From positions 13,971 through 77,970 of IMG/VR virus record IMGVR_UViG_3300047319_000798: a stretch of DNA of 64,000 nucleotides. The stretch is one strand, 5' to 3'. A program made the translations under genes and the position numbers. Positions within the stretch are counted from its first letter, which is position 1; each line of letters opens with the position of its first letter. Origin of the DNA: a virus. Shown here piece by piece: positions 1-64,000 of the stretch. The notes beneath the pieces were generated by a model. The model searched no databases and was not told the DNA's origin. It was given only the letters and a program-made list of their open reading frames with translations.

Positions 1-164
1 AGCTGGTGGAGAGGATGGACGTACCCAAGACCCAGGCGGAATATCGCAAGGCGGTTATGGAAGTGGCTAAGAAGGTGTCTTCTGTGCTAGGCAATACACC
101 GGTGATTGCCCTCCAGAGCTACATCAATCCTAGTGTATTCGGGGCCTGGAAAGCTGCCGCATGA
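1..164 (+). CDS. C-terminus of type IB DNA topoisomerase (partial, 5' truncated by window)
   Basis: Manual translation from nt 3: ...RKAVMEVAKKVSSVLGNTPVIALQSYINPSVFGAWKAAA*. LGNTPxxxxxSYIxP is the catalytic-Tyr motif of bacterial/viral TopIB. The stop overlaps the next ATG (ATGA at 161-164). Not in the ORF track. Confidence 0.75.
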   Translation, partial: LVERMDVPKTQAEYRKAVMEVAKKVSSVLGNTPVIALQSYINPSVFGAWKAAA

Positions 165-1492
165 ACCAGGTCTTCTTTGGCGATGCTGAAAAGCCTCTGC
201 CCGATTGGCGCAAGGAGCCGGATGAGCCGGACCCGGACGATGAGGAGCTAGGGGCCACTCCACCGGATGTGGTGGCGATGCTAGGCTTCGATCCATTGGA
301 CGTGGCCCGGGCCGATGCGACATGGGAAGAGGGCGAACACCCGCGCGACGAGGGCGGCAAGTTTACCGCTGGGGGCGCGAGTCAGGCCCCGGGTGTATCT
401 AAGCCCAAACCGGGCAGCTTTCTCTACACAGCCAAGCCGCTGCCTGAGCATGTAGAGCATAAATACAGGGAAGAGGTTCGACAGGTTAAGGCGCTGCAGC
501 CTGAGTTCGTGGCTAAGATGCGCCAATATCACGAATCACTCCAGGCGTTCAAGGGGCTAAAGGCGCGGGCCAATTCCCCAGAGGGTACGTGGGAGGATTG
601 GGAAGCGGTTCAGGCTCATAAAGACCGCCACGGACAGATTACCCGCGATATGTACAATATGGAGCCGCCCGGTTACTTCAAGAAAGTGGCGGCGCTAAGG
701 AAGCACGACACCGATCTGCGGGTGATCGAGAGGACAGTCAAGCCGGTCAAGGCGGAGACCTTGAAGATAGCCAAGCAGTTGGGCTTTCCGCCGGAGCAGG
801 TCAAGGTCCAGTATGAGGATCGTTTTTTCACTCTTGCTGGGAAACAGCGCAATTACGCCGGTTCGGCGGATGTTTCGCAGGGCGGCAAGGGCAACATTAC
901 AATGTACGCCCGACAGCTGATCCCGGGCAAGACGGTGGCAGCGGTTGCGGCCCATGAGATACAACACATCCGCTATGCCAACTTCCAGCAGAAACGGCTA
1001 GAGCAATACAAAGAGGTTGTGCGCGAAGCCAGTCAACATGGGCCGATGGGTGATACCAACCCGATAATGGATTGGACCGGGGTGCTCAAGCCGCCCTATG
1101 ATACAAAATACCCGGAATGGGCTGCCTGGGCCGCACAGAAGCAAGAATGGAAGAACGCCAAGGTGCCCGATGCGTTTAAGGGTGACAAGTTGTTGGCCGC
1201 GTCAGACGGGGTAACACCATACAGCGAGGAATGGTGGGACAATTACCATAAGAACCCATCGTCCTCCACGTTTGAGTCAGCGGTCCATGAGACTTTAGCC
1301 GAGATGATGGCGCAGGAGTACAAGACCGGGTTTTTACCCAGCCACTATTGGTCGGGGCCGTTACCACGCCATAACCAGTCGCCTGAGTATCCAGAGGGCT
1401 TCGCCACCCACGAGGGGATTGAGGCGGTGGAAGAAGAGGGTACAAAAGCGTGGCGTAAGCTGTATGCAACCGTGAATGCGGCAGCCAAATGA
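161..1492 (+). CDS. Head-module protein with HPRDxxGKF motif and zincin-like metallopeptidase domain
   Basis: WEEGEHPRDEGGKF motif typical of head-morphogenesis-associated proteins; HEIQH (HExxH) plus downstream HETLAE third-ligand motif. Confidence 0.55.
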   Translation: MNQVFFGDAEKPLPDWRKEPDEPDPDDEELGATPPDVVAMLGFDPLDVARADATWEEGEHPRDEGGKFTAGGASQAPGVSKPKPGSFLYTAKPLPEHVEHKYREEVRQVKALQPEFVAKMRQYHESLQAFKGLKARANSPEGTWEDWEAVQAHKDRHGQITRDMYNMEPPGYFKKVAALRKHDTDLRVIERTVKPVKAETLKIAKQLGFPPEQVKVQYEDRFFTLAGKQRNYAGSADVSQGGKGNITMYARQLIPGKTVAAVAAHEIQHIRYANFQQKRLEQYKEVVREASQHGPMGDTNPIMDWTGVLKPPYDTKYPEWAAWAAQKQEWKNAKVPDAFKGDKLLAASDGVTPYSEEWWDNYHKNPSSSTFESAVHETLAEMMAQEYKTGFLPSHYWSGPLPRHNQSPEYPEGFATHEGIEAVEEEGTKAWRKLYATVNAAAK

Positions 1493-1698
1493 TAGAGCGC
1501 ACGATCATTGATGGGCGCGTGGCCAGTGTAGCCTATCTGACCGATGACTTTCAACCGGCGGGTATTGAGACCGCTACCTTGCTTAAGATCATCTTTGATG
1601 ATGGAATGGTTGCCTTTGCGCGGAACAGTGATGCCGATCTGTCTGAGGCTGAGATGGATGAGCTCCTGGAAAGCCTGGGGCTGACGGATGAAGATTGA
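1489..1698 (+). CDS. Small acidic hypothetical protein
   Basis: 69-aa ORF with ATGA coupling to the upstream gene and overlap with the downstream gene. Confidence 0.6.
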   Translation: MIERTIIDGRVASVAYLTDDFQPAGIETATLLKIIFDDGMVAFARNSDADLSEAEMDELLESLGLTDED

Positions 1699-2404
1699 CC
1701 TGCTTCCCGGGGTGGAGGTTGCGTTACGCCGTCTGTCGATGACCGAGATGGACGTGGCGGAGGCGATACGGGATGGCGAGCTTGCCTCTCCGCAGCAGTT
1801 TGAGAACGCGACACTCGTAGACATGCGGATCAGCGGGACTGGCATCTCGTATCGCCCTAAGCTCAAGGAGTGGGTGTACAGGCGACCGGAGATTTATCTG
1901 ACTGATACATTCTTGAGACGGTGTCAGGGCATTCCAGTCATCTATGAGCACCCTGATAACACGGTGCTGGATTCAAAGTCCTTTACCAAGCGCATCGTGG
2001 GCGTGATGCAGCTGCCCTACATAAAGGGCGAGGATGTCTGGGGCATTGCCCGGGTTTACGACAAGGAAACTGTTAACGAACTGACTAGCGAACCGCTATC
2101 CACGTCACCCAGTGTTGTATTCCGCGACCCGACAGTTAACTATGAGGTCGAATTGGATAGTGGGGAGACGCTGTTAGTGGAGGGTAATCCCAGCTACCTT
2201 GATCATCTGGCGATCTGTGCTAATGGGGTCTGGGATAAGGGCGGCGACCCCACAGGGGTTCGTGTAGACAGCGTTGATCCGCGCATGCTAGCGATTGCGG
2301 ACAGCATCGACAATTTGGAGCGACGGTTAACCCGTCATCTGATAACCCGGGCCGTTGGGCGTCTGGAACGGCGTATCGAGCAAGTGGAGGCCAACTATGG
2401 CTGA
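1688..2404 (+). CDS. DUF2213-type prohead maturation protease
   Basis: GIPVIYEHP, STSPSV and DHLAICANGVWDKGG motifs; located upstream of scaffold and capsid genes. Confidence 0.75.
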   Translation: MKIDLLPGVEVALRRLSMTEMDVAEAIRDGELASPQQFENATLVDMRISGTGISYRPKLKEWVYRRPEIYLTDTFLRRCQGIPVIYEHPDNTVLDSKSFTKRIVGVMQLPYIKGEDVWGIARVYDKETVNELTSEPLSTSPSVVFRDPTVNYEVELDSGETLLVEGNPSYLDHLAICANGVWDKGGDPTGVRVDSVDPRMLAIADSIDNLERRLTRHLITRAVGRLERRIEQVEANYG

Positions 2405-3287
2405 TCGTAAGGATGAAGGCGGTGGTGGCGAGCCCATCGATAAGGTGCTGTCGAAGCTCGACGCGCTAGGCACGCGCATGGATGCCTTGGAAACGGGTAC
2501 AGGCCACAAGAACCCGCTCAAGGGTGACGCGGCTGAGGAAGACAAGGACAAGGAAGAGAAGGGCGACGAATTTCCGCCCAAGGACAAGGAAGAGAAGGAC
2601 GACAAGAAGGGCGACGCCAAGAAGGACGAGGGCGAGCAGGAAGAGGGCAAGAAGCCCCCACCGGTTGCGGCCGACAAGAAGGGCGACGCGGGGTCCGCGC
2701 CTCCGGCGGCAGCCACCGTCGCGCCCGACAAGAAGGGCGATGCTGAAGAGGACAAGAAGGAGGACGAGCGGCGTGACGCCGCTATCGCGGACGCCGCCAG
2801 CCGCAACACCAAGCTGGAGCGTCAGCTGGAGGCCCAGGCCAAGGAAATTGTGCGCCTCACGGCTATGATGAAGCCGCGCAGCGATGATGAGCACGCCGCG
2901 TTCGCTGAGGCTCAGGCCAAGGCGGATAGCGTGTTTATGGGCTTCGGCAAGGCTGCGCCGCGCCCGCTGGAGGGGGAGGCGCTGATCAATTATCGTAAGC
3001 GCTTGGCCACTCTCCTCAAGCCCCATTCAGCAATCTGGAAGTCGGTCAAGTTCAGCCAGCTTCCGGAGGAGGCGTTCTCCATTGCTGAAGCTCAGGTCTA
3101 TTCGGATGCGGCGGTAGCAGCCGCGTCCCCGACCGATCTGGGCGACGGGGAGCTGCGCGAGGTTAGCCGCACCGACCCGCGTACCGGCCAGAAAACCAAT
3201 GTGTTCTATGGTCGTGACAGCTTCGTCAAGAGCATGGGACGCCCTGCGCGCCGGGTGGCCAGCTTCCGCACCCAGTTCCCCAACTAA
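2397..3287 (+). CDS. Capsid scaffolding protein
   Basis: Low-complexity K/D/E-rich N-terminus with repeated KGDA, coiled-coil C-terminus; lies between protease and capsid genes; ATG 2397 preceded by GGAGG. Confidence 0.65.
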   Translation: MADRKDEGGGGEPIDKVLSKLDALGTRMDALETGTGHKNPLKGDAAEEDKDKEEKGDEFPPKDKEEKDDKKGDAKKDEGEQEEGKKPPPVAADKKGDAGSAPPAAATVAPDKKGDAEEDKKEDERRDAAIADAASRNTKLERQLEAQAKEIVRLTAMMKPRSDDEHAAFAEAQAKADSVFMGFGKAAPRPLEGEALINYRKRLATLLKPHSAIWKSVKFSQLPEEAFSIAEAQVYSDAAVAAASPTDLGDGELREVSRTDPRTGQKTNVFYGRDSFVKSMGRPARRVASFRTQFPN

Positions 3288-3323
3288 AGGGGGAACTGGC
3301 CCTCTAATACAGGAACCAATCTC

Positions 3324-3953
3324 ATGGCATTTCAGTTCAACCCCTATGTCCAGACCAGTGCGGCTGGAATGTTCAACATTGAATCCGATGGATTCGTTGT
3401 TGGCACCGCTATGCCTGACCCGTCTTCCCGCAACTGGTTGGCGGGCGGCTGGTTGGCGGCCACTGAGACGCTACCGATGTTTGGCGGTATCGCGATCAGT
3501 GAAAACGTTCCGCAGGAGCGTCCTCCGGTCAGCCGGATGGATACGGCTCTCGGCGGGGCCATCATCCGCGCTACCGTCAACACGGCCACTAACGCTGCGG
3601 GTAGCATCACAGGCTTTAGCGTGTTCGACCAGAATTATGCCATGGTCAATACGCCCCAAAGCCCGTGCCCCAGTGTCCAAGCCGGGGGCCTGGTCAACTT
3701 CTACCGTCTGGGCTCACAGGCCCGGGTGGCGCTGGCAATCGACCCGACGTTGATCTCTTTGGAGGGCGGTATCATTACGGCTCAGGTGAGCTGGGATGTT
3801 ACTAACCAGAAGATCATCGCCTTCGCCACCAATGCTCTGCCGGTCAAAATCCTTGCGATCAAGGCCAGTAACTGCATGGTCCCGGTCTACACGTCTGGTA
3901 CTGGACAAGTGACCTGGAATTACAACGGAGCAGCGGCGCTCTGCTTGCTGTGA
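3324..3953 (+). CDS. Head decoration/cement protein
   Basis: 209-aa beta-rich A/G/T protein immediately upstream of the major capsid, the usual synteny in this phage group. Confidence 0.6.
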   Translation: MAFQFNPYVQTSAAGMFNIESDGFVVGTAMPDPSSRNWLAGGWLAATETLPMFGGIAISENVPQERPPVSRMDTALGGAIIRATVNTATNAAGSITGFSVFDQNYAMVNTPQSPCPSVQAGGLVNFYRLGSQARVALAIDPTLISLEGGIITAQVSWDVTNQKIIAFATNALPVKILAIKASNCMVPVYTSGTGQVTWNYNGAAALCLL

Positions 3954-4002
3954 TTTGAAACTAGGCCGGGGCCAACTCTGGCCTGAGTCAGGAGTGTGAT
4001 AG

Positions 4003-5025
4003 ATGGCTACGATTTCCCCGTCCTTTGCTCAGGTGCATCCGTCATACACGATGCCTGAGACACTGATGCCTTATACACAGGCGTCAGGCGCGTTCGAGTT
4101 GCTGGCAGACGGTGGACCTATGGTCCGGCTGGCTGATGGCGATTTGTATGCTTACATCAAGCGCATCGACGTTCGCACCCGTATGGCTGCGGGCCAGAGC
4201 GCCTATAACCAATTGCCCGGGGTGTCGTTCGCCCTTGGCCAGATCAGTGCGCCGTCTTATCTCTTGCGGGTGCGCGCCGAGTATGACCACCACGACACGG
4301 CGGCCATGGCTCGTTGGGGTATCTCGATTGTTGAGGCCCACCGCCTTGGTATGCGTCAGGCTGCGTTCCAGATCATGCGTAACGGGTTGTTGTATGGCTT
4401 CAACCCAACCAATGGTGAAGGCTTGCTCAACGCAGCCGGGGCGACGTCCATCCCGCTGCCCCCTGACAGCGCCAGCAACGCGACCGTGGTCACTTACGAC
4501 AATGGTCAAATGGCGTTCTTCATCATCGCCCAGATCAGTGCGATCAAGACCCGGACTAACCAGCTGGGGATTGGCCACAAGTTCGTGATCGTGGGGCCGC
4601 AGCGTACACTGGGCGCGTTCGAGTACCAAAACATCGTCCAGCTGACCAGCTATCAGCGCCCGGGCGCGGGTTCGACTAGCACCGCCGGTCTCATCAAGGA
4701 TGTTCTGGAAATGAACGATGATGAGATTTACTGGGGCTATGACGACACGCTCATTGGTAAGGGCGCGGGCGGTAACGATGCGGTGATCATCGTCATGCCC
4801 GAGGTGGAACAGCCCAAGGGCCAGAGGATCAACACCAACGAGTTCGCCAAGTTGACGCCCTCGATGGAGGCTTGCACGCTGATGCTCTGCGATATGGCGG
4901 CACCCAAGGAAATCCCGGTTCCGCTGGCGGGCGGCGCCATCGACGTTCTTGCTGAGATGCGTACGACTTCCGGCTGGGGTGTTCGCCCGGAGGCCATTAC
5001 CGTCATCAGCATGCAGTACTCTTAA
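4003..5025 (+). CDS. Major capsid protein
   Basis: 340 aa, strong codon bias, RBS AGGAG, C-terminal RTTSGWGVRPEA motif, followed by a terminator. Confidence 0.75.
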   Translation: MATISPSFAQVHPSYTMPETLMPYTQASGAFELLADGGPMVRLADGDLYAYIKRIDVRTRMAAGQSAYNQLPGVSFALGQISAPSYLLRVRAEYDHHDTAAMARWGISIVEAHRLGMRQAAFQIMRNGLLYGFNPTNGEGLLNAAGATSIPLPPDSASNATVVTYDNGQMAFFIIAQISAIKTRTNQLGIGHKFVIVGPQRTLGAFEYQNIVQLTSYQRPGAGSTSTAGLIKDVLEMNDDEIYWGYDDTLIGKGAGGNDAVIIVMPEVEQPKGQRINTNEFAKLTPSMEACTLMLCDMAAPKEIPVPLAGGAIDVLAEMRTTSGWGVRPEAITVISMQYS

Positions 5026-5051
5026 GGGGCCGCGATCCCCACCATTGTGGT

Positions 5052-5105
5052 GCCTTTGAGAGGCACCCGCTGCCCTGTCGCGGAGGGCGGCGGGTTCGCT
5101 TTTTA
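5052..5105 (+). terminator. Tandem hairpins / rho-independent terminator after major capsid
   Basis: GGTGCCT-TTGAG-AGGCACC followed by CCCGCTGCCCT...AGGGCGGCGGG and TTCGCTTTTT. Confidence 0.6.
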
Positions 5106-5122
5106 TCCCCGGGAGGGAGAGT

Positions 5123-5680
5123 GTGACTCATCTGTATGTAGCTAATGTAACTAAGCAGATTGTTCAATTTGCCTATCGCGTGCCAGAGCGACAGGGCGTG
5201 GTTATCCAGCCGATACCGATTGGGGGCCAGGTTAGAATTACCCCGTTGGGCGGCAAGGATGATCTGTCGACCCCTGAAATTGACGCAATCATCGACCAGC
5301 ACCGCAAATACGGTCTGGTTCCTGTGGAGGAGGTTGACAACAGCAAGAACCCGTTCCACGGCATGTTCTACTCAGTGGGCAAGCCAATCTCAGTTGAGCG
5401 CCTTCATAAGGCGATGAAGCGCACTGAAGAGGCGCTGGAGGAACAGGGCAAGCAAATGCGTCAGGAGGCCGCAATCGCGGTCAACAACCAGATCGAGAAT
5501 ACCATTGGGGAGAACCTCAAGCGGCTGGAGATGAGTATCACGGAGGAAGAGCCGCGAGGCGGCTATCCCGAGGATCATGAGCCGTTAGGGGAGGGCGTGC
5601 GTGTAATGCGCGCGGAGGACACCGGAGGCACAACGCTGCCGTTTATCGGGCGCAGCGGGCGCGGGAGGCGCAATGGCTGA
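5123..5680 (+). CDS. Virion-module hypothetical protein
   Basis: 185-aa ORF, GGAGGGAG RBS, GTG start, conserved position after the capsid gene. Confidence 0.65.
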   Translation: MTHLYVANVTKQIVQFAYRVPERQGVVIQPIPIGGQVRITPLGGKDDLSTPEIDAIIDQHRKYGLVPVEEVDNSKNPFHGMFYSVGKPISVERLHKAMKRTEEALEEQGKQMRQEAAIAVNNQIENTIGENLKRLEMSITEEEPRGGYPEDHEPLGEGVRVMRAEDTGGTTLPFIGRSGRGRRNG

Positions 5681-6182
5681 GGTTCTAATCCGCCCGCGCA
5701 CTGGCCGCACCGCCTACGCGTGGGCCGCTGAATACCCCAACTTCCCGGACTTTCAGGCGTGGGTCCAGTACATGATGGGTGTGCCCGCGTCGGACATGCC
5801 CGACGTGCCTACGCTGGAAATGGCCTACGATGAGTCGTTGAATCTGGCTCTCGATGATCTGGCTACCATCCCCAATCAGCCGGGTTCGCCATCCCTGTAT
5901 GCTCTGGCGGTCTATAACCTGGCCGGAGCCATTCTGGTCGATATCGTTCAGGATACACCGCCATCAACATTCTGGTCTGATCTACGAAACAAGTTCAATG
6001 TGGCGATGTTTTCGTTCAGCATCGTTACCGGCGCGGGCGATCAGGGTACATCGAAGAGTGCTATGGTGCCCCTCTTTGTTCAGGGCATGGGTCCGTTGGA
6101 TATGTGGATGTACCAGACGCCGTGGGGCCGGCAGTACATGATGATTGCCGGGGCCTGGGGCGCGATCTGGGGCATCTCATGA
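5673..6182 (+). CDS. Head-tail adaptor (DUF4054-like)
   Basis: C-terminal YQTPWGRQY motif; synteny. Confidence 0.6.
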   Translation: MAEVLIRPRTGRTAYAWAAEYPNFPDFQAWVQYMMGVPASDMPDVPTLEMAYDESLNLALDDLATIPNQPGSPSLYALAVYNLAGAILVDIVQDTPPSTFWSDLRNKFNVAMFSFSIVTGAGDQGTSKSAMVPLFVQGMGPLDMWMYQTPWGRQYMMIAGAWGAIWGIS

Positions 6183-6655
6183 TTCTGGTTCTGGGCGTTC
6201 ACGATATGGCCTATGCAGCCCAGTTTCATACCAGTGCTGGTAAGCCTAAGCGTGGCGTGTCGAAAGCCCAAGCCGCTTATGGTAAGGGCCAGACCACGGG
6301 TGATGTTGCCCAGATACTAGAGGCGCGCTATCATATTATGCGCACGTTTGTGGATATGAATAAGGACGATATCGTCCAGGCTGTTGAGTCCTCGATGCTG
6401 GGGGCCGTGGTCAATATCGTCAACGGACAGCCCGGGCCAATTAACCCGGGCGCACAGGCCCTGTCGGATATCGAGAACAAGTTCAAGGAAAGCCTGTCTC
6501 AGCGGGCCTACGATGGTTTGAAGGGGGTACCAACCCAGGCGGCGGAGCGCGGGGTGTCGCATCGGTTTAAGAAGCCTTACGCGCGGCGCGCGGCGCGGCC
6601 CAGCTTTATCGACACTGGTTTGTACCAGTCGTCATTTACCACGTGGATGGAATGA
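6179..6655 (+). CDS. Neck/virion morphogenesis protein
   Basis: Start at ATGA overlap 6179; C-terminal RPSFIDTGLYQSS motif (xxLIDTGxL-like) of neck proteins. Confidence 0.6.
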   Translation: MILVLGVHDMAYAAQFHTSAGKPKRGVSKAQAAYGKGQTTGDVAQILEARYHIMRTFVDMNKDDIVQAVESSMLGAVVNIVNGQPGPINPGAQALSDIENKFKESLSQRAYDGLKGVPTQAAERGVSHRFKKPYARRAARPSFIDTGLYQSSFTTWME

Positions 6656-6828
6656 TCTGGTTTCTTGTCGTCATCGTTCACGCCACCAACTGTCCGGGTA
6701 AGTGCGGCGATGTTCCGGCTGTAGTCATCCAGATGCCATCCCAGGATGTCTGCGTGGCCGTTAAACAGGCCAACCCCGATGTTCCGCTTGATTGTTGGGG
6801 TAAGCCCGGACCTGGAGCACCAAAATGA
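6652..6828 (+). CDS. Small secreted/membrane protein with Cys residues
   Basis: MIWFLVVIVHA hydrophobic start, 4 Cys, ATGA overlaps at both ends. Confidence 0.45.
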   Translation: MIWFLVVIVHATNCPGKCGDVPAVVIQMPSQDVCVAVKQANPDVPLDCWGKPGPGAPK

Positions 6829-6998
6829 CCCTTGGTCTCGCCTTCTGGATCTTGATGCTAATCTGGCTCGTGTTCGGAGTGTTCGTCCGGGTGGGCTACG
6901 TTGGCGGTCCTTACGCACCCTGGGGCGATATGGTGCTCTGGTTCATCTTGTTCGTCCTGCTTGGGTGGGAAGTGTTCGGAGCACCGTTACACAAATGA
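6825..6998 (+). CDS. 57-aa two-TM membrane protein (holin-like candidate)
   Basis: Manual translation MTLGLAFWILMLIWLVFGVFVRVGYVGGPYAPWGDMVLWFILFVLLGWEVFGAPLHK*; ATGA overlaps at both ends. Confidence 0.6.
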   Translation: MTLGLAFWILMLIWLVFGVFVRVGYVGGPYAPWGDMVLWFILFVLLGWEVFGAPLHK

Positions 6999-7165
6999 GC
7001 ATTGGCACCCTTCTTGTCATTATCCTGATCATCATCCTGCTGGGTGGTCTAGGGGGGCCTTATATTGGCGCACCGTACGGGTATGGTTTTGGCCATGGCG
7101 GGATTGGTGTTGTGGGTATTATTCTTATCGTACTTGTTATTCTACTGTTAACAGGAAGGCTGTGA
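6995..7165 (+). CDS. DUF3309-like small membrane protein
   Basis: MSIGTLLVIILIIILLGGL...GYGFGHGGIGVVGIILIVLVILLLTGRL matches the DUF3309 pattern common in Alphaproteobacteria. Confidence 0.7.
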   Translation: MSIGTLLVIILIIILLGGLGGPYIGAPYGYGFGHGGIGVVGIILIVLVILLLTGRL

Positions 7166-7168
7166 TAA

Positions 7169-7294
7169 ATGGCTAAGGAACCGTGTTCACCGGTTAACAA
7201 GCCGGGTGGTCCGCAGGGGAAGCCGTCTAAGCTGCCCCAGAAGCCGCTGCCCAAGTCACCGGGCGCGAAGTCCAATCCATCGTTAAAGAAGTAA
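7169..7294 (+). CDS. 41-aa K/P-rich basic peptide
   Basis: MAKEPCSPVNKPGGPQGKPSKLPQKPLPKSPGAKSNPSLKK*; exactly fills the gap between neighbours. Confidence 0.4.
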   Translation: MAKEPCSPVNKPGGPQGKPSKLPQKPLPKSPGAKSNPSLKK

Positions 7295-8716
7295 ATGCCC
7301 TCTGTAGCTGATGTCCTTAAGGCCAAGCCGCCGCTTGCTGCTGATCTGGCGGCAGCGGTCAAAGACCTATCGTCCAATCAGGAAATTGCGTTCGCGCTCT
7401 ATCAGCTCTATATCAATCCTCTTGATGGAATGAACTACTGGATACGGGTGCCGTCCGATCAGGGCACCGTGACCACCGCCGGTCTAAGGCTGCGGGCGGG
7501 ATTAGCCAGTCAGACTAAGGCGTCGGGCGAAGCTATCCAGATTGTACCGGGGAATCAGCGCACGTCTATCATTGGCGGGCGGATTACCAATCCGCTTAGT
7601 GTCGTGGATCAGGGCATTGACTTCCCGCACGTGGACCCGTTGTTGCCCTTTGGCGACCCTCTGATGTTCCCGGACCCGAATGCGACACCAGCGGAAAGCC
7701 TGTTTGTAGACTTCACCGGGCCGGCATCATCCAAGTCCACCGCCACAACAGTTGAGCTGTTGCCCGGGGAGGAAATTGAGGTTCCGGCTGGAACCCCGGC
7801 TTGGGCGAACGCCCTAACCGGCGGCCATAAGTTCACTGTGGTGCTGTACGAGACGGCGGCACAGGTGAGCTTGCCCACGGACGTAAAGGTCATGGGGTCG
7901 TTCCATTACGACAGTATGACCGAGCAGCGGGCTGATGCGACGATTGACTCTAACACGGTCGTGTTTACGTCGCTCAGTGAAATTCAGCCGTTCAATGAGG
8001 TGGGGCCGGATTTCCTCTACATCGCCAGCTATCGCAATATCCGGTTTGCCTTTGTCTCGCGCGGCTATCTCTATGAACAGGCAGACCTGTACCATTACGT
8101 GGGCAAGGCGATCTACAGCATTACAGCAACGCAAGTTGTCGATGACATAAATACATTCGACCCGGAAGTGTTTAATAGCAACTCAATTCCGATCTGGATG
8201 TACATGAACTACTACGTACCGCCGTATCCTGGCGGTCTGGTTTGCCCGTTTGAACTCTTTCCGGCGTTCCTGGTCGATGACAATAAGCCCACCCCATTTG
8301 GTTCAGTTCATGTAGAGCGGACAGAGGCACTTCAACCGGTTCCTCTATTGGGGCGACGCATGGAGGCGGATCAGCTGTGCCGCGACCGCGTGATCATTCA
8401 CATATACGGCGCTAGCAATCGGCTGGCTTCGGATTTCCGGGAGTTTGTCGAGCAATACTCACGGGACTGGAGTAAAATCGGGATTGCGACCGCCGGGGCG
8501 CTCACAGATTTGAACCAAGTTCAATCTGAGCTTCAGGTCATCGCCCAGCGCAAGTCGATCACCTTCGAAGTCAACTATCTCCAGTCAGTTAGCCGCGATC
8601 TGGCGAGGCAGTATATCATCAAGGCTAAGTGCCAATTTTACCCGGCGCTACCCGCGCTGGGCTATGGAGTGGACCCCTATGCCTCAAACGACATATATGC
8701 CGCTGTTTCTGGCTAG
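7295..8716 (+). CDS. Head-tail connector / tail completion protein with inserted beta domain
   Basis: Position before the sheath; YEQADLYHY and C-terminal QRKSITFEVNY tail-terminator-like motifs; carries the repeated GGxIxNP..DQG domain. Confidence 0.55.
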   Translation: MPSVADVLKAKPPLAADLAAAVKDLSSNQEIAFALYQLYINPLDGMNYWIRVPSDQGTVTTAGLRLRAGLASQTKASGEAIQIVPGNQRTSIIGGRITNPLSVVDQGIDFPHVDPLLPFGDPLMFPDPNATPAESLFVDFTGPASSKSTATTVELLPGEEIEVPAGTPAWANALTGGHKFTVVLYETAAQVSLPTDVKVMGSFHYDSMTEQRADATIDSNTVVFTSLSEIQPFNEVGPDFLYIASYRNIRFAFVSRGYLYEQADLYHYVGKAIYSITATQVVDDINTFDPEVFNSNSIPIWMYMNYYVPPYPGGLVCPFELFPAFLVDDNKPTPFGSVHVERTEALQPVPLLGRRMEADQLCRDRVIIHIYGASNRLASDFREFVEQYSRDWSKIGIATAGALTDLNQVQSELQVIAQRKSITFEVNYLQSVSRDLARQYIIKAKCQFYPALPALGYGVDPYASNDIYAAVSG

Positions 8717-8864
8717 CTATGGTATTCTAGCTAAGGCTCAGAAGCCGGGTGGGGTGGTGATTTCGACCACGCTTGTACCCGGAGCAACCCCCAATGTGCT
8801 AACCCCGGCGTCAGCGGAAAAGACCGCTCCCGCCAAGTCCAAGAAGTAAAAGGAGAAAACCATA

Positions 8865-9284
8865 ATGGCAACCATTAGATTGAGGCCGGGTGAAACGGCC
8901 CTCGTAGTAGCAACTGATCCCAGCCTTGAGATTGGTGGCGGACCGATGCCGGGCTACGGCGACAAGCCGGTTGATCCTGGCTACGGTATTGATCTCGGTC
9001 TTGGCATCTGGGGTCCGACCGACCCGCGACCGACCAACCCCATCGTGCTGCCGATCCCGGTCCCGCCGCCGACGCAGCCGACTGAGCCGGTTGACCCCGG
9101 CTACGATATCGACATCGATACTGGCTATGTGCGCCCTGAGCACCCGATTGTGCTGCCGCCCACACCGCCGGGTAAGCCAGCGATCAATTGGGAGCTTAAA
9201 ACGGGTTGGACGCCGGTGACTGGTTGGGTTGTCTTCGCCGTGCCAACTGGCCCGACCCCGACCCCGTCAGCGGCGCGTAAGTAA
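8865..9284 (+). CDS. Proline-rich repeat protein
   Basis: Strong RBS AAGGAG; two VDPGYxID...PxxPIVLP repeats; Trp-rich C-terminus; followed by a hairpin. Confidence 0.7.
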   Translation: MATIRLRPGETALVVATDPSLEIGGGPMPGYGDKPVDPGYGIDLGLGIWGPTDPRPTNPIVLPIPVPPPTQPTEPVDPGYDIDIDTGYVRPEHPIVLPPTPPGKPAINWELKTGWTPVTGWVVFAVPTGPTPTPSAARK

Positions 9285-9292
9285 AGCCGCTT

Positions 9293-9322
9293 TCGCCTCT
9301 GACTCCATTGAGTCAGGGGCGA
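9293..9322 (+). terminator. Hairpin between Pro-rich gene and sheath
   Basis: TCGCCTCTGACTC-CATT-GAGTCAGGGGCGA inverted repeat; weak U-tract. Confidence 0.45.
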
Positions 9323-9347
9323 CCTTCATTTGTTAAAGGAGGCTACC

Positions 9348-10979
9348 ATGCCCACCATCGGAATTGCGCCTGTTTCACACGGCGACCGCCGCGCCGCTAA
9401 CCGGCGTATGTGGCGCCATCCGCGCGGCCCTAGCCTTCGTCCGCTGCCCGATGGCTTACAGACCAGGGCGAAAGGTTACGTGGACCCGGCGACAGCTCCG
9501 CCGTTTGCGGGGGTGCACGATATCCCGGTGACGCAGTTCTCTCAAGACCCCAACTCCATCGTCACCGTTCAAGTCCAGACGATTCAAGCCCCCACGCCCA
9601 ACACCTATCAGCAGACCGGGTGTCTGGTGTCGTTTGGGGCCACCAGCATCGCTAAGAGTGATGCGGCCGAGCTGACCCAGTGGAGTGATCTCAGTGACGT
9701 CATCATTGGTGCAGCTCCGGCAGCGTCTGTAGCGTGGGCGGCGGGTCTGGTCACACTGACCACGGCTGCGCCTCTGTCGGCGCATTACGCGCCCGGGGAT
9801 ACTCCGTTTATGACCGTGTCCGGGTTCGTGCCCGCTGCCTATAACTACAGCGGCCCGGTGACAATGGTCGACAGCGCCACATTCACTTATCCGTGCGTCA
9901 CTGACCCGGGTCCGGCAACCACGGTTGGAACCTATATGCCGCAGGGCGCGATTGAGCTGTCGCAGATGGCGACAACCTTTTTCGACCAGGGCAACATGGT
10001 TTCGGTCTGGGTATTGGAGTTGGGCTACGGTGCGACTTCCGCCGCCAACGCGACGGCGCTCCAGGGGTGGCTGAACGTCAACCCCAAGGTTTTCTGCGGC
10101 TATCTGTTGCCCCGGTCTTGCGGGTCTAATCAGACATCCATCCAGGCTTTCGAGGCGCTGTTCAAGCAATATCAGAACCCAGAGGCGATGACGTACTTCT
10201 GGCTGACGGTTGGGGCTGGCGTGATTACAACCCTCGACAAGACCTACAAGTGCGTTATCCAGCTAGCGGAGGCCCCGTCTGTCACTGATCTTGCCCAGTC
10301 GAACGCCACCAACCCGAATGGTGAGTTCACGATGGCGGCCATGTTCTACAATGCCATGGCGTTTCGCCCTTCGCAGATCAATCGGGTCGCTCCGATGGCG
10401 TTCAAGTATTTGTACGGCGTCACGGCCTATCCGACCAAGAACAATGGGCCTTTGCTCAAGTCCTTTAAGACCAACGCCACCAACTATGTGGCCACTGGCG
10501 CGGAGGGTGGAGTTTCCTACAACATCGTCTACGAGGGCGTGACCAAGGACGGTCAGGATTACTTCAACTGGTGGTGGACTATCGACTGGGTGCAGATCAA
10601 CATCAATTTGAACCTCAGCAACGCCATCATCAACGGGAGCAACAACCCGTTCGCGCCGCTCTATTACAACCAGGACGGCATCAACTTCCTGGAGACCAAT
10701 CTGTTTAACACTATGCTCTCGGCTTCGACCCTGGGCATGGTGCTGGGGCCGATCACCATGACCGGGTTGAACCAGCCGGATTTGCAGAACAACATCTTGC
10801 TGGGTGTGTTCGAGGGCATGTGCGACGTGAATGCGGTGCAGTTTGTCGATTACGTCAACGCCAATCCGAGCCACTACAAGATTGGGGAATACGACGGGTT
10901 GTCAGTGCTGTTCATCCCGGCGCGCGGCTTCATCCATATCATGGTCAGCGTCACGGCAACCGATCTGGTCACCATCTGA
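9348..10979 (+). CDS. Contractile tail sheath protein (DUF3383-like)
   Basis: About 540 aa; MAFKYLYGVT, NWWWTIDWVQIN and YYNQDGIN motifs; RBS AAGGAGG; precedes the tube gene. Confidence 0.75.
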   Translation: MPTIGIAPVSHGDRRAANRRMWRHPRGPSLRPLPDGLQTRAKGYVDPATAPPFAGVHDIPVTQFSQDPNSIVTVQVQTIQAPTPNTYQQTGCLVSFGATSIAKSDAAELTQWSDLSDVIIGAAPAASVAWAAGLVTLTTAAPLSAHYAPGDTPFMTVSGFVPAAYNYSGPVTMVDSATFTYPCVTDPGPATTVGTYMPQGAIELSQMATTFFDQGNMVSVWVLELGYGATSAANATALQGWLNVNPKVFCGYLLPRSCGSNQTSIQAFEALFKQYQNPEAMTYFWLTVGAGVITTLDKTYKCVIQLAEAPSVTDLAQSNATNPNGEFTMAAMFYNAMAFRPSQINRVAPMAFKYLYGVTAYPTKNNGPLLKSFKTNATNYVATGAEGGVSYNIVYEGVTKDGQDYFNWWWTIDWVQININLNLSNAIINGSNNPFAPLYYNQDGINFLETNLFNTMLSASTLGMVLGPITMTGLNQPDLQNNILLGVFEGMCDVNAVQFVDYVNANPSHYKIGEYDGLSVLFIPARGFIHIMVSVTATDLVTI

Positions 10980-11005
10980 CGCGGGCCGTATGAGGAGACG
11001 GGAAA

Positions 11006-11470
11006 ATGACAGCGTTTGTCGACCAAGGCCAGCTCAACCGCCTCAGCGCCCAGGTGGTTTTTGCTACAGTCCAATCGAACGGGCAGCCCCTCACTATCCC
11101 GTCTGCTTACCTGGGCACGGAGGGTATTCGGCTGGCGCTGGATAGCAACGCCACCGATCTGTTGCCCACGATGACCGGGATGGTAAGTTCGCCCGCGCCT
11201 TATCAGAGCTGCACGCTGACGATGGCCATCGTCAAATCGGCGGCGGCGCTAGCGAACCAGCTCATGCAGATGATGCAGAAGGGGTCGACCATCATCGGCA
11301 ACGTCACGGTCTACCCCGATGTGCCGCCCAATATCCTGCAGCCATTCAATCTGATGAACATGGCGCTGGAGACGGTGCGTGAGATGAACTTCGCCGGCAC
11401 GGAGCCAGTGATCGTATTTACGATGCGCGGGTACATGCAGGTCAACCAAGGGTTCTTTGGTGATCCGTAA
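11006..11470 (+). CDS. Tail tube protein
   Basis: 154 aa directly after the sheath; LPTMTGMVSSP motif. Confidence 0.7.
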   Translation: MTAFVDQGQLNRLSAQVVFATVQSNGQPLTIPSAYLGTEGIRLALDSNATDLLPTMTGMVSSPAPYQSCTLTMAIVKSAAALANQLMQMMQKGSTIIGNVTVYPDVPPNILQPFNLMNMALETVREMNFAGTEPVIVFTMRGYMQVNQGFFGDP

Positions 11471-11492
11471 GCGTTGAATAAGGTGGTGGGAA

Positions 11493-12086
11493 ATGGCTGA
11501 GGTTGTCAAGCTGAATCGAAAGCTTAATGTTGTATTGCCGCCGTTCACGACTGAGAAAGGCCTGGTTTACGTCTATTCGACCCCGATTGCCCTGCCCGTG
11601 TTCCGCGAGCACTACCGCATGCTCGGACGCACGTTCACAGAGATTCAGCGGTTAGGGTATGGGCCGATTACCGGGCCGTCCTTAGCCAGCTATGTGCTCC
11701 GGGATGAGGCCAAGGCTTTCGGCGACGAGGCCCACAGTGAGATGCTAATTCAAGAGGTCAAGCGGCTATCCTTTGTCGTTTACCCGGGCGACCGGGGCTG
11801 GGCTAACATGCCGCTGGGAGAGGCGGTCAAGCGGAGTATCCTGTCGGAAGAGCAAGGGGATGAAGCGGAGAACTTTCTTGTATATTTTACTTGCGCCTCC
11901 TGGATAAAACTGCCCAGCGAGGCGATAGCGATGGAGAGCCTCCGCACACTCTGGCAAGCGCAAATTACATCCTCGACTGTTACGGAGTTTATGAGTTCCT
12001 TGCCGACATCGACAACGGAAGAGAATACTGGCGAGACAGCTGTGACCCCGTTACCGGAGAAGCCACGGTTGTCGGTTCCTGCCTAA
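11493..12086 (+). CDS. Tail assembly chaperone
   Basis: Located between the tube and tape measure genes. Confidence 0.6.
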   Translation: MAEVVKLNRKLNVVLPPFTTEKGLVYVYSTPIALPVFREHYRMLGRTFTEIQRLGYGPITGPSLASYVLRDEAKAFGDEAHSEMLIQEVKRLSFVVYPGDRGWANMPLGEAVKRSILSEEQGDEAENFLVYFTCASWIKLPSEAIAMESLRTLWQAQITSSTVTEFMSSLPTSTTEENTGETAVTPLPEKPRLSVPA

Positions 12087-12220
12087 GCTGGATTGTTGAA
12101 ATTGCTTTTAAGGAGTTCATGGGACAATTTCTGTCCAAGGACAGTAACATAGGATTCACAACCGCAACGGAATGGCGGAATAGGTATTTTCTGCAACTGT
12201 TGAAGGCGACCAATGGCTGA
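11864..12220 (+). CDS. Possible -1 frame extension of tail chaperone (G-T type)
   Basis: The -1 frame is open from 11864 to a stop overlapping the tape measure ATG; no convincing start of its own. Confidence 0.35.
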   Translation, partial: SGELSCIFYLRLLDKTAQRGDSDGEPPHTLASANYILDCYGVYEFLADIDNGREYWRDSCDPVTGEATVVGSCLSWIVEIAFKEFMGQFLSKDSNIGFTTATEWRNRYFLQLLKATNG

Positions 12221-15014
12221 CACGGCTATTCTGAGGGTCGATGTCGCTTCCACCGACTTCGACAAGTTCAAAACCTCATTTGACCAATACGCCAAGACGC
12301 TCCAGAGCACTCTGGACACTTGGGCGAAGATCACAACTGAAGTTAAGGCGGCTTCAGCGGTGATGACCAACATGGCAGCGCCGGTTGCGCGCTCCACCGC
12401 CAATCTCCAAAAATTCACGCAGCAGTTCCAAGAAACGGCGAAGCATTCCTCCGCCATCAAGACCAATGTTGAGTCAATCACCAAAGGTCTGGTGAGCTGG
12501 AAGACGGCTGTCGGTTCGACCTTGGCCCTGTTGGGGATTGGTGCTGGCGGTCTATTTGGTTTGACCTCGCTGGTCAATTCGACGGTGAGTGACCGTGCCC
12601 GGGCGTTGGCTACTGGCGTCGGCTACGGTCAATTCCGTGGGATGAATGCCGGGTCGTTCCCGGGCGCGGGCGCGGCTATGTCGGGCTGGGGCACGGCGAG
12701 TTGGGACCCAACCTCTGGCGCCTACCGGGGCGCGCAGACGCTGTTTGGCGCGGGAACTAACCAACAGCTGTCGCGTCGTGACCCGATGGCGATGATGGAT
12801 GCGCTGGACAAGGCGACCAAGTATCTTGGCCAGTTCGATGAGAAGATGCGCGGCGCTATCGCGGCCACTTCCGGCCTCAATGACCTGTTGGGGCCGGAGG
12901 CGCTGCGCACCTGGATGGCGCTTAACAATGAGGAAAAGGAGGTCAGGCGCAGGGCAATCAAAGCGGCGGGTGACGCGGCGGAGGCGGCTGAACAGGCCAA
13001 TATCAAGTGGGCAACATTCAACATCAAACTAAACTCGGCAGCCTCTATCATTCAGGACACCCTGATTAATAAACTCTCGCCGTTGGCCAAGCCGTTAGGA
13101 GATTTGAATGAAGCGCTTTTGAAGGCCTTCCAAGTTTTTATGGAAACGGAGGGCGTTCAGACAACTATCAAGAAGTTTGGTGATGAGCTTCAAAGGTGGG
13201 CCGATTGGCTTAAAACTACAGAGGGTCAAGAGAGCTTCAACCGGTTCATGGAGAATATGGGCAAGGCAGCGACGATCCTTGCTACTTTTGTCGACACTAT
13301 CGCCCGTATCATCAGATTGGTAGCCCAAAGTCCGGTTGGCCAGTTTGCTGGAAAAGTATTGGGTGCTGTACCCGGTGCGGTCCAGGGGCTGGAGAAGGAA
13401 GGTATTGGCACCCCTCATTTCGGCCCGATGACCCAGGACGATAAGGACCGCAATCTTCGATTGGGCTATGATAGATATGGGGCGAAGATTAATCCAGATG
13501 GATCCAGCGCCAATTTTCCCAATCCTGGCGATGCGCTAAAGGCCACTACAGATCCCAAGGTTCAATCGACACCATGGTACAAACAAAAGAATTTCGGCTT
13601 TGGCTGGGGTAAGTCCAACAACGACCCATCGACCCCCGGCAACGCGGCAGCGACACCGGGGCCGTCTATGGCGGCGTTCTCGGTTGGCGGTCAGAACGCG
13701 GTGCTTGGCGAGCGGATGATGCAGTGGTTTGGTCAGGAGTCAATGGCCACCCAGCAAGCCGCTGATGCCGCTGAGCGCCGCGATACCAAGCTAGAGCGGC
13801 TGTTGGTGTCGATGGAGAATTGGTTCCGGTCGAATAGCGGGAAAGCCGCTGGCGGCGGCGCGGGTGGCACTGGCGTTTACGGTTCGAGTTTTGGCGGCGC
13901 TATCGGCCCGGGCGGGCAGTTGCTAGGCGGGGGCAGCGGAGCTGGCGGAGGAGGGGGTCCGGCTGGCGCGGGCGGGTCTGGTCCACATAGCGCGTCAGGA
14001 TCAGCGGGCGGGCCGGGAGGCGGTGGCTCTGGATCATTTATCGACGCCGTGGCGAATATCGAAAGCAACAACCGCAATATCAAGCAAGGCGTAGTGGACG
14101 TCAACACCCGGAAAGGCACCCCGGCGGGCGGCTATTTCCAGATCATCGACCCAACATGGCGCCGATACGCGGCAGCGGCTGGAGTTGATGTTAACAAGTA
14201 TCCCACGGCCATGAGCGCGCCGCGTGACGTGCAAGCACAGGTCGCGGCGCAAATCCCCGCCAACCAATTCGGGCCGCGTACCCAGCGAATGCTCCATGAG
14301 CAGTTTGGGGCCTTCGACACGCGCAAGACCATTGGTCAGCTCAATGAGCAGTTTGGAGGTTCGGGCGGCGGAGGTCAGGCGGGAGCATCGGCCAACAGCA
14401 CAAGCGAGATCAGAGGCCCGGGCGGCGGCAACGCGGCGGACGCCAATGCGCTCTTGGCTCAGGTCAAGGCCACCCACCCGCACCTGAGCAATGAGCAGTG
14501 CGTGACCCTTGTGCGCGAATACACGGGTATGGGGGGCACGGTCAAGGATTGGCGCAAGGGCCAGAACGTGCTGGGCGGCAACATGAAGGTGGGTACGCCT
14601 ATCGCCACGTTCATGAGCGCCAGCGGCAAGCAGAGCGACCGCTACGATGCTGGCGGTATCGGTACCCCGGGCGCGGGCACGAGCCACGCGGCGCTATTCG
14701 GCGGCTATACACGTGATAAGGACGGCCAGATTACCGGCATCAACGTGATCGAGCAGTACGCCTACAGCGGCAGACCCGGGCAGCAGAAAGGGCCGCACAT
14801 TCAGCATTATGGCGTGGGCGGGTACGGTGAGCACGGGGCGGAGAACTATTTCGGTATCCAAGGCCCAGGCGGCGGTAAAGGGCAAAGGACGGCTTCGCTT
14901 AACGGGATGGACAACGATAATTGGCAACAGAAGCCTATTCACAATGTTCAGATCCACAACAGGACCGGTAGCGATGTGAACATTGCTGCCTCGACTGTAA
15001 TGGCAAGTTCATGA
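12213..15014 (+). CDS. Tape measure protein with lysozyme-like and NlpC/P60-like amidase domains
   Basis: 933 aa; helical N-terminus; IESNNRNI..GGYFQIIDPTW (lysozyme-like); QCVTLVRE..GTPIATF..SHAALF (Cys/His amidase). Confidence 0.75.
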   Translation: MADTAILRVDVASTDFDKFKTSFDQYAKTLQSTLDTWAKITTEVKAASAVMTNMAAPVARSTANLQKFTQQFQETAKHSSAIKTNVESITKGLVSWKTAVGSTLALLGIGAGGLFGLTSLVNSTVSDRARALATGVGYGQFRGMNAGSFPGAGAAMSGWGTASWDPTSGAYRGAQTLFGAGTNQQLSRRDPMAMMDALDKATKYLGQFDEKMRGAIAATSGLNDLLGPEALRTWMALNNEEKEVRRRAIKAAGDAAEAAEQANIKWATFNIKLNSAASIIQDTLINKLSPLAKPLGDLNEALLKAFQVFMETEGVQTTIKKFGDELQRWADWLKTTEGQESFNRFMENMGKAATILATFVDTIARIIRLVAQSPVGQFAGKVLGAVPGAVQGLEKEGIGTPHFGPMTQDDKDRNLRLGYDRYGAKINPDGSSANFPNPGDALKATTDPKVQSTPWYKQKNFGFGWGKSNNDPSTPGNAAATPGPSMAAFSVGGQNAVLGERMMQWFGQESMATQQAADAAERRDTKLERLLVSMENWFRSNSGKAAGGGAGGTGVYGSSFGGAIGPGGQLLGGGSGAGGGGGPAGAGGSGPHSASGSAGGPGGGGSGSFIDAVANIESNNRNIKQGVVDVNTRKGTPAGGYFQIIDPTWRRYAAAAGVDVNKYPTAMSAPRDVQAQVAAQIPANQFGPRTQRMLHEQFGAFDTRKTIGQLNEQFGGSGGGGQAGASANSTSEIRGPGGGNAADANALLAQVKATHPHLSNEQCVTLVREYTGMGGTVKDWRKGQNVLGGNMKVGTPIATFMSASGKQSDRYDAGGIGTPGAGTSHAALFGGYTRDKDGQITGINVIEQYAYSGRPGQQKGPHIQHYGVGGYGEHGAENYFGIQGPGGGKGQRTASLNGMDNDNWQQKPIHNVQIHNRTGSDVNIAASTVMASS

Positions 15015-16537
15015 GATATTACGCCATCAAGATTGATGGAGCGCCAGCGGTGTTCAAGCCGGTGGATGGCGCGCCTGTGGCAGGAGCCCAGTTCAGCAGT
15101 GTTGCGGATGTCGGCTACGGGCAACAGAATGATCCCGGGGCGCTGCGCTGTTTGCTACGTATCGAGATGGTTGATATTTCAACAGTTACCGCCAATTCAT
15201 TCGTGCGTCTGTACGGTGTAGACATAGAGATGTTGAAACAGGCCTCCAACCTGACCGGCAAGAACATTCAGATTTATGCCGGGTTCTGGCCGGGTCTGCC
15301 CCTGGCCACGGAGGAAGCCCCTTATGCGGGCGCGATTTATTGCGGTACAATCTGGCAGGCATTCGGCAACTGGCAAGACGATGACATGACCCTCGACATG
15401 TTGCTCAGCGCCGGCAACACCGCCAGCGGGGCGGGGGACGCTCCTGCGGATAGCGGCGGCGGGTTTCAACCATCACCGCTGACCCCGCCAGTAGCGCCGT
15501 CACGTTTGAGGAGCCGACAGCGGGGAGTGGGGAACCTACGTTCCCCTTCCCCGCATCGCGGGCGGGTATCGGCTCAGCCGCGTGACGATGGCGGTGGAGG
15601 CCTGAGCGGCATAGCCGACAGCATCGGTCAAGCTGTCTCGGCGGTGGCCTCGTCGTTCGCAGCGGGTGCGGGGTGGGGGTCTACACCGGCCAATATTATC
15701 CATAATTGGAACCCGGGGGACTTGCTTAGCAACGCTATGCGGCAGACCTTAACCAAGGCTTTCCCTTGGTGCACTATCGATATCGGGATTGCCGACGTGC
15801 TCAAGAACCCGGGCGCAAAAGACGGCGGCTTCTACAACTCACTAGAGCAATTTGCTGCGTTTGCTAAGCAAACCAGCTTATCGCTGATGAGCGGTAGTCA
15901 GGGCGCGGCGGGTACAATGTCTTCGCTGGTTGGGGCGATGGCCAAGGGGTCGAGTAACGCAGGGCTGCAAACGCTATCTGATGCGCTGGGTGCTGCGGGA
16001 AAGAACGCACCTGGGTCTGACGATTACAAAGGCATACGCACCTTTCTTCGATGTCAGCGGATCATCGCCACCGATAACAACCCGATTAACGGAGTTCATC
16101 AGGGTCCAACGCTCAAGTTTGAAGAGCTAATTGGCCAGCCGACATGGCTTCAAGTCAACACCGTTACATTTCGCACGCCGATGCGCTCTGACATCTATCC
16201 GCCGCTAACGGTTACACTACCGCCTGATACACTAGAGTTTGTGAACCCCTCGCTAGAAACTAGCCAGGTGGGGATAAAATCGCTAAACATCAACTTCGCT
16301 AATCAGCCGGTTACTCTACAGCAGGTGACTATAATCGGGGATAGCCGCCATCCGGACGGGTCATCGTGGTCATTACAGTGTACCGGGTTGGTATCCAGCT
16401 CAGCTATGATGGCGAATAGCGTTGTTGCCCCGCTTCTTGACAGTACCTCTCAAGTGCTGATGGGTCATTTTTCATTAGGGCCAAATCCACCTATCGGGCC
16501 TCAGCGCCGTCGCGCCGTGCGGAGGTATGGTGGATGA
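15011..16537 (+). CDS. Baseplate hub protein
   Basis: MRYYAIKI start; GTIWQAFGNW and LIGQPTW motifs; follows the tape measure. Confidence 0.6.
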   Translation: MRYYAIKIDGAPAVFKPVDGAPVAGAQFSSVADVGYGQQNDPGALRCLLRIEMVDISTVTANSFVRLYGVDIEMLKQASNLTGKNIQIYAGFWPGLPLATEEAPYAGAIYCGTIWQAFGNWQDDDMTLDMLLSAGNTASGAGDAPADSGGGFQPSPLTPPVAPSRLRSRQRGVGNLRSPSPHRGRVSAQPRDDGGGGLSGIADSIGQAVSAVASSFAAGAGWGSTPANIIHNWNPGDLLSNAMRQTLTKAFPWCTIDIGIADVLKNPGAKDGGFYNSLEQFAAFAKQTSLSLMSGSQGAAGTMSSLVGAMAKGSSNAGLQTLSDALGAAGKNAPGSDDYKGIRTFLRCQRIIATDNNPINGVHQGPTLKFEELIGQPTWLQVNTVTFRTPMRSDIYPPLTVTLPPDTLEFVNPSLETSQVGIKSLNINFANQPVTLQQVTIIGDSRHPDGSSWSLQCTGLVSSSAMMANSVVAPLLDSTSQVLMGHFSLGPNPPIGPQRRRAVRRYGG

Positions 16538-17373
16538 GTTCAATTGAACAATGGAAGCTAAGCTATCAGGTCTCACCGATCTTCCTGACCGGGCCACCGG
16601 TGGCCAACGTGCCCAACGGTATGTTGCCGTTTTTGTCCATCACCAATCCAGAACTCTTCCCAGCCACCTCCAACACGCCGGGCATGCCGTCGCAATCTTT
16701 CGACCTTGCGACAGTGAACCTCACCGCCACGTCCTTTGTTGAGTTGGGTAAGTCATTGGACAATGCTTTCGGGGCCTTTAACGTGCTAGCGGGCGGTTCG
16801 CTGATCCAGCAGACGGTGGCCAAGTACCCGTTCGCCAACCAGAGCTACGCCGCCAACGCTATCCTGCGCGACCCTCTACACGTCTCCCTGATCTGGGACA
16901 CACCGATGCGCGGGGCCAATGCTTGGGGCACGAAGCTGACAACTATGCAGAGCCTGAAGCAGCGGCTAGACACCCACAATAACGGCGGCGGCACCTACAT
17001 CGTGGTCACCCCGGCATACGTGTATGATAACCTGGTCATGTTGTCGTTGACTGATGCCTCGCGCGGTTCGAGCAACCTGCCCCAGAATGCCTGGCGGTTT
17101 GACTTTGAGCGCCCGCTCATTGTGCTCCAGGAGCTGCGCAAAGCTCAGGGCGCGCTTATGTCTAAGCTGACCAACGGCGTAATTACCAACGGAGCCTGGT
17201 CTGGGCCCGCCGCTGGTCTGGGGTCAATCACCGCCGTACCGAACATGAGCAGCGGCCCTAACGCCCCGATACCGTCTATGACTGCCTCGGGGGTGCCCGC
17301 TGGCACGCCGAGCGGCCCGGGTGTGGCGGGTGGCGGTGGTATTGGCTCCGTGGGCTATAGTGGACCGGTATGA
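16534..17373 (+). CDS. Tail tube initiator / baseplate protein
   Basis: YPFANQ..AANA, GGTYIVVTP and WRFDFERPL motifs; synteny. Confidence 0.55.
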   Translation: MSSIEQWKLSYQVSPIFLTGPPVANVPNGMLPFLSITNPELFPATSNTPGMPSQSFDLATVNLTATSFVELGKSLDNAFGAFNVLAGGSLIQQTVAKYPFANQSYAANAILRDPLHVSLIWDTPMRGANAWGTKLTTMQSLKQRLDTHNNGGGTYIVVTPAYVYDNLVMLSLTDASRGSSNLPQNAWRFDFERPLIVLQELRKAQGALMSKLTNGVITNGAWSGPAAGLGSITAVPNMSSGPNAPIPSMTASGVPAGTPSGPGVAGGGGIGSVGYSGPV

Positions 17374-17474
17374 CTGATCCTGACGCAGAGCTGCATATCC
17401 ATTTGGATCTGATGGGCATATTGCTCGTGATCCTGGTGATCTGGGGCGTCTGGAAACTTATGAACTGGCTATGA
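17370..17474 (+). CDS. 34-aa single-TM peptide
   Basis: MTDPDAELHIHLDLMGILLVILVIWGVWKLMNWL*; ATGA overlaps at both ends. Confidence 0.45.
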   Translation: MTDPDAELHIHLDLMGILLVILVIWGVWKLMNWL

Positions 17475-17959
17475 CCACCTACGTTCCATTTCGCCGCTCT
17501 AATACCAGCGCGCCGCGCCTTACGGTGGTGCTCGACTATCAAGACACCACAATGATCGTCACGTGGAACGTGGCGTCGCAGCGTTACTTTCTCAACCTGT
17601 ACACTCTCGACGGCGTATGGATTTGCACGGTACCGCTGATTGAAACGTCGCGCGGCCAGCGGGTGGTGTCGATGGTCTATGACCCGAACCAGGGCGTATT
17701 GATCGGCCAGATGGAGAAGCCGATGTACCGGTCCCCGGGCCAGGTTGTTAACTACACGCTAGAGGATTTCTCACCGCCATCAATCAACGGCCCGCGCGAA
17801 TGCCTGACCCTATACGATCAGCGGTTCACATTCCCCAGCGTTGACCCCGGGGTGATCACTGTGATGGGGCACGCCTCCCGCTATCAGAACATGGTGGCTG
17901 GCTATTTCCAGTATTCAACTCTGATCTTTCGCAATGGGCAATTCGAGACTAACCCGTGA
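17471..17959 (+). CDS. Baseplate protein
   Basis: VTWNVASQRYFLNLY motif; synteny. Confidence 0.55.
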   Translation: MTTYVPFRRSNTSAPRLTVVLDYQDTTMIVTWNVASQRYFLNLYTLDGVWICTVPLIETSRGQRVVSMVYDPNQGVLIGQMEKPMYRSPGQVVNYTLEDFSPPSINGPRECLTLYDQRFTFPSVDPGVITVMGHASRYQNMVAGYFQYSTLIFRNGQFETNP

Positions 17960-18756
17960 CTGACAACGCCCTCAAGACCCCGTTCAACCTTTCGCTGATC
18001 AGCGCCGCTGACCGGCGCGCTGACAATTTCCGCCAGACCCAGGCCAAGTCTATCCCGGTCAAAGTCACCAAGGTCACCAAGGATTTTGTCACTGTCAGCT
18101 TTGAGCCGCAGAACGGTATCCAGACCCTGCCCCAGATGCAGCTCACCCAGTCGTTCTCGCGCTATGGGCGTGAGCCGACGCAAGTGGGTGATATGGGCTA
18201 CGCGGTGCCCAGCGAATACAACACCCAGACCCTGTCGGGGATGGGCGGCAGCTATACCAACTTCTATCCCAAAGGCAATCTAACCCCGCTCTCGTTCCAG
18301 CCGTTCAGCAAGTCTCAGGACGAGACCCGGGATTATGACCAATACACGATGACCGGGGGGCCGAACGGGGTCAAGATTATCCAGAGCACCCAGTCCGCCA
18401 AGGAGCAGCCACCGGGGAACACAGGGCAGCCTCAGCCCACAGCTTTCCAGCGGCGGATATTAGGCATGGGCTCCCGGGCACGCTCGCGATGGCTCCGACA
18501 GGCCCCTAGACCGGTGCTACGGGCTACACAGCAGACGCCTAAAGCCTTTATGCAGATCGACAAGAAGGGCGTAATCCTGCATCAAAGCCCCGACGCCAAG
18601 CACCAAATCCTAGTCGATCAGGACAGCCAGAAGATTGCCATGAACGTGCCGATCAGCGATACCGTATTTCTGGGTGGCGACGGCAAAGAGGGGAAATATG
18701 CCCTGGTGGCAACGATAGATGGGCCGAGCAAGAACGTCAAAGCAAGGATTGGATGA
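17956..18756 (+). CDS. Baseplate central spike (gpV/gp45-like)
   Basis: OB-fold-like N-terminus (SIPVKVTKV..PTQVGDMGYAVP); beta-rich C-terminus. Confidence 0.6.
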   Translation: MTDNALKTPFNLSLISAADRRADNFRQTQAKSIPVKVTKVTKDFVTVSFEPQNGIQTLPQMQLTQSFSRYGREPTQVGDMGYAVPSEYNTQTLSGMGGSYTNFYPKGNLTPLSFQPFSKSQDETRDYDQYTMTGGPNGVKIIQSTQSAKEQPPGNTGQPQPTAFQRRILGMGSRARSRWLRQAPRPVLRATQQTPKAFMQIDKKGVILHQSPDAKHQILVDQDSQKIAMNVPISDTVFLGGDGKEGKYALVATIDGPSKNVKARIG

Positions 18757-18901
18757 ATGCGTGTACCCAGCCCGCTTAACAGCCTCGGCGCACAAGCCTC
18801 CCAGCGCGCCACGACCCACCCGCCATTTGTGCGCTCTATTCGCGCCTTTGGACAGGCGCGGATATCCCGGGTGACGGAGACAGTGAAGGGACAACCCACC
18901 T

Positions 18902-19270
18902 ATGCGCACATACGGAAGGACCCAGGACGTCCTTACGGGACAAAAGACCTGGGTAGTGGTGGAAACGGACCCAAACGGGTTCAACGACATGGTCATGCTG
19001 ACCACGCTGGTCCAGTGCATAAAGTTGAACCTGGGTGAGTCTCCCTTCTGGGCTGACTGGGGCATTCCGGCTTACACGTCGATCATCACCCAGATCCACC
19101 CTGATCTGTATATGGCGATAATGCAGCAGCGGTTCGCGCCTTACTTTATGACCCTGATGCTGCAGAAGATGAATGACGTCACGGATGAGGCCGGTCGGCC
19201 CGCGCCTTACTACGCGATCACCGTGATCACTAACTACGGTTCGACCCTAGAAACAGTGGTTCCTGTCTGA
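18902..19270 (+). CDS. Baseplate wedge / sheath initiator (W/gp46-like)
   Basis: LNLGESPFWADWGIP motif; directly upstream of the J-like gene. Confidence 0.65.
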   Translation: MRTYGRTQDVLTGQKTWVVVETDPNGFNDMVMLTTLVQCIKLNLGESPFWADWGIPAYTSIITQIHPDLYMAIMQQRFAPYFMTLMLQKMNDVTDEAGRPAPYYAITVITNYGSTLETVVPV

Positions 19271-20736
19271 TGGCTGTAATCCCACTTATCATGACCGCAC
19301 AGGGTCTGCAGCCACAGGCCCCGGCGACCTTGCGTCAGCAGCTGGTGGCATCTGTCGCGGCCACCAACCAGGGCTACACAGACAACCTGCCCGGCTCGCT
19401 GGTCGAGGACGTAGCCTCCACTGACGTGGCGGCGTGCGTCCAGAGTGATTCCTACCTGGTCGATCTGGTCAATTCGGTATCGCCTAACGGCGCCAACGCC
19501 TTCATCCTGCAGCAGTTTGGCAATCTTTATGGGCTCCGGCAGCAGGTCGCTACAAATGTAACCGTGTATGTAGTCTTCTATGGTCCGCCCGGTCTGGTCA
19601 TCGTAGAGGGCTTCCTCGTTGGCGACGGCAGCTATCAGTACGTTGTCCAGGACGGCGGCATCATCGGCCAGAATGGCCAGTCATTACCCCTATACTGTGT
19701 GGCGGTGGTTCCTGGCACGTGGGCCGTTCCGGCGGGGTCCGTCACGCTCCTGGCATCCTCCCTGCCCGCGAGTGTGATCGATCTGGTCACCTGTACTAAC
19801 CCCACCGACGGCATTCCTTCGACAGCCGGGGAGGCTATGAGTGATTTCCGCGACCGGTGCTTTACGGCGGGGCTGGCGGCGTCCACTGGGATGTCGCGCT
19901 ATATGAAAACCCTACTGGCGAACGTGCCTGGGGTTCAGGCGCGGCTGGTCAGCGCCCGCCAGGATTTAGTGACTGGGAAGTACGTCGCTATCTGCGGCGG
20001 CGGTGACCCCTATCAGGTTGCCTACGCGATCTGGAAAGCGTTATTCTGGACCGGGGGCCTACTCCAGGCCCCGATCAACATCACAAGTATCTCCGCGTCC
20101 AACCCAGCGGTTATCACTACAGCGCAGAACCATAACTTTGTAACAGGCATGGTCGAGTCATTCGAGGGCATAGTAGGCACCGGGGTGTTCCCAACGATTA
20201 ACGGTAGATCATTCCCCGTTACCGTGCCTACTATTGGTGGCCAGCCCTCCCTCAACACGTTTACCATCCCCTATAACACCGCCATCACAGGTTCGATCTA
20301 CACTTCAGGTGGGCTGGTGACCCCGAACCCAATCGTGGAAGAGGTTTCGGTTGTCGACTGGCCGGACACCTACATCATCCCTTATGTAATCCCGCCGATG
20401 GAGACGGTATTCATTGAGGTGATCTGGCAGACTGACTCGCCCAACTACGTATCGCCCAGCGCCGTTGCTTCGCTAGCCGGACCTGCACTTCAGGATTACA
20501 TCAACGGTTTGCCGGTGGGCGTGGCCCCAATCAACATTTACGACATGACTTCGATCTTCCTCCAGGCCGTGACCAACGCCGTGGCGGCGGAGGCGATCAC
20601 AGTGCTGGACTTCCAGGTCAGCATCGACGGGATAGGGGCCGCACCCGCGCCGGGCACAGGCGTCATCTATGGCGACCCCAACAGCTACTTCCTGACCGAT
20701 CTGTCGAAGATCGTGTTTAGCGAGGGCGGTTTCTAA
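19270..20736 (+). CDS. Baseplate J-like wedge protein
   Basis: NLPGSLVED, GEAMSDFRDR, LANVPGVQ and GGGDPYQVAYAIW motifs. Confidence 0.8.
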   Translation: MAVIPLIMTAQGLQPQAPATLRQQLVASVAATNQGYTDNLPGSLVEDVASTDVAACVQSDSYLVDLVNSVSPNGANAFILQQFGNLYGLRQQVATNVTVYVVFYGPPGLVIVEGFLVGDGSYQYVVQDGGIIGQNGQSLPLYCVAVVPGTWAVPAGSVTLLASSLPASVIDLVTCTNPTDGIPSTAGEAMSDFRDRCFTAGLAASTGMSRYMKTLLANVPGVQARLVSARQDLVTGKYVAICGGGDPYQVAYAIWKALFWTGGLLQAPINITSISASNPAVITTAQNHNFVTGMVESFEGIVGTGVFPTINGRSFPVTVPTIGGQPSLNTFTIPYNTAITGSIYTSGGLVTPNPIVEEVSVVDWPDTYIIPYVIPPMETVFIEVIWQTDSPNYVSPSAVASLAGPALQDYINGLPVGVAPINIYDMTSIFLQAVTNAVAAEAITVLDFQVSIDGIGAAPAPGTGVIYGDPNSYFLTDLSKIVFSEGGF

Positions 20737-21875
20737 TGCCGCTCTATCCCAACTATCAAGTTGTAGGTGGGCTGACCGATACCATCGTCCACCCCGGGTT
20801 CGCTACTCAGCTGATGCCCGTGGGCCTACCCAACTTTGGCGGTCTAGTTGTCAATCCATTCGAGGCGGTAGATCAGGGATTACCTGAGCCAGAAGAACTC
20901 TATGTCAGTATCGTTAGACCGCCATCACAGTTTGAGGATGAGCACACCACCAAGCTGGAGCCGGGTCAGCGGTTCATAGTTCCGGCTGGGGTCCACGTCT
21001 GGGTGGATGCGGTCAGCAAAGGCCATCAATTTTCTGCTTATTTCTATTCATCCTCTATCGCGGTCAAGGGCAGCGCGGAGCCGGTGCCGGGGGATTTTCC
21101 GCCATCCGGCCCCACCGGGATGACCAAGGTCATTCCGTCCTACCTTTATCAGGAATACAGCGATGACGATGATCTGCAGGCGTTTGTCGATGGCCAGAAC
21201 GCCCTGCAGCAGAACTATGTCGACACATTCAACGCCCTTAACCTGCCGATATACACCAACCCGCTGATCGCGGGGCCGATGCTCGACTGGGTGGCGGAAG
21301 GGGTCTATGGCTACAAAAGACCATGGGTTTATGCCGAGCGCGGGTTTACGTTTGGGCCGCTCAATACATGGGGGCCTAACCAGCTGGTGCCCATCGACGC
21401 GATGGTCAAGACCCAGCCCCGGGGCGTGGTCATCGCTGACGATGATTTCTACAAGCGTTGTCTGACCTGGCACTACATGAAGGGGGACGGTAAATATTTC
21501 AACGTTCGATGGTTGAAGCGGCGGATTAAGCGGTTCCTAATCGGGGTCAATGGGTCGTGTCCGCCTGTCGATATTACAGACGATATCTCGATCACGTTTG
21601 GGCCTAAACAGAGTTGTACAATCCGATTCCCGCTGATTAACCGCACGGTTGTCGCGGGTGCGCTGCCCAACCGGTTTGGGCCTAATGGAACCCGGGGCGG
21701 TACCCCGGATGGGGCGTCGCGATGGGCAGAGGATCAGAAGCCCGCACTCAATAAGGTTTACACTGTTGCCGTGACTTTCTCGCGGCCCGACTACATCAAC
21801 CAGTTCGCTGAGGCGATTAACGCTGGGGTGTTGGAGTTGCCGTTCCAGTTCAGCTTCAACGTCGTCATAGGATAA
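20736..21875 (+). CDS. Baseplate wedge protein (DUF2612/gpI-like) with N-terminal extra beta domain
   Basis: [26 protein letters not shown] and DDDFYKR motifs; follows J. Confidence 0.65.
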
Positions 21876-21880
21876 CCACC

Positions 21881-23143
21881 ATGGCCGTCTTATTCGCCAA
21901 TAACGCATCGACCACAGTCGTTGGCTCCATCAACCCTACGGACACCCAAGTCAACGTGGCGGCGGGCACCGGGATAGAGTTTCCGGACCCTGGTACAGTG
22001 GGGGATTACTTCTGCGCCACGTTCTATGACGCCGCGACGGGAACCATTCAAGAAATTGTTCACGTCACCGATGTCAATAACGACACCTTTAACATCGTGC
22101 GCGGACAGGAGGGTACGCAGCCGAAATCCTGGGCTCCCGGCGACACCATCAGCAATCTCGTCACCGCCGCCACGCTAGCGTCATTCGTCCAGACTGGCGT
22201 GGGCGTTAACACCGCCATCATCTATGATGGATTTGATGTCGGCTCGCCCAATCACATAGTCGTCACTAACCTGTCGCCAGCCCCCAACGGCAATCCGGTC
22301 AACGGACAGGCGATGTTGATCACGGTCAACTACGCCAACACTGGGCCGGTGGACGTGATCATTATGGGCGTAGCCCCTATCCCGCTGACCAGCATGGGCA
22401 ACCGGCCCCTGCAGGGCGGCGAGCTTAGCCCGGGCGACCGCATCCTAATCACCAACTGCGCCACCGCCTATTATGAGCTGATCAATTATCCGACGCTGGT
22501 CGGATCACGGGTTATCCATACCGGTGTCGACACCGGCGTGGTCAACGCTATCTCTGCCGCGTGCTCACCGGCCCCCACCGCTTATCTGGAGGGCATGCAG
22601 TTCAATGTTCGGATCAAGAATACCAACACAGGGGCCGTGACAGCAAACTTCAACGGCCTGGGCGCGCTGACCTGCTACAAGCCGAATGGCGTGGCGATGG
22701 TCGCGGGCGATGTTGTCGCCAACGCTGAGTTGATCTTCGTTTACAATGCGTCGGGGCCTTACTGGACTGTGGTCGGCCCGGGCACGGTTGGCGCGCAGGG
22801 TCCAGTCGGCGCTCAAGGTTCGACCGGGGCTGGCGGTCCTCAAGGCTCAGCCGGTCCCGTTGGGCCTCCGGGTCCAGCTGGTCCTATCGGCCCGCAAGGC
22901 GCGGTTGGGCCTCCGGGGGCTGGATCGCAAGGCCCCGCCGGTCCACCCGGTCCCGCTGGAGCGTGGCAAGGCTATGGTGGCCTGGGTAGCGTGTGGATGA
23001 CCATCGGATTTACCTTTGGCCCGCATGACCCCAACGGCAACGGCTATCCGGGCAACTGGCTCCAGATTGGCACGGTCAGCCAGGACGCTACGGCGGTCAA
23101 CTACGGGGTGATCACCAACTACTTCTACCAGAGGATTGGTTAA
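21881..23143 (+). CDS. Tail fibre with collagen-like repeat
   Basis: FANNAS..EIVHVT..VRGQEGT baseplate-anchor N-terminus; two NTGxV repeats; G-X-Y run near the C-terminus. Confidence 0.75.
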
Positions 23144-23680
23144 ATGCAGCCCGCCCCCTTTTCCTCAGAAGACCTGACCTCTACCCTGCACAATCCGCGC
23201 TGGGCGCTAGCGGGCACGCCCACCGATCTATCCCCGATTGCGCTCGATTGTATGCAGTATGGGCAGCCTGGGGTGTTCGTCGCCAGCCCCCAAGACCCCG
23301 AACCGCACGGGGTCGCGATCTGGAATGACGCCAAAGCGGGGGTGTACGGGACAATTGGCCCTTATGTAGCTCCACCGGAAATGGTTCAAGATGCTATGAG
23401 CCGGCAGACTCACGAGGTTCAGACTTATCTGGGCGACCAGATGATGCCCCGGTCCCCGGGTCCAGACCGCCAGATCATCTACACCGAACTGCAGGCGGCG
23501 GCGACCACCCAGGGCTATCACCTTTATCAAATCCCCAAGCCTTGGAACCGTCCAATAGCAGCAGAGGATCAGGCCTTTTTCGATGCTGGCTTGGCGGCTT
23601 ACCAGGAAACAATTGACTATCTCAACGCCCAGATGGCGGGCCGCATCGTCCTGCCTGCGCTCAAGGTAAAGGAGAAGTGA
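23144..23680 (+). CDS. Tail fibre assembly chaperone-like protein
   Basis: NPRWA..FVASPQDPEPHG..AGVYGTIGPY motif typical of fibre chaperones. Confidence 0.55.
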   Translation: MQPAPFSSEDLTSTLHNPRWALAGTPTDLSPIALDCMQYGQPGVFVASPQDPEPHGVAIWNDAKAGVYGTIGPYVAPPEMVQDAMSRQTHEVQTYLGDQMMPRSPGPDRQIIYTELQAAATTQGYHLYQIPKPWNRPIAAEDQAFFDAGLAAYQETIDYLNAQMAGRIVLPALKVKEK

Positions 23681-23681
23681 C

Positions 23682-23993
23682 ATGGCGGCTCCAGTTGCGG
23701 GCGCAAACACCCAGACCCCATCCACCCCGAAAACAGCAATCACAGCTATCCCCGCCAATCAGGCGGGCGGCTACATCGTCAACCCTTTGAGTGCCACCGA
23801 TCAGGGGCTAGGGGCGAATGAGGTGCTGTATGTCGACCAGGTTGGTCCGGCCAAGACAGCAGCTAATGGCACCACGCTGGCCCTGCAGCCGGGGCAATCC
23901 TACACCGTGATCCCGAATACCCTCACCCCGGTGACCGCCGCGAGCAACTCACCCTCGCACAAGTTCACCGCAGTCTGCTGGCCAAACGCATGA
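23682..23993 (+). CDS. Stand-alone copy of repeated virion beta domain
   Basis: GGYIVNPLSATDQGL..EVLYVD..LQPGQ..HKFTAV; paralogous to internal domains of 7295 and 20736. Confidence 0.65.
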   Translation: MAAPVAGANTQTPSTPKTAITAIPANQAGGYIVNPLSATDQGLGANEVLYVDQVGPAKTAANGTTLALQPGQSYTVIPNTLTPVTAASNSPSHKFTAVCWPNA

Positions 23994-24517
23994 AGAATAT
24001 CTCCACACCTACTGGCCCTGTCGCTCAGCCCACCGCGTCGCAGACTCAGCAGTCCACCTTTGTTCAGGCGGGGCCGCAAGCTCAACCCGACCCCTGGACA
24101 ATACAGGGGCCAGCCGTCTATTACGCGCACGCGATGGTGATTGGCAGCCCGACTGGTGGGCCGAAAGGCGACGGCACGCTCAACGCTCAGGCGTTCTACG
24201 TCAACGGCTCGCTTTATGATCCAACCGTGTTCGCGCCGCTGGCGGGCGCGATCTTTACCGGGCCAGTGACACTCCACGCCAATCCCGCCCAGCCGCTAGA
24301 GGCGGCCACTAAACAGTACGTGGACAGCCACATCTCTGCGATACCGCCAACACTTGTTGCCAGCGATACTCCACCGGCGTCACCCTATCCCGGGCAACTG
24401 TGGTGGGCTTCCCTTGTCGGCCAGCTATTCGTTTGGTACTCGGACCCGAATAGCAGCCAGTGGGTGGTCTGCAACAACGCGCTCAACTCGATCAGTCTCG
24501 ACATGGGCACATACTAA
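23990..24517 (+). CDS. Tail fibre adaptor protein
   Basis: PLEAATKQYVD and DTPP..GQLWW..GQLFVWY.DPNSSQWV modules shared with other fibre genes. Confidence 0.6.
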   Translation: MKNISTPTGPVAQPTASQTQQSTFVQAGPQAQPDPWTIQGPAVYYAHAMVIGSPTGGPKGDGTLNAQAFYVNGSLYDPTVFAPLAGAIFTGPVTLHANPAQPLEAATKQYVDSHISAIPPTLVASDTPPASPYPGQLWWASLVGQLFVWYSDPNSSQWVVCNNALNSISLDMGTY

Positions 24518-25545
24518 TGGCCATCGATTTCCCTGGTTCGCCCAACGTCGGCGACGCCTTTACATCGGGCACTACCACGTGGACGTGGGACGGGACCAAG
24601 TGGGAACCGGCCCCAGCGGGTAATTGGGTCGAAGCCCCTAGCGACGGGCGAACCTACGCGCGGCGCAATCAGGCCTGGACCCCTAATTCAATTCAAAGCG
24701 ACGCACCATCAGACGGTCAGAACTATCGCCGGACTGTATCTGGCGGTATTATGGTGTGGTCTCCTGATCCTATTCCGTATGATGCCCCAGCAGCCATAGG
24801 AACGTATTATGGGCGCGTTAACGGGTCGTGGGGTCCACTGTCGCCCACCTTCGCCCTTCAGTCTTATGTCGACAATCAGGATGCTGCAAATCTTGCCAAT
24901 GCCAACGCGCTGATTAACGCCATCGCGGTCCCGATTGGCGGGGTTATTATGTACGGCAGCCCGACCCCACCGGCCCGCTTCCTCAACTGTGATGGCGGCC
25001 AATACAGCTATGCCTCAGTTCCGCAGCTCGCAGCCGTTATCGGCGGCTATTATGGCGGGGATTGGTCAACCTATCTTTTGGTGCCCAATATGGGCGGGCG
25101 TTTCCCGTGCTCCACCACTGTCGGCGCGGTGGGCGGCGCGGGACAGGTCTCACTCGGCGTGGGCAATCTACCGCCACACCAACATTTGGTTCCCTCTCAT
25201 ACCCACGGGTTTTATGACCCCGGCCACAACCACGGGCAATCGCCGCATGGCCACGGTATCAGTGACCCCGGTCACGCGCACGGCAACGTCATGCAGGCAA
25301 ACACCGGCATGTATGCTTTGGGTTCGCCAGGAGGGGGGTACCATACAGCGGGCAACACTGACTCTCGGGGAACCGGCATCGGTATCGCGGCCCAGTACGC
25401 TAACATCAACGCGGCGGGCACCAGCTGCTCTGTCGCTGCTAATGGCCCTTGGGGCACTGATCCCAGCTGGGGCCAGGGCAGTGCAGCGGCGTTCAACATC
25501 TATCCGCCCTATCTTGGCTTCAACTTCATCATCAGGTATTACTGA
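24517..25545 (+). CDS. Tail-collar-domain fibre with His-rich (HxH) tip
   Basis: Start MAIDFPG at TAATG overlap; VPIGGVIMY..FLNCDG..VPNMGGRF collar domain; HxH/DPGH repeats; FNFIIRY end. Confidence 0.75.
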   Translation: MAIDFPGSPNVGDAFTSGTTTWTWDGTKWEPAPAGNWVEAPSDGRTYARRNQAWTPNSIQSDAPSDGQNYRRTVSGGIMVWSPDPIPYDAPAAIGTYYGRVNGSWGPLSPTFALQSYVDNQDAANLANANALINAIAVPIGGVIMYGSPTPPARFLNCDGGQYSYASVPQLAAVIGGYYGGDWSTYLLVPNMGGRFPCSTTVGAVGGAGQVSLGVGNLPPHQHLVPSHTHGFYDPGHNHGQSPHGHGISDPGHAHGNVMQANTGMYALGSPGGGYHTAGNTDSRGTGIGIAAQYANINAAGTSCSVAANGPWGTDPSWGQGSAAAFNIYPPYLGFNFIIRYY

Positions 25546-25832
25546 TGGCTATCAACCCAATCCGCTTCCTGCGTAGCATCATCTCGGGTGTCCGTCCGTC
25601 ATCGGCAAAGCTCGACGGTGAGCCTTATGTGAACTTCGCAGATAACCAGCTCGGCGTCATGCTCGGTGGCACTCCGGTGGACATGCTAGGGGTCACGATC
25701 TTTTCCACCACCGCCTCTTATCCGGCGCGCGTGACCGTGGTCTATCAGGGCACACTCTATCAATCACTAGGCGCGGTGCCTCCGGGCGCGTGGAACGCGA
25801 CGCAATGGACTAAGTACACGACAGCCGCATGA
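25545..25832 (+). CDS. Small tail fibre-associated protein
   Basis: GEPYVNFAD hyaluronidase/MTD N-terminal-like motif; GAWNATQW. Confidence 0.5.
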   Translation: MAINPIRFLRSIISGVRPSSAKLDGEPYVNFADNQLGVMLGGTPVDMLGVTIFSTTASYPARVTVVYQGTLYQSLGAVPPGAWNATQWTKYTTAA

Positions 25833-27568
25833 GCGTCATTCCATACGAATGTGCCGTTGGCGATGCGGTGCCGGTTACACTTCCGGTCGCATCAACAACT
25901 GCGATTGCGCCGACCGATGACTCGGTCGACACCAATGATGTTGTCATCAGCGGCACCGGAACTATCAACTCGCTCGGCGTCGGCCCAGCAGGTGTGCCGC
26001 TCACCAAGCGGGTGTGGTTTCAGCCGTTTGGCGGCTCGATCACCCTGGTTAACAGCGCCAGTCTGAACCTTCTGGGCAACGCCAATCATATAACAAGTAA
26101 TCCAATCATTGCGGAATATTACTGGGACGGGATATCGCGGTGGATTGAGCGTAATTTTACGGACTCCACTGTTGGCCCGGGTCAGGGCGGCGGACCCGTG
26201 GGACCACAAGGGCCGCAAGGAATACCGGGAACACCCGGAGCCACCGGCCCGCAAGGGGCAAAGGGCGATACCGGGGCGACGGGCCTAACCGGGCCGCAGG
26301 GGTCACAGGGAGTGCCCGGCTCAATTGGCCCTGTAGGCGCGACAGGCCCCGGCTATCAAGTCATCGGCTTTCCTGCCTCGCACGCTATCGGCATTGGGCC
26401 GACCACATTTGCTATCGGGACTGGCTTCGCCTACAGCTTAGGGTGTCGCGCCCGCGCCAGCGCAACAACGACCACGTGGATGGAGGGCGAGGTCACTTCG
26501 TATGTTGGCGGTGTATTGACCATCGCCATGGATAATATTAGCGGCAGCGGTACGTACAGCAGCTGGAATATTAACCTGGCGGGCGAGATAGGCGTTATCG
26601 GGCCAACGGGTCCGCAAGGCGTGGTTGGACCCATTGGCCCGCAAGGCACTCAAGGTATCCAAGGCATTCAAGGTAATGTGGGGCCGGTGGGGCCGGTGGG
26701 GCCGGTGGGGCCGATTGGCCCCGGTATCGTGTTTAAGGGTTCAGTACCAACTTATGCCAGTCTGCCAACCACTGGTAACAATACCGGGGATATGTGGATT
26801 ACTGCCGACACCGGCAGAGGCTACGTGTGGGAGAATGGGGCATGGGTTGACGCGGGGGAGATCCAAGGGCCGCAGGGTGTGCAGGGGCCGCAGGGTGTGC
26901 AGGGGGCGCAGGGTCTAACTGGGGCGACAGGGGCGCAGGGCTTGACCGGGCCATCGGGTCTGATAGCCGAAGCGCCGACAGACGGCCAGCTTTACACGCG
27001 GCGCGGCGTCGATGCGTCGTGGCAACCGGCACCGGGCGTCTCGATTAGAGACACGCCTCCGACATCGGCCAAATCTGGTGACCTATGGTGGGATAGTGTT
27101 GGCGGTCAGCTCTACATTTATTTCATTGATCCGAATACCTCGCAGTGGGTCACCGCCATAAACAACACCGGCGGGCAGGGTCCGCAAGGCACGCAGGGTA
27201 TTCAGGGCATACAGGGCATACAGGGGCCGACCGGCGCAACCGGGCCACAGGGTATTCAAGGCCCGCAAGGCATCATGGCCGAAGCGCCCACCGATGGTAA
27301 TGCTTATTTTCGGGCCTCAAGCGGGTGGACAAGCGGCGGCAAGATCAGCGGCCCTCTGACGCCGTCCGCGAATGGCACAATCAATCTCGGCTCAGCCGCG
27401 CTGCGCTGGGGTACGGTGTACACGTCTGACTTGAGCCTCAACAATGGCATCGGCGACTGGACTATCGTGGAGGGTGAGGATGACCTGTTCCTCTACAACA
27501 ATAAGAAGGGCAAGACCTACAAGTTCGCGCTGATTGAGGTCGATAACGCACCGCCAAAGAAGGTCTGA
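25829..27568 (+). CDS. Collagen-like tail fibre
   Basis: Four G-X-Y tracts; EAPTDG modules; C-terminal GDWTIVEGEDDLFLYNNKKGKTYKF domain. Confidence 0.75.
   Translation: MSVIPYECAVGDAVPVTLPVASTTAIAPTDDSVDTNDVVISGTGTINSLGVGPAGVPLTKRVWFQPFGGSITLVNSASLNLLGNANHITSNPIIAEYYWDGISRWIERNFTDSTVGPGQGGGPVGPQGPQGIPGTPGATGPQGAKGDTGATGLTGPQGSQGVPGSIGPVGATGPGYQVIGFPASHAIGIGPTTFAIGTGFAYSLGCRARASATTTTWMEGEVTSYVGGVLTIAMDNISGSGTYSSWNINLAGEIGVIGPTGPQGVVGPIGPQGTQGIQGIQGNVGPVGPVGPVGPIGPGIVFKGSVPTYASLPTTGNNTGDMWITADTGRGYVWENGAWVDAGEIQGPQGVQGPQGVQGAQGLTGATGAQGLTGPSGLIAEAPTDGQLYTRRGVDASWQPAPGVSIRDTPPTSAKSGDLWWDSVGGQLYIYFIDPNTSQWVTAINNTGGQGPQGTQGIQGIQGIQGPTGATGPQGIQGPQGIMAEAPTDGNAYFRASSGWTSGGKISGPLTPSANGTINLGSAALRWGTVYTSDLSLNNGIGDWTIVEGEDDLFLYNNKKGKTYKFALIEVDNAPPKKV
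26678..26713 (+). repeat. (GTGGGGCCG)x4 perfect tandem repeat in collagen tract
   Basis: Direct reading; encodes (VGP)4. Confidence 0.85.
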
Positions 27569-27570
27569 CC

Positions 27571-28116
27571 ATGGGCATCGACATCGGCGGTGCAACCATC
27601 ATCCAATCGGGCGGCGGCGCTGTGCTCAATACCGCGCTGGCCTTCAACTCGCTCGGCCAGGGGGCCGCGAACCCTTACTGCGGCTACTCAGGTTGGAAGA
27701 CCGGCGGCTCGACTTACTACTCGGGTGGTTCGGGTTGGGAGATCAACGCCGTCACCTGGAACTCGGGTCTGACTCTTGGGAATGGTGTCTTCACCTGTCC
27801 GGTCGCGGGCCTCTACGCTATGGGCTACAACGGCATCCACCGGGGCGGCTCCGGCATCCCGGCGGGCTACAATACCTATGGCTATTGCGGCTTCGCCAAG
27901 AACGGCGCGCTGTCCTACTTCGCGCATTGGAATCAAGGCACCAATACCTACTGGAACACGGGAGGCGTCTCGGCGCTATTTCAATGTGCGGCCGGAGACT
28001 GGCTGGCGCTGTTCATCAATCAGTCTCCCGTTAGTAATGGGCCAGATGTCTATTCGCAGAATTATGGGCTGTACCCGGATCAGCACCATTGCGTCTGGTG
28101 TAAGCTGGTGGGTTGA
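27571..28116 (+). CDS. C1q-like domain receptor-binding protein 1
   Basis: GVFTCPVAGLY motif and CAAGD near the C-terminus. Confidence 0.65.
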   Translation: MGIDIGGATIIQSGGGAVLNTALAFNSLGQGAANPYCGYSGWKTGGSTYYSGGSGWEINAVTWNSGLTLGNGVFTCPVAGLYAMGYNGIHRGGSGIPAGYNTYGYCGFAKNGALSYFAHWNQGTNTYWNTGGVSALFQCAAGDWLALFINQSPVSNGPDVYSQNYGLYPDQHHCVWCKLVG

Positions 28117-28119
28117 CCG

Positions 28120-28626
28120 ATGGGCTTCGATGTCGGCGGCATAGCGTTTACCGCATCCGGCGGTGTTCTGGCGGTGGATGGCGCGTCCACCTTTATGCGG
28201 GTGACGGCTAGCGGTATCCTGACGCGACCACAGACGCCTTGGATGCGCGGCCAGTTCAACGGTCAGGGCAATCCCTACAACGGCAACGGCGGGCCATTGC
28301 TAATCCCCGCTGACGACAATGTTGGCGGTTGCTGGAACAGCGCCACTGGTTATTGGACCTGTCCGGTGGCGGGATATTACATGGTGACCGGCGCGGGCAT
28401 CGCTGCCACGCAAGCCGGTTATCTCTACATCAACAAGAACGGGGCCACCGTGCATTACACGCACTGGAATCACACAGCCGCCTGGCACTATACGTCGATT
28501 TCCGATATCGTATTATGCGCGGCGGGAGACAATATCAGCTACACCATAGGAGGGCTCACGCCAGCCACCACCGGCTTTTATGGCGGCGGCGGCCATGGCA
28601 TGTACTCGATAGCGTTGATGGCCTGA
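28120..28626 (+). CDS. C1q-like domain receptor-binding protein 2
   Basis: GYWTCPVAGYY and LCAAGDNI motifs. Confidence 0.65.
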   Translation: MGFDVGGIAFTASGGVLAVDGASTFMRVTASGILTRPQTPWMRGQFNGQGNPYNGNGGPLLIPADDNVGGCWNSATGYWTCPVAGYYMVTGAGIAATQAGYLYINKNGATVHYTHWNHTAAWHYTSISDIVLCAAGDNISYTIGGLTPATTGFYGGGGHGMYSIALMA

Positions 28627-28627
28627 C

Positions 28628-29137
28628 ATGCCGATAGACATTAACGGCTACGCGCTGGCGAACTCTTCCGGCCTCAAGTTCGGCGCGTCCAATACCAAGA
28701 TCGTTGCCGCGAACTACGGCATCAGCGACCCAATGCTGCCCGGGATGTTGGGCTCGGTAACGGACGGCAGTGGCGCTTACAAGTGCTATCCGTTTCCGCT
28801 CAACGACGTGAACCTTAATAACGGGTCGCCATGGTCATCCTACAGGTTCACCTGTCCGGTCGCTGGCATCTACTACATCTCGTATGCCGGCATCGTCGGC
28901 ACCGGGGTTTCGATGGGTGGCTATTTCGGCATCATCGTTAACGGCGCTCTTTGGTATTTCTCGTATCGCGACAGCAACGCTCCGTGGGAGCTTCATCATA
29001 TCGAGATGCAGCTCAAGCTGTCCGCCGGGGATTACATCGAGTGGGCGATGAACATCGCGCCCGGGCCGGACTCCAGCACGGCGGGCGGCGCGTATCGGGC
29101 CAACCACAATCACTGTACCATCTGGCTGATCGGGTAG
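28628..29137 (+). CDS. C1q-like domain receptor-binding protein 3
   Basis: RFTCPVAGIY and LSAGDYI motifs. Confidence 0.65.
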   Translation: MPIDINGYALANSSGLKFGASNTKIVAANYGISDPMLPGMLGSVTDGSGAYKCYPFPLNDVNLNNGSPWSSYRFTCPVAGIYYISYAGIVGTGVSMGGYFGIIVNGALWYFSYRDSNAPWELHHIEMQLKLSAGDYIEWAMNIAPGPDSSTAGGAYRANHNHCTIWLIG

Positions 29138-29146
29138 GAAAAACAC

Positions 29147-29410
29147 ATGGCGGTCTATACGATCACGTTGACAGACGTTGAACAGAGGGCGATGGAATAT
29201 GTCGCTACCGATGTCAACTTTTGGATCCAGAACGCGGTGCATGAGCGGGCGCGGCTAGCTATGGAGGAGCTTGTAGCCAACCACATCGCTGCGAAGCTTG
29301 CTGCTGGCGCGACGATTTCCGGCACCAAGGAAGAGATTGTGATGAAGTCTGATCTGCCCAATGCCCAAGCGAGAAGCGATGCTGTTGCTAGGATGGCTGT
29401 GCTTCCGTGA
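29147..29410 (+). CDS. Small helical tail-associated protein
   Basis: 87 aa; [13 protein letters not shown]; RBS AGGA; coupled to the next gene. Confidence 0.6.
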
Positions 29411-30792
29411 TTGACTTTCCGGCCAATCCCACACCGGGTCAGATATTCGTTAGCCAAGGCATCACGTGGCGCTGGGACGGCACCAAATGGGCAATGGCGG
29501 GTTCCACCCCAATCAACTTTGGGGATACACCGCCACCTAATCCCGTCGCTGGGACGCTCTGGTGGGACACGGTCAGCGCCAACCTGTTCATCTGGTATAA
29601 TGACGGTAACACCGCCCAATGGGTGACCAGTAACAATGTCGGCGGGGCCGGACCGCAGGGGATACAGGGCATACAGGGGATACAGGGCGTCACCGGGCCG
29701 ATAGGACCGCAAGGTGTAATCGGGCCGCAGGGGCCGATAGGGCTGACCGGGCCGCAGGGTAATCAGGGTGACCCGGGGCCGACAGGAGCTACAGGGCCGG
29801 TTGCCCCGAGCGCGATTGGCGACAACAGAATTATCAACGGAGACATGCGGGTCGATCAACGCAATGGCACAGGAAGGAACTATCAGGCCTCGTGCTATGT
29901 CGTTGACCGATGGTGGTTTCAGGCCTCAACAGCCGCGTTGATGCAGTTCAACGGAGTGGTTGCCGGGCCAGCCGGGTTTCCCAATGCCCTTCAGTTTCAA
30001 TCGCTGTCGGCGCATACGATTGTTGCTGCCGATCAGTTTAGCGTCTCCACTTATCTGGAAGGCGACTCGATCAGCGATTTCAATTTTGGCGTAGCGGCGG
30101 CGGCGACGGTCACGTTGTCGTTCTGGGCGCGGTCAAGCAAGACCGGCAGCTTTAGCGGCGCGCTTGTTAATAATGGCTCGACCCGATCCTACCCGTTCTC
30201 GTTCTCCCTGCCGACAGCGAACACCTGGACGGCAATCTCAGTCACCATCGTCGGCGACAAGGCTGGCACTTGGACGATGAGTGGTAATAGTTGGCAGCTT
30301 GCCGTTGTCTTCGATCTTGGATGCGGCACCACCTATCGCGCGGCGGCTGCCGCATGGCGCGCGGGTAATTACGCTGGCGTCACCGGCGCGCAGACCCTCA
30401 CCAATACGCTCAACGCGACCTTCAGCGTCACTGGGGTCAAGCTGGAGATGGGTTCAACCGCCACCACGTTCAACCGCTATTCGATGGCGAAGTGCCTGGC
30501 CGACTGTCAACGGTATTACACGAAGATGGGCGGCGACGCCAGTTGGGCCATTCTTATTCAAGGGTACGTTGACGCAAACAACCAACATTCAAGCACAGTC
30601 ACGTTGCCGGTCACAATGCGCGCGCCGCCGGTTTTGACCCAATACGGATGTAACATCGGCAGCAACACCGTGGGGTTTTATCTCGGTACGACATCGTTCG
30701 GGGTGCAGCTGATCGCCAGCCCATCGAGCTTTGCCGGAACTGGAACCTTCGGCACCAGCGGCGGCTTCATCACGCTCGACGCGGAATATTGA
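29407..30792 (+). CDS. Tail fibre with collagen segment and carbohydrate-binding-like domain
   Basis: MIDFPANP N-terminus; G-X-Y tract; [13 protein letters not shown]...[11 protein letters not shown]...LADCQRYY fibre domain. Confidence 0.75.
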
Positions 30793-31679
30793 TGATCGAC
30801 TTCCCGGCCAACCCAACCCTCAGCCAGGTGTTCACCGTCGCGGGTAACTCGTGGATGTGGGACGGCGTCAAGTGGGTGGCGATTGGCCCGGGGCCTTTCC
30901 TGCCGCTAGCGGGCGGCACTATGGCTCCGGGGTCGCACCTGATCCTGGCCGCTGATCCGGTTCAGCCGCTAGAGGCGACAACCAAGCAATACACCGACAC
31001 ACAGGCCCTGCGGGATAGCCTGCCGGTTGGTGGCGTCATTATCTGGGTCGCAGACAGTACTTTTGGCGGCTCGGCTAGTGCGCCGCCGTGGAACTACGTT
31101 GTGTGCAACGGGGCCTATTACGCCGCCACCGACATGCCGTTGTTGTTCAACGTGCTACAAGGCGCGTATGGATGGGACGGCACTAACTTCGCCGTGCCCA
31201 ATCTGCTCGACCAAGCCGTGGTCGGCGCTGGCGGTTCCTGGGGCATTAACGCGAAGCTCGGCGAGTACAATCACACCACGACCGCGAATGAGATGCCGGC
31301 GCACGCCCATAGCATCGCGGACCCGACGCACGCTCACAGCCTCTATGATCCTGCCCACACGCACGGCATTGGCGACCCGGGTCACAACCATGGGTTCCCC
31401 GACCCCGGCCACATTCATGGCAACGTCATGCAGGCGGCCACCGGCTATTATTCGCTGGCCGCCACGGGCGCTCTGCATACGGCGGGTCAGACTGACTTGC
31501 GCGGCACCGGGCGAACCATTCAAGCCGCTGGCGTCGGTGTCTGGACTGGCGCTGCTGGCACCAGCATGGGGGTCTATGGCGCGGGGACAGGGATTGGGAT
31601 TTATAACGCGGGCGGCGGGGCGGCGCATAACAATATACAACCCTCCACAGCTATGTACTACATCATAAGGTACGCATGA
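30789..31679 (+). CDS. Second tail-collar-domain fibre with His-rich tip
   Basis: [18 protein letters not shown] collar domain; HAH..DPGH repeats; HNNIQPS..YIIRY end. Confidence 0.75.
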
Positions 31680-31680
31680 C

Positions 31681-32046
31681 ATGGCTCTTGACAAAGACGG
31701 GCGTCCAATTCCAGCCTATATTCCACCGCCACCCAACCGCGACCCGCCACCCGACGCGATGCTGGAACAGTTTCGGATCATGGCGGAAAAGACCGACTCC
31801 GCCATACGCCAGTGCGCCGATCTGTCGCTGCGCATTGTCGAGCTGGAGAAGAATGGCGGTGATCGATTGAACGCTGGCTTGATCGATATTGGCAAACGGT
31901 TCGATACCATGATGGTGGAGCGAATCAGGGAGTTTGAGCGACGCTATGAGACGCTGACGGCTACTGTTGCCGCCTTCACTGAAGCCCCAGCCCCTCATTT
32001 CGGACCTGAGCCGCACCATCATCCGCCCGCGCCGGTGAAGCGATAG
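31681..32046 (+). CDS. Coiled-coil hypothetical protein
   Basis: 121-aa ORF closing the + strand structural operon. Confidence 0.55.
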   Translation: MALDKDGRPIPAYIPPPPNRDPPPDAMLEQFRIMAEKTDSAIRQCADLSLRIVELEKNGGDRLNAGLIDIGKRFDTMMVERIREFERRYETLTATVAAFTEAPAPHFGPEPHHHPPAPVKR

Positions 32047-32275
32047 GAATGGCGAGGAGCACCGAGGAGCATGGGGATGGGTCGGTCCTGTAGGGCTATG
32101 CAGCTGAGGTGTATCTCGACAGTCTCCGGTGCGGAGCGGGAAGGCGGACGGCGGGGGTTTGCTATCCGCCTCCCCTACGCTAGCTGAATCCGGCGGCGGG
32201 GAACCGCCTTAATACGCCCAGCCAGCGATTCAGCACCCTACTGCGGACTGGCGGCTGATTTAAGGCGATGGACCC

Positions 32276-32518
32276 CTACAGCCGCCCGCTCAGGACATCC
32301 TTGATCATCTTGTACAGCCCCACCCCGACAAAAATTGTGCCGGGCCATGACAAGATGGCATACCCGGCATCCAAGTGGAGAACATGGCGGGAGAACACCG
32401 CCATGATCAGAGCGGCTAGGCCGATTACGATGTAGTCAATCGTGCCCCACGACCGGAACGGCCCCGATAGAGCGCGCCAAGCGCCATCAAGCCAAAGCCG
32501 GAAAGGAGCATGACCCAC
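32276..32518 (-). CDS. Small membrane protein (start uncertain)
   Basis: Two hydrophobic segments; the 5' part overlaps the PEP-CTERM gene end. Confidence 0.35.
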   Translation of the reverse strand: MGHAPFRLWLDGAWRALSGPFRSWGTIDYIVIGLAALIMAVFSRHVLHLDAGYAILSWPGTIFVGVGLYKMIKDVLSGRL

Positions 32519-33249
32519 GTTGAAGCCTCCGGCACTGGCGGTCCCGATAGTGTGTTGATAATGCCGGCGTTAGTCCACGAGGTATCAAACGCCGTGATAT
32601 TGAGGTTGCCCTGGTGGTCGAACGACAGGTCCACCGCAACCGGGGCGATGATGGTTCCCAGTGCGAACGAGCCATTCACAGTGAGGAAGTCGGCGTCACT
32701 GTTGAAGCCACCTCCCGGCACGTTGAACGACGCCTCCTCAATCTGGAACGCATTGGGTAAGGCAAATCCTTCCTTCGTGTATTCAGCGAGGAAGTTGGTG
32801 AAGCTCAAGCTGCCGCCGCCGATACCCAGCTGCTTGCCAAAGTCCTGACCGGCGATGAGCGTGCCGAGCAGCGCGCCGTCGAATAGACCATTGTTCAGAT
32901 CAAGCACACGCGGCGCAATGTCCACCGATGTCGGACCGATGGTGAACGCCCCAAGCGGACCAACGCCAGTCGCTCCGCTGATGGTTGGTAAGGCCGTGCC
33001 CAGCGCCGAGATGAAGTAAACCCGGATAGGGTCATTGATGCTCTTGTTGCCAACCTCTGTGATGGTGAAGGTGTTGGCGTCGTTGAGCAGCACTGGATCG
33101 GAGCCGGTCGCGCCGGGTGACGTGACGTGGAGTGACGTTGGATCGCAGAACGTACCACCGCCCGGAAGCGGGGTGCAGTCTGTAGCCTGGGCGTAAGCCG
33201 GTGCGGCGAAGGCGAAAGCCATCACCGTAGAGAGTAAGAACTTTTTCAT
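32425..33249 (-). CDS. PEP-CTERM (PEPxxWA-type) exosortase substrate protein
   Basis: Signal peptide MKKFLLSTVMAFAFAAPAYA; C-terminal VPEASTWVMLLSGFGLMALGALYRGR (VPE motif + TM + Arg tail). Confidence 0.85.
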   Translation of the reverse strand: MKKFLLSTVMAFAFAAPAYAQATDCTPLPGGGTFCDPTSLHVTSPGATGSDPVLLNDANTFTITEVGNKSINDPIRVYFISALGTALPTISGATGVGPLGAFTIGPTSVDIAPRVLDLNNGLFDGALLGTLIAGQDFGKQLGIGGGSLSFTNFLAEYTKEGFALPNAFQIEEASFNVPGGGFNSDADFLTVNGSFALGTIIAPVAVDLSFDHQGNLNITAFDTSWTNAGIINTLSGPPVPEASTWVMLLSGFGLMALGALYRGRSGRGARLTTS

Positions 33250-33354
33250 GTTGGGTATGATCCCCGGTTAGAGAGTGGGGGGCTATTCTCCCCCCTTGGG
33301 CCAGATGCTTGCCTTTCGCGCCATGCTCGCCCGCTTGCGCGGGTCCGCATTCCT

Positions 33355-34071
33355 TTACGCACCCAGGACCGACAGGCGGTCCTTACGCGAACGCTTCCAG
33401 CCCATCACGCCCATGAGCGCGAAGCCGCTGAGCAACATCGCCCAGGTCTTGGGCTCCGGCACCGCCGACGCCTCCATCGAGACGCCCTGGACAAAGATGC
33501 TGGCACCCGGCTGAAGGGTAAGGGTGAGGCTCTCCGCCAGCCCGTAGGGGCTGTTGAGAAGGTCGCTGCCGAACCCGTTGAACGCGAACGACTGCGGCCC
33601 GGTCAGCCCACCAGAGTTGAAATCTCCGATGTCGAGGCCGGTGATGGCGAAGCCGGTCCCGTTAAGCGAATTGCTCGCGTCGGCGAAGAACGAGCCGGAC
33701 AAGTCAGACCCGAACAGCGTGGCGCCCACAGCCGCCGTAAGGTTGAACCCAAACGAAGGCCCAAGGAAGCCGTTAGCCCCGGCGATGATGCGCAGCGTCT
33801 GCACCGTGCCAGTGGTGTTGTCGATGTTGATGTTGCCCTCAGTCAAACCATTGGGGCTGGTCCCCCGGTTGACGAAGGACAGGGACACCGTCACGCCGTC
33901 GAAGTTCTGCGACGCGAGAGCCGATGTGCCGGTTCCACTGGCGGTTTCAAACCCGCCGGGGTCCGCCGCGTTCCACATGATGAGGGCCGTGTTGGCCGCC
34001 ATCGCGGGGCTGGCCACCGCCAACGCCGCAAGTCCTACGGCACCAAGCGCCGCCGCCTTAAAAATCCCCAT
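33355..34071 (-). CDS. PEP-CTERM (PEPxxWA-type) exosortase substrate protein
   Basis: GGAG RBS; signal peptide ending ASPAMA; C-terminal VPEPKTWAMLLSGFALMGVMGWKRSRK. Confidence 0.9.
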   Translation of the reverse strand: MGIFKAAALGAVGLAALAVASPAMAANTALIMWNAADPGGFETASGTGTSALASQNFDGVTVSLSFVNRGTSPNGLTEGNINIDNTTGTVQTLRIIAGANGFLGPSFGFNLTAAVGATLFGSDLSGSFFADASNSLNGTGFAITGLDIGDFNSGGLTGPQSFAFNGFGSDLLNSPYGLAESLTLTLQPGASIFVQGVSMEASAVPEPKTWAMLLSGFALMGVMGWKRSRKDRLSVLGA

Positions 34072-34302
34072 GTGTTTATCTCCATATGCCGGAAAAGGGT
34101 CCGGTCCCTGTAACAACTTCGCATGTTAACGGAATTTAATCTTCGCGTCTAGGTAAATTATGAGGATACTGTAGAGGTTTTTCAAAACAGTTTTGATACC
34201 ATCCAGATAACGAAGCCCGCCAAGGCTCCGAAACAGAGCACCATGGTGAATGCCTCACGGCCCGGGTATTTCACCGGTGCCCAGTAGGGCTCATAGTCGT
34301 TA

Positions 34303-34575
34303 TCATCCATCTTCCCTCTCCCCTAGTGTGATCAGCTGATCCGCGATAGCGTAAGCTGTATCCGTGTCTCGGGTGGACCAGTCAGTCACGGGATTGCCGC
34401 CGCGCCGCTTAATCGCCAGCGCCACCGCCAGTACAGCGTCCCGCCGCGCCTCAGATCGCTTGAGCGCCGCTCTATGAGCCGCGTCCGCGATACCGTGATC
34501 CGCATCCCCTACAATCTCCTTGTCGCTGGGCGGTATCGCGCCCAGTATGCGCTTGAACGCGGGTTCGTCATCCAT
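34303..34575 (-). CDS. Hypothetical protein
   Basis: 90 aa with GAGG RBS. Confidence 0.5.
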   Translation of the reverse strand: MDDEPAFKRILGAIPPSDKEIVGDADHGIADAAHRAALKRSEARRDAVLAVALAIKRRGGNPVTDWSTRDTDTAYAIADQLITLGEREDG

Positions 34576-34591
34576 TAGCTATCCTCAAACG

Positions 34592-34621
34592 AAAAAGGGC
34601 GGAGGCCCGATGCCTCCGCCC
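34592..34621 (-). terminator. Rho-independent terminator
   Basis: GGGCGGAGGC-ATCGG-GCCTCCGCCC-TTTTT on the minus strand. Confidence 0.8.
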
Positions 34622-34648
34622 TGTAACTAACCCGGCGTGTAATTAAAG

Positions 34649-35278
34649 TCAAGTGCCGAAAAGGCCGTCAAGGCTGTCGTCCTTGATGGCGAAGCCCGCA
34701 GCCGGGGCCTTGGCCCGGGGAAGCGGCTTGGCGCTCCAGCCAGTGGCCGTGGCGTGACCGGCCAGAGGCCGCTCGCTGTGCTTGGGCGGGGCTTCGACCG
34801 CGAACCGGCCCGCGCACTCCGGGCCTAGACCCGATGCGATGCTGCCCGGCACCGTGAGCTTGCGGCCGCAGCGGGCGCAGGTGCCCTCGTGCCAGTACTC
34901 AACCTGGTTGAGGGCGCTGGCGGTGGCCGTGCGCTGGGCGATAGGGGCCAGAGCGGCGCTGAGGAACCAGTTGATAGCCTTGTAGGACGGGGCCATATCG
35001 CTGATTTTGGACTTGGCCGTGCGGCGGAACGAATACATGCCGCTATTCGCCCGGGTGATGATGCCCGTGTAGGCGAAATTGGAGTTGTTGTCGGGGCCGG
35101 TCATGGTCGACACGAACCAGAGTTCCTTGCGCGCGCCGTTTTCTTCCTCGTCAACCTGGCTGACGCGATAGGTAAACCGGGTGCCGGTCTTCTTGGAGAC
35201 TAGGGTGAAGGTGGCGTTGCCGGCCAACACTAGAACAGGGATGCGGTCGGCGTCGTTGATTTGGGCCTTGGTGATCAT
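34649..35278 (-). CDS. DUF6011-type zinc-finger early protein
   Basis: CARCGRKLTVPGSIASGLGPEC motif; start MITKAQ follows an AGGA RBS and promoter. Confidence 0.7.
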   Translation of the reverse strand: MITKAQINDADRIPVLVLAGNATFTLVSKKTGTRFTYRVSQVDEEENGARKELWFVSTMTGPDNNSNFAYTGIITRANSGMYSFRRTAKSKISDMAPSYKAINWFLSAALAPIAQRTATASALNQVEYWHEGTCARCGRKLTVPGSIASGLGPECAGRFAVEAPPKHSERPLAGHATATGWSAKPLPRAKAPAAGFAIKDDSLDGLFGT

Positions 35279-35298
35279 CTGAGAGGTTCCTGGCGGGG

Positions 35299-35356
35299 GG
35301 AGCCCAATTGCTCCACCCCACAACAGTTACATAAGCGCTTCAGTTACAGAAGTCAA
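35299..35356 (-). promoter_or_regulatory. Sigma70-like promoter + AAUUGG leader hairpin (copy 1)
   Basis: TTGACT(35356-35351)-N17-TATGTA; GGAGC-AATTGG-GCTCC at 35299-35314. Confidence 0.8.
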
Positions 35357-35362
35357 GCCCAG

Positions 35363-35527
35363 TTAGAGATTATTTTTGCGGGCGTATTCCTTGGCCGCTT
35401 TAACGTCTGGGAATTGGCGGTCTATCCCTTCAATTTCTGCCCAGCTGCCGATTGCGGCTGACCGATATTCGATGATCGCCCGCTTGGCGGGGGTAAAGGC
35501 TACGACTTCGCAAACGCCGTAATTCAT
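35363..35527 (-). CDS. 54-aa early protein
   Basis: Manual translation MNYGVCEVVAFTPAKRAIIEYRSAAIGSWAEIEGIDRQFPDVKAAKEYARKNNL*; directly downstream of promoter copy 2. Confidence 0.55.
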   Translation of the reverse strand: MNYGVCEVVAFTPAKRAIIEYRSAAIGSWAEIEGIDRQFPDVKAAKEYARKNNL

Positions 35528-35539
35528 ATTGGTTGGTTT

Positions 35540-35608
35540 CCCGTCTAGAGCGGCCCAATTGCGGCTCTAGACGGGGATTCATATAGTGGGTCTGGATACA
35601 GAAGTCAA
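35540..35608 (-). promoter_or_regulatory. Sigma70-like promoter + AAUUGG leader hairpin (copy 2)
   Basis: TTGACT(35608-35603)-N17-TATATG; long stem CCCGTCTAGAGCCGC-AATTGG-GCCGCTCTAGACGGG. Confidence 0.8.
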
Positions 35609-35614
35609 GACCCA

Positions 35615-35872
35615 TCAATCGTTGAAGATGGTGAGCATTTCGTGCTTGTGCATGAAATACCACATCTGGATATCGCCCTCCAGATCGCGCTGGGTCACAG
35701 TGTGGCGGAACGGGGCCAGCTGGCCGACTAGCCGCCGAACCCAGACCCCATTGGCCGCGCCATTACCCCAATACAGCGGGTAATAGCCGTTGAAGCCGCA
35801 GGTGGAGGCCTCCTCACAGAGGCCCCCCATATGGCGCTCATCCAGCGCCCTATCCTGGTTGATGGGGATCAT
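35615..35872 (-). CDS. Hypothetical protein
   Basis: 85 aa, ATGA-coupled to the upstream gene. Confidence 0.5.
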   Translation of the reverse strand: MIPINQDRALDERHMGGLCEEASTCGFNGYYPLYWGNGAANGVWVRRLVGQLAPFRHTVTQRDLEGDIQMWYFMHKHEMLTIFND

Positions 35873-36333
35873 GACCGGTCCTCAAACAGGTTGAAGAGCC
35901 GCCCGCTGAATCCCTTCTGGCTGAATTCATCGGAATCAAGCACTAGGTCCGCAACCACGCCCTGGTTATCTCGCTTGATTTCATAACACCGCATCTTGCC
36001 GTCGCCATGGCGGTTGAAGGCGTTGCAGATCACAACCTCCCGCCGCTTGTCGGAGAGGCGCGGCTGGATGTAGGGTTCACCCTTTTGTTGCGTGGACAAC
36101 CAGGCTTCAGAGATGAAGCTATAGCTGACCGCCCGCTCTTTTTTGAGCAGCGCGCGGATGGCCGTTATGGCGTACTCTTTCTCCGCATCGCCAGACCACG
36201 GCGTTCCCACAAACGTGGTTTTGTCCTTGCCCTGGATCACGAACGTGGGCATAATCTCAGCGCCCGCGTTACCGATCAGCTCGGCGCGGGCCAAACCAAT
36301 GGCCATGTCGAGCAGTTCATCAACAGACAACAT
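35869..36333 (-). CDS. Conserved phage hypothetical protein
   Basis: 154 aa; YSFISEAW..RREVV; coupled overlaps. Confidence 0.6.
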   Translation of the reverse strand: MLSVDELLDMAIGLARAELIGNAGAEIMPTFVIQGKDKTTFVGTPWSGDAEKEYAITAIRALLKKERAVSYSFISEAWLSTQQKGEPYIQPRLSDKRREVVICNAFNRHGDGKMRCYEIKRDNQGVVADLVLDSDEFSQKGFSGRLFNLFEDRS

Positions 36334-36563
36334 TAGAGTATCCTCGCTGCTGCTGTCTTCACGGCCTTCCAGCCGTGGGCCTTGATCAGCGCGTCCACTT
36401 CCGTGTCCGCCGCCGGATAGCCGTTGGTCCTCATCCGGCCCGCGTCAAGGACCAGTTCAGCCAACCCCGCCTTCGAGGTTACGCCTATCTCCGCCGCGTC
36501 ACCCGCGACGTAATCCGCAGTGGCGCAGATCGCGCGCTGCGTCTCCAGTGTGAATTTTACCAT
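36333..36563 (-). CDS. Hypothetical protein
   Basis: 76 aa; AGGA RBS; TAATG coupling. Confidence 0.55.
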   Translation of the reverse strand: MVKFTLETQRAICATADYVAGDAAEIGVTSKAGLAELVLDAGRMRTNGYPAADTEVDALIKAHGWKAVKTAAARIL

Positions 36564-36686
36564 TTCAGTTTCCTAACCAGGTCATGATGAGGGCAAGAAC
36601 AGGGATAGCGATGATGATCATCGCGATGAAGCGCAGGGCAGGGACCGAGAGGACCACGCCAAGCGCGATGATTGCGACGAGCCAGA

Positions 36687-36992
36687 TCATTCGTCCACAC
36701 TCAACATGTAAGCCTTGGCGACCTTGTATTCATCCAGGCAGGATATGCCAGGGGTTTGACCCTGGTCGAGCAATGTGAAGTTGTGCGAACCCCGATCCAT
36801 GAGGGCCTGCATAGCAGGGCCAAACTTCATCGCCAACTGCTGGCGTTGATAGGGGGTGGTGCGGGCGTCCATCGCGTGTTGGTAGGCACTGGACAACATC
36901 GTCTTTTCAAGTGTGCAGAGAGTAACGCTGGCGGGCTCAGCTAGCGCCGGGGATGCAGCCAAGAGGACTGCAGTGAAAAGAAGGGCTTTCAT
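36687..36992 (-). CDS. Secreted hypothetical protein
   Basis: Start MKALLFTAVLLAASPALA (signal peptide) after AAGGA RBS. Confidence 0.55.
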   Translation of the reverse strand: MKALLFTAVLLAASPALAEPASVTLCTLEKTMLSSAYQHAMDARTTPYQRQQLAMKFGPAMQALMDRGSHNFTLLDQGQTPGISCLDEYKVAKAYMLSVDE

Positions 36993-37053
36993 TGGAGTGG
37001 TTCCTTGAGAGAGTGGGGGAACCGCCCACCGGTGAGGGTGGGCGGTCTGGGCC

Positions 37054-37842
37054 TTAGCCGATGGTGACGCGCGTGGAGCGCTTTGCGTCGGCGGCCAGCC
37101 AGTCACGGACCTTCCAGTTGAGGCCGTTCGGACCGCCATCGGGGCGACCGGCGAACTCAGGCTGGGTGCGCAGCCACGCCTTGGCGTCCGCCAGGAACTC
37201 CGCAACGGTCATGCCGTCGCGGTAAAGGTGCCAGCGCGGCTCGCGGTCCACGTGCCCTGCCTTCTCGGCGATGTTGGAGATCACCATGTCGTCCGTGAAC
37301 GACCGCTGACCCACCACATAGGTGGACCCGTCCTTCTTGGAGGCCACGCAGGTGACCAGCGCGCCTAAAGCCTTTGGCCCCTTAACCTCGACAATCTCCG
37401 CGTCCTCGGTCTTGGCCTTGGCCTTCTTGCCCTTGGGCGCAACGACCGTGGCTGGCTTCGTGGGCTTGTCCGCGATTACGTCCGACTTGACGGCGTTGAG
37501 GTCGACTTCGCCTTCCTCGGTAACAACCGTGATCTTGGTCACTTCCGGTTGCGCCGCCCCGTTAGCCTTGATCGCCTCTTGCGCCCGGTCGCCCATTTCG
37601 GTGAACCGGCGAAGAGCCGTGAGCTTGTCCGCGAACTTCTTGACTGGGGACGGAATAGTGCGGTCCTGATCGGTCTGGTCCTGGAGGAACTTGACGATGT
37701 CGTTAAACATCACCACCATTTCCGCCGGGGTGTAGTTGCCGATGCACCCGCGATAGGTGTGGTGCTCCTCGTCGTTGGCCGATACGATGTGCGTGATATC
37801 CTTAGCCTTAAGGACCAGCTTGTTGTTATGGAACTCATACAT
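37054..37842 (-). CDS. Early hypothetical protein
   Basis: 262 aa, first gene after promoter copy 3; strong codon bias. Confidence 0.65.
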   Translation of the reverse strand: MYEFHNNKLVLKAKDITHIVSANDEEHHTYRGCIGNYTPAEMVVMFNDIVKFLQDQTDQDRTIPSPVKKFADKLTALRRFTEMGDRAQEAIKANGAAQPEVTKITVVTEEGEVDLNAVKSDVIADKPTKPATVVAPKGKKAKAKTEDAEIVEVKGPKALGALVTCVASKKDGSTYVVGQRSFTDDMVISNIAEKAGHVDREPRWHLYRDGMTVAEFLADAKAWLRTQPEFAGRPDGGPNGLNWKVRDWLAADAKRSTRVTIG

Positions 37843-37866
37843 TGGGGTAGGTTCTTTCGATTCAAG

Positions 37867-37946
37867 AGCGGCCCGATTGCCGCTGGTGAAACGCTACTTA
37901 GGCTGTTACAGAGACAAAGTCAAGGGGGGTTTCAATAATTATTTTT
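37867..37946 (-). promoter_or_regulatory. Sigma70-like promoter + AAUCGG leader hairpin (copy 3)
   Basis: UP-like AAAAATAATTATTGAAA; TTGACT(37923-37918)-N17-TAAGTA; AGCGGC-AATCGG-GCCGCT. Confidence 0.8.
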
Positions 37947-40149
37947 CACCCAGCTTCTCCTTGGCCTCTCCCCAGGAAGCCCCAAATTCAACATCGACCT
38001 TCATCGGGATCACCAGTGGGATGGCATCGATCATCAGCTTGGCGCACTTGCGCGCTGATTCCGGGTTGTCGAAGGAGAAGCCCAGTTCATCGTGCATCTG
38101 GATCATGGGCAGGTAGCCAGCGCGCCCGATATCCCGCATAGCCCGCTTCATCTGGCGGGCGGCGCTACCCTGGATCAGGTGGTTGAATGCCTTGTAGGTA
38201 AACGAATGGCGCACTGGCTTCTGCCAGGGGTGATGGGGATCATCAATCCGCGCCTGGGCCTCCTCCCGGCTAGCTGCTGGCTTGAACGCATCCTCAAGAT
38301 TGCCATACAGGCGCACGCCCTCTGCCTGGAATGCGCGCTTGTATTCATCCTTGTCCTTCTTGTACCAGAATGAGCCTTCAAACCCCGGGTAGTGGGACCG
38401 CGCGCCGTCGATCAGCCGAATAGAGCCGCGCTCAGACGCCATCCAGATGATGATATTGGCTATCCCGGCGACAAAGGGCAGCCGCTCATCATAGGTGTTC
38501 ATAGTGGCCTTGGCTTCCTCGTAATCCATCCCGGTCATTGCGGAGAACTGGCCGATACCCGCGCCGAATGCCTTGGCGAAGTTCACGTCCTTAGCGCGGC
38601 GGCGCTGGAGGCGGGTAATCTCCGCCACCCAACTGTGAAAGTCCACGTCCGGGTTGCGCCGGTATTCATCCCCGGTGGTGATGGCGGTCTTAACCAGCTC
38701 ACGCAGTGAGACGTGCCGCCGCCCGGGCGGGATATGGGCGATGATTTCGGTGCGCAGCTTATCCAGCGCCGCGTCGGACAGAGTAGCCATGGTCTCCGCC
38801 ACGTGGACGATGAGGCGAAATTCCTGCTGGCTATAATCCACCGCATACCATCGCGTACCCTCTTCCGGCAGGAAGATCGAACGGATACGCGGGGCCAGCT
38901 CATCGTCGCGGGACGGCATCTGCTGGAGCGGCGGGTGATCATAAGAGAACCGGTGGGACCGTGTACCGCCATCCTCATTGCGGAACTGGTTGATGGAGGC
39001 GTGGACCCGGCCATTGTATTCGGTGTTGAAGATATATTCGCCCACGAATTTGTCGCCGGCAGCGTCCAGTGTTCTAATGCGCTGGATCAGGCGCGGCAGC
39101 TCATGGCGATGGTTCTTCATCCATGGGCCTTCGAACTGGGGCTGGGCCTGACCGCGCGTCTCCCCTCCCGCCGTCCAGCCGTATTTGATCCCTACGCCGT
39201 CAAAGACCTTGGCCAGTGCCCAGGGTGAGCGGATGACCTTAATGTCCAGATGCATACCGGCGGAGCGGGCGGCAGCGTTGATTAATTCATCCCGCTGCGT
39301 GTTTAGATCGTGCTGGAGCCGCTCGGCAGCATCCAGATCGACCCGAATGCCCCGGCGACGCATCCGCTGGGTCATCGGCATTAGCTCCATCTCCGTGGTG
39401 TAGGCGTCCCAGGAGCCTTCCGCCTCAACGAGGGGTCTAAGTATGTCGTAGAGTTCGAGTGTGGCTCCTGCGTCACGCTCCGCATACGGACCCACGTACT
39501 TCCCGGGCAGCCGCCAGAGGTTCTCCCCGGTTGACCCCTTCAAGCCCAGAACCTTGCAGGCTTCCACCAGCATTGATTCGTCCTTGCCCGGAATGCCCCG
39601 CCATTTACACAGGTCATCGAGCTTGTAGCTGGGAAGGCTTTCGATCAGGAACGCGGCCAGCGCGCCGGTGTCGTTAATCCGTGCCGGTGGGGGTATCTCC
39701 CATTGGGCGAATATCCAGCCCAGATCGTAGCCGATGTTGTGGCCGACAAACTCTGTGTGGTCCTGGCGGAATAGGGCGCGCAACCACGTGCCTACGGTTT
39801 CATAGGGCCAGTTCGCGGTCTCCCTCAGATGCCACAATGGTATGTAGATCGAACCGCCGTGCCAGGCCACCGACACCCCTAGCACATAGTTGGTGGTGGA
39901 GGTTCCCATGAACCAGCCGGGGCCGCGCTTCTTGGTCTTGTCCAACAGACCATCGTCGCGCGTCTCGGTGTCTATCGCCACCACCTTAGCCTGGCTAAGG
40001 TCCGGCAGGTCGCTCGGCTCTAGCCAGTTTGATTCAGGCATAAATAGGTCTGACTGCTCGAAGCTGCGCTTGAGCTTCTTGTACTTCATCCTGATTCGTT
40101 CGGATTCAGGCGGAAGGCGGTAGAACATCGTCCTCGTCCTCGTCACCAT
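37939..40149 (-). CDS. Family A DNA polymerase with 3'-5' exonuclease
   Basis: AIDTET (Exo I), GHNIGYD, YAERDA; motif A DYSQQEFR, motif B RRRAKDVNF, NHLIQGSAA, motif C MHDEL. Confidence 0.95.
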   Translation of the reverse strand: MVTRTRTMFYRLPPESERIRMKYKKLKRSFEQSDLFMPESNWLEPSDLPDLSQAKVVAIDTETRDDGLLDKTKKRGPGWFMGTSTTNYVLGVSVAWHGGSIYIPLWHLRETANWPYETVGTWLRALFRQDHTEFVGHNIGYDLGWIFAQWEIPPPARINDTGALAAFLIESLPSYKLDDLCKWRGIPGKDESMLVEACKVLGLKGSTGENLWRLPGKYVGPYAERDAGATLELYDILRPLVEAEGSWDAYTTEMELMPMTQRMRRRGIRVDLDAAERLQHDLNTQRDELINAAARSAGMHLDIKVIRSPWALAKVFDGVGIKYGWTAGGETRGQAQPQFEGPWMKNHRHELPRLIQRIRTLDAAGDKFVGEYIFNTEYNGRVHASINQFRNEDGGTRSHRFSYDHPPLQQMPSRDDELAPRIRSIFLPEEGTRWYAVDYSQQEFRLIVHVAETMATLSDAALDKLRTEIIAHIPPGRRHVSLRELVKTAITTGDEYRRNPDVDFHSWVAEITRLQRRRAKDVNFAKAFGAGIGQFSAMTGMDYEEAKATMNTYDERLPFVAGIANIIIWMASERGSIRLIDGARSHYPGFEGSFWYKKDKDEYKRAFQAEGVRLYGNLEDAFKPAASREEAQARIDDPHHPWQKPVRHSFTYKAFNHLIQGSAARQMKRAMRDIGRAGYLPMIQMHDELGFSFDNPESARKCAKLMIDAIPLVIPMKVDVEFGASWGEAKEKLGEK

Positions 40150-40417
40150 CCTCTTTCATCACTGCATCTTCGCCTTTTATCGCGGTCATATACCCCGTTG
40201 TCCAGCCGGCAGCATATATTATGGCGGTTTCCTGATCACCAAAATTAGCCAAACTGTAGTAAAGGCCCCTTTTGGTAGCCAAAAGCACTTCCCAATTGTA
40301 AGGCCCGGTTACGTGCGGACCGTTGTCCTGGTAAACAAATACGCGGGGCCGTGGCGCGGATAGCTCCGGATCATGTTTACATACAGCCGCCGTGTCTGCC
40401 ACCATCCATAAACTCAT
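40106..40417 (-). CDS. Hypothetical protein
   Basis: 103 aa, in operon. Confidence 0.5.
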   Translation of the reverse strand: MSLWMVADTAAVCKHDPELSAPRPRVFVYQDNGPHVTGPYNWEVLLATKRGLYYSLANFGDQETAIIYAAGWTTGYMTAIKGEDAVMKEDGDEDEDDVLPPSA

Positions 40418-40824
40418 TGTTCCATCCTCGCGTGGTGGCCCCCATCAGCTGGCGTGCCCGGGCCAACCTCGTCCTCTTCGATGATAGGTTTCATCTGCGG
40501 GCGCGGCGGAACCACTGTCACGTCATGTCCTCCGGTTATCGTCGCCCCGGTCACGTGGTGCGGGGCCTTGAGCTTAGCCTTTTCGTCAGCGATTAAAAAC
40601 TCCAGGTAATGCAGGGCTTTCTCTAGGTCAACTAGACCTTTGGCGCGGCCATCTACACTACCATGCACGCGCCAGCGCGACACGTACTTGATGATGTTCC
40701 CATCAACATAAGGGATATTGTTGACGTGGCAGTATTCCATGGGCTGAATAACGAAGCCCTTGTAATGCTGGCCACCAACCTGCCTCTTCAGCTGCTCGTC
40801 GCGGTCGCTCAAAATTCCCTCCAC
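40414..40824 (-). CDS. DUF3310 family (T7 gp1.7-like nucleotide kinase family)
   Basis: QVGGQHY..GNIIKYVSRW..DLEKALHYL motif. Confidence 0.8.
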   Translation of the reverse strand: MEGILSDRDEQLKRQVGGQHYKGFVIQPMEYCHVNNIPYVDGNIIKYVSRWRVHGSVDGRAKGLVDLEKALHYLEFLIADEKAKLKAPHHVTGATITGGHDVTVVPPRPQMKPIIEEDEVGPGTPADGGHHARMEQ

Positions 40825-41408
40825 ATGGCCAAGAGTGTCTTGGCGGTTTCATCTGGAAATTGCTGCTGCATAAAGAAATTGAGGCGGCGCAGCACATAGG
40901 CGCGGATTGCCCGCGCTTCCTCTGGGGTAAACGCGCCCAGCATAGCGTAAGCCGCGTCAAGCGTTCTCACCGCCACAGTCCAGCCGAACCGCGAACCTAG
41001 CGTGGTTTCCACCATACCCTCTTCCGCCATCTCGATCAGCTCAGCTATCTTGGCGTGCTTGGCCATCTTGCATTCCAGCGGGATATTGAACCCCCAGAAC
41101 GCGCTCTGGCTGGTCTTGGCCTTGTCCTCAACCTCCTGGAACCGACGGCGCAGCTCCGGGTTGTTGCGCTTCACCGGGTAAGGCGGATCACCCGTGATGA
41201 TCTCGCCGCTATCGTGGAACATAATGTATAGAAACGTCTCCTGGTCTGGTGGCCCGAATAGACAAGTGTAGACGCGTAGCAACTGCCAGGTATGCTCAGC
41301 CACCGTCTGCCGCCGGATAGTGGGCCACGTGTGGTAACGTTCCACTGTACCTGCGAGGCGCAGGTCCATTACAATCATACGCGCCGCGCCGTTCTGATGA
41401 TCGGTCAT
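40809..41408 (-). CDS. HD-domain (YfbR/DatZ-like) deoxynucleotide phosphohydrolase
   Basis: RY..QTVAEH..HDSGEIITGDPPYPVK motif. Confidence 0.8.
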   Translation of the reverse strand: MTDHQNGAARMIVMDLRLAGTVERYHTWPTIRRQTVAEHTWQLLRVYTCLFGPPDQETFLYIMFHDSGEIITGDPPYPVKRNNPELRRRFQEVEDKAKTSQSAFWGFNIPLECKMAKHAKIAELIEMAEEGMVETTLGSRFGWTVAVRTLDAAYAMLGAFTPEEARAIRAYVLRRLNFFMQQQFPDETAKTLLAMWREF

Positions 41409-42514
41409 ACGGCGGTCTTAATTGTATTAGAGTGCGCGGTCAAGTCTTTTTTCGCGTGACGATGTAACCATTCTATACCGGCTTGTTTCCAATCTGGGGC
41501 GTTTACAAAGGTCATAAGGTGGTGGGCACTGGGCTGATTCTTGTGTTTGTAGAAATAATAGGCGCTGGCCATGTAGTATACATCTTCAAGGAATGGGTTG
41601 TTGACGCTGCTGAATGGTATATCATTCCCCGGGCCAATGGTATGAACCTTGTCAAGGGCATTCCATAACCGTTTGAGGTCTTGATCAAACCTGCCGGCAT
41701 CACCCATAAGCGGGGTCACCGGCCCATAATCCTCTAGCCCCGTGGCTAGGGCGAGGTAAACCTGGTCAACGGTACACTTACTGGACAGTTTAGCGCCTTT
41801 GTAAAGGCGTTCCCATACGTCCACGTACATATGGAAATCATTGGTGAACTGCGTGTACTGGCCGACACCTACGCCCACCTTGCTGGCGACGTACTCCTGA
41901 AGGAAGGAGAGATGGACGGCGTTGGCCCCGTATGCGCCCCACAGAATGTCGTTCGACCGGTTGCTCACGGTCATGTCCAGACAGCCGTAACGGATGCGGA
42001 ACATCACCTGTAGGTTACAGGGCTTGGCCAGGGTGGTGGTTAGGTCTTCTGGGTCCCACATAGTGAGCACGGCGCGGCGGGTGGTGGGGTCCGCCTTGAT
42101 TAGCTTGATTACCTCATCGAGCTGGTCGAAGCCCCAGTGGTGGCGCCAGCGATAGCCGTAGCCATCGGTGATCACCCCTTTATAGCCGAACCGGGTGCCA
42201 AAGTCCTTGATGTAGAAGTCCAGAGGCGCAGCGTCCTCCCGCCCCGCCAGCATCCACATAGCCTCGACCAGGTGGAAGAATGGATTGGCGTTCCGCACAG
42301 GACTCAGCAACACCCTCTGGGCGGGTGAGCGATAAATGGTGGCCACCGGCCCCTCGGGATAGGCGATAACCGGGCCGTTTCGGCTATCCTGCACTTCTCC
42401 GTGGCGGAGGAGCAGCATAATGCCACGGGGCAAAGCCTCGCGAACATTCTCCACAGTGAATCTAAACATGCCTTCCCTCGCCAAATCTCCCAGCTCAATC
42501 GCCATACGACACAT
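41405..42514 (-). CDS. Thymidylate synthase-family dUMP hydroxymethylase
   Basis: YGYRWR, TRRAVLTMWDP, catalytic PCN, RSND..WGAYGAN (Asn implies a dUMP substrate), FHMY; hypermodification gene context. Confidence 0.8.
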   Translation of the reverse strand: MCRMAIELGDLAREGMFRFTVENVREALPRGIMLLLRHGEVQDSRNGPVIAYPEGPVATIYRSPAQRVLLSPVRNANPFFHLVEAMWMLAGREDAAPLDFYIKDFGTRFGYKGVITDGYGYRWRHHWGFDQLDEVIKLIKADPTTRRAVLTMWDPEDLTTTLAKPCNLQVMFRIRYGCLDMTVSNRSNDILWGAYGANAVHLSFLQEYVASKVGVGVGQYTQFTNDFHMYVDVWERLYKGAKLSSKCTVDQVYLALATGLEDYGPVTPLMGDAGRFDQDLKRLWNALDKVHTIGPGNDIPFSSVNNPFLEDVYYMASAYYFYKHKNQPSAHHLMTFVNAPDWKQAGIEWLHRHAKKDLTAHSNTIKTAV

Positions 42515-43064
42515 CCACCAGTTCGAGCACCCGCTGAAAGGCTGATTCTCTATCTAGCCGTTCGACCGGCACCCCGATAGCCTTCAATTTCTTGGTATTG
42601 GAGCTGATCGAAACAACCTTGTCAGCCACCAGTCCCGGCTTGAGCGGCTTGTAGTTGCGCATGGATACTACGCGCCGCTCGTTGATATCGGCCTCACACT
42701 GCTCGATTGGCGTGGTTAGCTCGATTATATGTAAACCAGACGTGGCCCGGTGGAGGCGCGCTAGCCGGTCGATACCATACATGGAGATGATCACGCCCTC
42801 GAAGATCACGTGGTTCTGATGGCGGTCAAGCTCGGCTATCGTGGACATGACCCAGTCCGCGATACCCTTGGCGCTGAAATTGTCGCAACCGCCAGTCGGC
42901 GTCTCGTACGGACCCACCACCGCTATGTTGCTCTTGGTGCTCTGGTAGCCGATGGGCTTCTTCTTGTCGCCCAGGATACCAAGCCACGGCCCGCGCGCCT
43001 CCATGACCCGGCGTACCAGGGTGGACTTGCCCGCGCCGTTAGTTCCCCGGATATTGATGAGCAT
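42495..43064 (-). CDS. P-loop nucleotide kinase 1
   Basis: IRGTNGAGKST Walker A; GGCD; VIFEG Walker B. Confidence 0.8.
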   Translation of the reverse strand: MLINIRGTNGAGKSTLVRRVMEARGPWLGILGDKKKPIGYQSTKSNIAVVGPYETPTGGCDNFSAKGIADWVMSTIAELDRHQNHVIFEGVIISMYGIDRLARLHRATSGLHIIELTTPIEQCEADINERRVVSMRNYKPLKPGLVADKVVSISSNTKKLKAIGVPVERLDRESAFQRVLELVDVSYGD

Positions 43065-43260
43065 ATATCCACTCCTGGACCGCGTGCGCGGCGGCAAGAT
43101 ACTCTGCGCTGGGCGTCTTGGTGATCTCTTGCCCGGGCTGATATGTTGCCCAGATGCGTTTGCGTAGGTGGGCGGGCAAGCGGAACCAGTGTTCGCGGCA
43201 CCCCCACAGCTTGGGTGGCACCGCCTTGGGGCAACCGGGCCAGTGACAATGGTGGGTCAT
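43039..43260 (-). CDS. Small Cys/His zinc-binding protein
   Basis: HHCHWPGC..WGCREHW motif. Confidence 0.6.
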   Translation of the reverse strand: MTHHCHWPGCPKAVPPKLWGCREHWFRLPAHLRKRIWATYQPGQEITKTPSAEYLAAAHAVQEWIYAHQYPGN

Positions 43261-43577
43261 CGGTGCCCCTTAATGTCCATGGCGTGCTTAACGATCAGCG
43301 AGGCAAACGCTAGCGCCTCTTCCGGCGGCAAGGCGAACCAGGCAGTGGGCTTGAAGAAATCCACACGCACCGTTTTGCGATACGTGGTGATGGCGATGTT
43401 GAGACCGCCTTCATCCGTGGCATCTAGCTTACCCTTGGGAAAGTCGCCAGTGGGGCCGAGTTTGTGCTCACTCATCATTGCCATCCGCAGAAAGTGGTTT
43501 GTTGCGCCGATGTTGTATTGGGTGGCTAGCCGCTCTAGGTGCGGTAGCATGCTGGTGATAAATTCCTCGTCAGTCAC
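43257..43577 (-). CDS. Hypothetical protein
   Basis: 106 aa; G.TG.FP.GKL...DEG motif; coupled. Confidence 0.6.
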   Translation of the reverse strand: MTDEEFITSMLPHLERLATQYNIGATNHFLRMAMMSEHKLGPTGDFPKGKLDATDEGGLNIAITTYRKTVRVDFFKPTAWFALPPEEALAFASLIVKHAMDIKGHR

Positions 43578-43924
43578 ACGCTTATCCTCAACGTCCCTGC
43601 TGGGCCGTTATTGTCTGATTCGGCGTTGATCAGATAACGCATGGGGGCGACCGGCCAAGGTGCCCGATCAGTAACTGGCCAGGATATCGGCCCTATGTCT
43701 GGCAAGCAGAACCGACCACCGGTGCCGCTGCCATAGGTGTAGCCTATCGCGGCAAACAGTTCCGGGTAATCCTTGACCCGAACCAGTGCGCCGTTGCAAA
43801 TCAAGTGTTGGGGGCGGATTATCGGCGGCCACGGAGCGCGCGGCATTAGCATGAGCGAGGGCAGCCGCACGATAGCGGGCGCAGCGATTAGACCGGCGAA
43901 GAAAGAACGTCTGTCGAGGGTCAT
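43574..43924 (-). CDS. Tail-collar-domain protein with twin-arginine-like N-terminus
   Basis: MTLDRRSFFAGLIAAPAIVR; LICNG..YPELFAAIGYTYG..FCLPD; ATGA overlap at the start. Confidence 0.65.
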   Translation of the reverse strand: MTLDRRSFFAGLIAAPAIVRLPSLMLMPRAPWPPIIRPQHLICNGALVRVKDYPELFAAIGYTYGSGTGGRFCLPDIGPISWPVTDRAPWPVAPMRYLINAESDNNGPAGTLRISV

Positions 43925-44472
43925 AGGAACCACGTGATCATCGAATAGCGTATGCCGGTGTTGACCGGTAGGATTTGATGGGGATACATGAACTGGGGCG
44001 GGAACATGAGCGCGCAGCCGCCGCGCAGCCGGAACGGTTCGTCATCCCAGAACTTGAATTCACCACCAGTGTATTCGTTGTTGAGAGCTATCGACATTGA
44101 CAGCACCCGGGGCACCATATCGTCGCGGTGCTGGCCGATGAACTGGCCCGGTTCGTAGCGCAGAATATCGAAGCCGGAATCAGAGCGTGAGGTCAGCGGG
44201 AACTTGCCCCTGTAGATGTTGAGAGCACGCAGGGAGGCGTCGAGCAGGATATCGTCGGCCCGCTTGGCTATCCCGAGCTTAGCGGGCGTCAGAGGGTAGT
44301 TGCCCATTACTGCCGCTGAGAGAGGGAACGTGGTGCAGGTGCGCTCGGGGTAATCCGGCGACGCATTGGGCACGCGCCACTGCTCGCCCTCTGTGACGCT
44401 TAAAATTTCCTTACACGTCAGTGGGTCCAGAAGGGGCTCAGTGACCATGATGAATTCTTTGAGGTCCGCCAT
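43921..44472 (-). CDS. 2OG-Fe(II) oxygenase (prolyl-4-hydroxylase-like)
   Basis: ILRY..HRD (HxD), LNNEYTGGEF, distal H in YPHQI, RYS. Confidence 0.85.
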   Translation of the reverse strand: MADLKEFIMVTEPLLDPLTCKEILSVTEGEQWRVPNASPDYPERTCTTFPLSAAVMGNYPLTPAKLGIAKRADDILLDASLRALNIYRGKFPLTSRSDSGFDILRYEPGQFIGQHRDDMVPRVLSMSIALNNEYTGGEFKFWDDEPFRLRGGCALMFPPQFMYPHQILPVNTGIRYSMITWFL

Positions 44473-44549
44473 CGCTGGTCTCCTATAGCAACACCCACAG
44501 CACTTTCTATCCGATTTGCAACACGGGAAGCGACAGGTGGCGAACGGAT

Positions 44550-44801
44550 TCACCGCTTGTTCCAATACGCTGCCAGGTCAGCAAGCTGGACTGGGGTGGG
44601 CCGCGCGATGGTGGTCTTGTCGCCCGCCCGCTCACTCTTGCGAATTTCTTCGCCAGCGCATTGCCAACACCAGATAGCGTCAGCGTGAGGGGAGCTAACC
44701 GCCACCCACACGTCCGCGCCGCATAGGTCGCAGAACCCGGGTTGCGACTGGACTGGCGGGCTGAGCACATCCTCGCAACGTAGACAGACTAGGGGGTTCA
44801 T
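44550..44801 (-). CDS. Small zinc-finger protein
   Basis: CxxC motifs (CLRC, CDLC, CWQC). Confidence 0.5.
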   Translation of the reverse strand: MNPLVCLRCEDVLSPPVQSQPGFCDLCGADVWVAVSSPHADAIWCWQCAGEEIRKSERAGDKTTIARPTPVQLADLAAYWNKR

Positions 44802-44803
44802 GG

Positions 44804-45463
44804 TTATGCCGCCGGTAGAAGCAACAGCGCTTCGTTGTGCATATGCGCCAGAGCGCGAAGGCCCTCAATCCCGTCCCTCTTGGCCTCAGCCACCAGTATC
44901 GGAAGGCCGGAATCAATGGACTGCTCGATTTCACCCCGCGTGGCTACCCGGCCCTCAGCGTACCAGTCCACCCGGATAGGCTTACCCAGCCGGAATAACA
45001 CGCCCTGGCCCGCTTGGAAAGGCTTGGCCTTGGCGCACTGATAGAGCGCCACCGCGCCGGGGTTGCGCGGGATCATGATGCCCGCCACCACCGGATCATC
45101 GGGCATGTTCTTGGCGTTGCGCTTCTCACGCGGGTTGGTGAGGAACGGACACGCCTTGGCGGCAAACTCGGCACACTCCCGATGGCACGGCGGTTCGGAC
45201 GTGACCCGGTTGATCACGCACATCGGCCCAATCACGTAGATGTTAGACTGGCCCTCCATAGACCCACCGCAAATCCAGCACTTACGGCGGTTATGCGCCA
45301 TCCACAGCTTACCCGGGCCGATGATGCGAAAGTCAGGCTCGCCTGTACCGGCGGGCACGGCTCTGCCGTCCTGCATCCAACAGATGAACCACGGCACCGG
45401 ATAGCCCCGGCCATCACGGGGCAGCCGGGCAATGCGCTCGGGCATTGGGGGCAGGGCGATCAT
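44804..45463 (-). CDS. Cys/His-rich conserved hypothetical protein
   Basis: GYPVPWF..CWICG..GPMC..EPPCHRECA..ACPFL. Confidence 0.65.
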   Translation of the reverse strand: MIALPPMPERIARLPRDGRGYPVPWFICWMQDGRAVPAGTGEPDFRIIGPGKLWMAHNRRKCWICGGSMEGQSNIYVIGPMCVINRVTSEPPCHRECAEFAAKACPFLTNPREKRNAKNMPDDPVVAGIMIPRNPGAVALYQCAKAKPFQAGQGVLFRLGKPIRVDWYAEGRVATRGEIEQSIDSGLPILVAEAKRDGIEGLRALAHMHNEALLLLPAA

Positions 45464-46164
45464 ATGTTGCGTCCTCTTTGACCAAGTGCGCGTTGATCCG
45501 CTAGGAACTCATTGAGTGGCTGTGTGCCTTTTTTGGAATTACAAGGGTGGCATAGGGCAACGCAATTGCTCTGTATGGTTCTGCCCCCCTCAGCCCAAGG
45601 AACCATGTGATCACCAACTGGTAACAAGAACGCATCGAATACCCCATTACACCCAAGACACTTACCATGTTGGCCAACCGCTGACTGCGCAACTTCAGTA
45701 TCATAAAACATGCGGCGGGTATCGCGCTCAACTGTGCTTTTTACCACCACGAAGAACGATTCAACCTTAGAGTATGGAATTGGCTCGCGGTCCTGGATGT
45801 AGGTTCTAACCATCCTCCATACGCGGTCACGCTCCGGGCTTCTATCCCCGTTCTTCTTGAACTCATCTTTGTTAGATGTGCTTAACAGCTCCAGCATATC
45901 TTTATCACGTCCGATGGGATGGGTTAATCCACCCTGTCGACCTTTCCCGCCGCCATCCGCCTCCAAGCCTTTGATATATTGGTCAAGGTACGGATCAATC
46001 CAAGGCATTAGGGAATGGGCAAGGTCAATGGCGGTTGCCCCCGTCAATTCAACAGGGCTATCCATCCACTTTGCTGTTCTCATCACATACATGAATAACT
46101 TGACTTCTGGGGGTCGTGGCCGGTTACGGCTTGGTGTGTATCGAGTTGCTCCGCCTCCGCCCAT
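45460..46164 (-). CDS. HNH endonuclease
   Basis: CLGC..DHMVPWAEGGRT..NCVALCHPCNSKKG; visibly more AT-rich than its flanks. Confidence 0.8.
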   Translation of the reverse strand: MGGGGATRYTPSRNRPRPPEVKLFMYVMRTAKWMDSPVELTGATAIDLAHSLMPWIDPYLDQYIKGLEADGGGKGRQGGLTHPIGRDKDMLELLSTSNKDEFKKNGDRSPERDRVWRMVRTYIQDREPIPYSKVESFFVVVKSTVERDTRRMFYDTEVAQSAVGQHGKCLGCNGVFDAFLLPVGDHMVPWAEGGRTIQSNCVALCHPCNSKKGTQPLNEFLADQRALGQRGRNI

Positions 46165-46943
46165 CACGCTGCCTCCCTGAATGCCGGAGCGTGGCGCAGG
46201 AGTGCCTCGGCGGTATCGCCCCACCCCGATAGGTGATGGCGGATTTCATTGGTGTCCTTGCCCACCGGATAGTGCCCGTTCATGTGACTCTTCCACTTAC
46301 AGAGTACCGTCTCCGCCTCCTGGACCCCGCACTGGCGTCGCCCCGCCGCTGGCTCCAGATACTGACCCACGCGCCGGATTAGATCGCCATAGGCCCCGGT
46401 GCCCCGGTCGGGGTCCGGTCCCGCTAGCATGGTTAGCGCCGCCGCCGGTTCCTTGTACAGCAGGGGAATGCTGGGGGCAAACTCTATCGGCTGGCCCGCG
46501 CAAACCTCAAGCATATCCGCCACCTTGAAGCCTATCCAGGGGCCAAACAGCGGCCACCGGCTGGTCACGTGCTTGATGATCTCGTCGGCGGTCTCAAACG
46601 GGTACAATGAGTTGACCCAAGTCTCCGCTGGGCGGGTGGCGAACATCTCCATCGCATAAACGCACTTGTCGCCCCGGAAATGACGCCGCTCTGTGCCCCG
46701 GGGCCAGCGGGTTCCAAGTGGCGATAAACTATCGTTTCTTGCCGCTTTTAACATCTGATCCCAATACCGCCCATCGGTGAACTCGGACATGTACGAGGCC
46801 GCACCCATATGGTAAAAACACCAGTAGGCGAATAGCCACCGCCTGAACTGGTCATGGGTCAGGTTTACGCGACAGAGCGCAACATACACCGGGTCAAGAT
46901 CACCAGTAGTGATCAGGGCGTCGGCGAAATCTTCGATAAGCAT
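46164..46943 (-). CDS. Amino acid:DNA transferase (aGPT-Pplase2/AADT family)
   Basis: DLDPVY, YWCFYH, RGTERRHFRG, HhH-like FGPWIGFKVADM, QEAETVLCKWKSH..GHY..GKD. Confidence 0.8.
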   Translation of the reverse strand: MLIEDFADALITTGDLDPVYVALCRVNLTHDQFRRWLFAYWCFYHMGAASYMSEFTDGRYWDQMLKAARNDSLSPLGTRWPRGTERRHFRGDKCVYAMEMFATRPAETWVNSLYPFETADEIIKHVTSRWPLFGPWIGFKVADMLEVCAGQPIEFAPSIPLLYKEPAAALTMLAGPDPDRGTGAYGDLIRRVGQYLEPAAGRRQCGVQEAETVLCKWKSHMNGHYPVGKDTNEIRHHLSGWGDTAEALLRHAPAFREAA

Positions 46944-47476
46944 TCCAGTATAACCTCTGCGGCGTTGTCCCGATTGACAACGATCTTGCGCACCCCTAGT
47001 GCCTGTAACTTACCTACGTAATTACGGGCACGTACATTGGTGCCGTAAATGTTGGATATCGCTAGCTGGTCGCGGGTCTTGCCCGACCGGGCCAGTATCG
47101 CGCTGATACAAGTCTCTACTGGTGTATCGAGCAAAACTAATGTAACGTTCTGATAGCCTAGCGCGCGGAAAAAGTCAATTCCCCGCGTATGACTCATCAT
47201 ACGGATACCTTCAAACAACACGTTGTACCCGGCCTGGTGCGCGCAGCGCACTGTCTCCAGGTTGTAATCCCTATCCTTGATCGCGTCGCAACCTCTGGCG
47301 GTGATCGCGTGATACTTGCCCACGACCACGAGTGGACCGCCAAGGGTCATCTCGTAGCCGCGCACCTTCTTCGTGGCGTCATCCAGTATCGCCTCCACGT
47401 CCGGAGCGGCGGCCATCACCTTGTCGATGATGGTCGATTTACCGGACCCGTTGGTGCCGCACACCTGTATGATCAC
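46913..47476 (-). CDS. P-loop nucleotide kinase 2
   Basis: CGTNGSGKST; RGCD; VLFEG; paralog of 42495-43064. Confidence 0.8.
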   Translation of the reverse strand: MIIQVCGTNGSGKSTIIDKVMAAAPDVEAILDDATKKVRGYEMTLGGPLVVVGKYHAITARGCDAIKDRDYNLETVRCAHQAGYNVLFEGIRMMSHTRGIDFFRALGYQNVTLVLLDTPVETCISAILARSGKTRDQLAISNIYGTNVRARNYVGKLQALGVRKIVVNRDNAAEVILECLSKISPTP

Positions 47477-48810
47477 GCTGCCACCTCCTGACGCATATCC
47501 TTGAGATCGAAGGCCTTGCCGCTAGCTAACAGGTCTGAGCCACAGGGAGCCTTGCCTGTGGTCTCCGCGCACCGGAGGCAGCCGGAGGGTGGACAGACTT
47601 CTAGCGGGGCGAACCCGCCGCCCCTCTTAACGTATGTCGGCACACGATGGCCGTGGCATTGGTCTGCGGTTAGGAACTCCGGCCCCATTGAAGTCCACGC
47701 CCCGGTCTTGATGGTATATTCGTAGCACAGGGAGTAGGTCATACCGTGCCGCGTGGCAGCGGCCTGATATCGCGTGTGGCCTTCGCGCCGATATGTCTCG
47801 GTGACAGTCCGCTGGCTCCCGGCCTGGTTCTCAGTGAACAGGTCGATAAAGCCTTGAGCGCGGTTCGCGCCAAAAGCTTTGCTGATCCTTTCCTCCATAG
47901 AGGCGCGCCAAGGGTGATTGGCCTCGACAAACTTGACGATGACGTGGTTTGCTCCGTTGGCGGCTAACAGCCCAATTAGCTCCTCGATATCCTCATGGGT
48001 GGTGATCCCGGGCACAACCGGGTTACACTGGATGGAAACATAGATGTCGCGCATGCGCGCCTCGCGTATCTCGCTAAAGTGCTGCGCTAGCGTGATCGCC
48101 CCGGGCGATAACTTTGCCCAGTCATCCTCATGCGGCGTGTTGATCGATTTCTGCATGTAGGAATGGGGGTTCTGGCTCATAAGATCGTAGGCCCAGCCGG
48201 GATAGCTCAGGCGGGAAAGGAAGAAGATGGGGAGGCCCGCGTTAACGAAAGCCTCCGCGCCGCGCTGGGTATTATGGTAATAATCCTCCAGCGACAGGAA
48301 GGGGTCTGTAAAGCTGGAGAAATACCCGGCCTGGGCGTGCTTCATGGTGCCCAGTTGCTTAGCCACCATATCGCCATATCCAATCGGCACAGTGGCCAGT
48401 CCGGACCCACGATAGCCGCGATGGCCGGAATTGATGTAACAGAACCGACACCCAACAGCGCAATAGCCGCCATAAGGCTGAGTAAGGACAGCGTTCGTTT
48501 CACAGGGGCGCTCCCGCTTGCCCTTGATCGCGCCGTCTCCCTTATTGGAGTACCAGCCGCGAAGGTCTTGGCCCTTGTCGAGCCGAATGTGGGGGATTGG
48601 ATCCAGATAGATGGTTTGCTCCACCATCTTATCGGAGCCGCGCATCATCGATATCTTGCCGTCGCGCGCCCGAATAGAGCGGCCTGTGACCGGGTCATCA
48701 ATGTGGTTGATGGGACCCAGGATGTCACGCATATCGGGGTCCACGCGCATGAAGTAGCGATAAGCCTCTTCCGCCGCTTCGTCCTGAAACATGCCATCCT
48801 GGGTTTCCAT
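47473..48810 (-). CDS. Radical SAM enzyme (thymidine hypermodification, M6 gp53-like)
   Basis: CAVGCRFC (CX3CX2C), SSFTDPF, extra C-terminal Cys cluster; adjacent to kinase and AADT. Confidence 0.8.
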   Translation of the reverse strand: METQDGMFQDEAAEEAYRYFMRVDPDMRDILGPINHIDDPVTGRSIRARDGKISMMRGSDKMVEQTIYLDPIPHIRLDKGQDLRGWYSNKGDGAIKGKRERPCETNAVLTQPYGGYCAVGCRFCYINSGHRGYRGSGLATVPIGYGDMVAKQLGTMKHAQAGYFSSFTDPFLSLEDYYHNTQRGAEAFVNAGLPIFFLSRLSYPGWAYDLMSQNPHSYMQKSINTPHEDDWAKLSPGAITLAQHFSEIREARMRDIYVSIQCNPVVPGITTHEDIEELIGLLAANGANHVIVKFVEANHPWRASMEERISKAFGANRAQGFIDLFTENQAGSQRTVTETYRREGHTRYQAAATRHGMTYSLCYEYTIKTGAWTSMGPEFLTADQCHGHRVPTYVKRGGGFAPLEVCPPSGCLRCAETTGKAPCGSDLLASGKAFDLKDMRQEVAA

Positions 48811-48824
48811 GTGCGTTCCTCTGG

Positions 48825-49112
48825 TTACGGCTTCACGAGGGTGTCGATCATGTCTTGCGGGAACCCCTCGTTCTTGTAATATTCGCGAACCTCATCCTTT
48901 GTCCAAAGGTCATTGACCCATGGCAGGTTCATGTCCTGCATCATGTTATTGAACGCGCGAGCGTAAGGCAAGCCGACAGTGTTGCCCAGCCCGCGCCACA
49001 TGGTATCGCTAGCGCGCCAGCCCACCCGGGCCTTCTCTTCCGGGGTCTTGGCGTTCGCCGCCACGCAGAGGATATCGAACAACGCTTCCGGTGTCACGTA
49101 ATTATCAGCCAT
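48825..49112 (-). CDS. Hypothetical protein, first gene of modification operon
   Basis: 95 aa; AAGGG RBS; downstream of promoter copy 7. Confidence 0.55.
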   Translation of the reverse strand: MADNYVTPEALFDILCVAANAKTPEEKARVGWRASDTMWRGLGNTVGLPYARAFNNMMQDMNLPWVNDLWTKDEVREYYKNEGFPQDMIDTLVKP

Positions 49113-49135
49113 TGTGTAACTATTCCCTTACTACT

Positions 49136-49192
49136 GGTGAACCAATTATCACCTAAGATCGTCAGCATATCTGCGGGTTTCATTTAAGTCAA
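49136..49192 (-). promoter_or_regulatory. Sigma70-like promoter + variant AAUUGG hairpin (copy 7) driving modification operon
   Basis: TTGACT(49192-49187)-N17-TATGCT; GGTGA-TAATTGGT-TCACC at 49136-49153. Confidence 0.7.
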
Positions 49193-49214
49193 GCGATATT
49201 TTTATGTAACCCCC

Positions 49215-49243
49215 TTGACCTTGCTGGATGCGCCCGCTATGTT
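49215..49243 (+). promoter_or_regulatory. Divergent sigma70-like promoter
   Basis: TTGACC-N17-TATGTT upstream of 49270. Confidence 0.65.
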
Positions 49244-49269
49244 ATATTCCTTGACAAAGGAGCAATACT

Positions 49270-49947
49270 ATGACTGTACCAATCATAACTGTGAATGGAG
49301 AAGTTCCAGACCGCCATGCTGCGCGTATTGTAGTGCAGATGACGCGATGGCTCGACAATGAATCGGCTAAGATGGGTGAGCGGGTCCAGGCGCACCGCCG
49401 TATGTTTGAGTGTGGGTCACCCGTGGCCCAGGGGCGGTTCGCGCGGCGGATGAAGGATTCCTTTGGGCACATGGTGCTCGACCAGTGGCTAAAGACGGGG
49501 AAGCGCGGGCGGTATCGTCTGGACACCCACATCTGGATACCCGCCCCGATATCGCTAGGGCGACATTGTGTTGGCGGTATCCTGCTCACTATCGAAAGCG
49601 AGGGTGGTTGTCGGCGGGAGCTAGTCGATGGAACCTGGCACCGCCGCCAGAACCGGGACCACCGTGAGACCCCGACGTTCATGGTCTCAGCCCACGCCCT
49701 GCAGCGCATCGCCCAGCGCACCGGGGTTAAGACCCCAATGGACTTGCTGCGCATCATGCGGGCTATGGGTAAGGCTGTACTGGACGCCGAGCTCATGCTG
49801 GTGGGCGGCAAGATGTCGGACCTTCGTGATAGCCGCGACCGGCTGCTAGCCGGGACGTGGAAGCTGGCCTTCGATGGCGGTGTCGCCGTCTGCAAGCGGG
49901 ACTTTGACGAGGATGTGCCGATAGTGGTTACAGTGTTGCCCCTGTAG
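49270..49947 (+). CDS. Hypothetical protein, lone + strand gene
   Basis: AAGGAG RBS and own promoter; SAHALQRIAQR motif. Confidence 0.65.
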   Translation: MTVPIITVNGEVPDRHAARIVVQMTRWLDNESAKMGERVQAHRRMFECGSPVAQGRFARRMKDSFGHMVLDQWLKTGKRGRYRLDTHIWIPAPISLGRHCVGGILLTIESEGGCRRELVDGTWHRRQNRDHRETPTFMVSAHALQRIAQRTGVKTPMDLLRIMRAMGKAVLDAELMLVGGKMSDLRDSRDRLLAGTWKLAFDGGVAVCKRDFDEDVPIVVTVLPL

Positions 49948-49990
49948 GGCTATCCAGGTGGGGCGCATCGCGGCAGTCCTCGCCCACTAG

Positions 49991-50018
49991 AAAAGGCCCG
50001 GGTGTGACCCCGGGCCTT
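49991..50018 (-). terminator. Rho-independent terminator
   Basis: AAGGCCCGGG-GTCACA-CCCGGGCCTTTT on the minus strand. Confidence 0.7.
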
Positions 50019-50400
50019 GGTATCAGAGTAAGCCTGTCCAGACGTAGTAGACCAGGCCCCAGCCGATGGCGGATAGCGCCGTCGCGACCAGCATCATGGC
50101 AATAGCCTCCCGCTTGGGCGCGGGCGGGTGGATTTCATCGTCGCTGAATAGCATCACGGCGTGTAGGAATGAGTGGTGCGGATAGAGCGGTCGCGCCGCG
50201 ACAACGTCTGGGTGTTGTCGGCCCGGGTGCCCGGTACGCCCAGATCAAGCAGCGCGCCCTTGAGCTCGGTCCTCACCCAACGGCCCTTGATGTTCTCGAA
50301 GGCCTGTTGAACCTTGTCGTGGGTGATGAGCATGTAGTGCTTGGTCTGGGAGCGGCGCTCTTCAACAATCATAGAGAGTGTACGCATGGTGGTTCTCCAA

Positions 50401-50463
50401 TGGTGGCCCGGGATGGGCCCACCCCACAACCGGCCCCGTTGGGACCGGCTGGAGGGCGGGTCA
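50401..50463 (-). repeat. Structured intergenic repeat, copy A
   Basis: TGACCCGCCCTCCAGCCGGTCCCAACGGGGCCGGTTGTGGGGTGGG...GGCCACCA; homologous to 51986-52045. Confidence 0.75.
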
Positions 50464-51468
50464 GCCGATGCTGTGTTTGGCCTTCTGGTTGACCTGAACG
50501 TCCAGGCCAATCTCGTCGCCCATCCGGCGACCGCGATGGTATGCGTGGCCGTCGAACTTCTCGGCCTCACGCTGGCGGGCGCGCTCCTGGCGCTCCCAAT
50601 ACCGCCTCCACTTAGCCTCATCCTTGCGCTTCTGCGCTTCGGTCTGGGGCTTGTGCTTCTTCTCCGCGTCCTCCTCCGACAGGCCATAAGCCATGTCCCA
50701 GGCCACGTCGTATGACTTGCCCTTGGCCATCAGGTCTTTGATCTTCTGGTCGCGCGCGGCGCTGCGGGCGTTAGCCTCCGCCCGCTGGCGCTTGGTGGTG
50801 CCGGGTTCGTAGTTGCAGCGGAAGTCGTTGTTGGCGTCCAGCTCGTCCTGGATGAAGTCGGAGAGGATGACCGCCAGTGCATTTGAAGTGCCCTGGCTGG
50901 CATGCCGCGCCTTTTCCGCCTCCGCCCGGGCCTTGGAGGCTTTGATCTCCTCGTCGCGCCGCGCCTGAAGCCGCTCGCAGAGGCGGTCGGCCATACCAGT
51001 GCGCATCGAGTTGGCTTCCTTGGACTGAAGCAAACGCGGGTTGACCAGTTCAACGCGCACCAGCCGGTCGATAGCGCCGGTGAGGTATTCGTACATCATG
51101 GTGGCCGTGGCTACGTTGGCCTTGCGCCCGATGAGCGAATAGCCGGTGAACACCGTCTTGTCGCCTTTCCAAGCGGAACGCTTTGAGAGATGGCAAAAAT
51201 GGAGGGACGCGATACCGGTCATGAGCGTCTGCATCCACTTGTACTGGGCGCGCTCTTCATGGATGGCCTTTTCGCGGGTGTTGTCGGTCGTGCCGCCCGC
51301 TGCCTCGATGGTGGCCATCGACAGGTTGTAGTCCTCGATTAGCTTCTGCGCCAATTCAGCGGCATTGGCCATCTCGGCCTCGTTGCCGCGACCGTCGTTG
51401 GCGAAAGCCATAAGCTTCTTGACTTTGGAAATGACGGCCTCAAGGCCGTTGTTGGTCTGGGTGGTCAT
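50461..51468 (-). CDS. DUF2786-domain protein
   Basis: KVKKLMAFA..NEAEMANAAELAQKLIEDYNL N-terminal motif. Confidence 0.75.
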   Translation of the reverse strand: MTTQTNNGLEAVISKVKKLMAFANDGRGNEAEMANAAELAQKLIEDYNLSMATIEAAGGTTDNTREKAIHEERAQYKWMQTLMTGIASLHFCHLSKRSAWKGDKTVFTGYSLIGRKANVATATMMYEYLTGAIDRLVRVELVNPRLLQSKEANSMRTGMADRLCERLQARRDEEIKASKARAEAEKARHASQGTSNALAVILSDFIQDELDANNDFRCNYEPGTTKRQRAEANARSAARDQKIKDLMAKGKSYDVAWDMAYGLSEEDAEKKHKPQTEAQKRKDEAKWRRYWERQERARQREAEKFDGHAYHRGRRMGDEIGLDVQVNQKAKHSIG

Positions 51469-51495
51469 AGTGAGAGGGTTCCTAGATGTGTCTGG

Positions 51496-51550
51496 GGCTG
51501 CCCGATTGCAGCCTCAAGAGATACATAAGCTACAGTGTATCAGAAGTCAA
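51496..51550 (-). promoter_or_regulatory. Sigma70-like promoter + AAUCGG leader hairpin (copy 4)
   Basis: TTGACT(51550-51545)-N17-TATGTA; GGCTGC-AATCGG-GCAGCC. Confidence 0.8.
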
Positions 51551-51565
51551 GTGGGTTGATACAAT

Positions 51566-51967
51566 TTATTTTGACTCCGGGAAGACCGCCAGAGCGGCCT
51601 CAACGGCGGCCAGCTGCTCAGGGGTGAGCTCCCAGGAGGATTGCCGGCGCGATAGCCGGTCCCTAAGATCGCTGAACTTGTTGGCGGCGTCCTTGCGCGC
51701 CCGGGCCTCGTCGCGCTGCTTGATCACCAGCGCATCGTCGGCCATGTAGAGGGTGGGGGCGTTGTAATCCTTCTGGCTGGCGTACCACTGGCCGTCGCGG
51801 CAGCCCGCGCTCCAGCCCTTCTGGTCATAGTCACCATCGAGAAAGAACTTGCCGTTCTTCCAGACGGTCTTGATGGTGGCGGTGGTGTAGCTGGCCTCGC
51901 CGCCAAAGCGGCCATGGCGGACCTTGATAACCTTTGCGCCTACGACAAAGGGGCTAGTGGTGGACAT
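51566..51967 (-). CDS. Early hypothetical protein
   Basis: 133 aa; AAGGA RBS. Confidence 0.6.
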   Translation of the reverse strand: MSTTSPFVVGAKVIKVRHGRFGGEASYTTATIKTVWKNGKFFLDGDYDQKGWSAGCRDGQWYASQKDYNAPTLYMADDALVIKQRDEARARKDAANKFSDLRDRLSRRQSSWELTPEQLAAVEAALAVFPESK

Positions 51968-51985
51968 TTACGTGGTTCCTTGAAT

Positions 51986-52045
51986 TGGTGGCCGGAATGG
52001 CGCACCTCACAGCCGGACCCGGGGGACCGGCTGGAAGGCGGGTCA
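51986..52045 (-). repeat. Structured intergenic repeat, copy B
   Basis: TGACCCGCCTTCCAGCCGGTCCCCCGGGTCCGGCTGTGAGGTGCG...GGCCACCA. Confidence 0.75.
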
Positions 52046-52243
52046 ATTGACGATGATGTATCCAAGGTGGGGGATAACGAACGGCTGGTCAATGCCGGAA
52101 AGGGCGTAACCAAAGATGGCGGTCCAGCGGCCCGCGTCGTTGCGCACGATAATCGGGCGATGGTTGACCAGGCCCTTTTTCGTGAGGTCTTTGATCAGGT
52201 TCTCGCGGGTGGCGTAAGATTTGGCGGTGTTGACGTCGACCAT
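52043..52243 (-). CDS. Early hypothetical protein
   Basis: 66 aa; AAGGA RBS. Confidence 0.6.
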   Translation of the reverse strand: MVDVNTAKSYATRENLIKDLTKKGLVNHRPIIVRNDAGRWTAIFGYALSGIDQPFVIPHLGYIIVN

Positions 52244-52256
52244 GTTGGCGGTTCCT

Positions 52257-52538
52257 TTAGAGGGTGATGAGGGTGTTGTAGGGTGAAAGCGCGCGGCCCC
52301 GCTCGTTGACCGTGGTATAAGACCGGGCGACGCGTCCGTTGAACTGGTAAACCTGCTTGACTGTGAATCCCGCCTCTTTGACGCTGCGGAGAAAGTCGCG
52401 GGGCAACCGCCAGCCCTTTTCGCGGAGGCGGTAGGCTAGATCGGTCTCGGTCATGGCCTGGAACTTTTCGCCGGTATCGATGTTGATAAACATCTCGTTG
52501 CGGCCAAAGCAGTCCAGGATGGCGTCTGCGAAAGTCAT
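52257..52538 (-). CDS. Early hypothetical protein
   Basis: 93 aa, first gene after promoter copy 5. Confidence 0.6.
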   Translation of the reverse strand: MTFADAILDCFGRNEMFINIDTGEKFQAMTETDLAYRLREKGWRLPRDFLRSVKEAGFTVKQVYQFNGRVARSYTTVNERGRALSPYNTLITL

Positions 52539-52550
52539 TAGAGTGTATCC

Positions 52551-52637
52551 GGGTGTCCAGCGGCCCGATTGCCGTTGGACACCCCCTACATAAGGCCCAT
52601 TGATACAGAAGTCAAGTGGGTTTCAATAATTATTTTT
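52551..52637 (-). promoter_or_regulatory. Sigma70-like promoter + AAUCGG leader hairpin (copy 5)
   Basis: UP-like AAAAATAATTATTGAAA; TTGACT(52615-52610)-N17-TATGTA; GGGTGTCCAACGGC-AATCGG-GCCGCTGGACACCC. Confidence 0.8.
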
Positions 52638-52822
52638 TCAGCCACTGAATCGTGGGCAGAGTGACCGCTAGGCGGCGCTGGCGGTCTGTCTCGCCGGATA
52701 ACTCGCCGCGCATCACCCGGGCGTTATCCTCCTGGCGCTTGGTCACTAGCCGGGGCGGTGGATCGATGAGATTGCAGTTCCCCATTGAATCCCCGCCATG
52801 CCGGGGGTGGCGAACGTGAGCT

Positions 52823-53059
52823 TTACGTGGCGGTAGATAGCGCATCGACTAGCACCCAGCCTTTCTTAGTCTGAATGATTTTGCGCCGCGCCTCCAGCCG
52901 CCTAAGCGCGCCTTTTGGGGTTATGGAGGCGTAGCAGCCGGTGCCGATCAAATGGTCTTTTATTTCGGCAGTGGATACCGGGCGGCGGTGCTCAAGCATA
53001 TACTTAAGCACCCGTTCCGTGGAGGACATAGTGTCCAGAGGCAGGGTCATTGGTTTCAT
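52823..53059 (-). CDS. Small winged-helix-like protein
   Basis: VLKYMLEHRRPVSTAEIKDHL..ALRRLEARRKII..GWVL pattern. Confidence 0.45.
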   Translation of the reverse strand: MKPMTLPLDTMSSTERVLKYMLEHRRPVSTAEIKDHLIGTGCYASITPKGALRRLEARRKIIQTKKGWVLVDALSTAT

Positions 53060-53062
53060 CCT

Positions 53063-53088
53063 AAAGAAAAGGGGGCACTAGGCCCCCC
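53063..53088 (-). terminator. Rho-independent terminator
   Basis: GGGGGC-CTAGT-GCCCCC-TTTTCTTT on the minus strand. Confidence 0.65.
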
Positions 53089-53091
53089 GGA

Positions 53092-53352
53092 TTATTTGAC
53101 GATGGCGAGGGTGACTGGCTTAATGAATCGCTCCGTTTCCCAGCAATCCGGGTAAGCCTCTTCGAGCAATTGAATCGCTTCGGTTATAAACCGGTTGCGA
53201 TAGGGGTGGCCCTCTATCCTTAGATATTGAGCCAGTTGGTCATAATTCATTTTGCCGTTGGTAAGTTCCAGCACCCAGACGGCGCTAGATAGATGCTCCA
53301 GAAGAGCCTCATCGCTCATCTCGTCGCCGTGGTTATTTTCCTTGATTAGCAT
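53092..53352 (-). CDS. Early hypothetical protein
   Basis: 86 aa, first gene after promoter copy 6. Confidence 0.55.
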   Translation of the reverse strand: MLIKENNHGDEMSDEALLEHLSSAVWVLELTNGKMNYDQLAQYLRIEGHPYRNRFITEAIQLLEEAYPDCWETERFIKPVTLAIVK

Positions 53353-53373
53353 TGGGGTTTAAGGTCTCCTTGC

Positions 53374-53435
53374 CCAACCGGCCCGATTGCCGTTGGTCAA
53401 CCTCTTATCTTAAGGGCACGTGAATCTAAAGTCAA
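53374..53435 (-). promoter_or_regulatory. Sigma70-like promoter + AAUCGG leader hairpin (copy 6)
   Basis: TTGACT(53435-53430)-N17-TAAGAT; CCAACGGC-AATCGG-GCCGGTTGG. Confidence 0.8.
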
Positions 53436-53530
53436 CCAGTTTCAAATAAATATTTTCGCCGGTTGGGAAATTTCGCTTGACCTGAATTGGCGCCCGGGCG
53501 TCTAATCGGGGATTCAAAAAAGGAGCATGA

Positions 53531-54136
53531 GTGGTGGCAGAAGGTGACGCCTATTTAGCTGCGGCAATGGCAGCTAAGGCAGAGGAAAATGAAACTGGCG
53601 GGGAAGACCGCCTCGTGCGTCTGCGTAAGGGTATCGCGTTGATGCGCGCCAAAGTGGCGCAGATGGCCGCCTTAAACGAGGCGCGCGACCGCATCGATAA
53701 GGAAATCAAGGAGCTCAAAACCAAGACACTGGTTGACGGCATGATTGAGTGCCGCATGACCTATCTTGAACTGGCGGCGGAGGATGACTACCCGGCGGTG
53801 AGCGCATCACTGGAGGACTTCTTTTCCGCCAAGATACCGGAAGGCGGGGAAGTGCCCGCGTTTCAGTACCTGGAGGGTGCCGGGTTTGAGGATTCAATCA
53901 AGAACGCTATAATGGTTGCGAACCCATCGGGTGAAGTTCGTGCTGCTATCGTTTCGCTCTGTGACGATACCAACACGGATTACATCGAGAAGCGCACGGT
54001 TCACCCGCAAACCCTGCTCAAGATCGTGCGTGAATTGCATAAAGCCAGAAAGCTAGTCGATACCGAGCAAGTCAAACCAACCTTATTGCTAGGGGCCTAT
54101 GTCGGCCAGGTTGTTAAGCTAACCGCCAAGGAGTGA
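53531..54136 (+). CDS. Conserved replication-module protein
   Basis: Coiled coil plus VHPQTL..VRE motif; AAGGAG RBS; typically found upstream of this SSB-like family. Confidence 0.6.
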   Translation: MVAEGDAYLAAAMAAKAEENETGGEDRLVRLRKGIALMRAKVAQMAALNEARDRIDKEIKELKTKTLVDGMIECRMTYLELAAEDDYPAVSASLEDFFSAKIPEGGEVPAFQYLEGAGFEDSIKNAIMVANPSGEVRAAIVSLCDDTNTDYIEKRTVHPQTLLKIVRELHKARKLVDTEQVKPTLLLGAYVGQVVKLTAKE

Positions 54137-54139
54137 AAC

Positions 54140-55018
54140 GTGGCTAAGGCACCAAATGGTAACGGGAAGAAACTATCTATCGTGGAGACGGGGGACGTGG
54201 TTGACCCCTATAAGGCCGCACTGGAAGCGGCCCGGGGCGCGACGGTATCGCGCCGCTTGGAAGACAATGTTCTTCCGCTAATCCGTTTGTTACAGACTAA
54301 TTCGCCTGAAGTCAACCGGCGCAACGCGGGCTATGTCGAGGGCGCCAACCCGGGCGATTGGTATTTCCGGGACGCGCCCAAGGAAATTGTACGTGGGGAG
54401 GAGGGCTTCGAGATGCAGCCCTTATATATCGACCACGTATATGTCCAATGGAAGCCGGAGAGGGGCGGGTTCAGCGGCAACGTCTATCCGTTTAACGATA
54501 TCCCGCCAGAGGCTGCGGACCGTATCGACATCGACCCGGAAACTGGAACGCAGCGTAAGGTGAAGGGGATGCCCAACGGGGATTACCTGGAGGACACCAT
54601 TTACATTTACGGTATCGTGGACAAGCGGCTCTGGGTTGTCCCGTGTCGTTCGACCGGGCTAACGATAGCGCGGCGCTTTAATCAGGCGCTATCGTTTCTC
54701 CTGATCGAAGGCAAGGAGCTTGTGATCTTCGGATCCACTTGGCGGTTCACGACACGTATGGCGCAAAATAAAAAGGGCGAGTGGTTCATTCCGCACTTCG
54801 CCAAGACCAGCCAGTTCGCCCTGCCTGGCGCTGAGCTAAACGTGCCGATTATGAGTTTGGACACGTTTAACCTGGGGCTTGCGGAGCGTCGTGCGCTGAT
54901 GGCGGACCTTAAGACCGGCGCGCGTATGATCGAGATACCGGCGCAGGATGAGACCGCCACCAATGCTGTTTCAGGCGCGGTGTCTGATGGTGGTGACGGC
55001 GAAGAAATCCCGTTTTGA
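54140..55018 (+). CDS. Putative single-stranded DNA-binding protein
   Basis: LLQTNSPEV..GANPGD..NKKGEWF; acidic C-terminal tail DGEEIPF. Confidence 0.6.
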   Translation: MAKAPNGNGKKLSIVETGDVVDPYKAALEAARGATVSRRLEDNVLPLIRLLQTNSPEVNRRNAGYVEGANPGDWYFRDAPKEIVRGEEGFEMQPLYIDHVYVQWKPERGGFSGNVYPFNDIPPEAADRIDIDPETGTQRKVKGMPNGDYLEDTIYIYGIVDKRLWVVPCRSTGLTIARRFNQALSFLLIEGKELVIFGSTWRFTTRMAQNKKGEWFIPHFAKTSQFALPGAELNVPIMSLDTFNLGLAERRALMADLKTGARMIEIPAQDETATNAVSGAVSDGGDGEEIPF

Positions 55019-55084
55019 GTTTCCCTTCCGCGTAAAATCGCGTTAGCGTTTCACTAACCGGCTGCCACACCGGAAGGTGGAATG

Positions 55085-55123
55085 GGGGCCAGTAGCACTT
55101 ACAATTAAGGTGCTGCTGGTCCC
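55085..55123 (+). other. Long intergenic hairpin upstream of primase
   Basis: GGGGCCAGTAGCACTT-ACAATT-AAGGTGCTGCTGGTCCC. Confidence 0.6.
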
Positions 55124-55147
55124 CTATTAACTCAATGGGGCTATTCG

Positions 55148-57490
55148 ATGCCCGACAATACTGCCGCCTCCATCACGGGGCGCGGGGAGGAGCTTGAGCG
55201 AGCGTTACAGGAGGGTAAGCGGTGGGCTGAGGCGAATAAGCGGCCCGACGGTGGGCAGGAGCTGGTAGACTGGCAAGCACGATATGCGCCCTATCGGCAA
55301 GCGACCCGCGAAGCGCACGAAAAGGCCCCGGTGTCCGCTCTGGCGATGGCCACCGCAGGGGATTGGCGGCGCGCGTTTAAGGAGGCTGAGGTCGCGCCCA
55401 ACGCTCTTGGCGCAGCTCTAGCTTTGGCGAAGCGCGGCGCGCTAATCTTCCCCTGTAATCCAGAGCACAAAGGCCCGCACGATATCCTGGGCCGCACTGG
55501 CGGATGTTTCTGGGCAACCGATGATCCGGTAGAGATAGAGGCGTGGTGGACAGCCGCGCCTCTTGCTTGTATAGGGCTGTTGCTAGGGCGACGCACCGGG
55601 GTCTGGGCAATCGATATCGACACGGGCAAAGCCCACAATGGTGTCGACGGGATAGGGAACCTCAACAAGCTAGAGGATGACCTGGACGCGCGGATCAGTG
55701 GGCGTATCCACATTACCGCCAATGACGGCAGACACATGCTGTTCAAGTGGTACGATGGCGGTCCACAGGGCAAACGGAACCCGCTCAAGATCGGTGACGT
55801 GGCCTATGAGGGCGTGGAGATCATTGGAGACGGCGCGTTCATAATTGTGCCGCCGTCGAAGCTGTTAGATGGTAAACAATACAAGGTTCACGATGAGAGC
55901 ATACCGCCAGCACCGCCTAAGAAGCTGGTGGCGGCGCTCAAGGGCGGCAAGGATAAGGAGAAGGTCAAGAAGATACGCGAACAGCCAGAACCGGCTGAAG
56001 ACACTAAGTGGGATGATGACTATTGTAACGGGGCGTTAGATAGGGCTGTAGAGGCGCTCCGCGCCACCGGTCCTGGTACATATGACCTAACCGCTAGCGT
56101 CGCCCTAAAGATCGGTTCGATTGTCGCCGGTGGTGGCCTAAAGGACGAGGTTGCGTGGGCGAAGCTATCTGAAGCCGCAACTACAGGCAAGCCAAGTGAC
56201 TATCTGGCTAAGGTGGCGCGGGCCTATGCTAAGGGCAAAGAGAACCCATGGACCCCTAAGCACCAGTTCATCAAATGGCCCGATTGGTATGGGCGACCTC
56301 TACCTTCGTTGGCTAATGCTGTATTGGCGATAGAACACCTAAACATGTTGCCTTATTTTAACGAACTAACTCATCGCGTGATGGTTCTAACGCCAAGCAG
56401 TGACCAGGAACTCAGCGAGGAAACAGAGCTAAACTTGCGTATGGAAATCCGTGACCGCGCGGACATGGCTTTTGATCCCGGCGAAAAGAGTATGCACCAG
56501 GCAATCATTTATCACGCATTCAAGAAAAGGGTGCACCCCTATCGCGATTATCTGGAGGGCTTGGTGTGGGACGGGGTGCGGCGGCTAGGCCGCTGGATGC
56601 CGCGATACATGGGGACAGTGAATAATCGCTATACCAGGGTGGTAGGTTATTGTTTCATAGTAGGCATTGTAGCCCGGGCCTATGAACCAGGTTGTAAACA
56701 AGACCACACCGTGGTGTTGGAGGGCGGCCAAGGGGCCTTCAAATCCCAGGCCTGTCGAGCATTGGTATCTGAGCAGTATTTCGCGGGTAACATGCCTAGC
56801 ATCAAGCGGGGTGTAGCAGCGATGGAGCAGGTTCAGGGCAAGATGCTGATCGAGCTAGCAGAGATTGTCGCCCTGATCCGCTCTGATCTGGAGGAGCTAA
56901 AGGCGTTCCTAACCAATGATAAAGATACCTTCCGCGTGGCCTATGATAAACACACGCATGATTTTAAGCGCACAGTCACATTCATCGGCACTACCAATGA
57001 TTATAACTGGCTGAACGACCCAACTGGCGGGCGGCGGTTTTGGCCGGTCAAGGTGGGCGACATTGAACTAAAGGCTTTGGAGCGGGACCGGGATCAGCTG
57101 TTCGCTGAGGCGGTGGTGAGCTTTAAGCGGAGGCGCAAATGGTGGCCGTCTCGACGGGTAGAGGCGCGATTATTTGCACCACAGCAGGAGCTGCGACAGG
57201 AGCTTTTAGGCCCATTTGATGAGAAGGTTGCGGAGGTGCTCAAGGGCATGGATGAGCCTACCTTACGGGAAATTGGTGATAAACTAGGCGCGACGTCTGT
57301 GCAGGATTGGACCCAGCTGCAGAGCCGATTGGCTGCTTCGATGCGCCGACTCAAATGGATACCGCTTCAAACCACTATTGACGGAGAAAAGAAGCGGTTT
57401 TGGAAGCGCGGTCCGGACGCGGAGCCCAAAGGCAATAATGCCAATTCTTCAGAAAACAAGTATCGAGATAATGATGAAATCCCGTTTTAA
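55148..57490 (+). CDS. Bifunctional primase-polymerase (Prim-Pol) fused to VirE/VapE-type helicase
   Basis: IFPC..KGP..WAIDID..GRHMLF (Prim-Pol); PGCKQDHTVVLEGGQGAFKS Walker A; FIGTTN..DPTGGRRFWPV. Confidence 0.85.
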   Translation: MPDNTAASITGRGEELERALQEGKRWAEANKRPDGGQELVDWQARYAPYRQATREAHEKAPVSALAMATAGDWRRAFKEAEVAPNALGAALALAKRGALIFPCNPEHKGPHDILGRTGGCFWATDDPVEIEAWWTAAPLACIGLLLGRRTGVWAIDIDTGKAHNGVDGIGNLNKLEDDLDARISGRIHITANDGRHMLFKWYDGGPQGKRNPLKIGDVAYEGVEIIGDGAFIIVPPSKLLDGKQYKVHDESIPPAPPKKLVAALKGGKDKEKVKKIREQPEPAEDTKWDDDYCNGALDRAVEALRATGPGTYDLTASVALKIGSIVAGGGLKDEVAWAKLSEAATTGKPSDYLAKVARAYAKGKENPWTPKHQFIKWPDWYGRPLPSLANAVLAIEHLNMLPYFNELTHRVMVLTPSSDQELSEETELNLRMEIRDRADMAFDPGEKSMHQAIIYHAFKKRVHPYRDYLEGLVWDGVRRLGRWMPRYMGTVNNRYTRVVGYCFIVGIVARAYEPGCKQDHTVVLEGGQGAFKSQACRALVSEQYFAGNMPSIKRGVAAMEQVQGKMLIELAEIVALIRSDLEELKAFLTNDKDTFRVAYDKHTHDFKRTVTFIGTTNDYNWLNDPTGGRRFWPVKVGDIELKALERDRDQLFAEAVVSFKRRRKWWPSRRVEARLFAPQQELRQELLGPFDEKVAEVLKGMDEPTLREIGDKLGATSVQDWTQLQSRLAASMRRLKWIPLQTTIDGEKKRFWKRGPDAEPKGNNANSSENKYRDNDEIPF

Positions 57491-57497
57491 CAGAAAA

Positions 57498-57720
57498 TTA
57501 ATCCCGGCACCCCGGCAATCCCGCCGGTCTCGCTATAAATACTATCCAATTTATTTTTTTCTCGCAAATCTGATCGAAGGTATGAACCGCCAAATCTGTC
57601 TTACGGGCGAGAAAGTGGAGGGATTACCGGGGTTCCGGGATTAACTAAGGAAGAAGAAGGGGTTATATTCAGCCCCGCCTATAGAGTTACACCATATGAG
57701 GCGGGATTATGGCGGGATTG
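57498..57720. other. Candidate replication origin (25-bp inverted repeat around AT-rich core)
   Basis: TTAATCCCGGCACCCCGGCAATCCC (57498-57522) vs GGGATTACCGGGGTTCCGGGATTAA (57620-57644), 2 mismatches; two further GGCGGGATT copies near 57700-57719. Confidence 0.55.
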
Positions 57721-58040
57721 AACGTGATGTGGCGGTATTGGTGCCGCGATGGTGGGAGTTTGGAAAAATGAGAAATAAAGATGTCGTTGGCAATGAGATG
57801 AAACGCGCGGAGGATCGGTTGCGTAAACTGGACGCAATGATAACTGAGGCGCGGGAATTGGGAATGGGTGAGACAATGGAAGCGGATTTGGCGGCTTTAC
57901 GTAATACAACTGCATCGGAATGTGATGCACTACAATTGGAATGGAAGGAATCAGAGCGGGAGCACCGGCGCAATACATTAAGAAGGGAATTGGGGGATAT
58001 ACGGCACGCAATGAAAGGTGAGACCAATGGCAAAACTTGA
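57696..58040 (+). CDS. Coiled-coil hypothetical protein (start uncertain)
   Basis: ORF track; charged helical sequence. Confidence 0.45.
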   Translation: MRRDYGGIERDVAVLVPRWWEFGKMRNKDVVGNEMKRAEDRLRKLDAMITEARELGMGETMEADLAALRNTTASECDALQLEWKESEREHRRNTLRRELGDIRHAMKGETNGKT

Positions 58041-58293
58041 ACGTGGACCAATGTCGTTGGGCTTGCTCCGAGCTAATGCACCCATAGCCTCCGCTGCGTG
58101 GGTGGCGGTCTATCGTGCGATGTCTCCGTACGATCAGGCGCGTACAATGGCAAAGGCGTGGGCTGGCCGTGCCCGGTGGGCTGCGCGCAGAGCCGGAATG
58201 CCCGAACCCGTCATCCAGACATTCGACGCCCACCTCACAGAGCAAGAGGGCGTCACCATCGTGCCCGGCACAATGCGGGAGTTCGACCTGTGA
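58018..58293 (+). CDS. Hypothetical protein
   Basis: ORF track; in operon. Confidence 0.45.
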   Translation: MRPMAKLERGPMSLGLLRANAPIASAAWVAVYRAMSPYDQARTMAKAWAGRARWAARRAGMPEPVIQTFDAHLTEQEGVTIVPGTMREFDL

Positions 58294-58495
58294 AGTTCAA
58301 GGTGGGCCAGCAGGTGACGATCATCAAGCACAAGGTCCACTATCACGGGATCATAGAGCAGATTGACCCTATCCTCAGCTCCAATTTCAAACGAGCAACC
58401 GGCTATTGGTATCTGGTCAAGTATATTGAGACTGTACCCTATTACTGTATTCGGGGTGAGCAAGGTCTTTTTACCAATCGCGACATTAAGGCTAG

Positions 58496-58524
58496 TTGAC
58501 TTCCTGCTAGAGCGCACTTAGGTT
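58496..58524 (+). promoter_or_regulatory. Sigma70-like promoter, leaderless geometry
   Basis: TTGACT-N17-TAGGTT, ATG 6 nt downstream, no SD. Confidence 0.65.
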
Positions 58525-58530
58525 ACAGTT

Positions 58531-59388
58531 ATGATCGATGAATTTCCTCAACTGGGCAAGTTCCTAGACTTCGTGATGAAGCGGGAATTGATACGCATCC
58601 GGCGCAAGCACGGACATCCGTATCCATGGTCAGATGACGACATCCTAAACACGCACCGGTTTACCAACATCCGGCGCGAGGATGACACCGTTACAATATG
58701 GATCAGGGACAACTGGCGTAAGCCGCACGCCAGCGACAAAGACCTTTGGTTTGCGATGATGGTGGCGCGGTTTATCAACCAGCCTCTAACACTAGAGCGT
58801 TTGGGCTACCCAGTCCCGTTTGACCCGGATAAAATGCTGGCGGTATTGAGCACCCCGAACCCGGGCGGAATATCGATCTGGCGCGCGGCCTACATGGTGC
58901 GCAGTGATACGGAATACGCGGGCCAGAACAAGGGCAGCTATCTGGTTGAGGCCCAGTTCAAGCCAGCGTGGGATAAGCGGGCGATGATGCGCCCTCTCAG
59001 TGACGAGACGCTCAACAGTTATCATATGCGCCTGATGGATATGCTCTACGGCATGGGCAGCTTTATGGCGGCCCAGGTTGTCGCCGACCTAAAGTACGCC
59101 AACCCGCTCAAGAACGCTAGCGATTGGACATCGTTCGCGGCTAGCGGGCCGGGCAGCCGCAAAGGCTTGAACGCTGTAATGGGGCGCGAGCTGACAGAGC
59201 CATGGGCAGAGGATAAGTGGCGGTTAGCCCACGCGCGTATGATCGATGCCCTCCAGCCGATGATCAAGAAGAAAGAACTGGATCTGAAGCTGGACGCTGC
59301 TGATTGGCAAAATTGCCTTTGCGAATTTGGCAAATATTGGAAGGCCTATACCGGTGTCGGTCGCCCCAAGCAGAGGTTCAAACCATGA
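58531..59388 (+). CDS. 5-hmdU DNA kinase (aGPT-Pplase1 family)
   Basis: PWSDDDIL..RFTNIRREDD, ARFIN, GMGSFMAAQVVADL, GPGSRKGL, QNCLCEFGKY. Confidence 0.85.
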   Translation: MIDEFPQLGKFLDFVMKRELIRIRRKHGHPYPWSDDDILNTHRFTNIRREDDTVTIWIRDNWRKPHASDKDLWFAMMVARFINQPLTLERLGYPVPFDPDKMLAVLSTPNPGGISIWRAAYMVRSDTEYAGQNKGSYLVEAQFKPAWDKRAMMRPLSDETLNSYHMRLMDMLYGMGSFMAAQVVADLKYANPLKNASDWTSFAASGPGSRKGLNAVMGRELTEPWAEDKWRLAHARMIDALQPMIKKKELDLKLDAADWQNCLCEFGKYWKAYTGVGRPKQRFKP

Positions 59389-60122
59389 GCACCAAGATAT
59401 TCCCCCATCGACCCCTTAACCCAATGAAGAATGTACTGCCAACGGCCCAGTCGCTAGCGCCGCCCGCGCCTGTCGTGGACATAGTAGCGCAGCGCCAGGC
59501 AATGGAGATTGCCCGGCTCCAGCGTAAGGGGCAGCGCGCTCTAGACCGGGCGGTGCAGCGCAAGCTGGCAGAGGCTGAGGACAAGACCACGAATGGCCCT
59601 GGCCCGCGATACCAGCCAGTTGCCGGTGCCCCCAATGGTCACGAGCGTTTCTTCAATGTGGATATCTTGTTGGTGGGAACATTGATGACGGAATGGAAAG
59701 AAAAGCGGATATCCCAGTCAACATTGATGCGCACGATACGTCCCGTTGACCTATGGGATATTGATTTACAAAACTGCGTGGCGTGCGGCAAGCGATTAGG
59801 CGTGGTGCGCTGGCCCGCGCTGTTGTACATCGCGCGGCCTAAGCCGCCGTCGAAGAAACGTCCACTTGATCCGGTATGCGTTTGTGAGGGGTGCTTTTTA
59901 GAGGATGCGCGGGGCGGTGATTCGCGGGGCTTAGCGGAATCAGCAATGTTAGCTTACACCAAGCTGGCTGAGCCCACAGCTGGGATTGAGATGAGCCAGG
60001 AAGACCTTGACACATGGGCGGCTCGAATTGATTTGTATGCGATAAGAAGCAAGCGTCGGGTCACCCAATATGAGGATGAACCCGCCTATGCTCAGTTCAA
60101 TCACATAATGATCCCCAGATAA
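59385..60122 (+). CDS. Zinc-finger hypothetical protein
   Basis: CVAC and CEGC; start at ATGA overlap (MSTKIF). Confidence 0.5.
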   Translation: MSTKIFPHRPLNPMKNVLPTAQSLAPPAPVVDIVAQRQAMEIARLQRKGQRALDRAVQRKLAEAEDKTTNGPGPRYQPVAGAPNGHERFFNVDILLVGTLMTEWKEKRISQSTLMRTIRPVDLWDIDLQNCVACGKRLGVVRWPALLYIARPKPPSKKRPLDPVCVCEGCFLEDARGGDSRGLAESAMLAYTKLAEPTAGIEMSQEDLDTWAARIDLYAIRSKRRVTQYEDEPAYAQFNHIMIPR

Positions 60123-60132
60123 GGATATCCAA

Positions 60133-60447
60133 ATGGATGACGATGACCCGAACCCGTTAATCGGGATACAACGCAGCCTATCAGCAGCAATACGTGAGAA
60201 GCACGTTGCGCCGCCCGCTGACAAATGGGATGAGGAGCGCTTTCCCTTTGGTGTTGCTCCGGGCGGCAACAAGATAGGGCTGAAGGTCTGCGCCATATGC
60301 GGCAAGCCGCCTACACTAACCCCGCGAAATGACTTGCCCGTCGCGTTCCTATTCTTTACAGAGCTATCGGCCCGGGAATACCGGATCAGCGGCATGTGTC
60401 AGGCGTGCCAGGATAGTATATTTGGAGGGGAGGTCGATGAGGGGTGA
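60133..60447 (+). CDS. Zinc-finger hypothetical protein
   Basis: CAICG..SAREYRISGMCQACQDSIF motif. Confidence 0.6.
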   Translation: MDDDDPNPLIGIQRSLSAAIREKHVAPPADKWDEERFPFGVAPGGNKIGLKVCAICGKPPTLTPRNDLPVAFLFFTELSAREYRISGMCQACQDSIFGGEVDEG

Positions 60448-60811
60448 AGTTCCGGCGGCTGAGCAGGTCTCAGTATTGGTACAGGCGACAGATCGCGAGG
60501 ACGCATACTTCATGGCCTTGTCGGCTGGCGGCCATCCGATAGCGCAATTTGGCTGGCCCTTGGAGGGGTGGAAGGATTTCGCTCAGCGTATCCTGACCCA
60601 GGTGGCGGCGTTCGAGCACGGCTCCAACCTGGAAATACCGCTAAGGATGATCTCTGACGAGATGGGTATGACGGCGTTTAACAAGACCATGGACTTCGCT
60701 CAGTTCCGCGATCATTTACCCACCAGCTTTATAATCAATACAAATAGCACAGACCCCGATCATAAGATCATTACCATCCAAGTGCGCCGGATGACCAAGG
60801 TCAAGTCATGA
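60437..60811 (+). CDS. Hypothetical protein
   Basis: Start MRGEVP after GGAGG; coupled to the PLP gene. Confidence 0.5.
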   Translation: MRGEVPAAEQVSVLVQATDREDAYFMALSAGGHPIAQFGWPLEGWKDFAQRILTQVAAFEHGSNLEIPLRMISDEMGMTAFNKTMDFAQFRDHLPTSFIINTNSTDPDHKIITIQVRRMTKVKS

Positions 60812-61623
60812 AGTCGATGTGCATAGCCTCGACACCACTGGAGATATATCCAGCCCTTGGAATGGTGGTTAAGCGCGAGGATTTGTGCTGTCCTGGCGGT
60901 CCACACTTTAGCAAGACACGCGGCGTCTGGGCGCATATATCCAAACGCCCCGAAAGCCTTATCGGCTGTCTGGATACATCCCATAGCCAAGGCGGCTGGG
61001 CAACGGCTGCGGCCTGTCGGATGTTAGGCAAGGCGGCAATCATCTTCTATCCGGTGTTCAAGCAGTTGCGCCCGCTATCGCCCTCGCAAATACACGGGCA
61101 GGAGCTGGGCGCGGAGCTTGCTCCGCTGCAGGCGGGACGGTCAGCTGTACTATACCACAAGGCGAAAGCCATGATGAAGGAGCGCGGCGGCTACATGATG
61201 CCTAACGCGCTGAAGCTGGATGAAACGGTTGATGAGACGGCGCGTGAGATGATTGATACCATAGATGCTTATGCCGTGGAGGGTGTCGAGGCGGTCTTGG
61301 TTAGCGCCTCATCCGGCACGATAGCCGCTGGCGTGTTTCGGGGCATGGCTGAGGTTGGTTGGCCGGTGCCTCTGTTGGTTCATCTAGGTTATGATCGCCC
61401 TGCGGCTATGGTGGAGCGCTATATTCAAGAAAAGGCAAGGATGTGCGATCACCGGGGCCAGATCATGATTTACAATGAGAAGTACGCGTACAAGGATAAG
61501 GCGCAGCCCGGGCCTGACGCGCCATTCCCATGCAACGAATACTATGACCTAAAGGCCTTCCGCTGGTATCAGCGGATTGGGCGTTCAATGTACAACCCTA
61601 TCTTGTTTTGGAATGTAGGATGA
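60808..61623 (+). CDS. PLP-dependent enzyme (fold type II; M6 gp52-like decarboxylase)
   Basis: VKREDL..FSKTRG (PLP Lys), SASSGTIAAG phosphate loop, YYDLKA, LFWNVG. Confidence 0.8.
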   Translation: MKSMCIASTPLEIYPALGMVVKREDLCCPGGPHFSKTRGVWAHISKRPESLIGCLDTSHSQGGWATAAACRMLGKAAIIFYPVFKQLRPLSPSQIHGQELGAELAPLQAGRSAVLYHKAKAMMKERGGYMMPNALKLDETVDETAREMIDTIDAYAVEGVEAVLVSASSGTIAAGVFRGMAEVGWPVPLLVHLGYDRPAAMVERYIQEKARMCDHRGQIMIYNEKYAYKDKAQPGPDAPFPCNEYYDLKAFRWYQRIGRSMYNPILFWNVG

Positions 61624-61877
61624 CAAGCCTCAGTGACATCTACTTCATCTGGAGCAACGAGCACAGGGCTTGGTGGGGGCCGAACGAGTGCGGCTATAGC
61701 CCGGGCTTGATCGGCGCGGGCGAATACACGCGTGACGAGGCCATGACCATCTGCCGCCGCGCGATACCCCAAGCGATGCACGTGGGGATTATCAGTGAAA
61801 TCCCGGTGCGTCGCGCTGACGTCATCGAGTTTCTGGACAAGCAACACGTGCCCGATGCGATCTGGAGGACTCAATGA
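61620..61877 (+). CDS. Hypothetical protein
   Basis: IWSNEHRAWW..GY..AGEYTRDEA motif. Confidence 0.6.
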   Translation: MTSLSDIYFIWSNEHRAWWGPNECGYSPGLIGAGEYTRDEAMTICRRAIPQAMHVGIISEIPVRRADVIEFLDKQHVPDAIWRTQ

Positions 61878-62194
61878 TGGACGAGCCCAAGGGTGAGCTG
61901 GCGCGTTATGCCTTTGGCTATTCCGACAAGAAGCCGGGATGGTTATTCTGGGTCATTCACGCCGCCATGGTAGCATTCGTGCTAGGCATGCTCTGGTCAG
62001 GCAAAGCTTACGCGCACTGTTATTCACGTTGGTATTATCCAACGCCCCAGCATTGCCGTCTATCCAATGCTCCAACACCCATACTCCATCGGGCCGAAGA
62101 GCAGAGCCATGACTGGTATGTTGAGTTTGTATTACCAGAAGACGAGCGCATCAAGGCTATTGACCAACTCAGGGTACAGTTGAATAAAGATTAA
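61874..62194 (+). CDS. Membrane-anchored hypothetical protein
   Basis: One TM segment; C..WYYP..QHC. Confidence 0.5.
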   Translation: MMDEPKGELARYAFGYSDKKPGWLFWVIHAAMVAFVLGMLWSGKAYAHCYSRWYYPTPQHCRLSNAPTPILHRAEEQSHDWYVEFVLPEDERIKAIDQLRVQLNKD

Positions 62195-62197
62195 CGG

Positions 62198-62226
62198 TTG
62201 ACTTCCCCGCTGAATCGGTTTACTGT
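62198..62226 (+). promoter_or_regulatory. Sigma70-like promoter, leaderless geometry
   Basis: TTGACT-N17-TACTGT, ATG 6 nt downstream, no SD. Confidence 0.65.
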
Positions 62227-62232
62227 AACTCT

Positions 62233-63753
62233 ATGTATCAAGGTGACATATCCCCGCCAGCGCCATATCAGCGCGAAGCGGCACGTCTTATCGTTACCAA
62301 TGACGTCTATGCCCTAACCATGGAAATGGGAACGGGTAAGGGGCGGCCATTGCTGCGTGCGTGGCTGGCTCGCGACAACAAGTCCATTGCGCAAGGATTT
62401 CCCCACATTGATATGTTGTTGATCGCGCCCAAGGGCTGCTATCTCAACTTCCTCAGCTTCCCACCTCCGCCCGGTTTAGAGGCTGAGCTGGGTGAGCTAG
62501 AGAAATGGCTCAAGCCGGATGAGTATGAGTCCACAAGCAAGATGTGGTGGGGGCCAACAAGCAAGTCTCACGAACGTGAGCTACAAGCCTTGTTGGTCGC
62601 AACGCGCCGTCGGTTCCTAACTATGAATGTCGAAGCGCTAAACCGGCCCGGGCGCGCACGCGATTACTTGCTGGAGTATGTTAAGAACCGACGTGTGATG
62701 GCGGTGATTGACGAGAGCACGTGCATAATGCACCACGATAGCAACCGCACAGAGTGGATTAACAAGATATTGCGACCCAGGCTGCGCCACCGTTACATCA
62801 TGACTGGCCTGGTTGCGCCCGAAAGCCCCCTCAATCTATTTAGCCAATACTATTTCCTCAACCCCAACATCCTGGGCGATCATTTCTTTTCCTTCCGTTC
62901 CCGCTATGCGATCACCCAGAAGGTGAATTTTACACCCATGAAGGAGCGCACGGCGGAGAAGCCGGGACGTGTGGCGACCATCGTCGTGGGCTATCGGACA
63001 GGGGCGATGGAACGATTGCGCGAGCGGTGCGCTCCGTACACGTACCGGGTGTTGCTCGATGACGTGGCCGACCTGCCCCGCAGCTATTCGTATTGGGATG
63101 TGGACCTAACCGATCAGCAGCACACGCTCTATGAGGCGATGAAGCTGGACGCCACGGCGGTTTTATCACGTGAGAAGAACGTCACCGCCTCTATGGCTGC
63201 CCACCAGCTAGCCTTGCTCCATCATATCGTCTGCGGCCATGTGCGCGCTGAGGACAAGTCGCTGGTCGATATCCCGTCCAACCGGGTTGAGTCACTGATG
63301 GAGTTGATCCAGGACCATTCGGGCAAGGCCATCTTCTTTGCGCCCTATCCTCGGCTGCTGGAGAAGATCACCGACGCGCTCAAGACCGCCTATGGTGATC
63401 AGAGTGTTGTCACCTATTGGGGCGCAACTAAGGACAAGGAGCGGGCTGACGCGCGCACGCGTATCCAGCGTGATCCCGAGACCCGGTTCATTGTAGCCAA
63501 TCAATCGGTAGGGGGCAAGGGTGGCACCTGGACCCAGGCGCGGCTGACCATATTCGCCGCCAATAGCTGGGATCAGGAAGACCGGCAGCAGTCAGAGTTT
63601 CGCAACCGGCGGCTAGGGCAGACAGAGCACGTCCATTTTGTCGATATGCGGGCGCGGAGTACAATCGAAGACAGACTAATCAGTGTGCTCAAGTCGAAGC
63701 GATCAATGAGCGCTGAGCTACAGGGTGATCGCTGGAGGGAGTGGCTGAAATGA
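62233..63753 (+). CDS. SNF2-family (SF2) helicase
   Basis: PYQ, MEMGTGK, IDES, MTG, QSEFRNRRLGQ motifs. Confidence 0.9.
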   Translation: MYQGDISPPAPYQREAARLIVTNDVYALTMEMGTGKGRPLLRAWLARDNKSIAQGFPHIDMLLIAPKGCYLNFLSFPPPPGLEAELGELEKWLKPDEYESTSKMWWGPTSKSHERELQALLVATRRRFLTMNVEALNRPGRARDYLLEYVKNRRVMAVIDESTCIMHHDSNRTEWINKILRPRLRHRYIMTGLVAPESPLNLFSQYYFLNPNILGDHFFSFRSRYAITQKVNFTPMKERTAEKPGRVATIVVGYRTGAMERLRERCAPYTYRVLLDDVADLPRSYSYWDVDLTDQQHTLYEAMKLDATAVLSREKNVTASMAAHQLALLHHIVCGHVRAEDKSLVDIPSNRVESLMELIQDHSGKAIFFAPYPRLLEKITDALKTAYGDQSVVTYWGATKDKERADARTRIQRDPETRFIVANQSVGGKGGTWTQARLTIFAANSWDQEDRQQSEFRNRRLGQTEHVHFVDMRARSTIEDRLISVLKSKRSMSAELQGDRWREWLK

Positions 63754-64000
63754 AACGAACACGCCAGAAGCGTTTGGGTTGTGGCGACCGGGCTGAGGTT
63801 GTCGCCACTGATCTTTTTCACTTGGTAGAGATGGCGGAGCTTTGTCCTCTCCACACCTTGACGGTTGTGGCGGGGGTTATGGGCCGTGCGCTCTATTACG
63901 CGATGCCTGATGAACTGGTCAATGAGGCGATTGACCGGGCGGCAGCCATGGCTAAGGAACTGGTCAAGGTTAACGCGGGTACGCTGGATGACAAGGACAA
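63750..64000 (+). CDS. Hypothetical protein (partial, 3' truncated)
   Basis: ATGA overlap with the helicase; open to the window end. Confidence 0.45.
   Translation, partial: MKRTRQKRLGCGDRAEVVATDLFHLVEMAELCPLHTLTVVAGVMGRALYYAMPDELVNEAIDRAAAMAKELVKVNAGTLDDKD

Follow-up and report, generated by a model that had tools for sequence, protein, structure and literature searches.

Putative exosortase cargo proteins encoded by a two-gene cassette in soil phages

Introduction

PEP-CTERM/exosortase sorting is common in bacteria of soil, sediment and biofilms, but poorly understood. To our knowledge, neither the acceptor of exosortase cargo nor its final location is known even in bacteria. The locus described here, a pair of adjacent phage genes termed A and B, resembles this bacterial system (EpsH, Xrt; PF07589, TIGR02595; Haft et al. 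2006, PMC1569441) in the build of both products, which combine a signal peptide, a G/S/T/N-rich outer domain of little known homology and a C-terminal PEP motif followed by a helix and a basic cluster.

From the phage side, the closest described case is that of the lytic phage T5, which makes the lipoprotein Llp early in infection and thereby blocks its own receptor FhuA (PMC9586334). A literature search for PEP-CTERM proteins in tailed phages found no paper, the only virus-related mention being that of a mobile element of Dehalococcoides with a PEP-CTERM domain. This agrees with an earlier reading of the locus from its sequence only, according to which such genes are not known as a described phage function.

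The gene pair and its phage

A and B are encoded by IMGVR_UViG_3300047319_000798, a complete myovirus genome of 77,970 bp from an uncultured soil phage (virus completeness estimate 100%). The sequence-only reading of the window, i.e. the whole 64-kb stretch of this record that was analysed, had described two adjacent genes on a phage, each with a signal peptide, a G/T/S/N-rich beta domain and a sorting signal, and no exosortase alongside them. This description was borne out: the two genes, both on the minus strand, pass the PF07589 test and give matching structural models, in a complete myovirus they separate the tail-fibre module from the replication module, and no exosortase (PF09721) was found in the window or in the entire 77,970-bp record. 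The features of the locus, numbered by position in the window, are the following.

34182..34310, minus strand: short ORF (42 aa) encoding a single hydrophobic helix, immediately upstream of the promoter candidate of A (from translation)
34157..34185, minus strand: sigma-70-like promoter candidate upstream of A, TTGAAA-N17-CATAAT (10/12 positions)
34072..34156, minus strand: leader of A; contains the Shine-Dalgarno sequence GGAGA (34083-34079), preceded by a small hairpin (CCGGA 34104-34100 / TCCGG 34093-34089)
33355..34071, minus strand: gene A, predicted 238-aa secreted PEP-CTERM protein (signal peptide 1-25; jelly-roll beta-sandwich ~26-201; sorting signal 204-238, nt 33462-33358)
33250..33354, minus strand: spacer between A and B; two short GC hairpins, T-run absent (fold z -0.77, not significant)
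32425..33249, minus strand: gene B, predicted 274-aa secreted PEP-CTERM protein (signal peptide 1-20; Cys pair C25, C35; beta-sandwich; sorting signal 239-274, nt 32535-32428)
32330..32369, minus strand: terminator-like hairpin TGCCGGG...CCCGGCA followed by ACAATTTTT, directly after B (read from the sequence)
32276..32404, minus strand: small 42-aa hydrophobic ORF downstream of B, overlapping the terminator-like hairpin (from translation; doubtful gene)

The pair sits where the tail-fibre module of this 78-kb phage meets its replication module, flanked by sheath, baseplate and tail-fibre genes on one side and by DNA polymerase and thymidylate synthase genes on the other, and forms the end of a leftward early/replication gene block. 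A and B are the only PEP-CTERM ORFs in the entire 77,970-bp record.

Contigs from four other rhizosphere/soil runs bridge all junctions of the segment and differ from it by only two SNPs, both read as synonymous. As independent runs thus bridge every junction, the assembly is not chimeric; a chimera had been set beforehand by the sequence-only reading as a finding that would overturn it. Among the cultured phages in INPHARED, no DNA or protein match to the region, A or B was found, and the runs listed as carrying the stretch include no RNA run.

The start of gene A was placed at the ATG at 34071, backed by homologues that open with the same MG.FKAAALGAVGL and by the Shine-Dalgarno sequence at 34083-34079. 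Judged by inspection (hydrophobic core and AxA site), both products carry Sec-type signal peptides, which end in ASPAMA|ANT in A (AMA|A) and in AAPAYA|QAT in B (AYA|Q). The combined share of glycine, serine, threonine, asparagine and alanine is 53% in A and 47% in B. The sorting signal of A is VPEPKTWAMLLSGFALMGVMGW-KRSRKDR with a literal PEPKTWA and can be divided into PEP motif, transmembrane helix and basic cluster (VPEP-KTWAMLLSGFALMGVMGW-KRSRKDR). That of B, VPEASTWVMLLSGFGLMALGALY-RGRSGRGAR, has the same three parts (VPEA-STWVMLLSGFGLMALGALY-RGRSGRGAR), with PEAxxWV in place of PEPxxWA. In B, the pair C25/C35 is conserved in closer homologues and fits an exported protein.

AlphaFold models of both proteins (pLDDT 87 for A and 89 for B) show a confidently predicted beta-sandwich together with an N-terminal helix and a C-terminal helix, the latter spanning residues 207-237 in A and 242-268 in B. 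For the fold of A, Foldseek retrieved carbohydrate-binding modules (CBM4/16/61-like jelly roll; E from 2.5e-07 down, TM <=0.33). VIA-align gave Z scores of 8.7 (Bd1399), 8.3 (CBM61) and 8.1 (SGBP-B) with rmsd values of 3.0-4.9 over 118-137 residues, which are middling matches (Z 8.7 to 7); a Z near 8 is common among unrelated sandwiches. The outer domain of A was not found within larger proteins of 418-2000 aa, which is weak evidence. A structure search with B returned no clear or informative relative; in the ESM Atlas, B has a poor model. Descent of A and B from a common ancestor by duplication is unsupported: their profile alignment is driven by signal peptide and tag, and the middle aligns poorly. 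At the sequence level, neither protein resembles any of 13 tail-fibre/baseplate proteins of the phage, and the idea that they mimic its own receptor-binding proteins was dropped.

The TTGAAA-N17-CATAAT candidate is the only promoter-like site in 31500-35500; shuffled sequences give a mean of 1.3 such sites, so that this is no more than chance. Other early promoters of the phage have an AATYGG hairpin motif, which this candidate lacks, and no sigma-54 promoter motif was found near the pair. The leader of A folds no more stably than shuffles (z -0.04), and A genes of other phages have a small hairpin in the corresponding upstream position. Downstream, 32300-32424 has a more stable fold than its shuffles (z -2.70), and the hairpin after B is absent from the list of a simple terminator scan. 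A search of Rfam found no family within 31900-34700. A and B are probably co-transcribed, and the ORF at 34182..34310, in which a single SNP among the other runs (34194) was read as synonymous, may belong to the same early transcription unit as A.

Sorting signals and candidate hosts

Both proteins pass the gathering score of PF07589 (20.7 bits) with 26.0 bits for A and 24.8 bits for B. TIGR02595 (cut-off 16) matches A with 16.9 bits, and B is not among the matches listed. The sequence-only reading had noted that the PEPxxWA subtype is typical of Alphaproteobacteria. The alphaproteobacterial flavour stood, with the PEPxxWA-CTERM family NF035944 as the best NCBIfam match for A (31.8 bits) and B (22.1 bits); both remain under its cut-off of 35 bits, and A and B are therefore best termed PEPxxWA-like, judging by their profile scores, rather than members of NF035944. 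Both also stay below the 50-bit cut-off of the FxDxF family NF038126 (A 31.5 bits over residues 109-227, B 19.5 bits). That the PEP-CTERM matches go beyond chance follows from their occurrence in two adjacent ORFs and from the retention of the motif in 57 of the 58 unique viral A homologues.

The signals of A and B resemble those of Alphaproteobacteria with an XrtV-type exosortase and are nearly identical to those of Bradyrhizobium lablabi genes that neighbour XrtV. An exosortase is present in four of the five genomes with the most similar sorting signals; three of these four enzymes were typed, all XrtV-like and located in EPS loci, and one XrtV genome has tandem PEPxxWA genes next door. Even the PEA variant of B recurs in one chromosomal XrtV neighbour. 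The alignment of A with a chromosomal XrtV neighbour covers the sorting signal only. A host exosortase, as presumed below, would most likely be of the XrtV type and come from a soil-dwelling alphaproteobacterium.

Distribution and conservation

An alignment-based scan retrieved full-length A from about 60 IMG/VR contigs; an IMG/VR scan with the single A protein as query gave nothing. Clustered at 90% identity, the families comprise about 150 (A) and about 50 (B) clusters, nearly all metagenomic, and the nearest ESM Atlas clusters are 82-90% viral. No full-length homologue of A was found in about 800 alphaproteobacterial genomes (401 + 400), with scoring of the best 7 candidates in each genome. 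A scan of 185,579 species yielded, among the matches listed, only sorting-signal matches or 27-29% matches, a lack of full-length matches that is weak evidence by itself. A and B appear to belong to families found almost only in phages.

Within the A family, PEPxxW[A/V] is kept in 57/58 unique viral proteins. In an alignment of 84 sequences, P205 never varies, and conservation reaches 90% or more at E206, P207, T209 and W210. Conservation extends to the outer domains, with a mean column identity of 59% for A and 41% for B and many invariant residues.

The pair appears to be mobile. At least seven IMG/VR contigs carry an A gene followed by a B homologue, and the complete phage genomes in which these lie show four different layouts. 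Genes neighbouring A in IMG/VR loci encode helicase, Erf, exonuclease, terminase, portal, endolysin and ejection proteins; this reading of the context leaves aside the homologues P0054 and P0087, which lie on contigs >100 kb. The tree of A does not track genomic context, with 35 label changes vs 37.0 in shuffles. In the present phage and several relatives A adjoins tail-fibre genes, but in many other phages it adjoins terminase, helicase or recombination genes instead, and its position thus gives a receptor-linked role weak support. An accessory role in lysis was considered and rejected: in some phages A has an endolysin gene and a holin-like gene as neighbours, but here these genes (genome 11553-12319) are ~35 kb away.

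Neither a tyrosine integrase nor a resolvase was found in the 77,970-bp record. Across four carrier-phage records that are at least 98% complete, no integrase or resolvase was found, and by this gene content the carrier phages look virulent. Five other carrier phages gave no match to the exosortase profile PF09721.

Proposed role and alternatives

The best explanation of these findings is that A and B are real, functional phage genes that form a two-gene accessory cassette, or moron. Observations that bear on this last point are the candidate promoter and terminator-like hairpin, the site at a module junction, the varying context of A among phages and the high GC3 of A. We consider it fairly probable that both proteins are shown on or around the infected cell through the host exosortase, as the sequence-only reading had proposed. 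The end position in the early block, the sigma-70-like promoter candidate and the absence of an integrase in the carriers point to synthesis by host RNA polymerase during lytic infection. A and B would then be exported by the Sec pathway with removal of the signal peptide, and the C-terminal helix of the PEP-CTERM signal would hold them temporarily in the inner membrane. The host exosortase could recognize the signal, cleave at the PEP motif and hand over the beta-sandwich, which would end up at the outer surface or in the exopolysaccharide layer.

The purpose would most likely be an altered surface of the infected cell. The lectin-like A, with its jelly roll resembling carbohydrate-binding modules, could bind or mask a glycan receptor or the slime layer; such masking, which lytic phage T5 attains by means of Llp, would exclude later phages and stop progeny from sticking to debris. 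By analogy with known phage proteins, receptor masking may be tentatively put forward as the specific role of A and B. A wider picture is conceivable, albeit doubtful: soil phages with virus-specific exosortase cargo may plant lectin-like proteins by means of the host's XrtV-type exosortase during lytic infection, an undescribed and widespread form of surface remodelling that would mask glycan receptors and exclude competitors, with the cassette being traded freely between unrelated phages.

Inner-membrane superinfection-exclusion proteins exist in other phages. In a similar manner, the C-terminal signal of A and B might be a plain membrane anchor, leaving both proteins unprocessed in the inner membrane and facing the periplasm, where they could act in superinfection exclusion (e.g. 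by blocking DNA entry) or in another periplasmic task. A signal peptide and a C-terminal helix suffice for such a topology, the phage has no exosortase, and both proteins score under the curated PEPxxWA cut-off. Yet a plain anchor needs no PEP motif, and the motif persists in all but one of the 58 viral A proteins, with P205, E206, P207 and W210 invariant or nearly so; moreover, the signals closely match those of chromosomal genes beside XrtV. This makes a mere anchoring function rather unlikely.

The proteins could also be processed by the exosortase as proposed, but serve to stick cells to one another or embed them in the slime layer, so that infected cells and released phages stay near fresh hosts, with no masking of receptors involved. 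Floc formation by Zoogloea and by Aquincola requires chromosomal PEP-CTERM proteins (PMC9850573; Gao et al. 2018, cited in PMC12642866). The carbohydrate-binding-module-like fold of A and the origin of the phage from rhizosphere and soil samples would also suit flocculation. However, since the carriers look virulent, only one latent period would be available for building aggregates, and A and B have no sequence similarity to PepA-type floc proteins (12.6 bits against the floc_PepA profile vs a cut-off of 80). Aggregation in place of masking is thus decidedly unlikely.

Saturation of the host's sorting machinery, which the sequence-only reading had offered as one possible function, lost ground in the present analysis. 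As decoy substrates, A and B would flood the exosortase and block display of the host's own PEP-CTERM proteins, loosening the matrix or removing a defence before lysis. Two tandem substrates with a strong Shine-Dalgarno sequence, sorting signals that closely mimic chromosomal ones and no enzyme of their own would accord with this. A decoy, though, needs the tag only, and A and B each have a well-folded, phage-specific outer domain that is conserved; in addition, exosortase bacteria already have a median of eight substrates per genome (PMC1569441), which two more are unlikely to saturate. A pure decoy function is accordingly very improbable.

It is barely credible that the pair is an accident, be it a host fragment, an assembly chimera or a useless decaying passenger: the GC3 of A (0.84; 15 other genes of this phage average 0.69, sd 0.05, a distance of about 3 sd) hints at a foreign origin, but the junctions are spanned by contigs of independent runs, both reading frames are intact, the families are conserved in dozens of complete phage genomes, and the chromosomal searches described above (best 7 candidates per genome; matches listed from 185,579 species) gave no full-length homologue, so that an accident appears refuted as far as sequence data allow. 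The one-off, decaying capture that the earlier reading had named as its second point of failure is likewise at odds with a pair that is conserved and recurs in many phages (A in ~60 contigs, A-B in at least seven).

Display of A and B through the host exosortase, the reading preferred here, would have several consequences. If phages rely on exosortase sorting, this would constitute a new viral route to rewrite the surfaces of infected cells in soil and rhizosphere communities. A and B, as small and well-folded cargo, could then become handy probes of the fate of exosortase substrates, and the tag could help to predict the hosts of uncultured carrier phages, i.e. exosortase-positive lineages. 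With about 150 and 50 clusters, respectively, both families are large enough for comparative work.

Comparison with known systems

As putative early-made envelope proteins, with signal peptides, of phages that look virulent, A and B can be likened to Llp of T5 (PMC9586334), which serves as a working analogy and not as a homologue. Unlike Llp, they bear an exosortase tag in place of a lipobox and share no sequence or fold similarity with it, and A is often located away from tail fibres. The floc proteins, i.e. PepA of Zoogloea resiniphila and the product of the RpoN-dependent PEP-CTERM gene of Aquincola tertiaricarbonis (PMC9850573), are likewise small secreted PEP-CTERM proteins, and the known ones are tied to exopolysaccharide and aggregation. 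In contrast to these, A and B are phage-encoded, have no RpoN-type promoter and are not related to them in sequence.

Proteobacterial PEP-CTERM genes are associated with a sigma-54 motif (PMC1569441), whereas A and B have a sigma-70-like promoter candidate and no sigma-54 motif. They further depart from the bacterial PEP-CTERM system in that their genes reside on a phage without an exosortase and their outer domains occur almost only in viral records. In their sorting signals, finally, A and B come closest to the XrtV/PEPxxWA-CTERM subclass of Alphaproteobacteria (NF035943, NF035944), with the literal PEPKTWA of A and the near-identity of both signals to those of Bradyrhizobium lablabi.

Anatomy and sorting signals of the gene pair

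The two adjacent phage genes A and B, each encoding a predicted secreted PEP-CTERM protein, lie on the minus strand with the following features (positions in the window):

33355-34071, minus strand: gene A, 238 amino acids, ATG start at 34071
32425-33249, minus strand: gene B, 274 amino acids, 105 bases downstream of A
34185-34157, minus strand: candidate promoter TTGAAA-N17-CATAAT, a single site as expected by chance
minus strand, 3' of the candidate promoter: 85-base leader of A with a small hairpin at 34104-34089
32369-32330, minus strand: strong hairpin followed by a T-run, 3' of B, in a region that folds better than shuffled sequences (z -2.70)

The ATG at 34071 is supported as start of A by a GGAGA Shine-Dalgarno sequence at 34083-34079 and by homologues that share the N-terminus MG.FKAAALGAVGL. 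Both proteins begin with a Sec-type signal peptide (A ...ASPAMA/ANT, B ...AAPAYA/QAT) and end with a PEP motif, a hydrophobic helix and a basic cluster. As Pfam PF07589 is matched by A and B with 26.0 and 24.8 bits, respectively, above the gathering score of 20.7, the sequence-only reading of two neighboring genes with signal peptide and complete sorting signal is borne out. PEPxxWA-CTERM is the top NCBIfam model for both proteins, but the scores of 31.8 (A) and 22.1 bits (B) stay under the curated cut-off of 35, and the sorting signals (tags) are hence termed PEPxxWA-like. Other PEP-CTERM reading frames are absent from the whole record. The GC3 of A (0.84) lies about 3 standard deviations over the phage mean of 0.69 ± 0.05 (15 other genes), whereas that of B (0.71) is ordinary for the phage; by this contrast, the two genes may have entered the phage at different times.

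Genomic setting and transcription signals

The source record is an IMG/VR virus of 77,970 bases that is estimated to be complete. To the left of the pair, the plus strand carries genes for the tail sheath, baseplate parts and a major-head-like protein, as well as an extended run of collagen-like tail fibers ending at 32046. On the right, genes for DNA polymerase, thymidylate synthase and other replication or nucleotide functions are encoded on the minus strand, which places A and B at the junction of convergent late and early blocks. The absence of an exosortase, noted before for the window, extends to the full record, in which tyrosine integrase and resolvase-type recombinase genes were likewise sought and not found. 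The stretch is present in 24 rhizosphere or soil runs, all from 2023-2024 and possibly from one campaign. Contigs from four of these runs, excluding the possible source run, bridge the junctions between fiber side and B, B and A, and A and its upstream genes at ≥99% identity, with merely two differences (33184 and 34194), both synonymous by codon reading. This refutes the objection that the pair is a chimeric assembly.

No terminator was found between A and the upstream genes at 34303-34575 and 34182-34310, and thus read-through into A from an early promoter near 34650 is possible. At 34596-34660 on the minus strand, TTGACT-N17-TAGTTA precedes a strong hairpin (loop ATCGG) plus T-run, which could serve both as terminator of the gene at 34649-35323 and as leader hairpin of the next unit. 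An AATYGG hairpin is absent from the leader of A. Nine loci from phages of differing layouts (L002, L005, L007, L009, L010, L012, L014, L015, L016) carry, 20-60 bases upstream of A and before the Shine-Dalgarno sequence, a conserved element of approximate sequence GAGCCGACTCCATCGGCCA with a 5-bp stem (GCCGA/TCGGC); at other loci, including the window (34104-34089), a different small hairpin takes the same position. Lacking a T-run, the GAGCCGACTCCATCGGCCA-type element is not a terminator and may be an mRNA 5' stabilizer or a regulatory site.

The 90-amino-acid ORF upstream of the pair at 34303-34575 (minus strand), without PHROG match, shares 72-80% identity with ORFs that neighbor PEP-CTERM genes in otherwise divergent phages (L040, L045, L047, L052, L053, L066, L068), where it lies on the strand opposite to A. 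In several other phages, the gene immediately upstream of A (L002 8795-9070, L037 9308-9622) codes for a small secreted protein with the motif C-x-R-x3-W-x-YPYPQ-x-C; its homologue in the window (61970-62140, plus strand) is about 28 kb from A. Positions 11553-12319 of the genome, before the start of the window and distant from A and B, encode a holin-like membrane protein and a homologue of endolysins, which belong to families that directly adjoin the A gene in several other phages.

Distribution and mobility of the cassette

At 90% identity, the A family comprises >154 and the B family about 50 clusters, almost all metagenomic. Among the listed A clusters whose longest contig reaches at least 30 kb, 54 of 56 fall in the 30-89 kb range of phage genomes. 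An alignment-based scan of IMG/VR for A yielded 141 stretches, and a profile search recovered the full-length gene at about 60 loci. At least 15 of these have another PEP-CTERM gene directly after A, and a B homologue follows in at least seven (L001, L002/L011, L008, L012, L013, L029, L038); the pair thus recurs in other phages. Neighbors include helicase, Erf-type annealing protein, exonuclease, terminase, portal, endolysin and DNA ejection protein genes, and these sets define four different genomic settings. Three other carrier phages are 98-100% complete, one with terminal repeats, and none of the three encodes an integrase, resolvase or exosortase. Viral sequences make up 82% and 90% of the ESM Atlas clusters nearest to A. 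By contrast, 401 genomes sampled across the class and 400 across the order of Bradyrhizobium, with the best seven candidates scored per genome, gave tag matches only and no full-length A; the matches listed by a pattern search over 185,579 species were restricted to the tag or showed 27-29% full-length identity. No A domain was found inside longer proteins (418-2000 amino acids). Judged by this distribution, A and B are phage families. P0004, a B homologue, is assigned at NCBI to a Casimicrobiaceae MAG, yet its longest contig and the viral contig L038 both measure 58,619 bases; a phage contig has probably been binned into this MAG, which makes the label unsafe as a host call.

Across a tree built from 57 A proteins, the admittedly crude genomic-context labels change 35 times versus a shuffled mean of 37.0, i. 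e. they are scattered as at random. With 97/92 support, the A of the window clusters with copies from phages whose genomes are laid out differently, L005 being the closest (66-67%), while phages with the same tail fibers (L021, L023, L027) carry an A from another major branch (38-39% identity). Pairings are also recombined: in L038, A is distant (33%) and B close (66%), and in L005, A is close and the second gene distant (30%). By these sequence relationships, the cassette moves between phages, and A and B also reshuffle.

Tag conservation and candidate host exosortase

PEPxxW[A/V] is kept in 57 of 58 unique viral A proteins, with P205 invariant and E206, P207, T209 and W210 at least 90% conserved; by this pattern, the A tag is under selection. 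Among the matches listed, the closest bacterial tags stem mostly from Alphaproteobacteria (Bradyrhizobium, Roseiarcus, Sphingomonas, Erythrobacter and many soil MAGs). An exosortase is encoded in four of the five genomes with the most similar tags. All three exosortases typed resemble XrtV, one above the curated cut-off and two just below, and exopolysaccharide genes adjoin the exosortase in both loci with scanned flanking genes. The tag similarity points to hosts with XrtV.

Predicted folds and possible roles

AlphaFold gave confident models for A (pLDDT 87, 84 homologues) and B (pLDDT 89, 44 homologues). A is predicted to adopt a 12-strand jelly-roll sandwich, for which the best match is Bdellovibrio Bd1399 (Z 8.7, rmsd 4.9, 137 aligned residues), followed by CBM61 (Z 8.3, rmsd 3.0, 118 aligned) and a Bacteroides surface glycan-binding protein (Z 8.1), with CBM4 and CBM16 modules also among the best matches. 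Given the middling fold scores, the lectin-like character of A is a lead rather than a finding. The B model, a β-sandwich with two short helices, returned no informative match in a fold search; a cysteine pair near its N-terminus, kept among closer homologues, fits a predicted exported protein. Relatedness between A and B is not clear beyond signal peptide and tag, and neither is related to the phage's own fibers.

In the simplest reading, the phage supplies A and B as cargo of the host exosortase pathway: both would be produced during lytic infection and would end up on the cell surface or in the slime layer. The favored candidate purpose is masking of surface glycans or receptors, as suggested by the analogy to Llp of the lytic phage T5 (PMC9586334), the lectin-like fold of A and the position beside fiber genes in this phage. 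Aggregation, in which the displayed proteins would serve cell clumping, is the main alternative. The proposed saturation of the sorting machinery fares less well, since mere decoy substrates would not explain the conserved outer domains, and a tag acting as mere membrane anchor is argued against by the conserved PEP motif.

Comparison with known systems

The tandem layout has a chromosomal counterpart in Bradyrhizobium lablabi, in which genes for an XrtV-type exosortase, an EpsD-like isomerase and a phosphatase-like protein are closely followed by two PEPxxWA-like genes of 225 and 201 amino acids (L178, beside the exosortase locus L162), although their homology to A and B is confined to the tags. 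In contrast to chromosomal proteobacterial PEP-CTERM genes, for which a sigma-54 motif is typical (PMC1569441), the leader of A contains no such motif. In the library searched, no paper dealt with PEP-CTERM genes in tailed phages, and the sole related mention concerned a PEP-CTERM domain encoded by a mobile element of Dehalococcoides. This agrees with the sequence-only reading, in which such genes are not known as a described phage function. Hence, while sorting of PEP-CTERM proteins by exosortases is known (PMC1569441; PMC9850573; PMC12188702), the new element, within the literature searched, is the occurrence of PEP-CTERM tags on the A and B families of tailed phages.

What the first reader, a model, noticed from the sequence alone, without database searches (positions are those of the whole stretch)
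35299..53435. Seven promoters each followed by a covarying hairpin with an invariant AAUYGG loop: candidate new cis-regulatory RNA system
Seen: seven minus-strand TTGACT-N17-TA(T/A)xxx promoters (-35 ends at 35356, 35608, 37923, 49192, 51550, 52615, 53435). Each is followed at about +1 by a stem-loop whose stem sequence varies but keeps pairing: GGAGC/GCTCC, AGAGCCGC/GCCGCTCT, AGCGGC/GCCGCT, GGCTGC/GCAGCC, TCCAACGGC/GCCGCTGGA, CCAACGGC/GCCGGTTGG, GGTGA/TCACC. The loop is always AAT(C/T)GG, closed by C-G in six of the seven. The three clear plus-strand promoters lack it. Compensatory stems with a fixed loop indicate structure-specific recognition. Inference: a boxB/nut-like antitermination site, a 5'-end stabiliser or shut-off tag, or a DNA cruciform read by a phage factor, which would define an early regulon that includes the DNA-modification operon.
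Basis: partly seen in the sequence, partly recalled or inferred. Interest (0 to 1): 0.8.

Follow-up and report, generated by a model that had tools for sequence, protein, structure and literature searches.

The report
Phage leader hairpins with invariant loop
An uncultured 78-kb soil phage puts the same small RNA hairpin (variable stem, fixed AAUYGG loop) at the start of nearly all its host-transcribed messages that have a leader; this probably protects and tags them for joint control, and it matches no catalogued RNA family.

Summary
All seven minus-strand TTGACT-N17-TAxxxx promoters exist. Six are followed by a solid stem-loop capped GC-AAUYGG-GC; the seventh (49192) keeps the loop on a weak 5-bp stem. 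I found four more elements: two on the plus strand outside the window (genome 1040 and 2968), one internal copy with no promoter (window 46963-46982, 26 nt before the amino-acid:DNA transferase gene), and a promoter-linked terminator with an AUCGG loop (34596-34622).

In ten copies the loop is invariant and all 8 stem pairs show compensatory changes. Hairpins with this loop are about 15-fold more frequent than with permuted loops. The motif hits no Rfam family. It is absent from the nearest phage relatives and is at most sporadic in 151 alphaproteobacterial genomes.

The loop starts 14-19 nt after the -10 and lies 21-33 nt before the start codon, so the hairpin should cap the 5' end of the mRNA.

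Best reading (about 0.5): a sense-strand leader RNA hairpin that protects the 5' end and carries a loop tag read by an unknown factor. boxB-like antitermination and a DNA cruciform are disfavoured. No transcript data and no DNA of close relatives could be reached, so the function remains inferred.

The parts
53374..53435 (-). Cassette P53435: -35 TTGACT 53430-53435, -10 TAAGAT 53407-53412, hairpin 53374-53396 (8 bp with one bulged G, loop AAUCGG 53383-53388); ATG 30 nt after the loop (orf86)
52551..52615 (-). Cassette P52615: TTGACT-N17-TATGTA, hairpin 52551-52584 (14 positions, one A.C mismatch, loop AAUCGG); ATG 26 nt after the loop (orf93)
   Evidence: (-28.5 kcal/mol, z -4.4)
51496..51550 (-). 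Cassette P51550: TTGACT-N17-TATGTA, hairpin 51496-51513 (6 bp, loop AAUCGG); ATG 33 nt after the loop (DUF2786/DUF7168 protein, 335 aa)
49136..49192 (-). Cassette P49192, weak member: TTGACT-N17-TATGCT, 5-bp stem GGUGA/UCACC, U.U closing, loop AAUUGG; ATG 29 nt after the loop. Heads the long operon with the thymidine-hypermodification genes and DNA polymerase.
   Evidence: (hairpin not in the minimum-energy fold)
46963..46982 (-). Internal hairpin without a recognisable sigma-70-type promoter: perfect 7-bp stem, loop AAUCGG. It lies inside the 3' end of the 5-hmdU kinase ORF, 26 nt before the ATG of the amino-acid:DNA transferase gene (46943).
   Evidence: (14.8 bits)
37861..37923 (-). Cassette P37923: TTGACT-N17-TAAGTA, hairpin 37861-37890 (6 bp, 2x2 internal loop, 4 bp; loop AAUCGG); ATG 30 nt after the loop (orf262)
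35540..35608 (-). Cassette P35608: TTGACT-N17-TATATG, hairpin 35540-35575 (15 positions, one C.C mismatch, loop AAUUGG); ATG 27 nt after the loop (orf54)
   Evidence: (-27.4 kcal/mol, z -5.7)
35295..35356 (-). Cassette P35356: TTGACT-N17-TATGTA, hairpin 35295-35319 (9 bp with a bulged U, loop AAUUGG); ATG 25 nt after the loop (DUF6011 protein)
34596..34652 (-). Variant: TTGACT-N17-TAGTTA promoter followed after 1 nt by an 11-bp hairpin capped GGC-AUCGG-GCC plus a U-run. It is the intrinsic terminator of the upstream unit and overlaps the start of the next one.
53070..53088 (-). Intrinsic terminator directly after orf86. The ribosome-binding site of orf78 follows its U-run, so orf78 and orf71 need read-through.
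49995..50016 (-). Strong terminator hairpin ending the P51550 unit. Its loop is unrelated (GUCACA).

Best explanation
The element is a sense-strand RNA hairpin built into a composite expression cassette: AT-rich UP-like stretch, TTGACT, 17 nt, TAxxxx, hairpin, Shine-Dalgarno, ATG. The host RNA polymerase would start at or within a few bases of the foot of the stem (inferred). The hairpin would therefore form the extreme 5' end of each leadered phage mRNA. There it would shield the end from 5'-end-dependent decay (RNase E/RppH or RNase J type; established principle, not tested here).

The invariant C(AAUYGG)G top would serve as a common tag read by one trans-acting factor, phage or host, not yet identified. 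That factor could co-regulate stability or translation of all tagged messages, in the manner of an operator regulon such as T4 RegA targets or IRE/IRP.

Shown: the motif, its enrichment, its covariation, its fixed geometry and its absence from Rfam. Inferred: the transcription start, RNA rather than DNA as the active form, the protective role, and the existence of a reader.
For: 1. Compensatory changes occur in all 8 stem pairs while 5 of 6 loop positions are invariant and the sixth is always a pyrimidine, in 10 copies.
2. The element is strand-asymmetric. Reverse strands of the same sites score 9-13 bits against 30-34.5.
3. The loop begins 14-19 nt after the -10 in all nine promoter-linked copies and lies 21-33 nt before the ATG in all ten. 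With a start about 7 nt after the -10, at most 4 nt stay unpaired at the 5' end.
4. The promoter-less copy at 46963-46982 keeps a perfect stem, the loop and the 26-nt spacing to a start codon. This points to a role in the RNA independent of initiation.
5. The weak-stem member (49192) still keeps the exact loop at the right place, which points to loop reading rather than mere stability.
6. The sigma-70-type promoters without the hairpin have essentially no leader (58496, 62198) or a 20-nt one (49215).
7. The motif is about 15-fold enriched over permuted loops in this genome. It gives no Rfam hit even at E<=10. Model R1 finds nothing in the nearest relatives, including a complete 63.5-kb genome. 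It finds only 0-2 marginal hits per genome in 151 alphaproteobacterial genomes.
Against: - There is no transcript data, so start sites are predicted from promoter geometry only.
- No RNA-binding reader was identified. The small early ORFs have no informative family. The only hint is orf133, which resembles the phage ProQ C-terminal-like family: Pfam E 0.009, below cut-off; Atlas features 0.93.
- All copies come from one genome, so the covariation is among paralogous cassettes, not across species.
- The fixed distance of the loop from the promoter would also fit a DNA-level signal.
- The long stems (35608, 52615) begin 2-4 nt after the -10, so a few outer pairs may be missing from the cassette's own transcripts.
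- One family member (34596-34622) is a plain terminator.
Confidence: 0.5

Rival explanations
1. Processive antitermination site. The nascent hairpin would recruit a phage factor (N-like peptide or the NusG paralogue) to the polymerase so that it reads through terminators, as with lambda boxB/N or the LoaP leader hairpin.
For: - The location is promoter-proximal.
- An intrinsic terminator sits right after the first gene of the P53435 unit, and two genes behind it need read-through.
- The phage encodes a NusG paralogue: PF02357 at 26.9 bits and PHROG 'transcription antiterminator' at 1.7e-15. It is the last gene of a hairpin-tagged operon (P2968).
- LoaP is a NusG paralogue that needs a small leader RNA hairpin (PMC12691694).
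Against: - Hairpins head very short units (orf54 alone) and units that end in strong terminators (34596-34622, 49995-50016). A processive complex would override those terminators.
- No boxA-like sequence lies near any copy.
- The loop is neither GNRA-like nor UNCG.
- The leader that directly follows the NusG gene has its own UUCG-capped hairpin and no AAUYGG. That makes it the likelier NusG target.
- No N-like protein was found. The Arg-rich start of orf71 is uncertain, because the Atlas record begins at residue 21.
Confidence: 0.12
2. Purely structural 5' cap with no dedicated reader. The loop would be kept because C(AAUYGG)G is an intrinsically favourable or nuclease-resistant cap, as C(UUCG)G hairpins are in T4 intercistronic regions. 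The hairpin would only stabilise and insulate the leader.
For: - The geometry is that of a 5'-terminal hairpin.
- The same cap occurs on a terminator in this phage, on a terminator-like hairpin in an unrelated viral contig (L105), and on two 11-bp intergenic hairpins in alphaproteobacterial genomes (L270, L274).
- An AAUCGG loop also caps P2 of a purine riboswitch (L221). Such loops are therefore used in unrelated RNAs.
Against: - AAUYGG is not among the known extra-stable loops (my knowledge of the nearest-neighbour parameter sets).
- The other terminators of this phage use other loops.
- The weak 49192 member keeps the loop although its stem is barely stable.
- The motif is rare elsewhere.
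Confidence: 0.15
3. DNA-level signal. The 8-10 bp core at about +8 to +18 would be read in double-stranded or non-template DNA by a promoter-proximal factor (for example the phage GcrA-like protein) or as a pause signal, or the inverted repeat would extrude as a cruciform.
For: - The distance from the -10 to the loop is almost constant (14-19 nt) whatever the stem length.
- The weak-stem member keeps the core.
- The phage encodes a GcrA-like regulator (PF07750, 3.4e-14).
- In other phages of this scan a 'conserved loop' turned out to be a promoter element (earlier finding e1-134810).
Against: - A DNA site does not explain compensatory stems of 5-15 bp.
- Stems of 5-6 bp will not extrude as cruciforms.
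- The core has no hexamer with both A at position 2 and T at position 6 of a -10 element, and it is not a GANTC site (read directly from the sequence).
- The promoter-less copy at 46963-46982 keeps the element.
- No phage RNA polymerase was detected, though the PF00940 search had no positive control, and the largest ORF is 933 aa. An N4-type hairpin promoter is therefore unlikely.
Confidence: 0.08
4. PeSL-like mobile regulatory cassette. The stem-loop would mainly stop or attenuate transcripts arriving from upstream, and the conserved cassette would serve as a recombination linker for shuffling small genes.
For: - Cassettes fill the whole intergenic space and mostly precede small ORFs of unknown function.
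- One member is a true promoter-terminator composite (34596-34652).
- PeSLs of T4-type phages combine an AT-rich region, a sigma-70-like promoter, a stem-loop and a Shine-Dalgarno sequence (PMC2839356).
Against: - Nine of ten hairpins have no U-run.
- The hairpin lies downstream of the -10, whereas PeSL stem-loops lie between the -35 and -10 or over the -10.
- Recombination linkers should homogenise the stems, but here the stems differ and only the loop is fixed.
Confidence: 0.07

Closest known systems
PeSL (promoter-early stem-loop) cassettes of T4-type phages RB49/phi1 (PMC2839356; PMC4122927)
   Same: Both are repeated intergenic cassettes made of an AT-rich upstream region, a strong sigma-70-like promoter, a stem-loop and a Shine-Dalgarno sequence in front of many small early genes. 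One member here (34596-34652) is a promoter-terminator composite.
   Different: PeSL stem-loops sit between the -35 and -10 or over the -10. They are polyG/polyC terminators and have no fixed loop. Here the hairpin follows the -10, lacks a U-run in 9 of 10 copies, has an invariant hexaloop and varies freely in the stem.
Lambda-type nut sites (boxA + boxB read by N)
   Same: Both are small leader RNA hairpins whose loop, not stem sequence, is the recognised part. Both lie promoter-proximally in phage early transcripts.
   Different: boxB has a GNRA-like pentaloop and is paired with boxA, and there are two sites per genome serving long operons. Here there is a 6-nt AAUYGG loop, no boxA, at least 10 sites including one-gene units, and no N-like protein was found.
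LoaP-type NusG paralogues with a leader RNA hairpin (PMC12691694)
   Same: The phage encodes a NusG paralogue, and its transcripts carry small leader hairpins.
   Different: The LoaP hairpin is a UNCG tetraloop. In this phage the UUCG-capped hairpin is in the late leader behind the NusG gene, not in the AAUYGG cassettes.
5'-terminal stabiliser stem-loops of bacterial mRNAs (for example the ompA leader; from my knowledge)
   Same: Both are hairpins within a few nucleotides of the predicted 5' end of the message, upstream of the ribosome-binding site.
   Different: Known stabilisers have no shared loop sequence across genes. Here one loop is shared by about 10 messages.
Hairpin-loop operator regulons (IRE/IRP; PP7 and MS2 coat-protein operators; from my knowledge)
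   Same: All have a fixed hexaloop on stems of free sequence, placed in the 5' leader. The PP7 operator loop AUAUGG also ends in GG.
   Different: There is no homology and no reader protein is known here. The MS2 and PP7 operators include the start codon and a bulged A.

Membership tests
Any Rfam family | Match to a curated covariance model | tested here: not met
   There were 0 matches at gathering thresholds over the window. No match fell at any hairpin even at E<=10 over 34500-54500.
Lambda nut (boxA/boxB/N) | boxB hairpin with GNRA-like pentaloop | tested here: not met
   The loop is a 6-nt AAUYGG in all ten copies.
Lambda nut (boxA/boxB/N) | boxA element next to the hairpin | tested here: not met
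   No GCTCTTT-, CTCTTTAA- or CGCTCTTA-type sequence lies near any copy.
Lambda nut (boxA/boxB/N) | Arginine-rich N-like antiterminator encoded downstream | tested here: inconclusive
   The small early ORFs give no family hit. orf71 has an Arg/His-rich N-terminus, but the Atlas record begins at residue 21.
PeSL cassettes | AT-rich region plus sigma-70-like promoter plus stem-loop plus SD, repeated before early genes | tested here: met
   definition taken from PMC2839356.
PeSL cassettes | Stem-loop placed between the -35 and -10 or over the -10, and acting as a terminator | tested here: not met
   The hairpin starts 0-11 nt after the -10. Only 34596-34622 has a U-run directly after the stem; the hairpin after promoter P1040 is followed by GCC and then UUUUCU.
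LoaP-type antitermination | NusG paralogue present | tested here: met
   Genome 5154-5660: PF02357 at 26.9 bits (cut-off 22.2) and phrog_6386 at 1.7e-15.
LoaP-type antitermination | UNCG-tetraloop hairpin in the target leader | tested here: not met
   AAUYGG is not UNCG. The UUCG-capped hairpin lies in the late leader.
5'-terminal mRNA stabiliser hairpin | Hairpin begins within about 0-4 nt of the mapped 5' end | not testable with these tools
   No RNA run holds the phage. Promoter geometry predicts it.
Intrinsic terminator | GC-rich hairpin directly followed by a U-run | tested here: not met
   There is no U-run directly after the stem in 9 of 10 AAUYGG hairpins. The feature is met only by the AUCGG variant at 34596-34622.
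N4-type hairpin promoters | Phage-encoded giant virion RNA polymerase and a 3-nt-loop DNA hairpin upstream of the start | tested here: not met
   The largest ORF is 933 aa. No PF00940 match was found, though that search had no positive control. The loop is 6 nt.

The most novel reading that the evidence does not exclude
The AAUYGG hairpin would be the operator of a genome-wide phage 'leader tag' regulon. A single, still unidentified RNA-binding protein (phage-encoded, for example one of the small early ORFs or the ProQ-C-like orf133, or a host protein) would bind the loop on about 10 mRNAs. It would switch their stability or translation together, giving the early-to-late transition a post-transcriptional master switch. 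That would be a new RNA-protein pair.
Probability: 0.3. Interest if true: 0.75.

Novelty: new variant of a known kind. Interest (0 to 1): 0.6.

Why it matters
If the loop is read by a factor, this phage controls most of its host-transcribed messages through one small RNA tag. The tagged messages include its replication genes and its thymidine-hypermodification operon. That would add a new operator-reader pair to the few known in phages (boxB/N, RegA sites, coat-protein operators).

It would also provide a compact, portable promoter-leader part for Alphaproteobacteria-type hosts. Even if no reader exists, the cassettes are a clean natural example of 5'-hairpin leaders contrasted with leaderless messages in one genome.

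Tried and rejected
1. Close relatives. 

2. IMG/VR relatives by DNA polymerase share only 38-41% identity. They lack the motif. The complete 63.5-kb one uses extended -10 (TGCTATACT) promoters and presumably infects another host.

3. Expression. No RNA holder was listed. The four DNA runs that were laid hold the same strain at low depth, with no variation in any hairpin.

4. Pattern scans for promoter plus GCAATYGGGC gave 1 hit in IMG/VR (not a hairpin), 80 in metagenomes and 46 in GTDB genomes.
   - None of the hits is related to this phage.
   - Long stems are in excess: 8 against about 1.6 expected, and 3 against about 0.3.
   - The set is heterogeneous. It includes a purine-riboswitch P2 (L221), leaders of a solute-binding lipoprotein and of a phasin-like gene, and Saccharimonas.
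   - No control loop could be scanned, so this is not evidence for a wider family.

5. The first, looser scan was mostly chance.

6. Isolated phages gave no DNA similarity.

7. Literature searches for the loop sequence or for promoter-linked conserved-loop hairpins returned only PeSL and LoaP as relevant.

8. Readings of the core as a sigma-dependent pause or -10-like element, a consensus-pause element, a GANTC site, or a tRNA D-loop or anticodon mimic were considered by eye. They were dropped as unsupported.

9. The recurrent-loop search in relatives was too noisy to use.

Full report
**Source.** The window is bases 13971-77970 of a 77,970-bp IMG/VR virus record rated complete. It comes from soil and rhizosphere metagenomes. 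There is no similar isolated phage and no tRNA.

Genes run rightwards except for one leftward arm (window 32425-53352) that diverges at 53352-53531. That arm carries:
- small ORFs of unknown function;
- a DUF2786/DUF7168 protein;
- a thymidine-hypermodification operon: two 5-hmdU kinase-like genes, an amino-acid:DNA transferase, a radical-SAM 'photolyase-like' gene, a 2OG oxygenase, a thymidylate-synthase-like gene and an HD hydrolase;
- DNA polymerase A.

Host hints point to Alphaproteobacteria. These are a GcrA-like protein, weak protein matches to Sphingomonas, Rhizobium, Ochrobactrum and Aminobacter phages, and two PEP-CTERM proteins.

TTGACT-N16-18-TAW occurs 9 times, always on the minus strand, against 1.0 expected. 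GCAATYGGGC occurs six times in the whole genome, and every copy lies behind one of these promoters. Six sites fold into the hairpin as the minimum-energy structure. The 49192 site has only GGUGA/UCACC with a U.U closing pair and does not.

**The family is larger than reported.** A covariance model and a loop-anchored scan added:
- two plus-strand cassettes outside the window. Genome 1040: TTGACT-N17-TATGTA, closing pair flipped to G-C. Genome 2968: TTGACT-N17-TATGTT, heading the operon that ends with a NusG paralogue;
- a perfect 7-bp hairpin at window 46963-46982 with no recognisable promoter, 26 nt before the start of the amino-acid:DNA transferase gene;
- a promoter-linked 11-bp terminator at 34596-34622 capped GGC-AUCGG-GCC.

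**Statistics.** In ten copies, A-A-U-(Y)-G-G is invariant and all eight stem pairs show compensatory changes. Paired cells are 81%, against 49% in shuffles and 31-48% with slid partners. Hairpins with these two loops number 11, against 0.66 per permuted hexamer.

**Geometry.** The loop starts 14-19 nt after the -10 in all nine promoter-linked copies, whatever the stem length (5-15 positions). It lies 21-33 nt before the start codon in all ten. With a start about 7 nt after the -10 (general knowledge of sigma-70 promoters), each message would begin at or just inside the foot of the stem.

The sigma-70-type promoters that lack the hairpin are almost leaderless (58496 and 62198: ATG 6 nt after the -10) or have a 20-nt leader (49215). 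The late promoter behind the NusG gene has a long, different leader. No U-run directly follows the stem in 9 of 10 hairpins, so they are not terminators.

**Interpretation.** Variable, compensating stems with an asymmetric fixed loop argue for a single-stranded, sense-orientation structure. Reverse strands of the same sites score 9-13 bits against 30-34.5. The promoter-less copy keeps the stem, the loop and the spacing to a start codon, which argues for a role in RNA rather than in initiation. The weak 49192 member keeps the exact loop, which argues that the loop itself is read.

I therefore favour a 5'-leader hairpin that both caps the message and carries a recognition tag (confidence about 0.5).

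- *Antitermination* is less likely. Tagged units include a single 54-codon gene and units that end in strong terminators. There is no boxA. The NusG paralogue directly precedes a leader with its own UUCG-capped hairpin. That arrangement matches the LoaP precedent, a UNCG leader hairpin (PMC12691694), better than the AAUYGG cassettes do.
- *A DNA-level reading* would explain the constant promoter-to-loop distance, but not the covariation or the promoter-less copy.
- *A no-reader, purely structural cap* remains possible. The same cap occurs on a terminator here, on a terminator-like hairpin in an unrelated viral contig (L105), on two alphaproteobacterial intergenic hairpins, and as the P2 loop of a purine riboswitch.

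**Distribution and novelty.** There was no Rfam match even at E<=10. Model R1 finds nothing in the five nearest IMG/VR relatives. In 151 alphaproteobacterial genomes it finds 20 marginal single hits in 17 genomes (22-29 bits, E<=0.01 per genome, E-values rough), against 10-11 copies in this 78-kb phage.

Pattern scans of IMG/VR, metagenomes and GTDB returned mostly chance singletons unrelated to this phage. The closest described concept is the PeSL cassette of T4-type phages (PMC2839356). It shares the composite promoter, stem-loop and SD design but differs in hairpin position, in terminator nature and in having no fixed loop. I class the finding as a new variant of a known kind: phage promoter-leader hairpin cassettes and loop-operator regulons.

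**Limits.** All copies are paralogues in one genome. There is no transcript evidence. No reader protein was identified. orf133's likeness to the phage ProQ C-terminal-like family is only a lead.

Noticed in passing
outside the window: genome 5154-5795 (window -8816 to -8175), locus L210: A NusG paralogue (168 aa) is the last gene before the morphogenesis operon. A TTGACC-N17-TAACTT promoter overlaps its end. The leader behind it starts with a hairpin capped by UUCG, as in LoaP-type NusG paralogues that bind a UNCG leader hairpin.
   Followed up: partly
outside the window: genome 213-734 (L210): A GcrA-like cell-cycle regulator homologue (PF07750, 3.4e-14). It suggests an alphaproteobacterial host and possible phage control of host-type promoters.
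   Followed up: no
window 32425-34116 (-): Two adjacent phage genes encode secreted proteins that end in PEP-CTERM-like sorting signals (VPEP.../VPEA... followed by a hydrophobic stretch and basic residues).
   Followed up: no
window 58496-58533 and 62198-62235 (+): In TTGACT-N17-TAxxxT promoters the -10 ends 6 nt before the ATG. This predicts leaderless or nearly leaderless mRNAs (285-aa gene; 506-aa helicase), in contrast to the hairpin-capped leadered class.
   Followed up: partly
window 53059-53092 (-): The intrinsic terminator after the first early gene (orf86) is followed at once by the ribosome-binding site of orf78 (winged-helix-like, basic) and then orf71. These genes have no promoter of their own and depend on terminator read-through.
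   Followed up: partly
window 51566-51967 (-): orf133 resembles the 'Phage ProQ C-terminal-like' family. Pfam gives E 0.009, below cut-off. In the Atlas search, 29 of the 30 nearest clusters belong to one set, the top ones at 0.92-0.93 and carrying PF24203 on 17-27% of members. It is a possible RNA-associated protein inside a hairpin-tagged operon.
   Followed up: partly
window 49215-50016: A plus-strand gene (225 aa, unknown) is embedded in the minus-strand arm. It has its own TTGACC-N17-TATGTT promoter, back to back with P49192, and is bounded by the hairpin at 49995-50016, which reads as a terminator on the minus strand.
   Followed up: no
window 40809-48810 (-): A thymidine-hypermodification gene set: radical-SAM 'photolyase-like' gene, two 5-hmdU kinase-like genes, an amino-acid:DNA transferase, an HNH endonuclease, a 2OG-Fe(II) oxygenase, a thymidylate-synthase-like gene and an HD hydrolase. 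It is driven by the weakest hairpin cassette and has an internal hairpin before the transferase gene.
   Followed up: partly
L221:5742-5837 (Oscillospiraceae MAG): A purine riboswitch (Rfam RF00167, 38.2 bits) whose P2 stem is capped by the same AAUCGG loop. Hexaloops ending in GG can make loop-loop contacts.
   Followed up: no
L270 and L274 (alphaproteobacterial genomes G018, G085): Two apparently non-coding 11-bp hairpins are capped GGC-AAUCGG-GCC, one of them just after a stop codon. They have the same top as the phage hairpins but occur singly.
   Followed up: no

Follow-up and report, generated by a model that had tools for sequence, protein, structure and literature searches.

The enzymes for 5-(2-aminoethyl)-2'-deoxyuridine (5-NedU) have been described in phages M6 and YuA (Lee et al. 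2018, 2021). They include a glycine:DNA transferase (gp51), a PLP decarboxylase (gp52) and a radical SAM (rSAM) isomerase (gp53), and further genes encode a 5-HMUDK (gp54), an aGPT-Pplase1 protein (gp55) and a dUMP hydroxymethylase (gp58). Lys36 of M6 gp52 is the proposed Schiff-base lysine, M6 gp55 is dispensable for GlyT formation in vitro, and phage ViI possesses two active kinases (PMC8989533). The active-site and glycine-specifying residues of the transferase have been defined experimentally (PMC11472151, PMC13458397); a K/Y pair was shown in 2026 to specify glycine (PMC13458397). In phage PaMx11, the 5-AcNmdU pathway comprises a glycine transferase (gp46), a FAD lyase (gp47) and an acetyltransferase (gp48).

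Gene content of the locus

The window, the whole 64,000-nucleotide stretch of viral DNA analysed here, harbors a thymidylate synthase (TS)-like dUMP hydroxymethylase, two copies of 5-hmdU DNA kinase, a transferase, a radical SAM isomerase and a PLP decarboxylase. The pathway genes lie on two divergent strands:

37939..40149, minus strand, family A DNA polymerase (PolA) closing the leftward operon (DNA_pol_A, 1.1e-36, and a 3'-5' exonuclease domain)
40809..41408, minus strand, HD-domain 5'-deoxynucleotidase, YfbR-like (Pfam YfbR-like, 6.6e-11; HD_3; PHROG matches)
41405..42514, minus strand, predicted dUMP hydroxymethylase of the thymidylate-synthase superfamily (Thymidylat_synt, 2.5e-23; phrog_5131, 7.8e-93)
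42495..43097, minus strand, P-loop kinase K2, paralogue in the 5-hmdU DNA kinase family (HMUDK_HMUD1, 25.2 bits, slightly under the Pfam cut-off of 27 bits)
46164..46943, minus strand, amino acid:DNA transferase (AADT / aGPT-Pplase2), predicted glycine:DNA transferase (ADDT, 3.3e-12)
46913..47476, minus strand, P-loop kinase K1, predicted 5-hmdU DNA kinase (HMUDK_HMUD1, 2.6e-11, 43.9 bits, above the same cut-off)
47473..48810, minus strand, radical SAM isomerase (phrog_9252, 3.2e-168; no match in the Pfam search)
58531..59388, plus strand, HMUDK_hel / aGPT-Pplase1 protein of the M6 gp55 type (PF18723, 8.4e-37)
60808..61623, plus strand, PLP-dependent enzyme, orthologue of the M6 gp52 decarboxylase (PALP, 2.9e-11; phrog_7093, 1.2e-63)

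Pfam, PHROG and BLAST-type searches yield high-scoring orthologues for all five validated M6 functions, and the catalytic motifs of the pathway enzymes are intact. The phage probably has a full thymidine hypermodification pathway of the M6 type, with 5-NedU as its most likely product; it is a known system in a new phage, not a new DNA base. The moderate identity to validated enzymes (39-55%) counts against this reading. The original prediction had announced a complete pathway leading to the M6 base or a derivative of it, and the family matches of every M6 enzyme bear out the pathway. All its ORFs are present, and it assigned the hydroxymethylase, the transferase, the radical SAM protein, the PLP enzyme and the two minus-strand P-loop kinases to the right families. 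The one misassignment is the ORF at 58531, which it took for a 5-hmdU DNA kinase.

Enzymes and accessory proteins

The TS-like protein is 39-40% identical to M6 gp58 and Pam3 gp52. Among solved structures, its best relative is the CMP hydroxymethylase MilA rather than a thymidylate synthase; the alignment retains the Cys nucleophile and places Asn, not Asp, at the base-discriminating position. It is predicted to form 5-hmdUMP before replication. The adjacent HD nucleotidase, the counterpart of M6 gp59 and Pam3 gp53, is homologous and syntenic with the genes found beside the TS-like gene in M6, Pam3 and RHph_I65, and probably trims the dTMP/dNMP pool. The polymerase, which presumably incorporates 5-hmdUTP, follows TS/HD/DUF3310 as in these three phages, and is 40-42% identical to the polymerases of two related IMG/VR loci, L009 and L016.

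Both kinases display a Walker A and an FEG motif, together with GCD in K1 and GGCD in K2. K1 overlaps the rSAM gene on one side and the transferase gene on the other; K2 runs at its end into the start of the hydroxymethylase gene. K2 shares 32% identity (E 2.5e-13) with the validated kinase M6 gp54 and is weakly grouped with its clade in the kinase tree (85/81). With its score below the Pfam cut-off and its place beside the hydroxymethylase gene, K2 could be a nucleotide kinase.

The transferase matches the structure of PaMx11 gp46 (PDB ID: 8Z2M) at 1e-54 (phmmer). All 11 active-site residues of PaMx11 gp46 are kept, including C215, the equivalent of Cys247, and the metal/phosphate pocket is conserved. 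The residues of the YuA glycine pocket, D24/E96/K159/K248/Y257/D262, have D17/E85/K140/K216/Y225/D230 as their counterparts; in the PhiW-14 putrescine enzyme, G and D stand in place of K248 and Y257. These residues lead us to predict that the enzyme makes N-alpha-glycinylthymidine from 5-PmdU.

The rSAM protein is 54-56% identical to M6 gp53 (54%), Pam3 gp46 and RHph_I65 gp002. Its CxxxCxxC motif (C117/C121/C124) aligns with CTVGCAFC of M6, and six more invariant cysteines (362, 385, 406, 411, 414, 423) would fit a second cluster (cf. PMC8989533). The PLP enzyme shares 44% identity with M6 gp52 and 52% with Pam3 gp43 (tblastn), and its Lys36 aligns with Lys36 of M6 gp52. The ORF at 58531 has PF18723 HMUDK_hel, formerly the aGPT-Pplase1 family of M6 gp55, as its sole Pfam match, and is 30-33% identical to M6 gp55, Pam3 gp50 and RHph_I65 gp008. 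Its sequence lacks a Walker A motif and is therefore not itself a kinase, a role left to the two minus-strand P-loop proteins; it is a conserved accessory protein.

Proposed pathway

The evidence gathered here is one of homology, motifs and synteny, and each chemical step is inferred from M6, PaMx11 and YuA biochemistry. Before replication, the TS-like enzyme would convert dUMP into 5-hmdUMP, which presumably host kinases would raise to 5-hmdUTP for incorporation by the phage family A polymerase, the HD nucleotidase probably lowering the competing dTMP pool. After replication, K1 and K2 would phosphorylate 5-hmdU in DNA to 5-PmdU. The transferase would let glycine displace the phosphate to give N-alpha-GlyT, the radical SAM enzyme would isomerise it to C-alpha-GlyT, and the PLP enzyme would decarboxylate the latter to 5-NedU. 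If true, 5-NedU would provide restriction protection for a fraction of the thymines. Acetyltransferases, DAO-type flavoenzymes and Tet/JBP proteins are absent from the phage genome, which speaks for this pathway. The genome also lacks dCMP deaminase, dUTPase and MazG, as well as Nmad5, which is present in M6 and Pam3; these last four absences are counted against the main reading.

Apparent insertions and alternative readings

The leftward operon is interrupted between K2 and the transferase, and three ORFs separate the HMUDK_hel and PLP genes:

43039..46224, minus strand, putative passenger block (Pfam matches)
within 43039..46224, minus strand, small genes for a 73-aa Zn protein, a 106-aa protein and an 83-aa Zn ribbon
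43574-43933, minus strand, Tat-signal/tail-collar protein
43921-44565, minus strand, 2OG-Fe(II) oxygenase (2OG-FeII_Oxy_3)
44804-45463, minus strand, 219-aa Cys-rich protein
45460-46224, minus strand, HNH endonuclease
59304..60811, plus strand, orphan ORFs of ~245-272 aa, 104 aa and ~124-160 aa

Two of the orphan ORFs have Zn-ribbon-like Cys pairs. They have no match in Pfam or PHROG and no homologue in the related loci, and the low-confidence Atlas model indicates no family. The 2OG, 73-aa, 106-aa, collar and 83-aa genes reappear as a group in a 43-kb IMG/VR record (L040), in which ADDT and rSAM are absent; the closest homologue of the oxygenase, 74% identical, is accompanied there by the same small ORFs. 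Neither the oxygenase, the Cys-rich protein and the HNH endonuclease nor the small ORFs seem to belong to the pathway; they look like unrelated insertions.

A 5-NedU or GlyT derivative could arise if the oxygenase, the 219-aa protein or an orphan ORF added a step, for example by hydroxylating the aminoethyl side chain. The position of the oxygenase in the operon, its conserved HxD...H and RxS motifs, and the well-folded, conserved 219-aa protein, whose Cys/His are invariant and whose fold matches none known, speak for it. So does the combinatorial diversity of tailoring enzymes predicted by Lee et al. 2021, and several co-transcribed ORFs without assignable function might conceivably provide a further tailoring step. 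Such a derivative is nevertheless improbable: the passenger genes are missing from all 15 related hypermodification loci, the closest included, and pathway genes from 80 viral IMG/VR loci (935 kb) with 2OG homologues and from 6 loci with homologues of the 219-aa protein, while the phage relatives of the oxygenase are T4-like cyanophage accessory genes and Tet_JBP is unmatched. A donor other than glycine, used by the same enzyme families and leading away from 5-NedU, is very improbable. The transferase is just 38-42% identical to characterised glycine enzymes, and the Pplase2 donor range is diverse, two residues sufficing for a switch (PMC13458397). However, all six YuA pocket residues, including the K248/Y257 specificity pair, and PaMx11 Trp146 are kept, and the downstream rSAM and PLP enzymes are orthologues of enzymes acting on glycinyl-thymine.

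Compatible with the M6-type reading, K1 and K2 may be non-redundant, one being a 5-hmdUMP (nucleotide) kinase, adding a second phosphate or targeting other sequence contexts; we consider this rather unlikely, though a real possibility. The two are just 30% identical, stand on opposite sides of the kinase tree and overlap different genes; two or three paralogues recur in four related loci (L009, L010, L015, L016), and gp54 of M6, on its own, reaches only about 23% phosphorylation of 5-hmdU. Conversely, both ViI kinases yield the identical 5-PmdU product with no pyrophosphate seen, K1 and K2 score better to the DNA-kinase family than to any nucleotide-kinase family, and one kinase suffices for M6. 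The original prediction had also raised the possibility of an undescribed base, and its arguments fail. Pam3 and RHph_I65 already combine a myophage-type chassis with this gene set; several kinases, or a kinase right after rSAM, recur in other phages and contigs, and ViI has two; and the co-oriented oxygenase belongs to the cyanophage-type family discussed above.

Chassis, host and arrangement

The tail is contractile, with a sheath (phrog_205, 5e-19), a baseplate hub and a wedge. This part of the predicted Bcep781-like contractile-tail chassis stands; the Bcep781 likeness was rejected, the primase being the sole tblastn match. Capsid and tail relatives are found in Pantoea phage PdC23, Yersinia vB_YenM phages and Klebsiella phage Chronis. 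The phage originates from soil/rhizosphere. An alphaproteobacterial host, as had been proposed, is plausible given a GcrA homologue and the alphaproteobacterial MAG contigs in which most of the capsid relatives lie.

The PLP and HMUDK_hel genes stand 10-13 kb from the others, and ORF coordinates and strands agree with the two-operon split originally described. One more element precedes the leftward genes:

49164..49192, minus strand, candidate promoter TTGACT-17-TATGCT (consensus scan alone)

With the rSAM gene and a small ORF (48825-49112) downstream of it, this site probably marks where the leftward hypermodification/replication operon begins. Four other rhizosphere/soil runs yield short contigs that match the region at no less than 95% identity, mostly at least 99%, and that bridge K2-small genes-2OG, 2OG-219 aa-HNH, HNH-ADDT, ADDT-K1-rSAM and the divergent intergenic region. 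Since these independent metagenome runs reproduce the junctions, the arrangement did not arise as a chimera during assembly. In the nearest relative, L009, the complete set lies on a single strand, so that the best explanation of the two-strand layout is an inversion within an ancestral module that was collinear.

Comparison with known systems

L009 (IMGVR_UViG_3300005290_000051) has the closest replication module among loci with near-complete flanks (PolA 40%, rSAM 58%, PLP 51%, ADDT 45% identity). It reads hel...PLP-kinase-rSAM-ADDT...kinase-kinase-TS-HD-PolA, with HMUDK_hel upstream of PLP and multiple kinases as here, three in its own case, and different, unrelated filler ORFs in place of the 2OG/219-aa/HNH block.

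Pseudanabaena cyanophage Pam3 (ON014755) is a described myophage, and Rhizobium phage RHph_I65 (MN988541), whose host is an alphaproteobacterium, is annotated with baseplate V/W/J proteins. Both possess the rSAM, Pplase2, P-loop kinase, HMUDK_hel, TS-like and HD genes; a PLP gene is present in Pam3 and was not located within the 50 kb of RHph_I65 examined. Pam3 also shares gp33/gp34-like replication-associated genes with the window. Their modules, in contrast, are collinear on one strand, their structural modules are unlike those here, and Pam3 carries Nmad5. To our knowledge, the DNA bases of neither phage have been reported.

PaMx11 shares the first two post-replicative steps, kinase and glycine transfer, and the two transferases share 38% identity and the same active-site residues, whereas its FAD lyase and acetyltransferase are replaced here by the rSAM and PLP pair.

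M6 is a Pseudomonas siphophage, with capsid and tail unrelated to those of this contractile-tailed phage. It has one kinase against two paralogues here, and carries Nmad5 and dCMP deaminase, both missing here; the present locus differs further in its unrelated block between K2 and the transferase and in the distant, opposite-strand PLP and HMUDK_hel genes. The gene set and the order rSAM ... kinase ... TS-HD-DUF3310-PolA are found in M6, Pam3, RHph_I65 and 12 IMG/VR loci, the sub-order rSAM-kinase...TS-HD-DUF3310-PolA being identical in M6 and here. Every validated M6/YuA enzyme has its orthologue in this phage, at 39-55% identity and with no loss of catalytic or glycine-specificity residues.

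Pathway Genes

The hypermodification genes occupy two blocks on opposite strands, one leftward and one rightward, as the original prediction described, and open reading frames (ORFs) are present at every coordinate that it named. The features of the region are listed below, with the kinase matches to HMUDK_HMUD1 (PF18748) to be read against a cut-off of 27 bits. The identification of the pathway genes is almost certainly correct.

37939-40149 (-): family A polymerase (PolA), Pfam/PHROGs
40809-41408 (-): HD/YfbR-like nucleotidase, Pfam/PHROGs
41405-42514 (-): thymidylate-synthase-superfamily protein (TS-like), Pfam/PHROGs
42495-43097 (-): P-loop kinase K2, HMUDK_HMUD1 at 25.2 bits, just under the cut-off
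43921-44565 (-): 2OG-FeII_Oxy_3 oxygenase, Pfam; phrog_61
45460-46224 (-): HNH endonuclease, Pfam/PHROGs
46164-46943 (-): amino acid:DNA transferase (ADDT/aGPT-Pplase2), Pfam/PHROGs
46913-47476 (-): P-loop kinase K1, HMUDK_HMUD1 at 43.9 bits, over the cut-off
47473-48810 (-): radical SAM protein (rSAM), 445 aa, phrog_9252 at 3e-168, no Pfam match
49192-49164 (-): promoter-like site upstream of the leftward block, consensus match only
57641-57669 (+): promoter-like site upstream of the rightward block, consensus match only
58531-59388 (+): HMUDK_hel protein, PF18723
60808-61623 (+): PLP enzyme, Pfam

The plus strand also carries genes for proteins resembling gp33 and gp34 of the Pseudanabaena myophage Pam3, a PrimPol-VapE primase, orphan ORFs, and an SNF2 helicase. 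Amid the early genes of the minus strand are found a DUF6011 protein (34649-35323) and a DUF2786/DUF7168 protein (50461-51468), the latter 34% identical to Pam3 gp40.

Core Enzymes and Predicted End Product

In the Pseudomonas siphophage M6, 5-hmdU in DNA is converted successively by gp54, gp51, gp53, and gp52 into 5-PmdU, N-alpha-GlyT, C-alpha-GlyT, and finally 5-(2-aminoethyl)-2'-deoxyuridine (5-NedU) (Lee et al. 2021, PMC8989533). The M6 genes are arranged as gp51 (ADDT), gp52 (PLP), gp53 (rSAM), gp54 (a 187-aa kinase comprising a P-loop domain only), gp55 (HMUDK_hel), gp56 (Nmad5), gp58 (TS-like), gp59 (HD), and gp62 (PolA). The proteins of M6, Pam3, Rhizobium phage RHph_I65, and phage PaMx11 were assigned to families for comparison. 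All validated M6 enzymes have orthologues in the window with intact motifs, which bears out the claim of a complete M6-type pathway. Identity is highest for the rSAM protein (54-56% to M6, Pam3, and RHph_I65, and 54% to M6 gp53), followed by the PLP enzyme (44% to M6 and 52% to Pam3, by tblastn), the TS-like protein (39-49% to its relatives, 39-40% to the M6 and Pam3 genes), the ADDT (39-43%), and the HMUDK_hel protein (30-33%).

The rSAM protein possesses a CxxxCxxC motif (C117/C121/C124) aligned with CTVGCAFC of M6, and six further invariant cysteines that fit the two clusters measured in M6 gp53. In the PLP enzyme, K36 aligns with Lys36 of M6 gp52, the proposed Schiff-base residue. The best PDB relative of the TS-like protein is the CMP hydroxymethylase MilA, and not a thymidylate synthase. 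Its cysteine nucleophile is aligned, and an Asn occupies the position of the cytosine-specific Asp of MilA, as would be expected for a uracil substrate. By family and orthology, it is predicted to be the dUMP hydroxymethylase supplying 5-hmdU.

The assignment of 46164-46943 as an amino acid:DNA transferase, part of the original prediction, stands in an HMM search (ADDT/aGPT-Pplase2), and the protein matches the structure of PaMx11 gp46 at 1e-54. The active site of gp46 comprises D24, Y47, Y51, E92, W146, K150, T244, C247, K261, D262, and E265 (PMC11472151), and all 11 residues are kept in the window transferase. In the Pplase2 of phage YuA, the glycine pocket is formed by D24, E96, K159, K248, Y257, and D262 (2026, PMC13458397), and the presence of K248/Y257 or of G/D switches the donor preference between glycine and diamines (PMC13458397). 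The corresponding residues here are D17, E85, K140, K216, Y225, and D230, and the catalytic cysteine is C215. The putrescine transferase of PhiW-14, in contrast, displays G and D at the two specificity positions and a Tyr replacing Trp146. Glycine is thus well supported as the predicted donor, since the pocket is kept with its K248/Y257 pair and the putrescine enzyme differs. Taken together, the end product of the pathway is likely to be 5-NedU.

Kinases and the HMUDK_hel Protein

The protein at 58531, taken in the original prediction for the 5-hmdU DNA kinase, does not retain that role: it matches PF18723 (HMUDK_hel) only, its sequence shows no Walker A motif, and a genome scan with PF18748 returns K1 and K2 alone. 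PF18723 is the former aGPT-Pplase1 family of M6 gp55, which is dispensable for GlyT formation in vitro (PMC8989533). K1 and K2 are 30% identical, and both harbor Walker A, GGCD-like, and FEG motifs. K2 is 32% identical to the validated kinase M6 gp54, though it falls under the Pfam cut-off.

The second kinase had been seen as a hint of an undescribed base. Several kinases, however, recur in related IMG/VR loci, three in L009 (IMGVR_UViG_3300005290_000051) and two in each of L010, L015, and L016, and phage ViI has two kinases that both yield 5-PmdU (PMC8989533). Furthermore, one L009 kinase directly precedes the rSAM gene, and a kinase-like ORF sits between rSAM and ADDT in RHph_I65. A second kinase thus represents a variation that the system shows repeatedly. 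The three L009 paralogues (6436-7098, 11273-11830, and 11827-12396) lie in one hypermodification cluster.

No match to Nmad5 (PF18757) is found in the whole genome at E<=1. K2 was considered as its replacement and ruled out, being a P-loop kinase paralogue. Among the related loci, BLAST detects Nmad5 only in M6 (gp56) and Pam3 (gp51), with a weak match in L015. Missing from most related loci, it is not a defining feature, and the pathway runs without it in vitro.

Genes Probably Inserted Among the Pathway Genes

The co-oriented 2OG oxygenase had likewise been read as a hint of a new base. All window ORFs were compared with 15 related loci, comprising 12 IMG/VR loci found via the rSAM protein together with M6, Pam3, and RHph_I65. 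The core gene set recurs throughout, whereas none of the 15 has a homologue of the 2OG oxygenase, a 219-aa Cys/His-rich protein (44804-45463 (-)), the HNH endonuclease, the small Zn-ribbon ORFs, or the orphans between the HMUDK_hel and PLP genes. A single-sequence pattern scan of IMG/VR for the oxygenase returned nothing; an alignment-based scan gave homologues, and the 80 loci harboring them (935 kb) contain no pathway gene. Absent from the first set of loci and pathway-free in the second, the oxygenase loses its value as a hint. Among phages, by far most of its relatives are accessory oxygenases of T4-like cyanophages. A Tet/JBP dioxygenase identity was also considered and rejected, the genome having no PF12851 (Tet_JBP) match at E<=1.

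The closest oxygenase locus, L040 (IMGVR_UViG_3300021475_000033, 74% identity), also has homologues of the adjoining 73-aa, 106-aa, Tat/collar, and 83-aa ORFs and of two small plus-strand ORFs. These shared ORFs (43039, 43257, 43574, 44550, 61608, and 61874, plus the oxygenase gene) are 49-78% identical and look like a mobile accessory gene set common to related phages. ADDT and rSAM were not found in L040, a 43-kb record rated just 72% complete. The Tat/collar ORF (43574-43933 (-)), part of the early replication/modification operon, encodes 119 aa that include a twin-arginine-like signal (RRSFF) and a phage tail-collar domain (1.2e-10). Its homologue in L040 adjoins the oxygenase gene.

The 219-aa protein, without Pfam or PHROG match, belongs to a large, well-conserved metagenomic family with 720 or more members at E<=1e-5, some of which are labelled "ferredoxin" by JGI. 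Six IMG/VR loci with homologues are without pathway genes. Its AF2 model improves from a pLDDT of 36 with a single sequence to 87 with an MSA; the latter model yields nothing in the PDB by Foldseek at E<=0.001 and a best VIA-align wide Z of 3.6, so that no solved fold is matched. The orphan at 59385-60122 gives low scores only in an Atlas search and a poor model.

These genes are probably insertions into a tolerant early operon rather than tailoring enzymes. No acetyltransferase or DAO-type flavoenzyme is found in the genome, and the PaMx11-type branch is therefore absent. An extra step producing a new base is very unlikely. Similarly improbable is the reading in which the lineage of the window phage, L009, and L016, having multiplied its kinase and lost Nmad5, might with the 2OG oxygenase or the 219-aa protein make a base beyond 5-NedU or modify additional sequence contexts; if true, it would represent an undescribed variant of thymidine hypermodification. 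On present evidence, the region reveals neither a new base, the possibility raised in the original prediction, nor a new enzyme class.

Gene Arrangement and Assembly

The closest polymerases are those of L009 and L016 (40% and 42%), the latter locus being without the upstream part. L009 carries on one strand gp33/gp34-like genes, HMUDK_hel, PLP, kinase, rSAM, ADDT, kinase, kinase, TS, HD, and PolA. The same two blocks are found in the window on opposite strands. Because L009 is collinear and the window blocks are opposed, the "two operons" would be most simply explained by an inversion that took place between the PLP gene and the rSAM gene.

The genome is known from metagenomes only. The source record is 77,970 bp long (the window being its bases 13971-77970), with a CheckV completeness of 100%. 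Its last 126 bases (window 63875-64000) are identical to record bases 18-143, which suggests a circular or circularly permuted complete genome; IMG/VR classes the record as linear despite this terminal repeat. The rightward operon at the window end thus probably runs on into the record's first kilobases.

Near-identical sequences occur in numerous metagenome runs of rhizosphere and soil from 2023, with no RNA run listed among them. Short contigs from four of these runs cover the pathway region at >=95% identity, mostly >=99%, and span the junctions between pathway and inserted genes and the divergent intergenic region. As these junctions are bridged in other runs, the gene arrangement is real, the support from contigs of at most 2.3 kb bearing on local junctions and not on contiguity over the whole 20 kb. 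Searched by megablast against 50,697 phage records, the 21-kb region had no match.

Virion Chassis and Host

The predicted contractile tail is confirmed by a sheath protein (phrog_205, 5e-19), baseplate hub and wedge proteins, and a tape measure protein. The sheath is recognized by PHROGs but not by Pfam, and the putative tail proteins have no match in the PDB by phmmer. The Bcep781-like affiliation, in contrast, did not hold: a tblastn search of all window ORFs of at least 100 aa against Bcep781 matches only the primase (27% identity over 290 aa), and the chassis does not appear Bcep781-like (Naesvirus) at BLAST sensitivity. Capsid and tail relatives in the phage collection are Pantoea phage PdC23, Yersinia vB_YenM phages, Klebsiella phage Chronis, and Rac-SA53. 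The late region encodes collagen-repeat tail fibre proteins (21881-23143, 25829-27568, and 29407-30792 (+)), with Pfam Collagen and many PHROG tail-fibre matches.

A homologue of the cell-cycle regulator GcrA, a marker for alphaproteobacterial hosts and their phages, is encoded outside the window (record 213-734 (+), 3.4e-14), where the rightward early operon probably continues. Capsid relatives 60-68% identical are found in Sphingomonadaceae, Acetobacteraceae, Rhodopila, Xanthobacteraceae, and Stellaceae contigs, and some in Paraburkholderia, Caballeronia, and other MAGs. Two adjacent genes (32425-33249 and 33355-34116 (-)) encode C-terminal PEP-CTERM motifs (Pfam, 2e-5 and 1e-5). PEP-CTERM proteins are substrates of host exosortases and an unusual phage cargo. 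The alphaproteobacterial host of the original prediction fits these three features, which stop short of proof, and is retained as probable.

Comparison with Known Systems

With this genome, the M6-type 5-NedU gene set is extended to a myophage of rhizosphere and soil that is uncultured and probably infects an alphaproteobacterium. The module moves between unrelated virion chassis and tolerates inversion and gene insertion. Points of interest are the chassis change, the inversion, the conserved HMUDK_hel protein, and the multi-kinase, Nmad5-less sub-lineage, whose two or three kinase paralogues could help to investigate why M6-type kinases act on just a fraction of sites and to probe the role of the HMUDK_hel protein.

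Published work already covers the pathway and its enzymes, along with two transferase structures and the donor-specificity code, and M6-like clusters and combinatorial variants have been described on metavirome contigs (Lee et al. 2021, PMC8989533). Pam3 and RHph_I65, both contractile-tailed, possess the same gene set, in the latter case in a phage of an alphaproteobacterium. The window phage is thus a further example of a known system.
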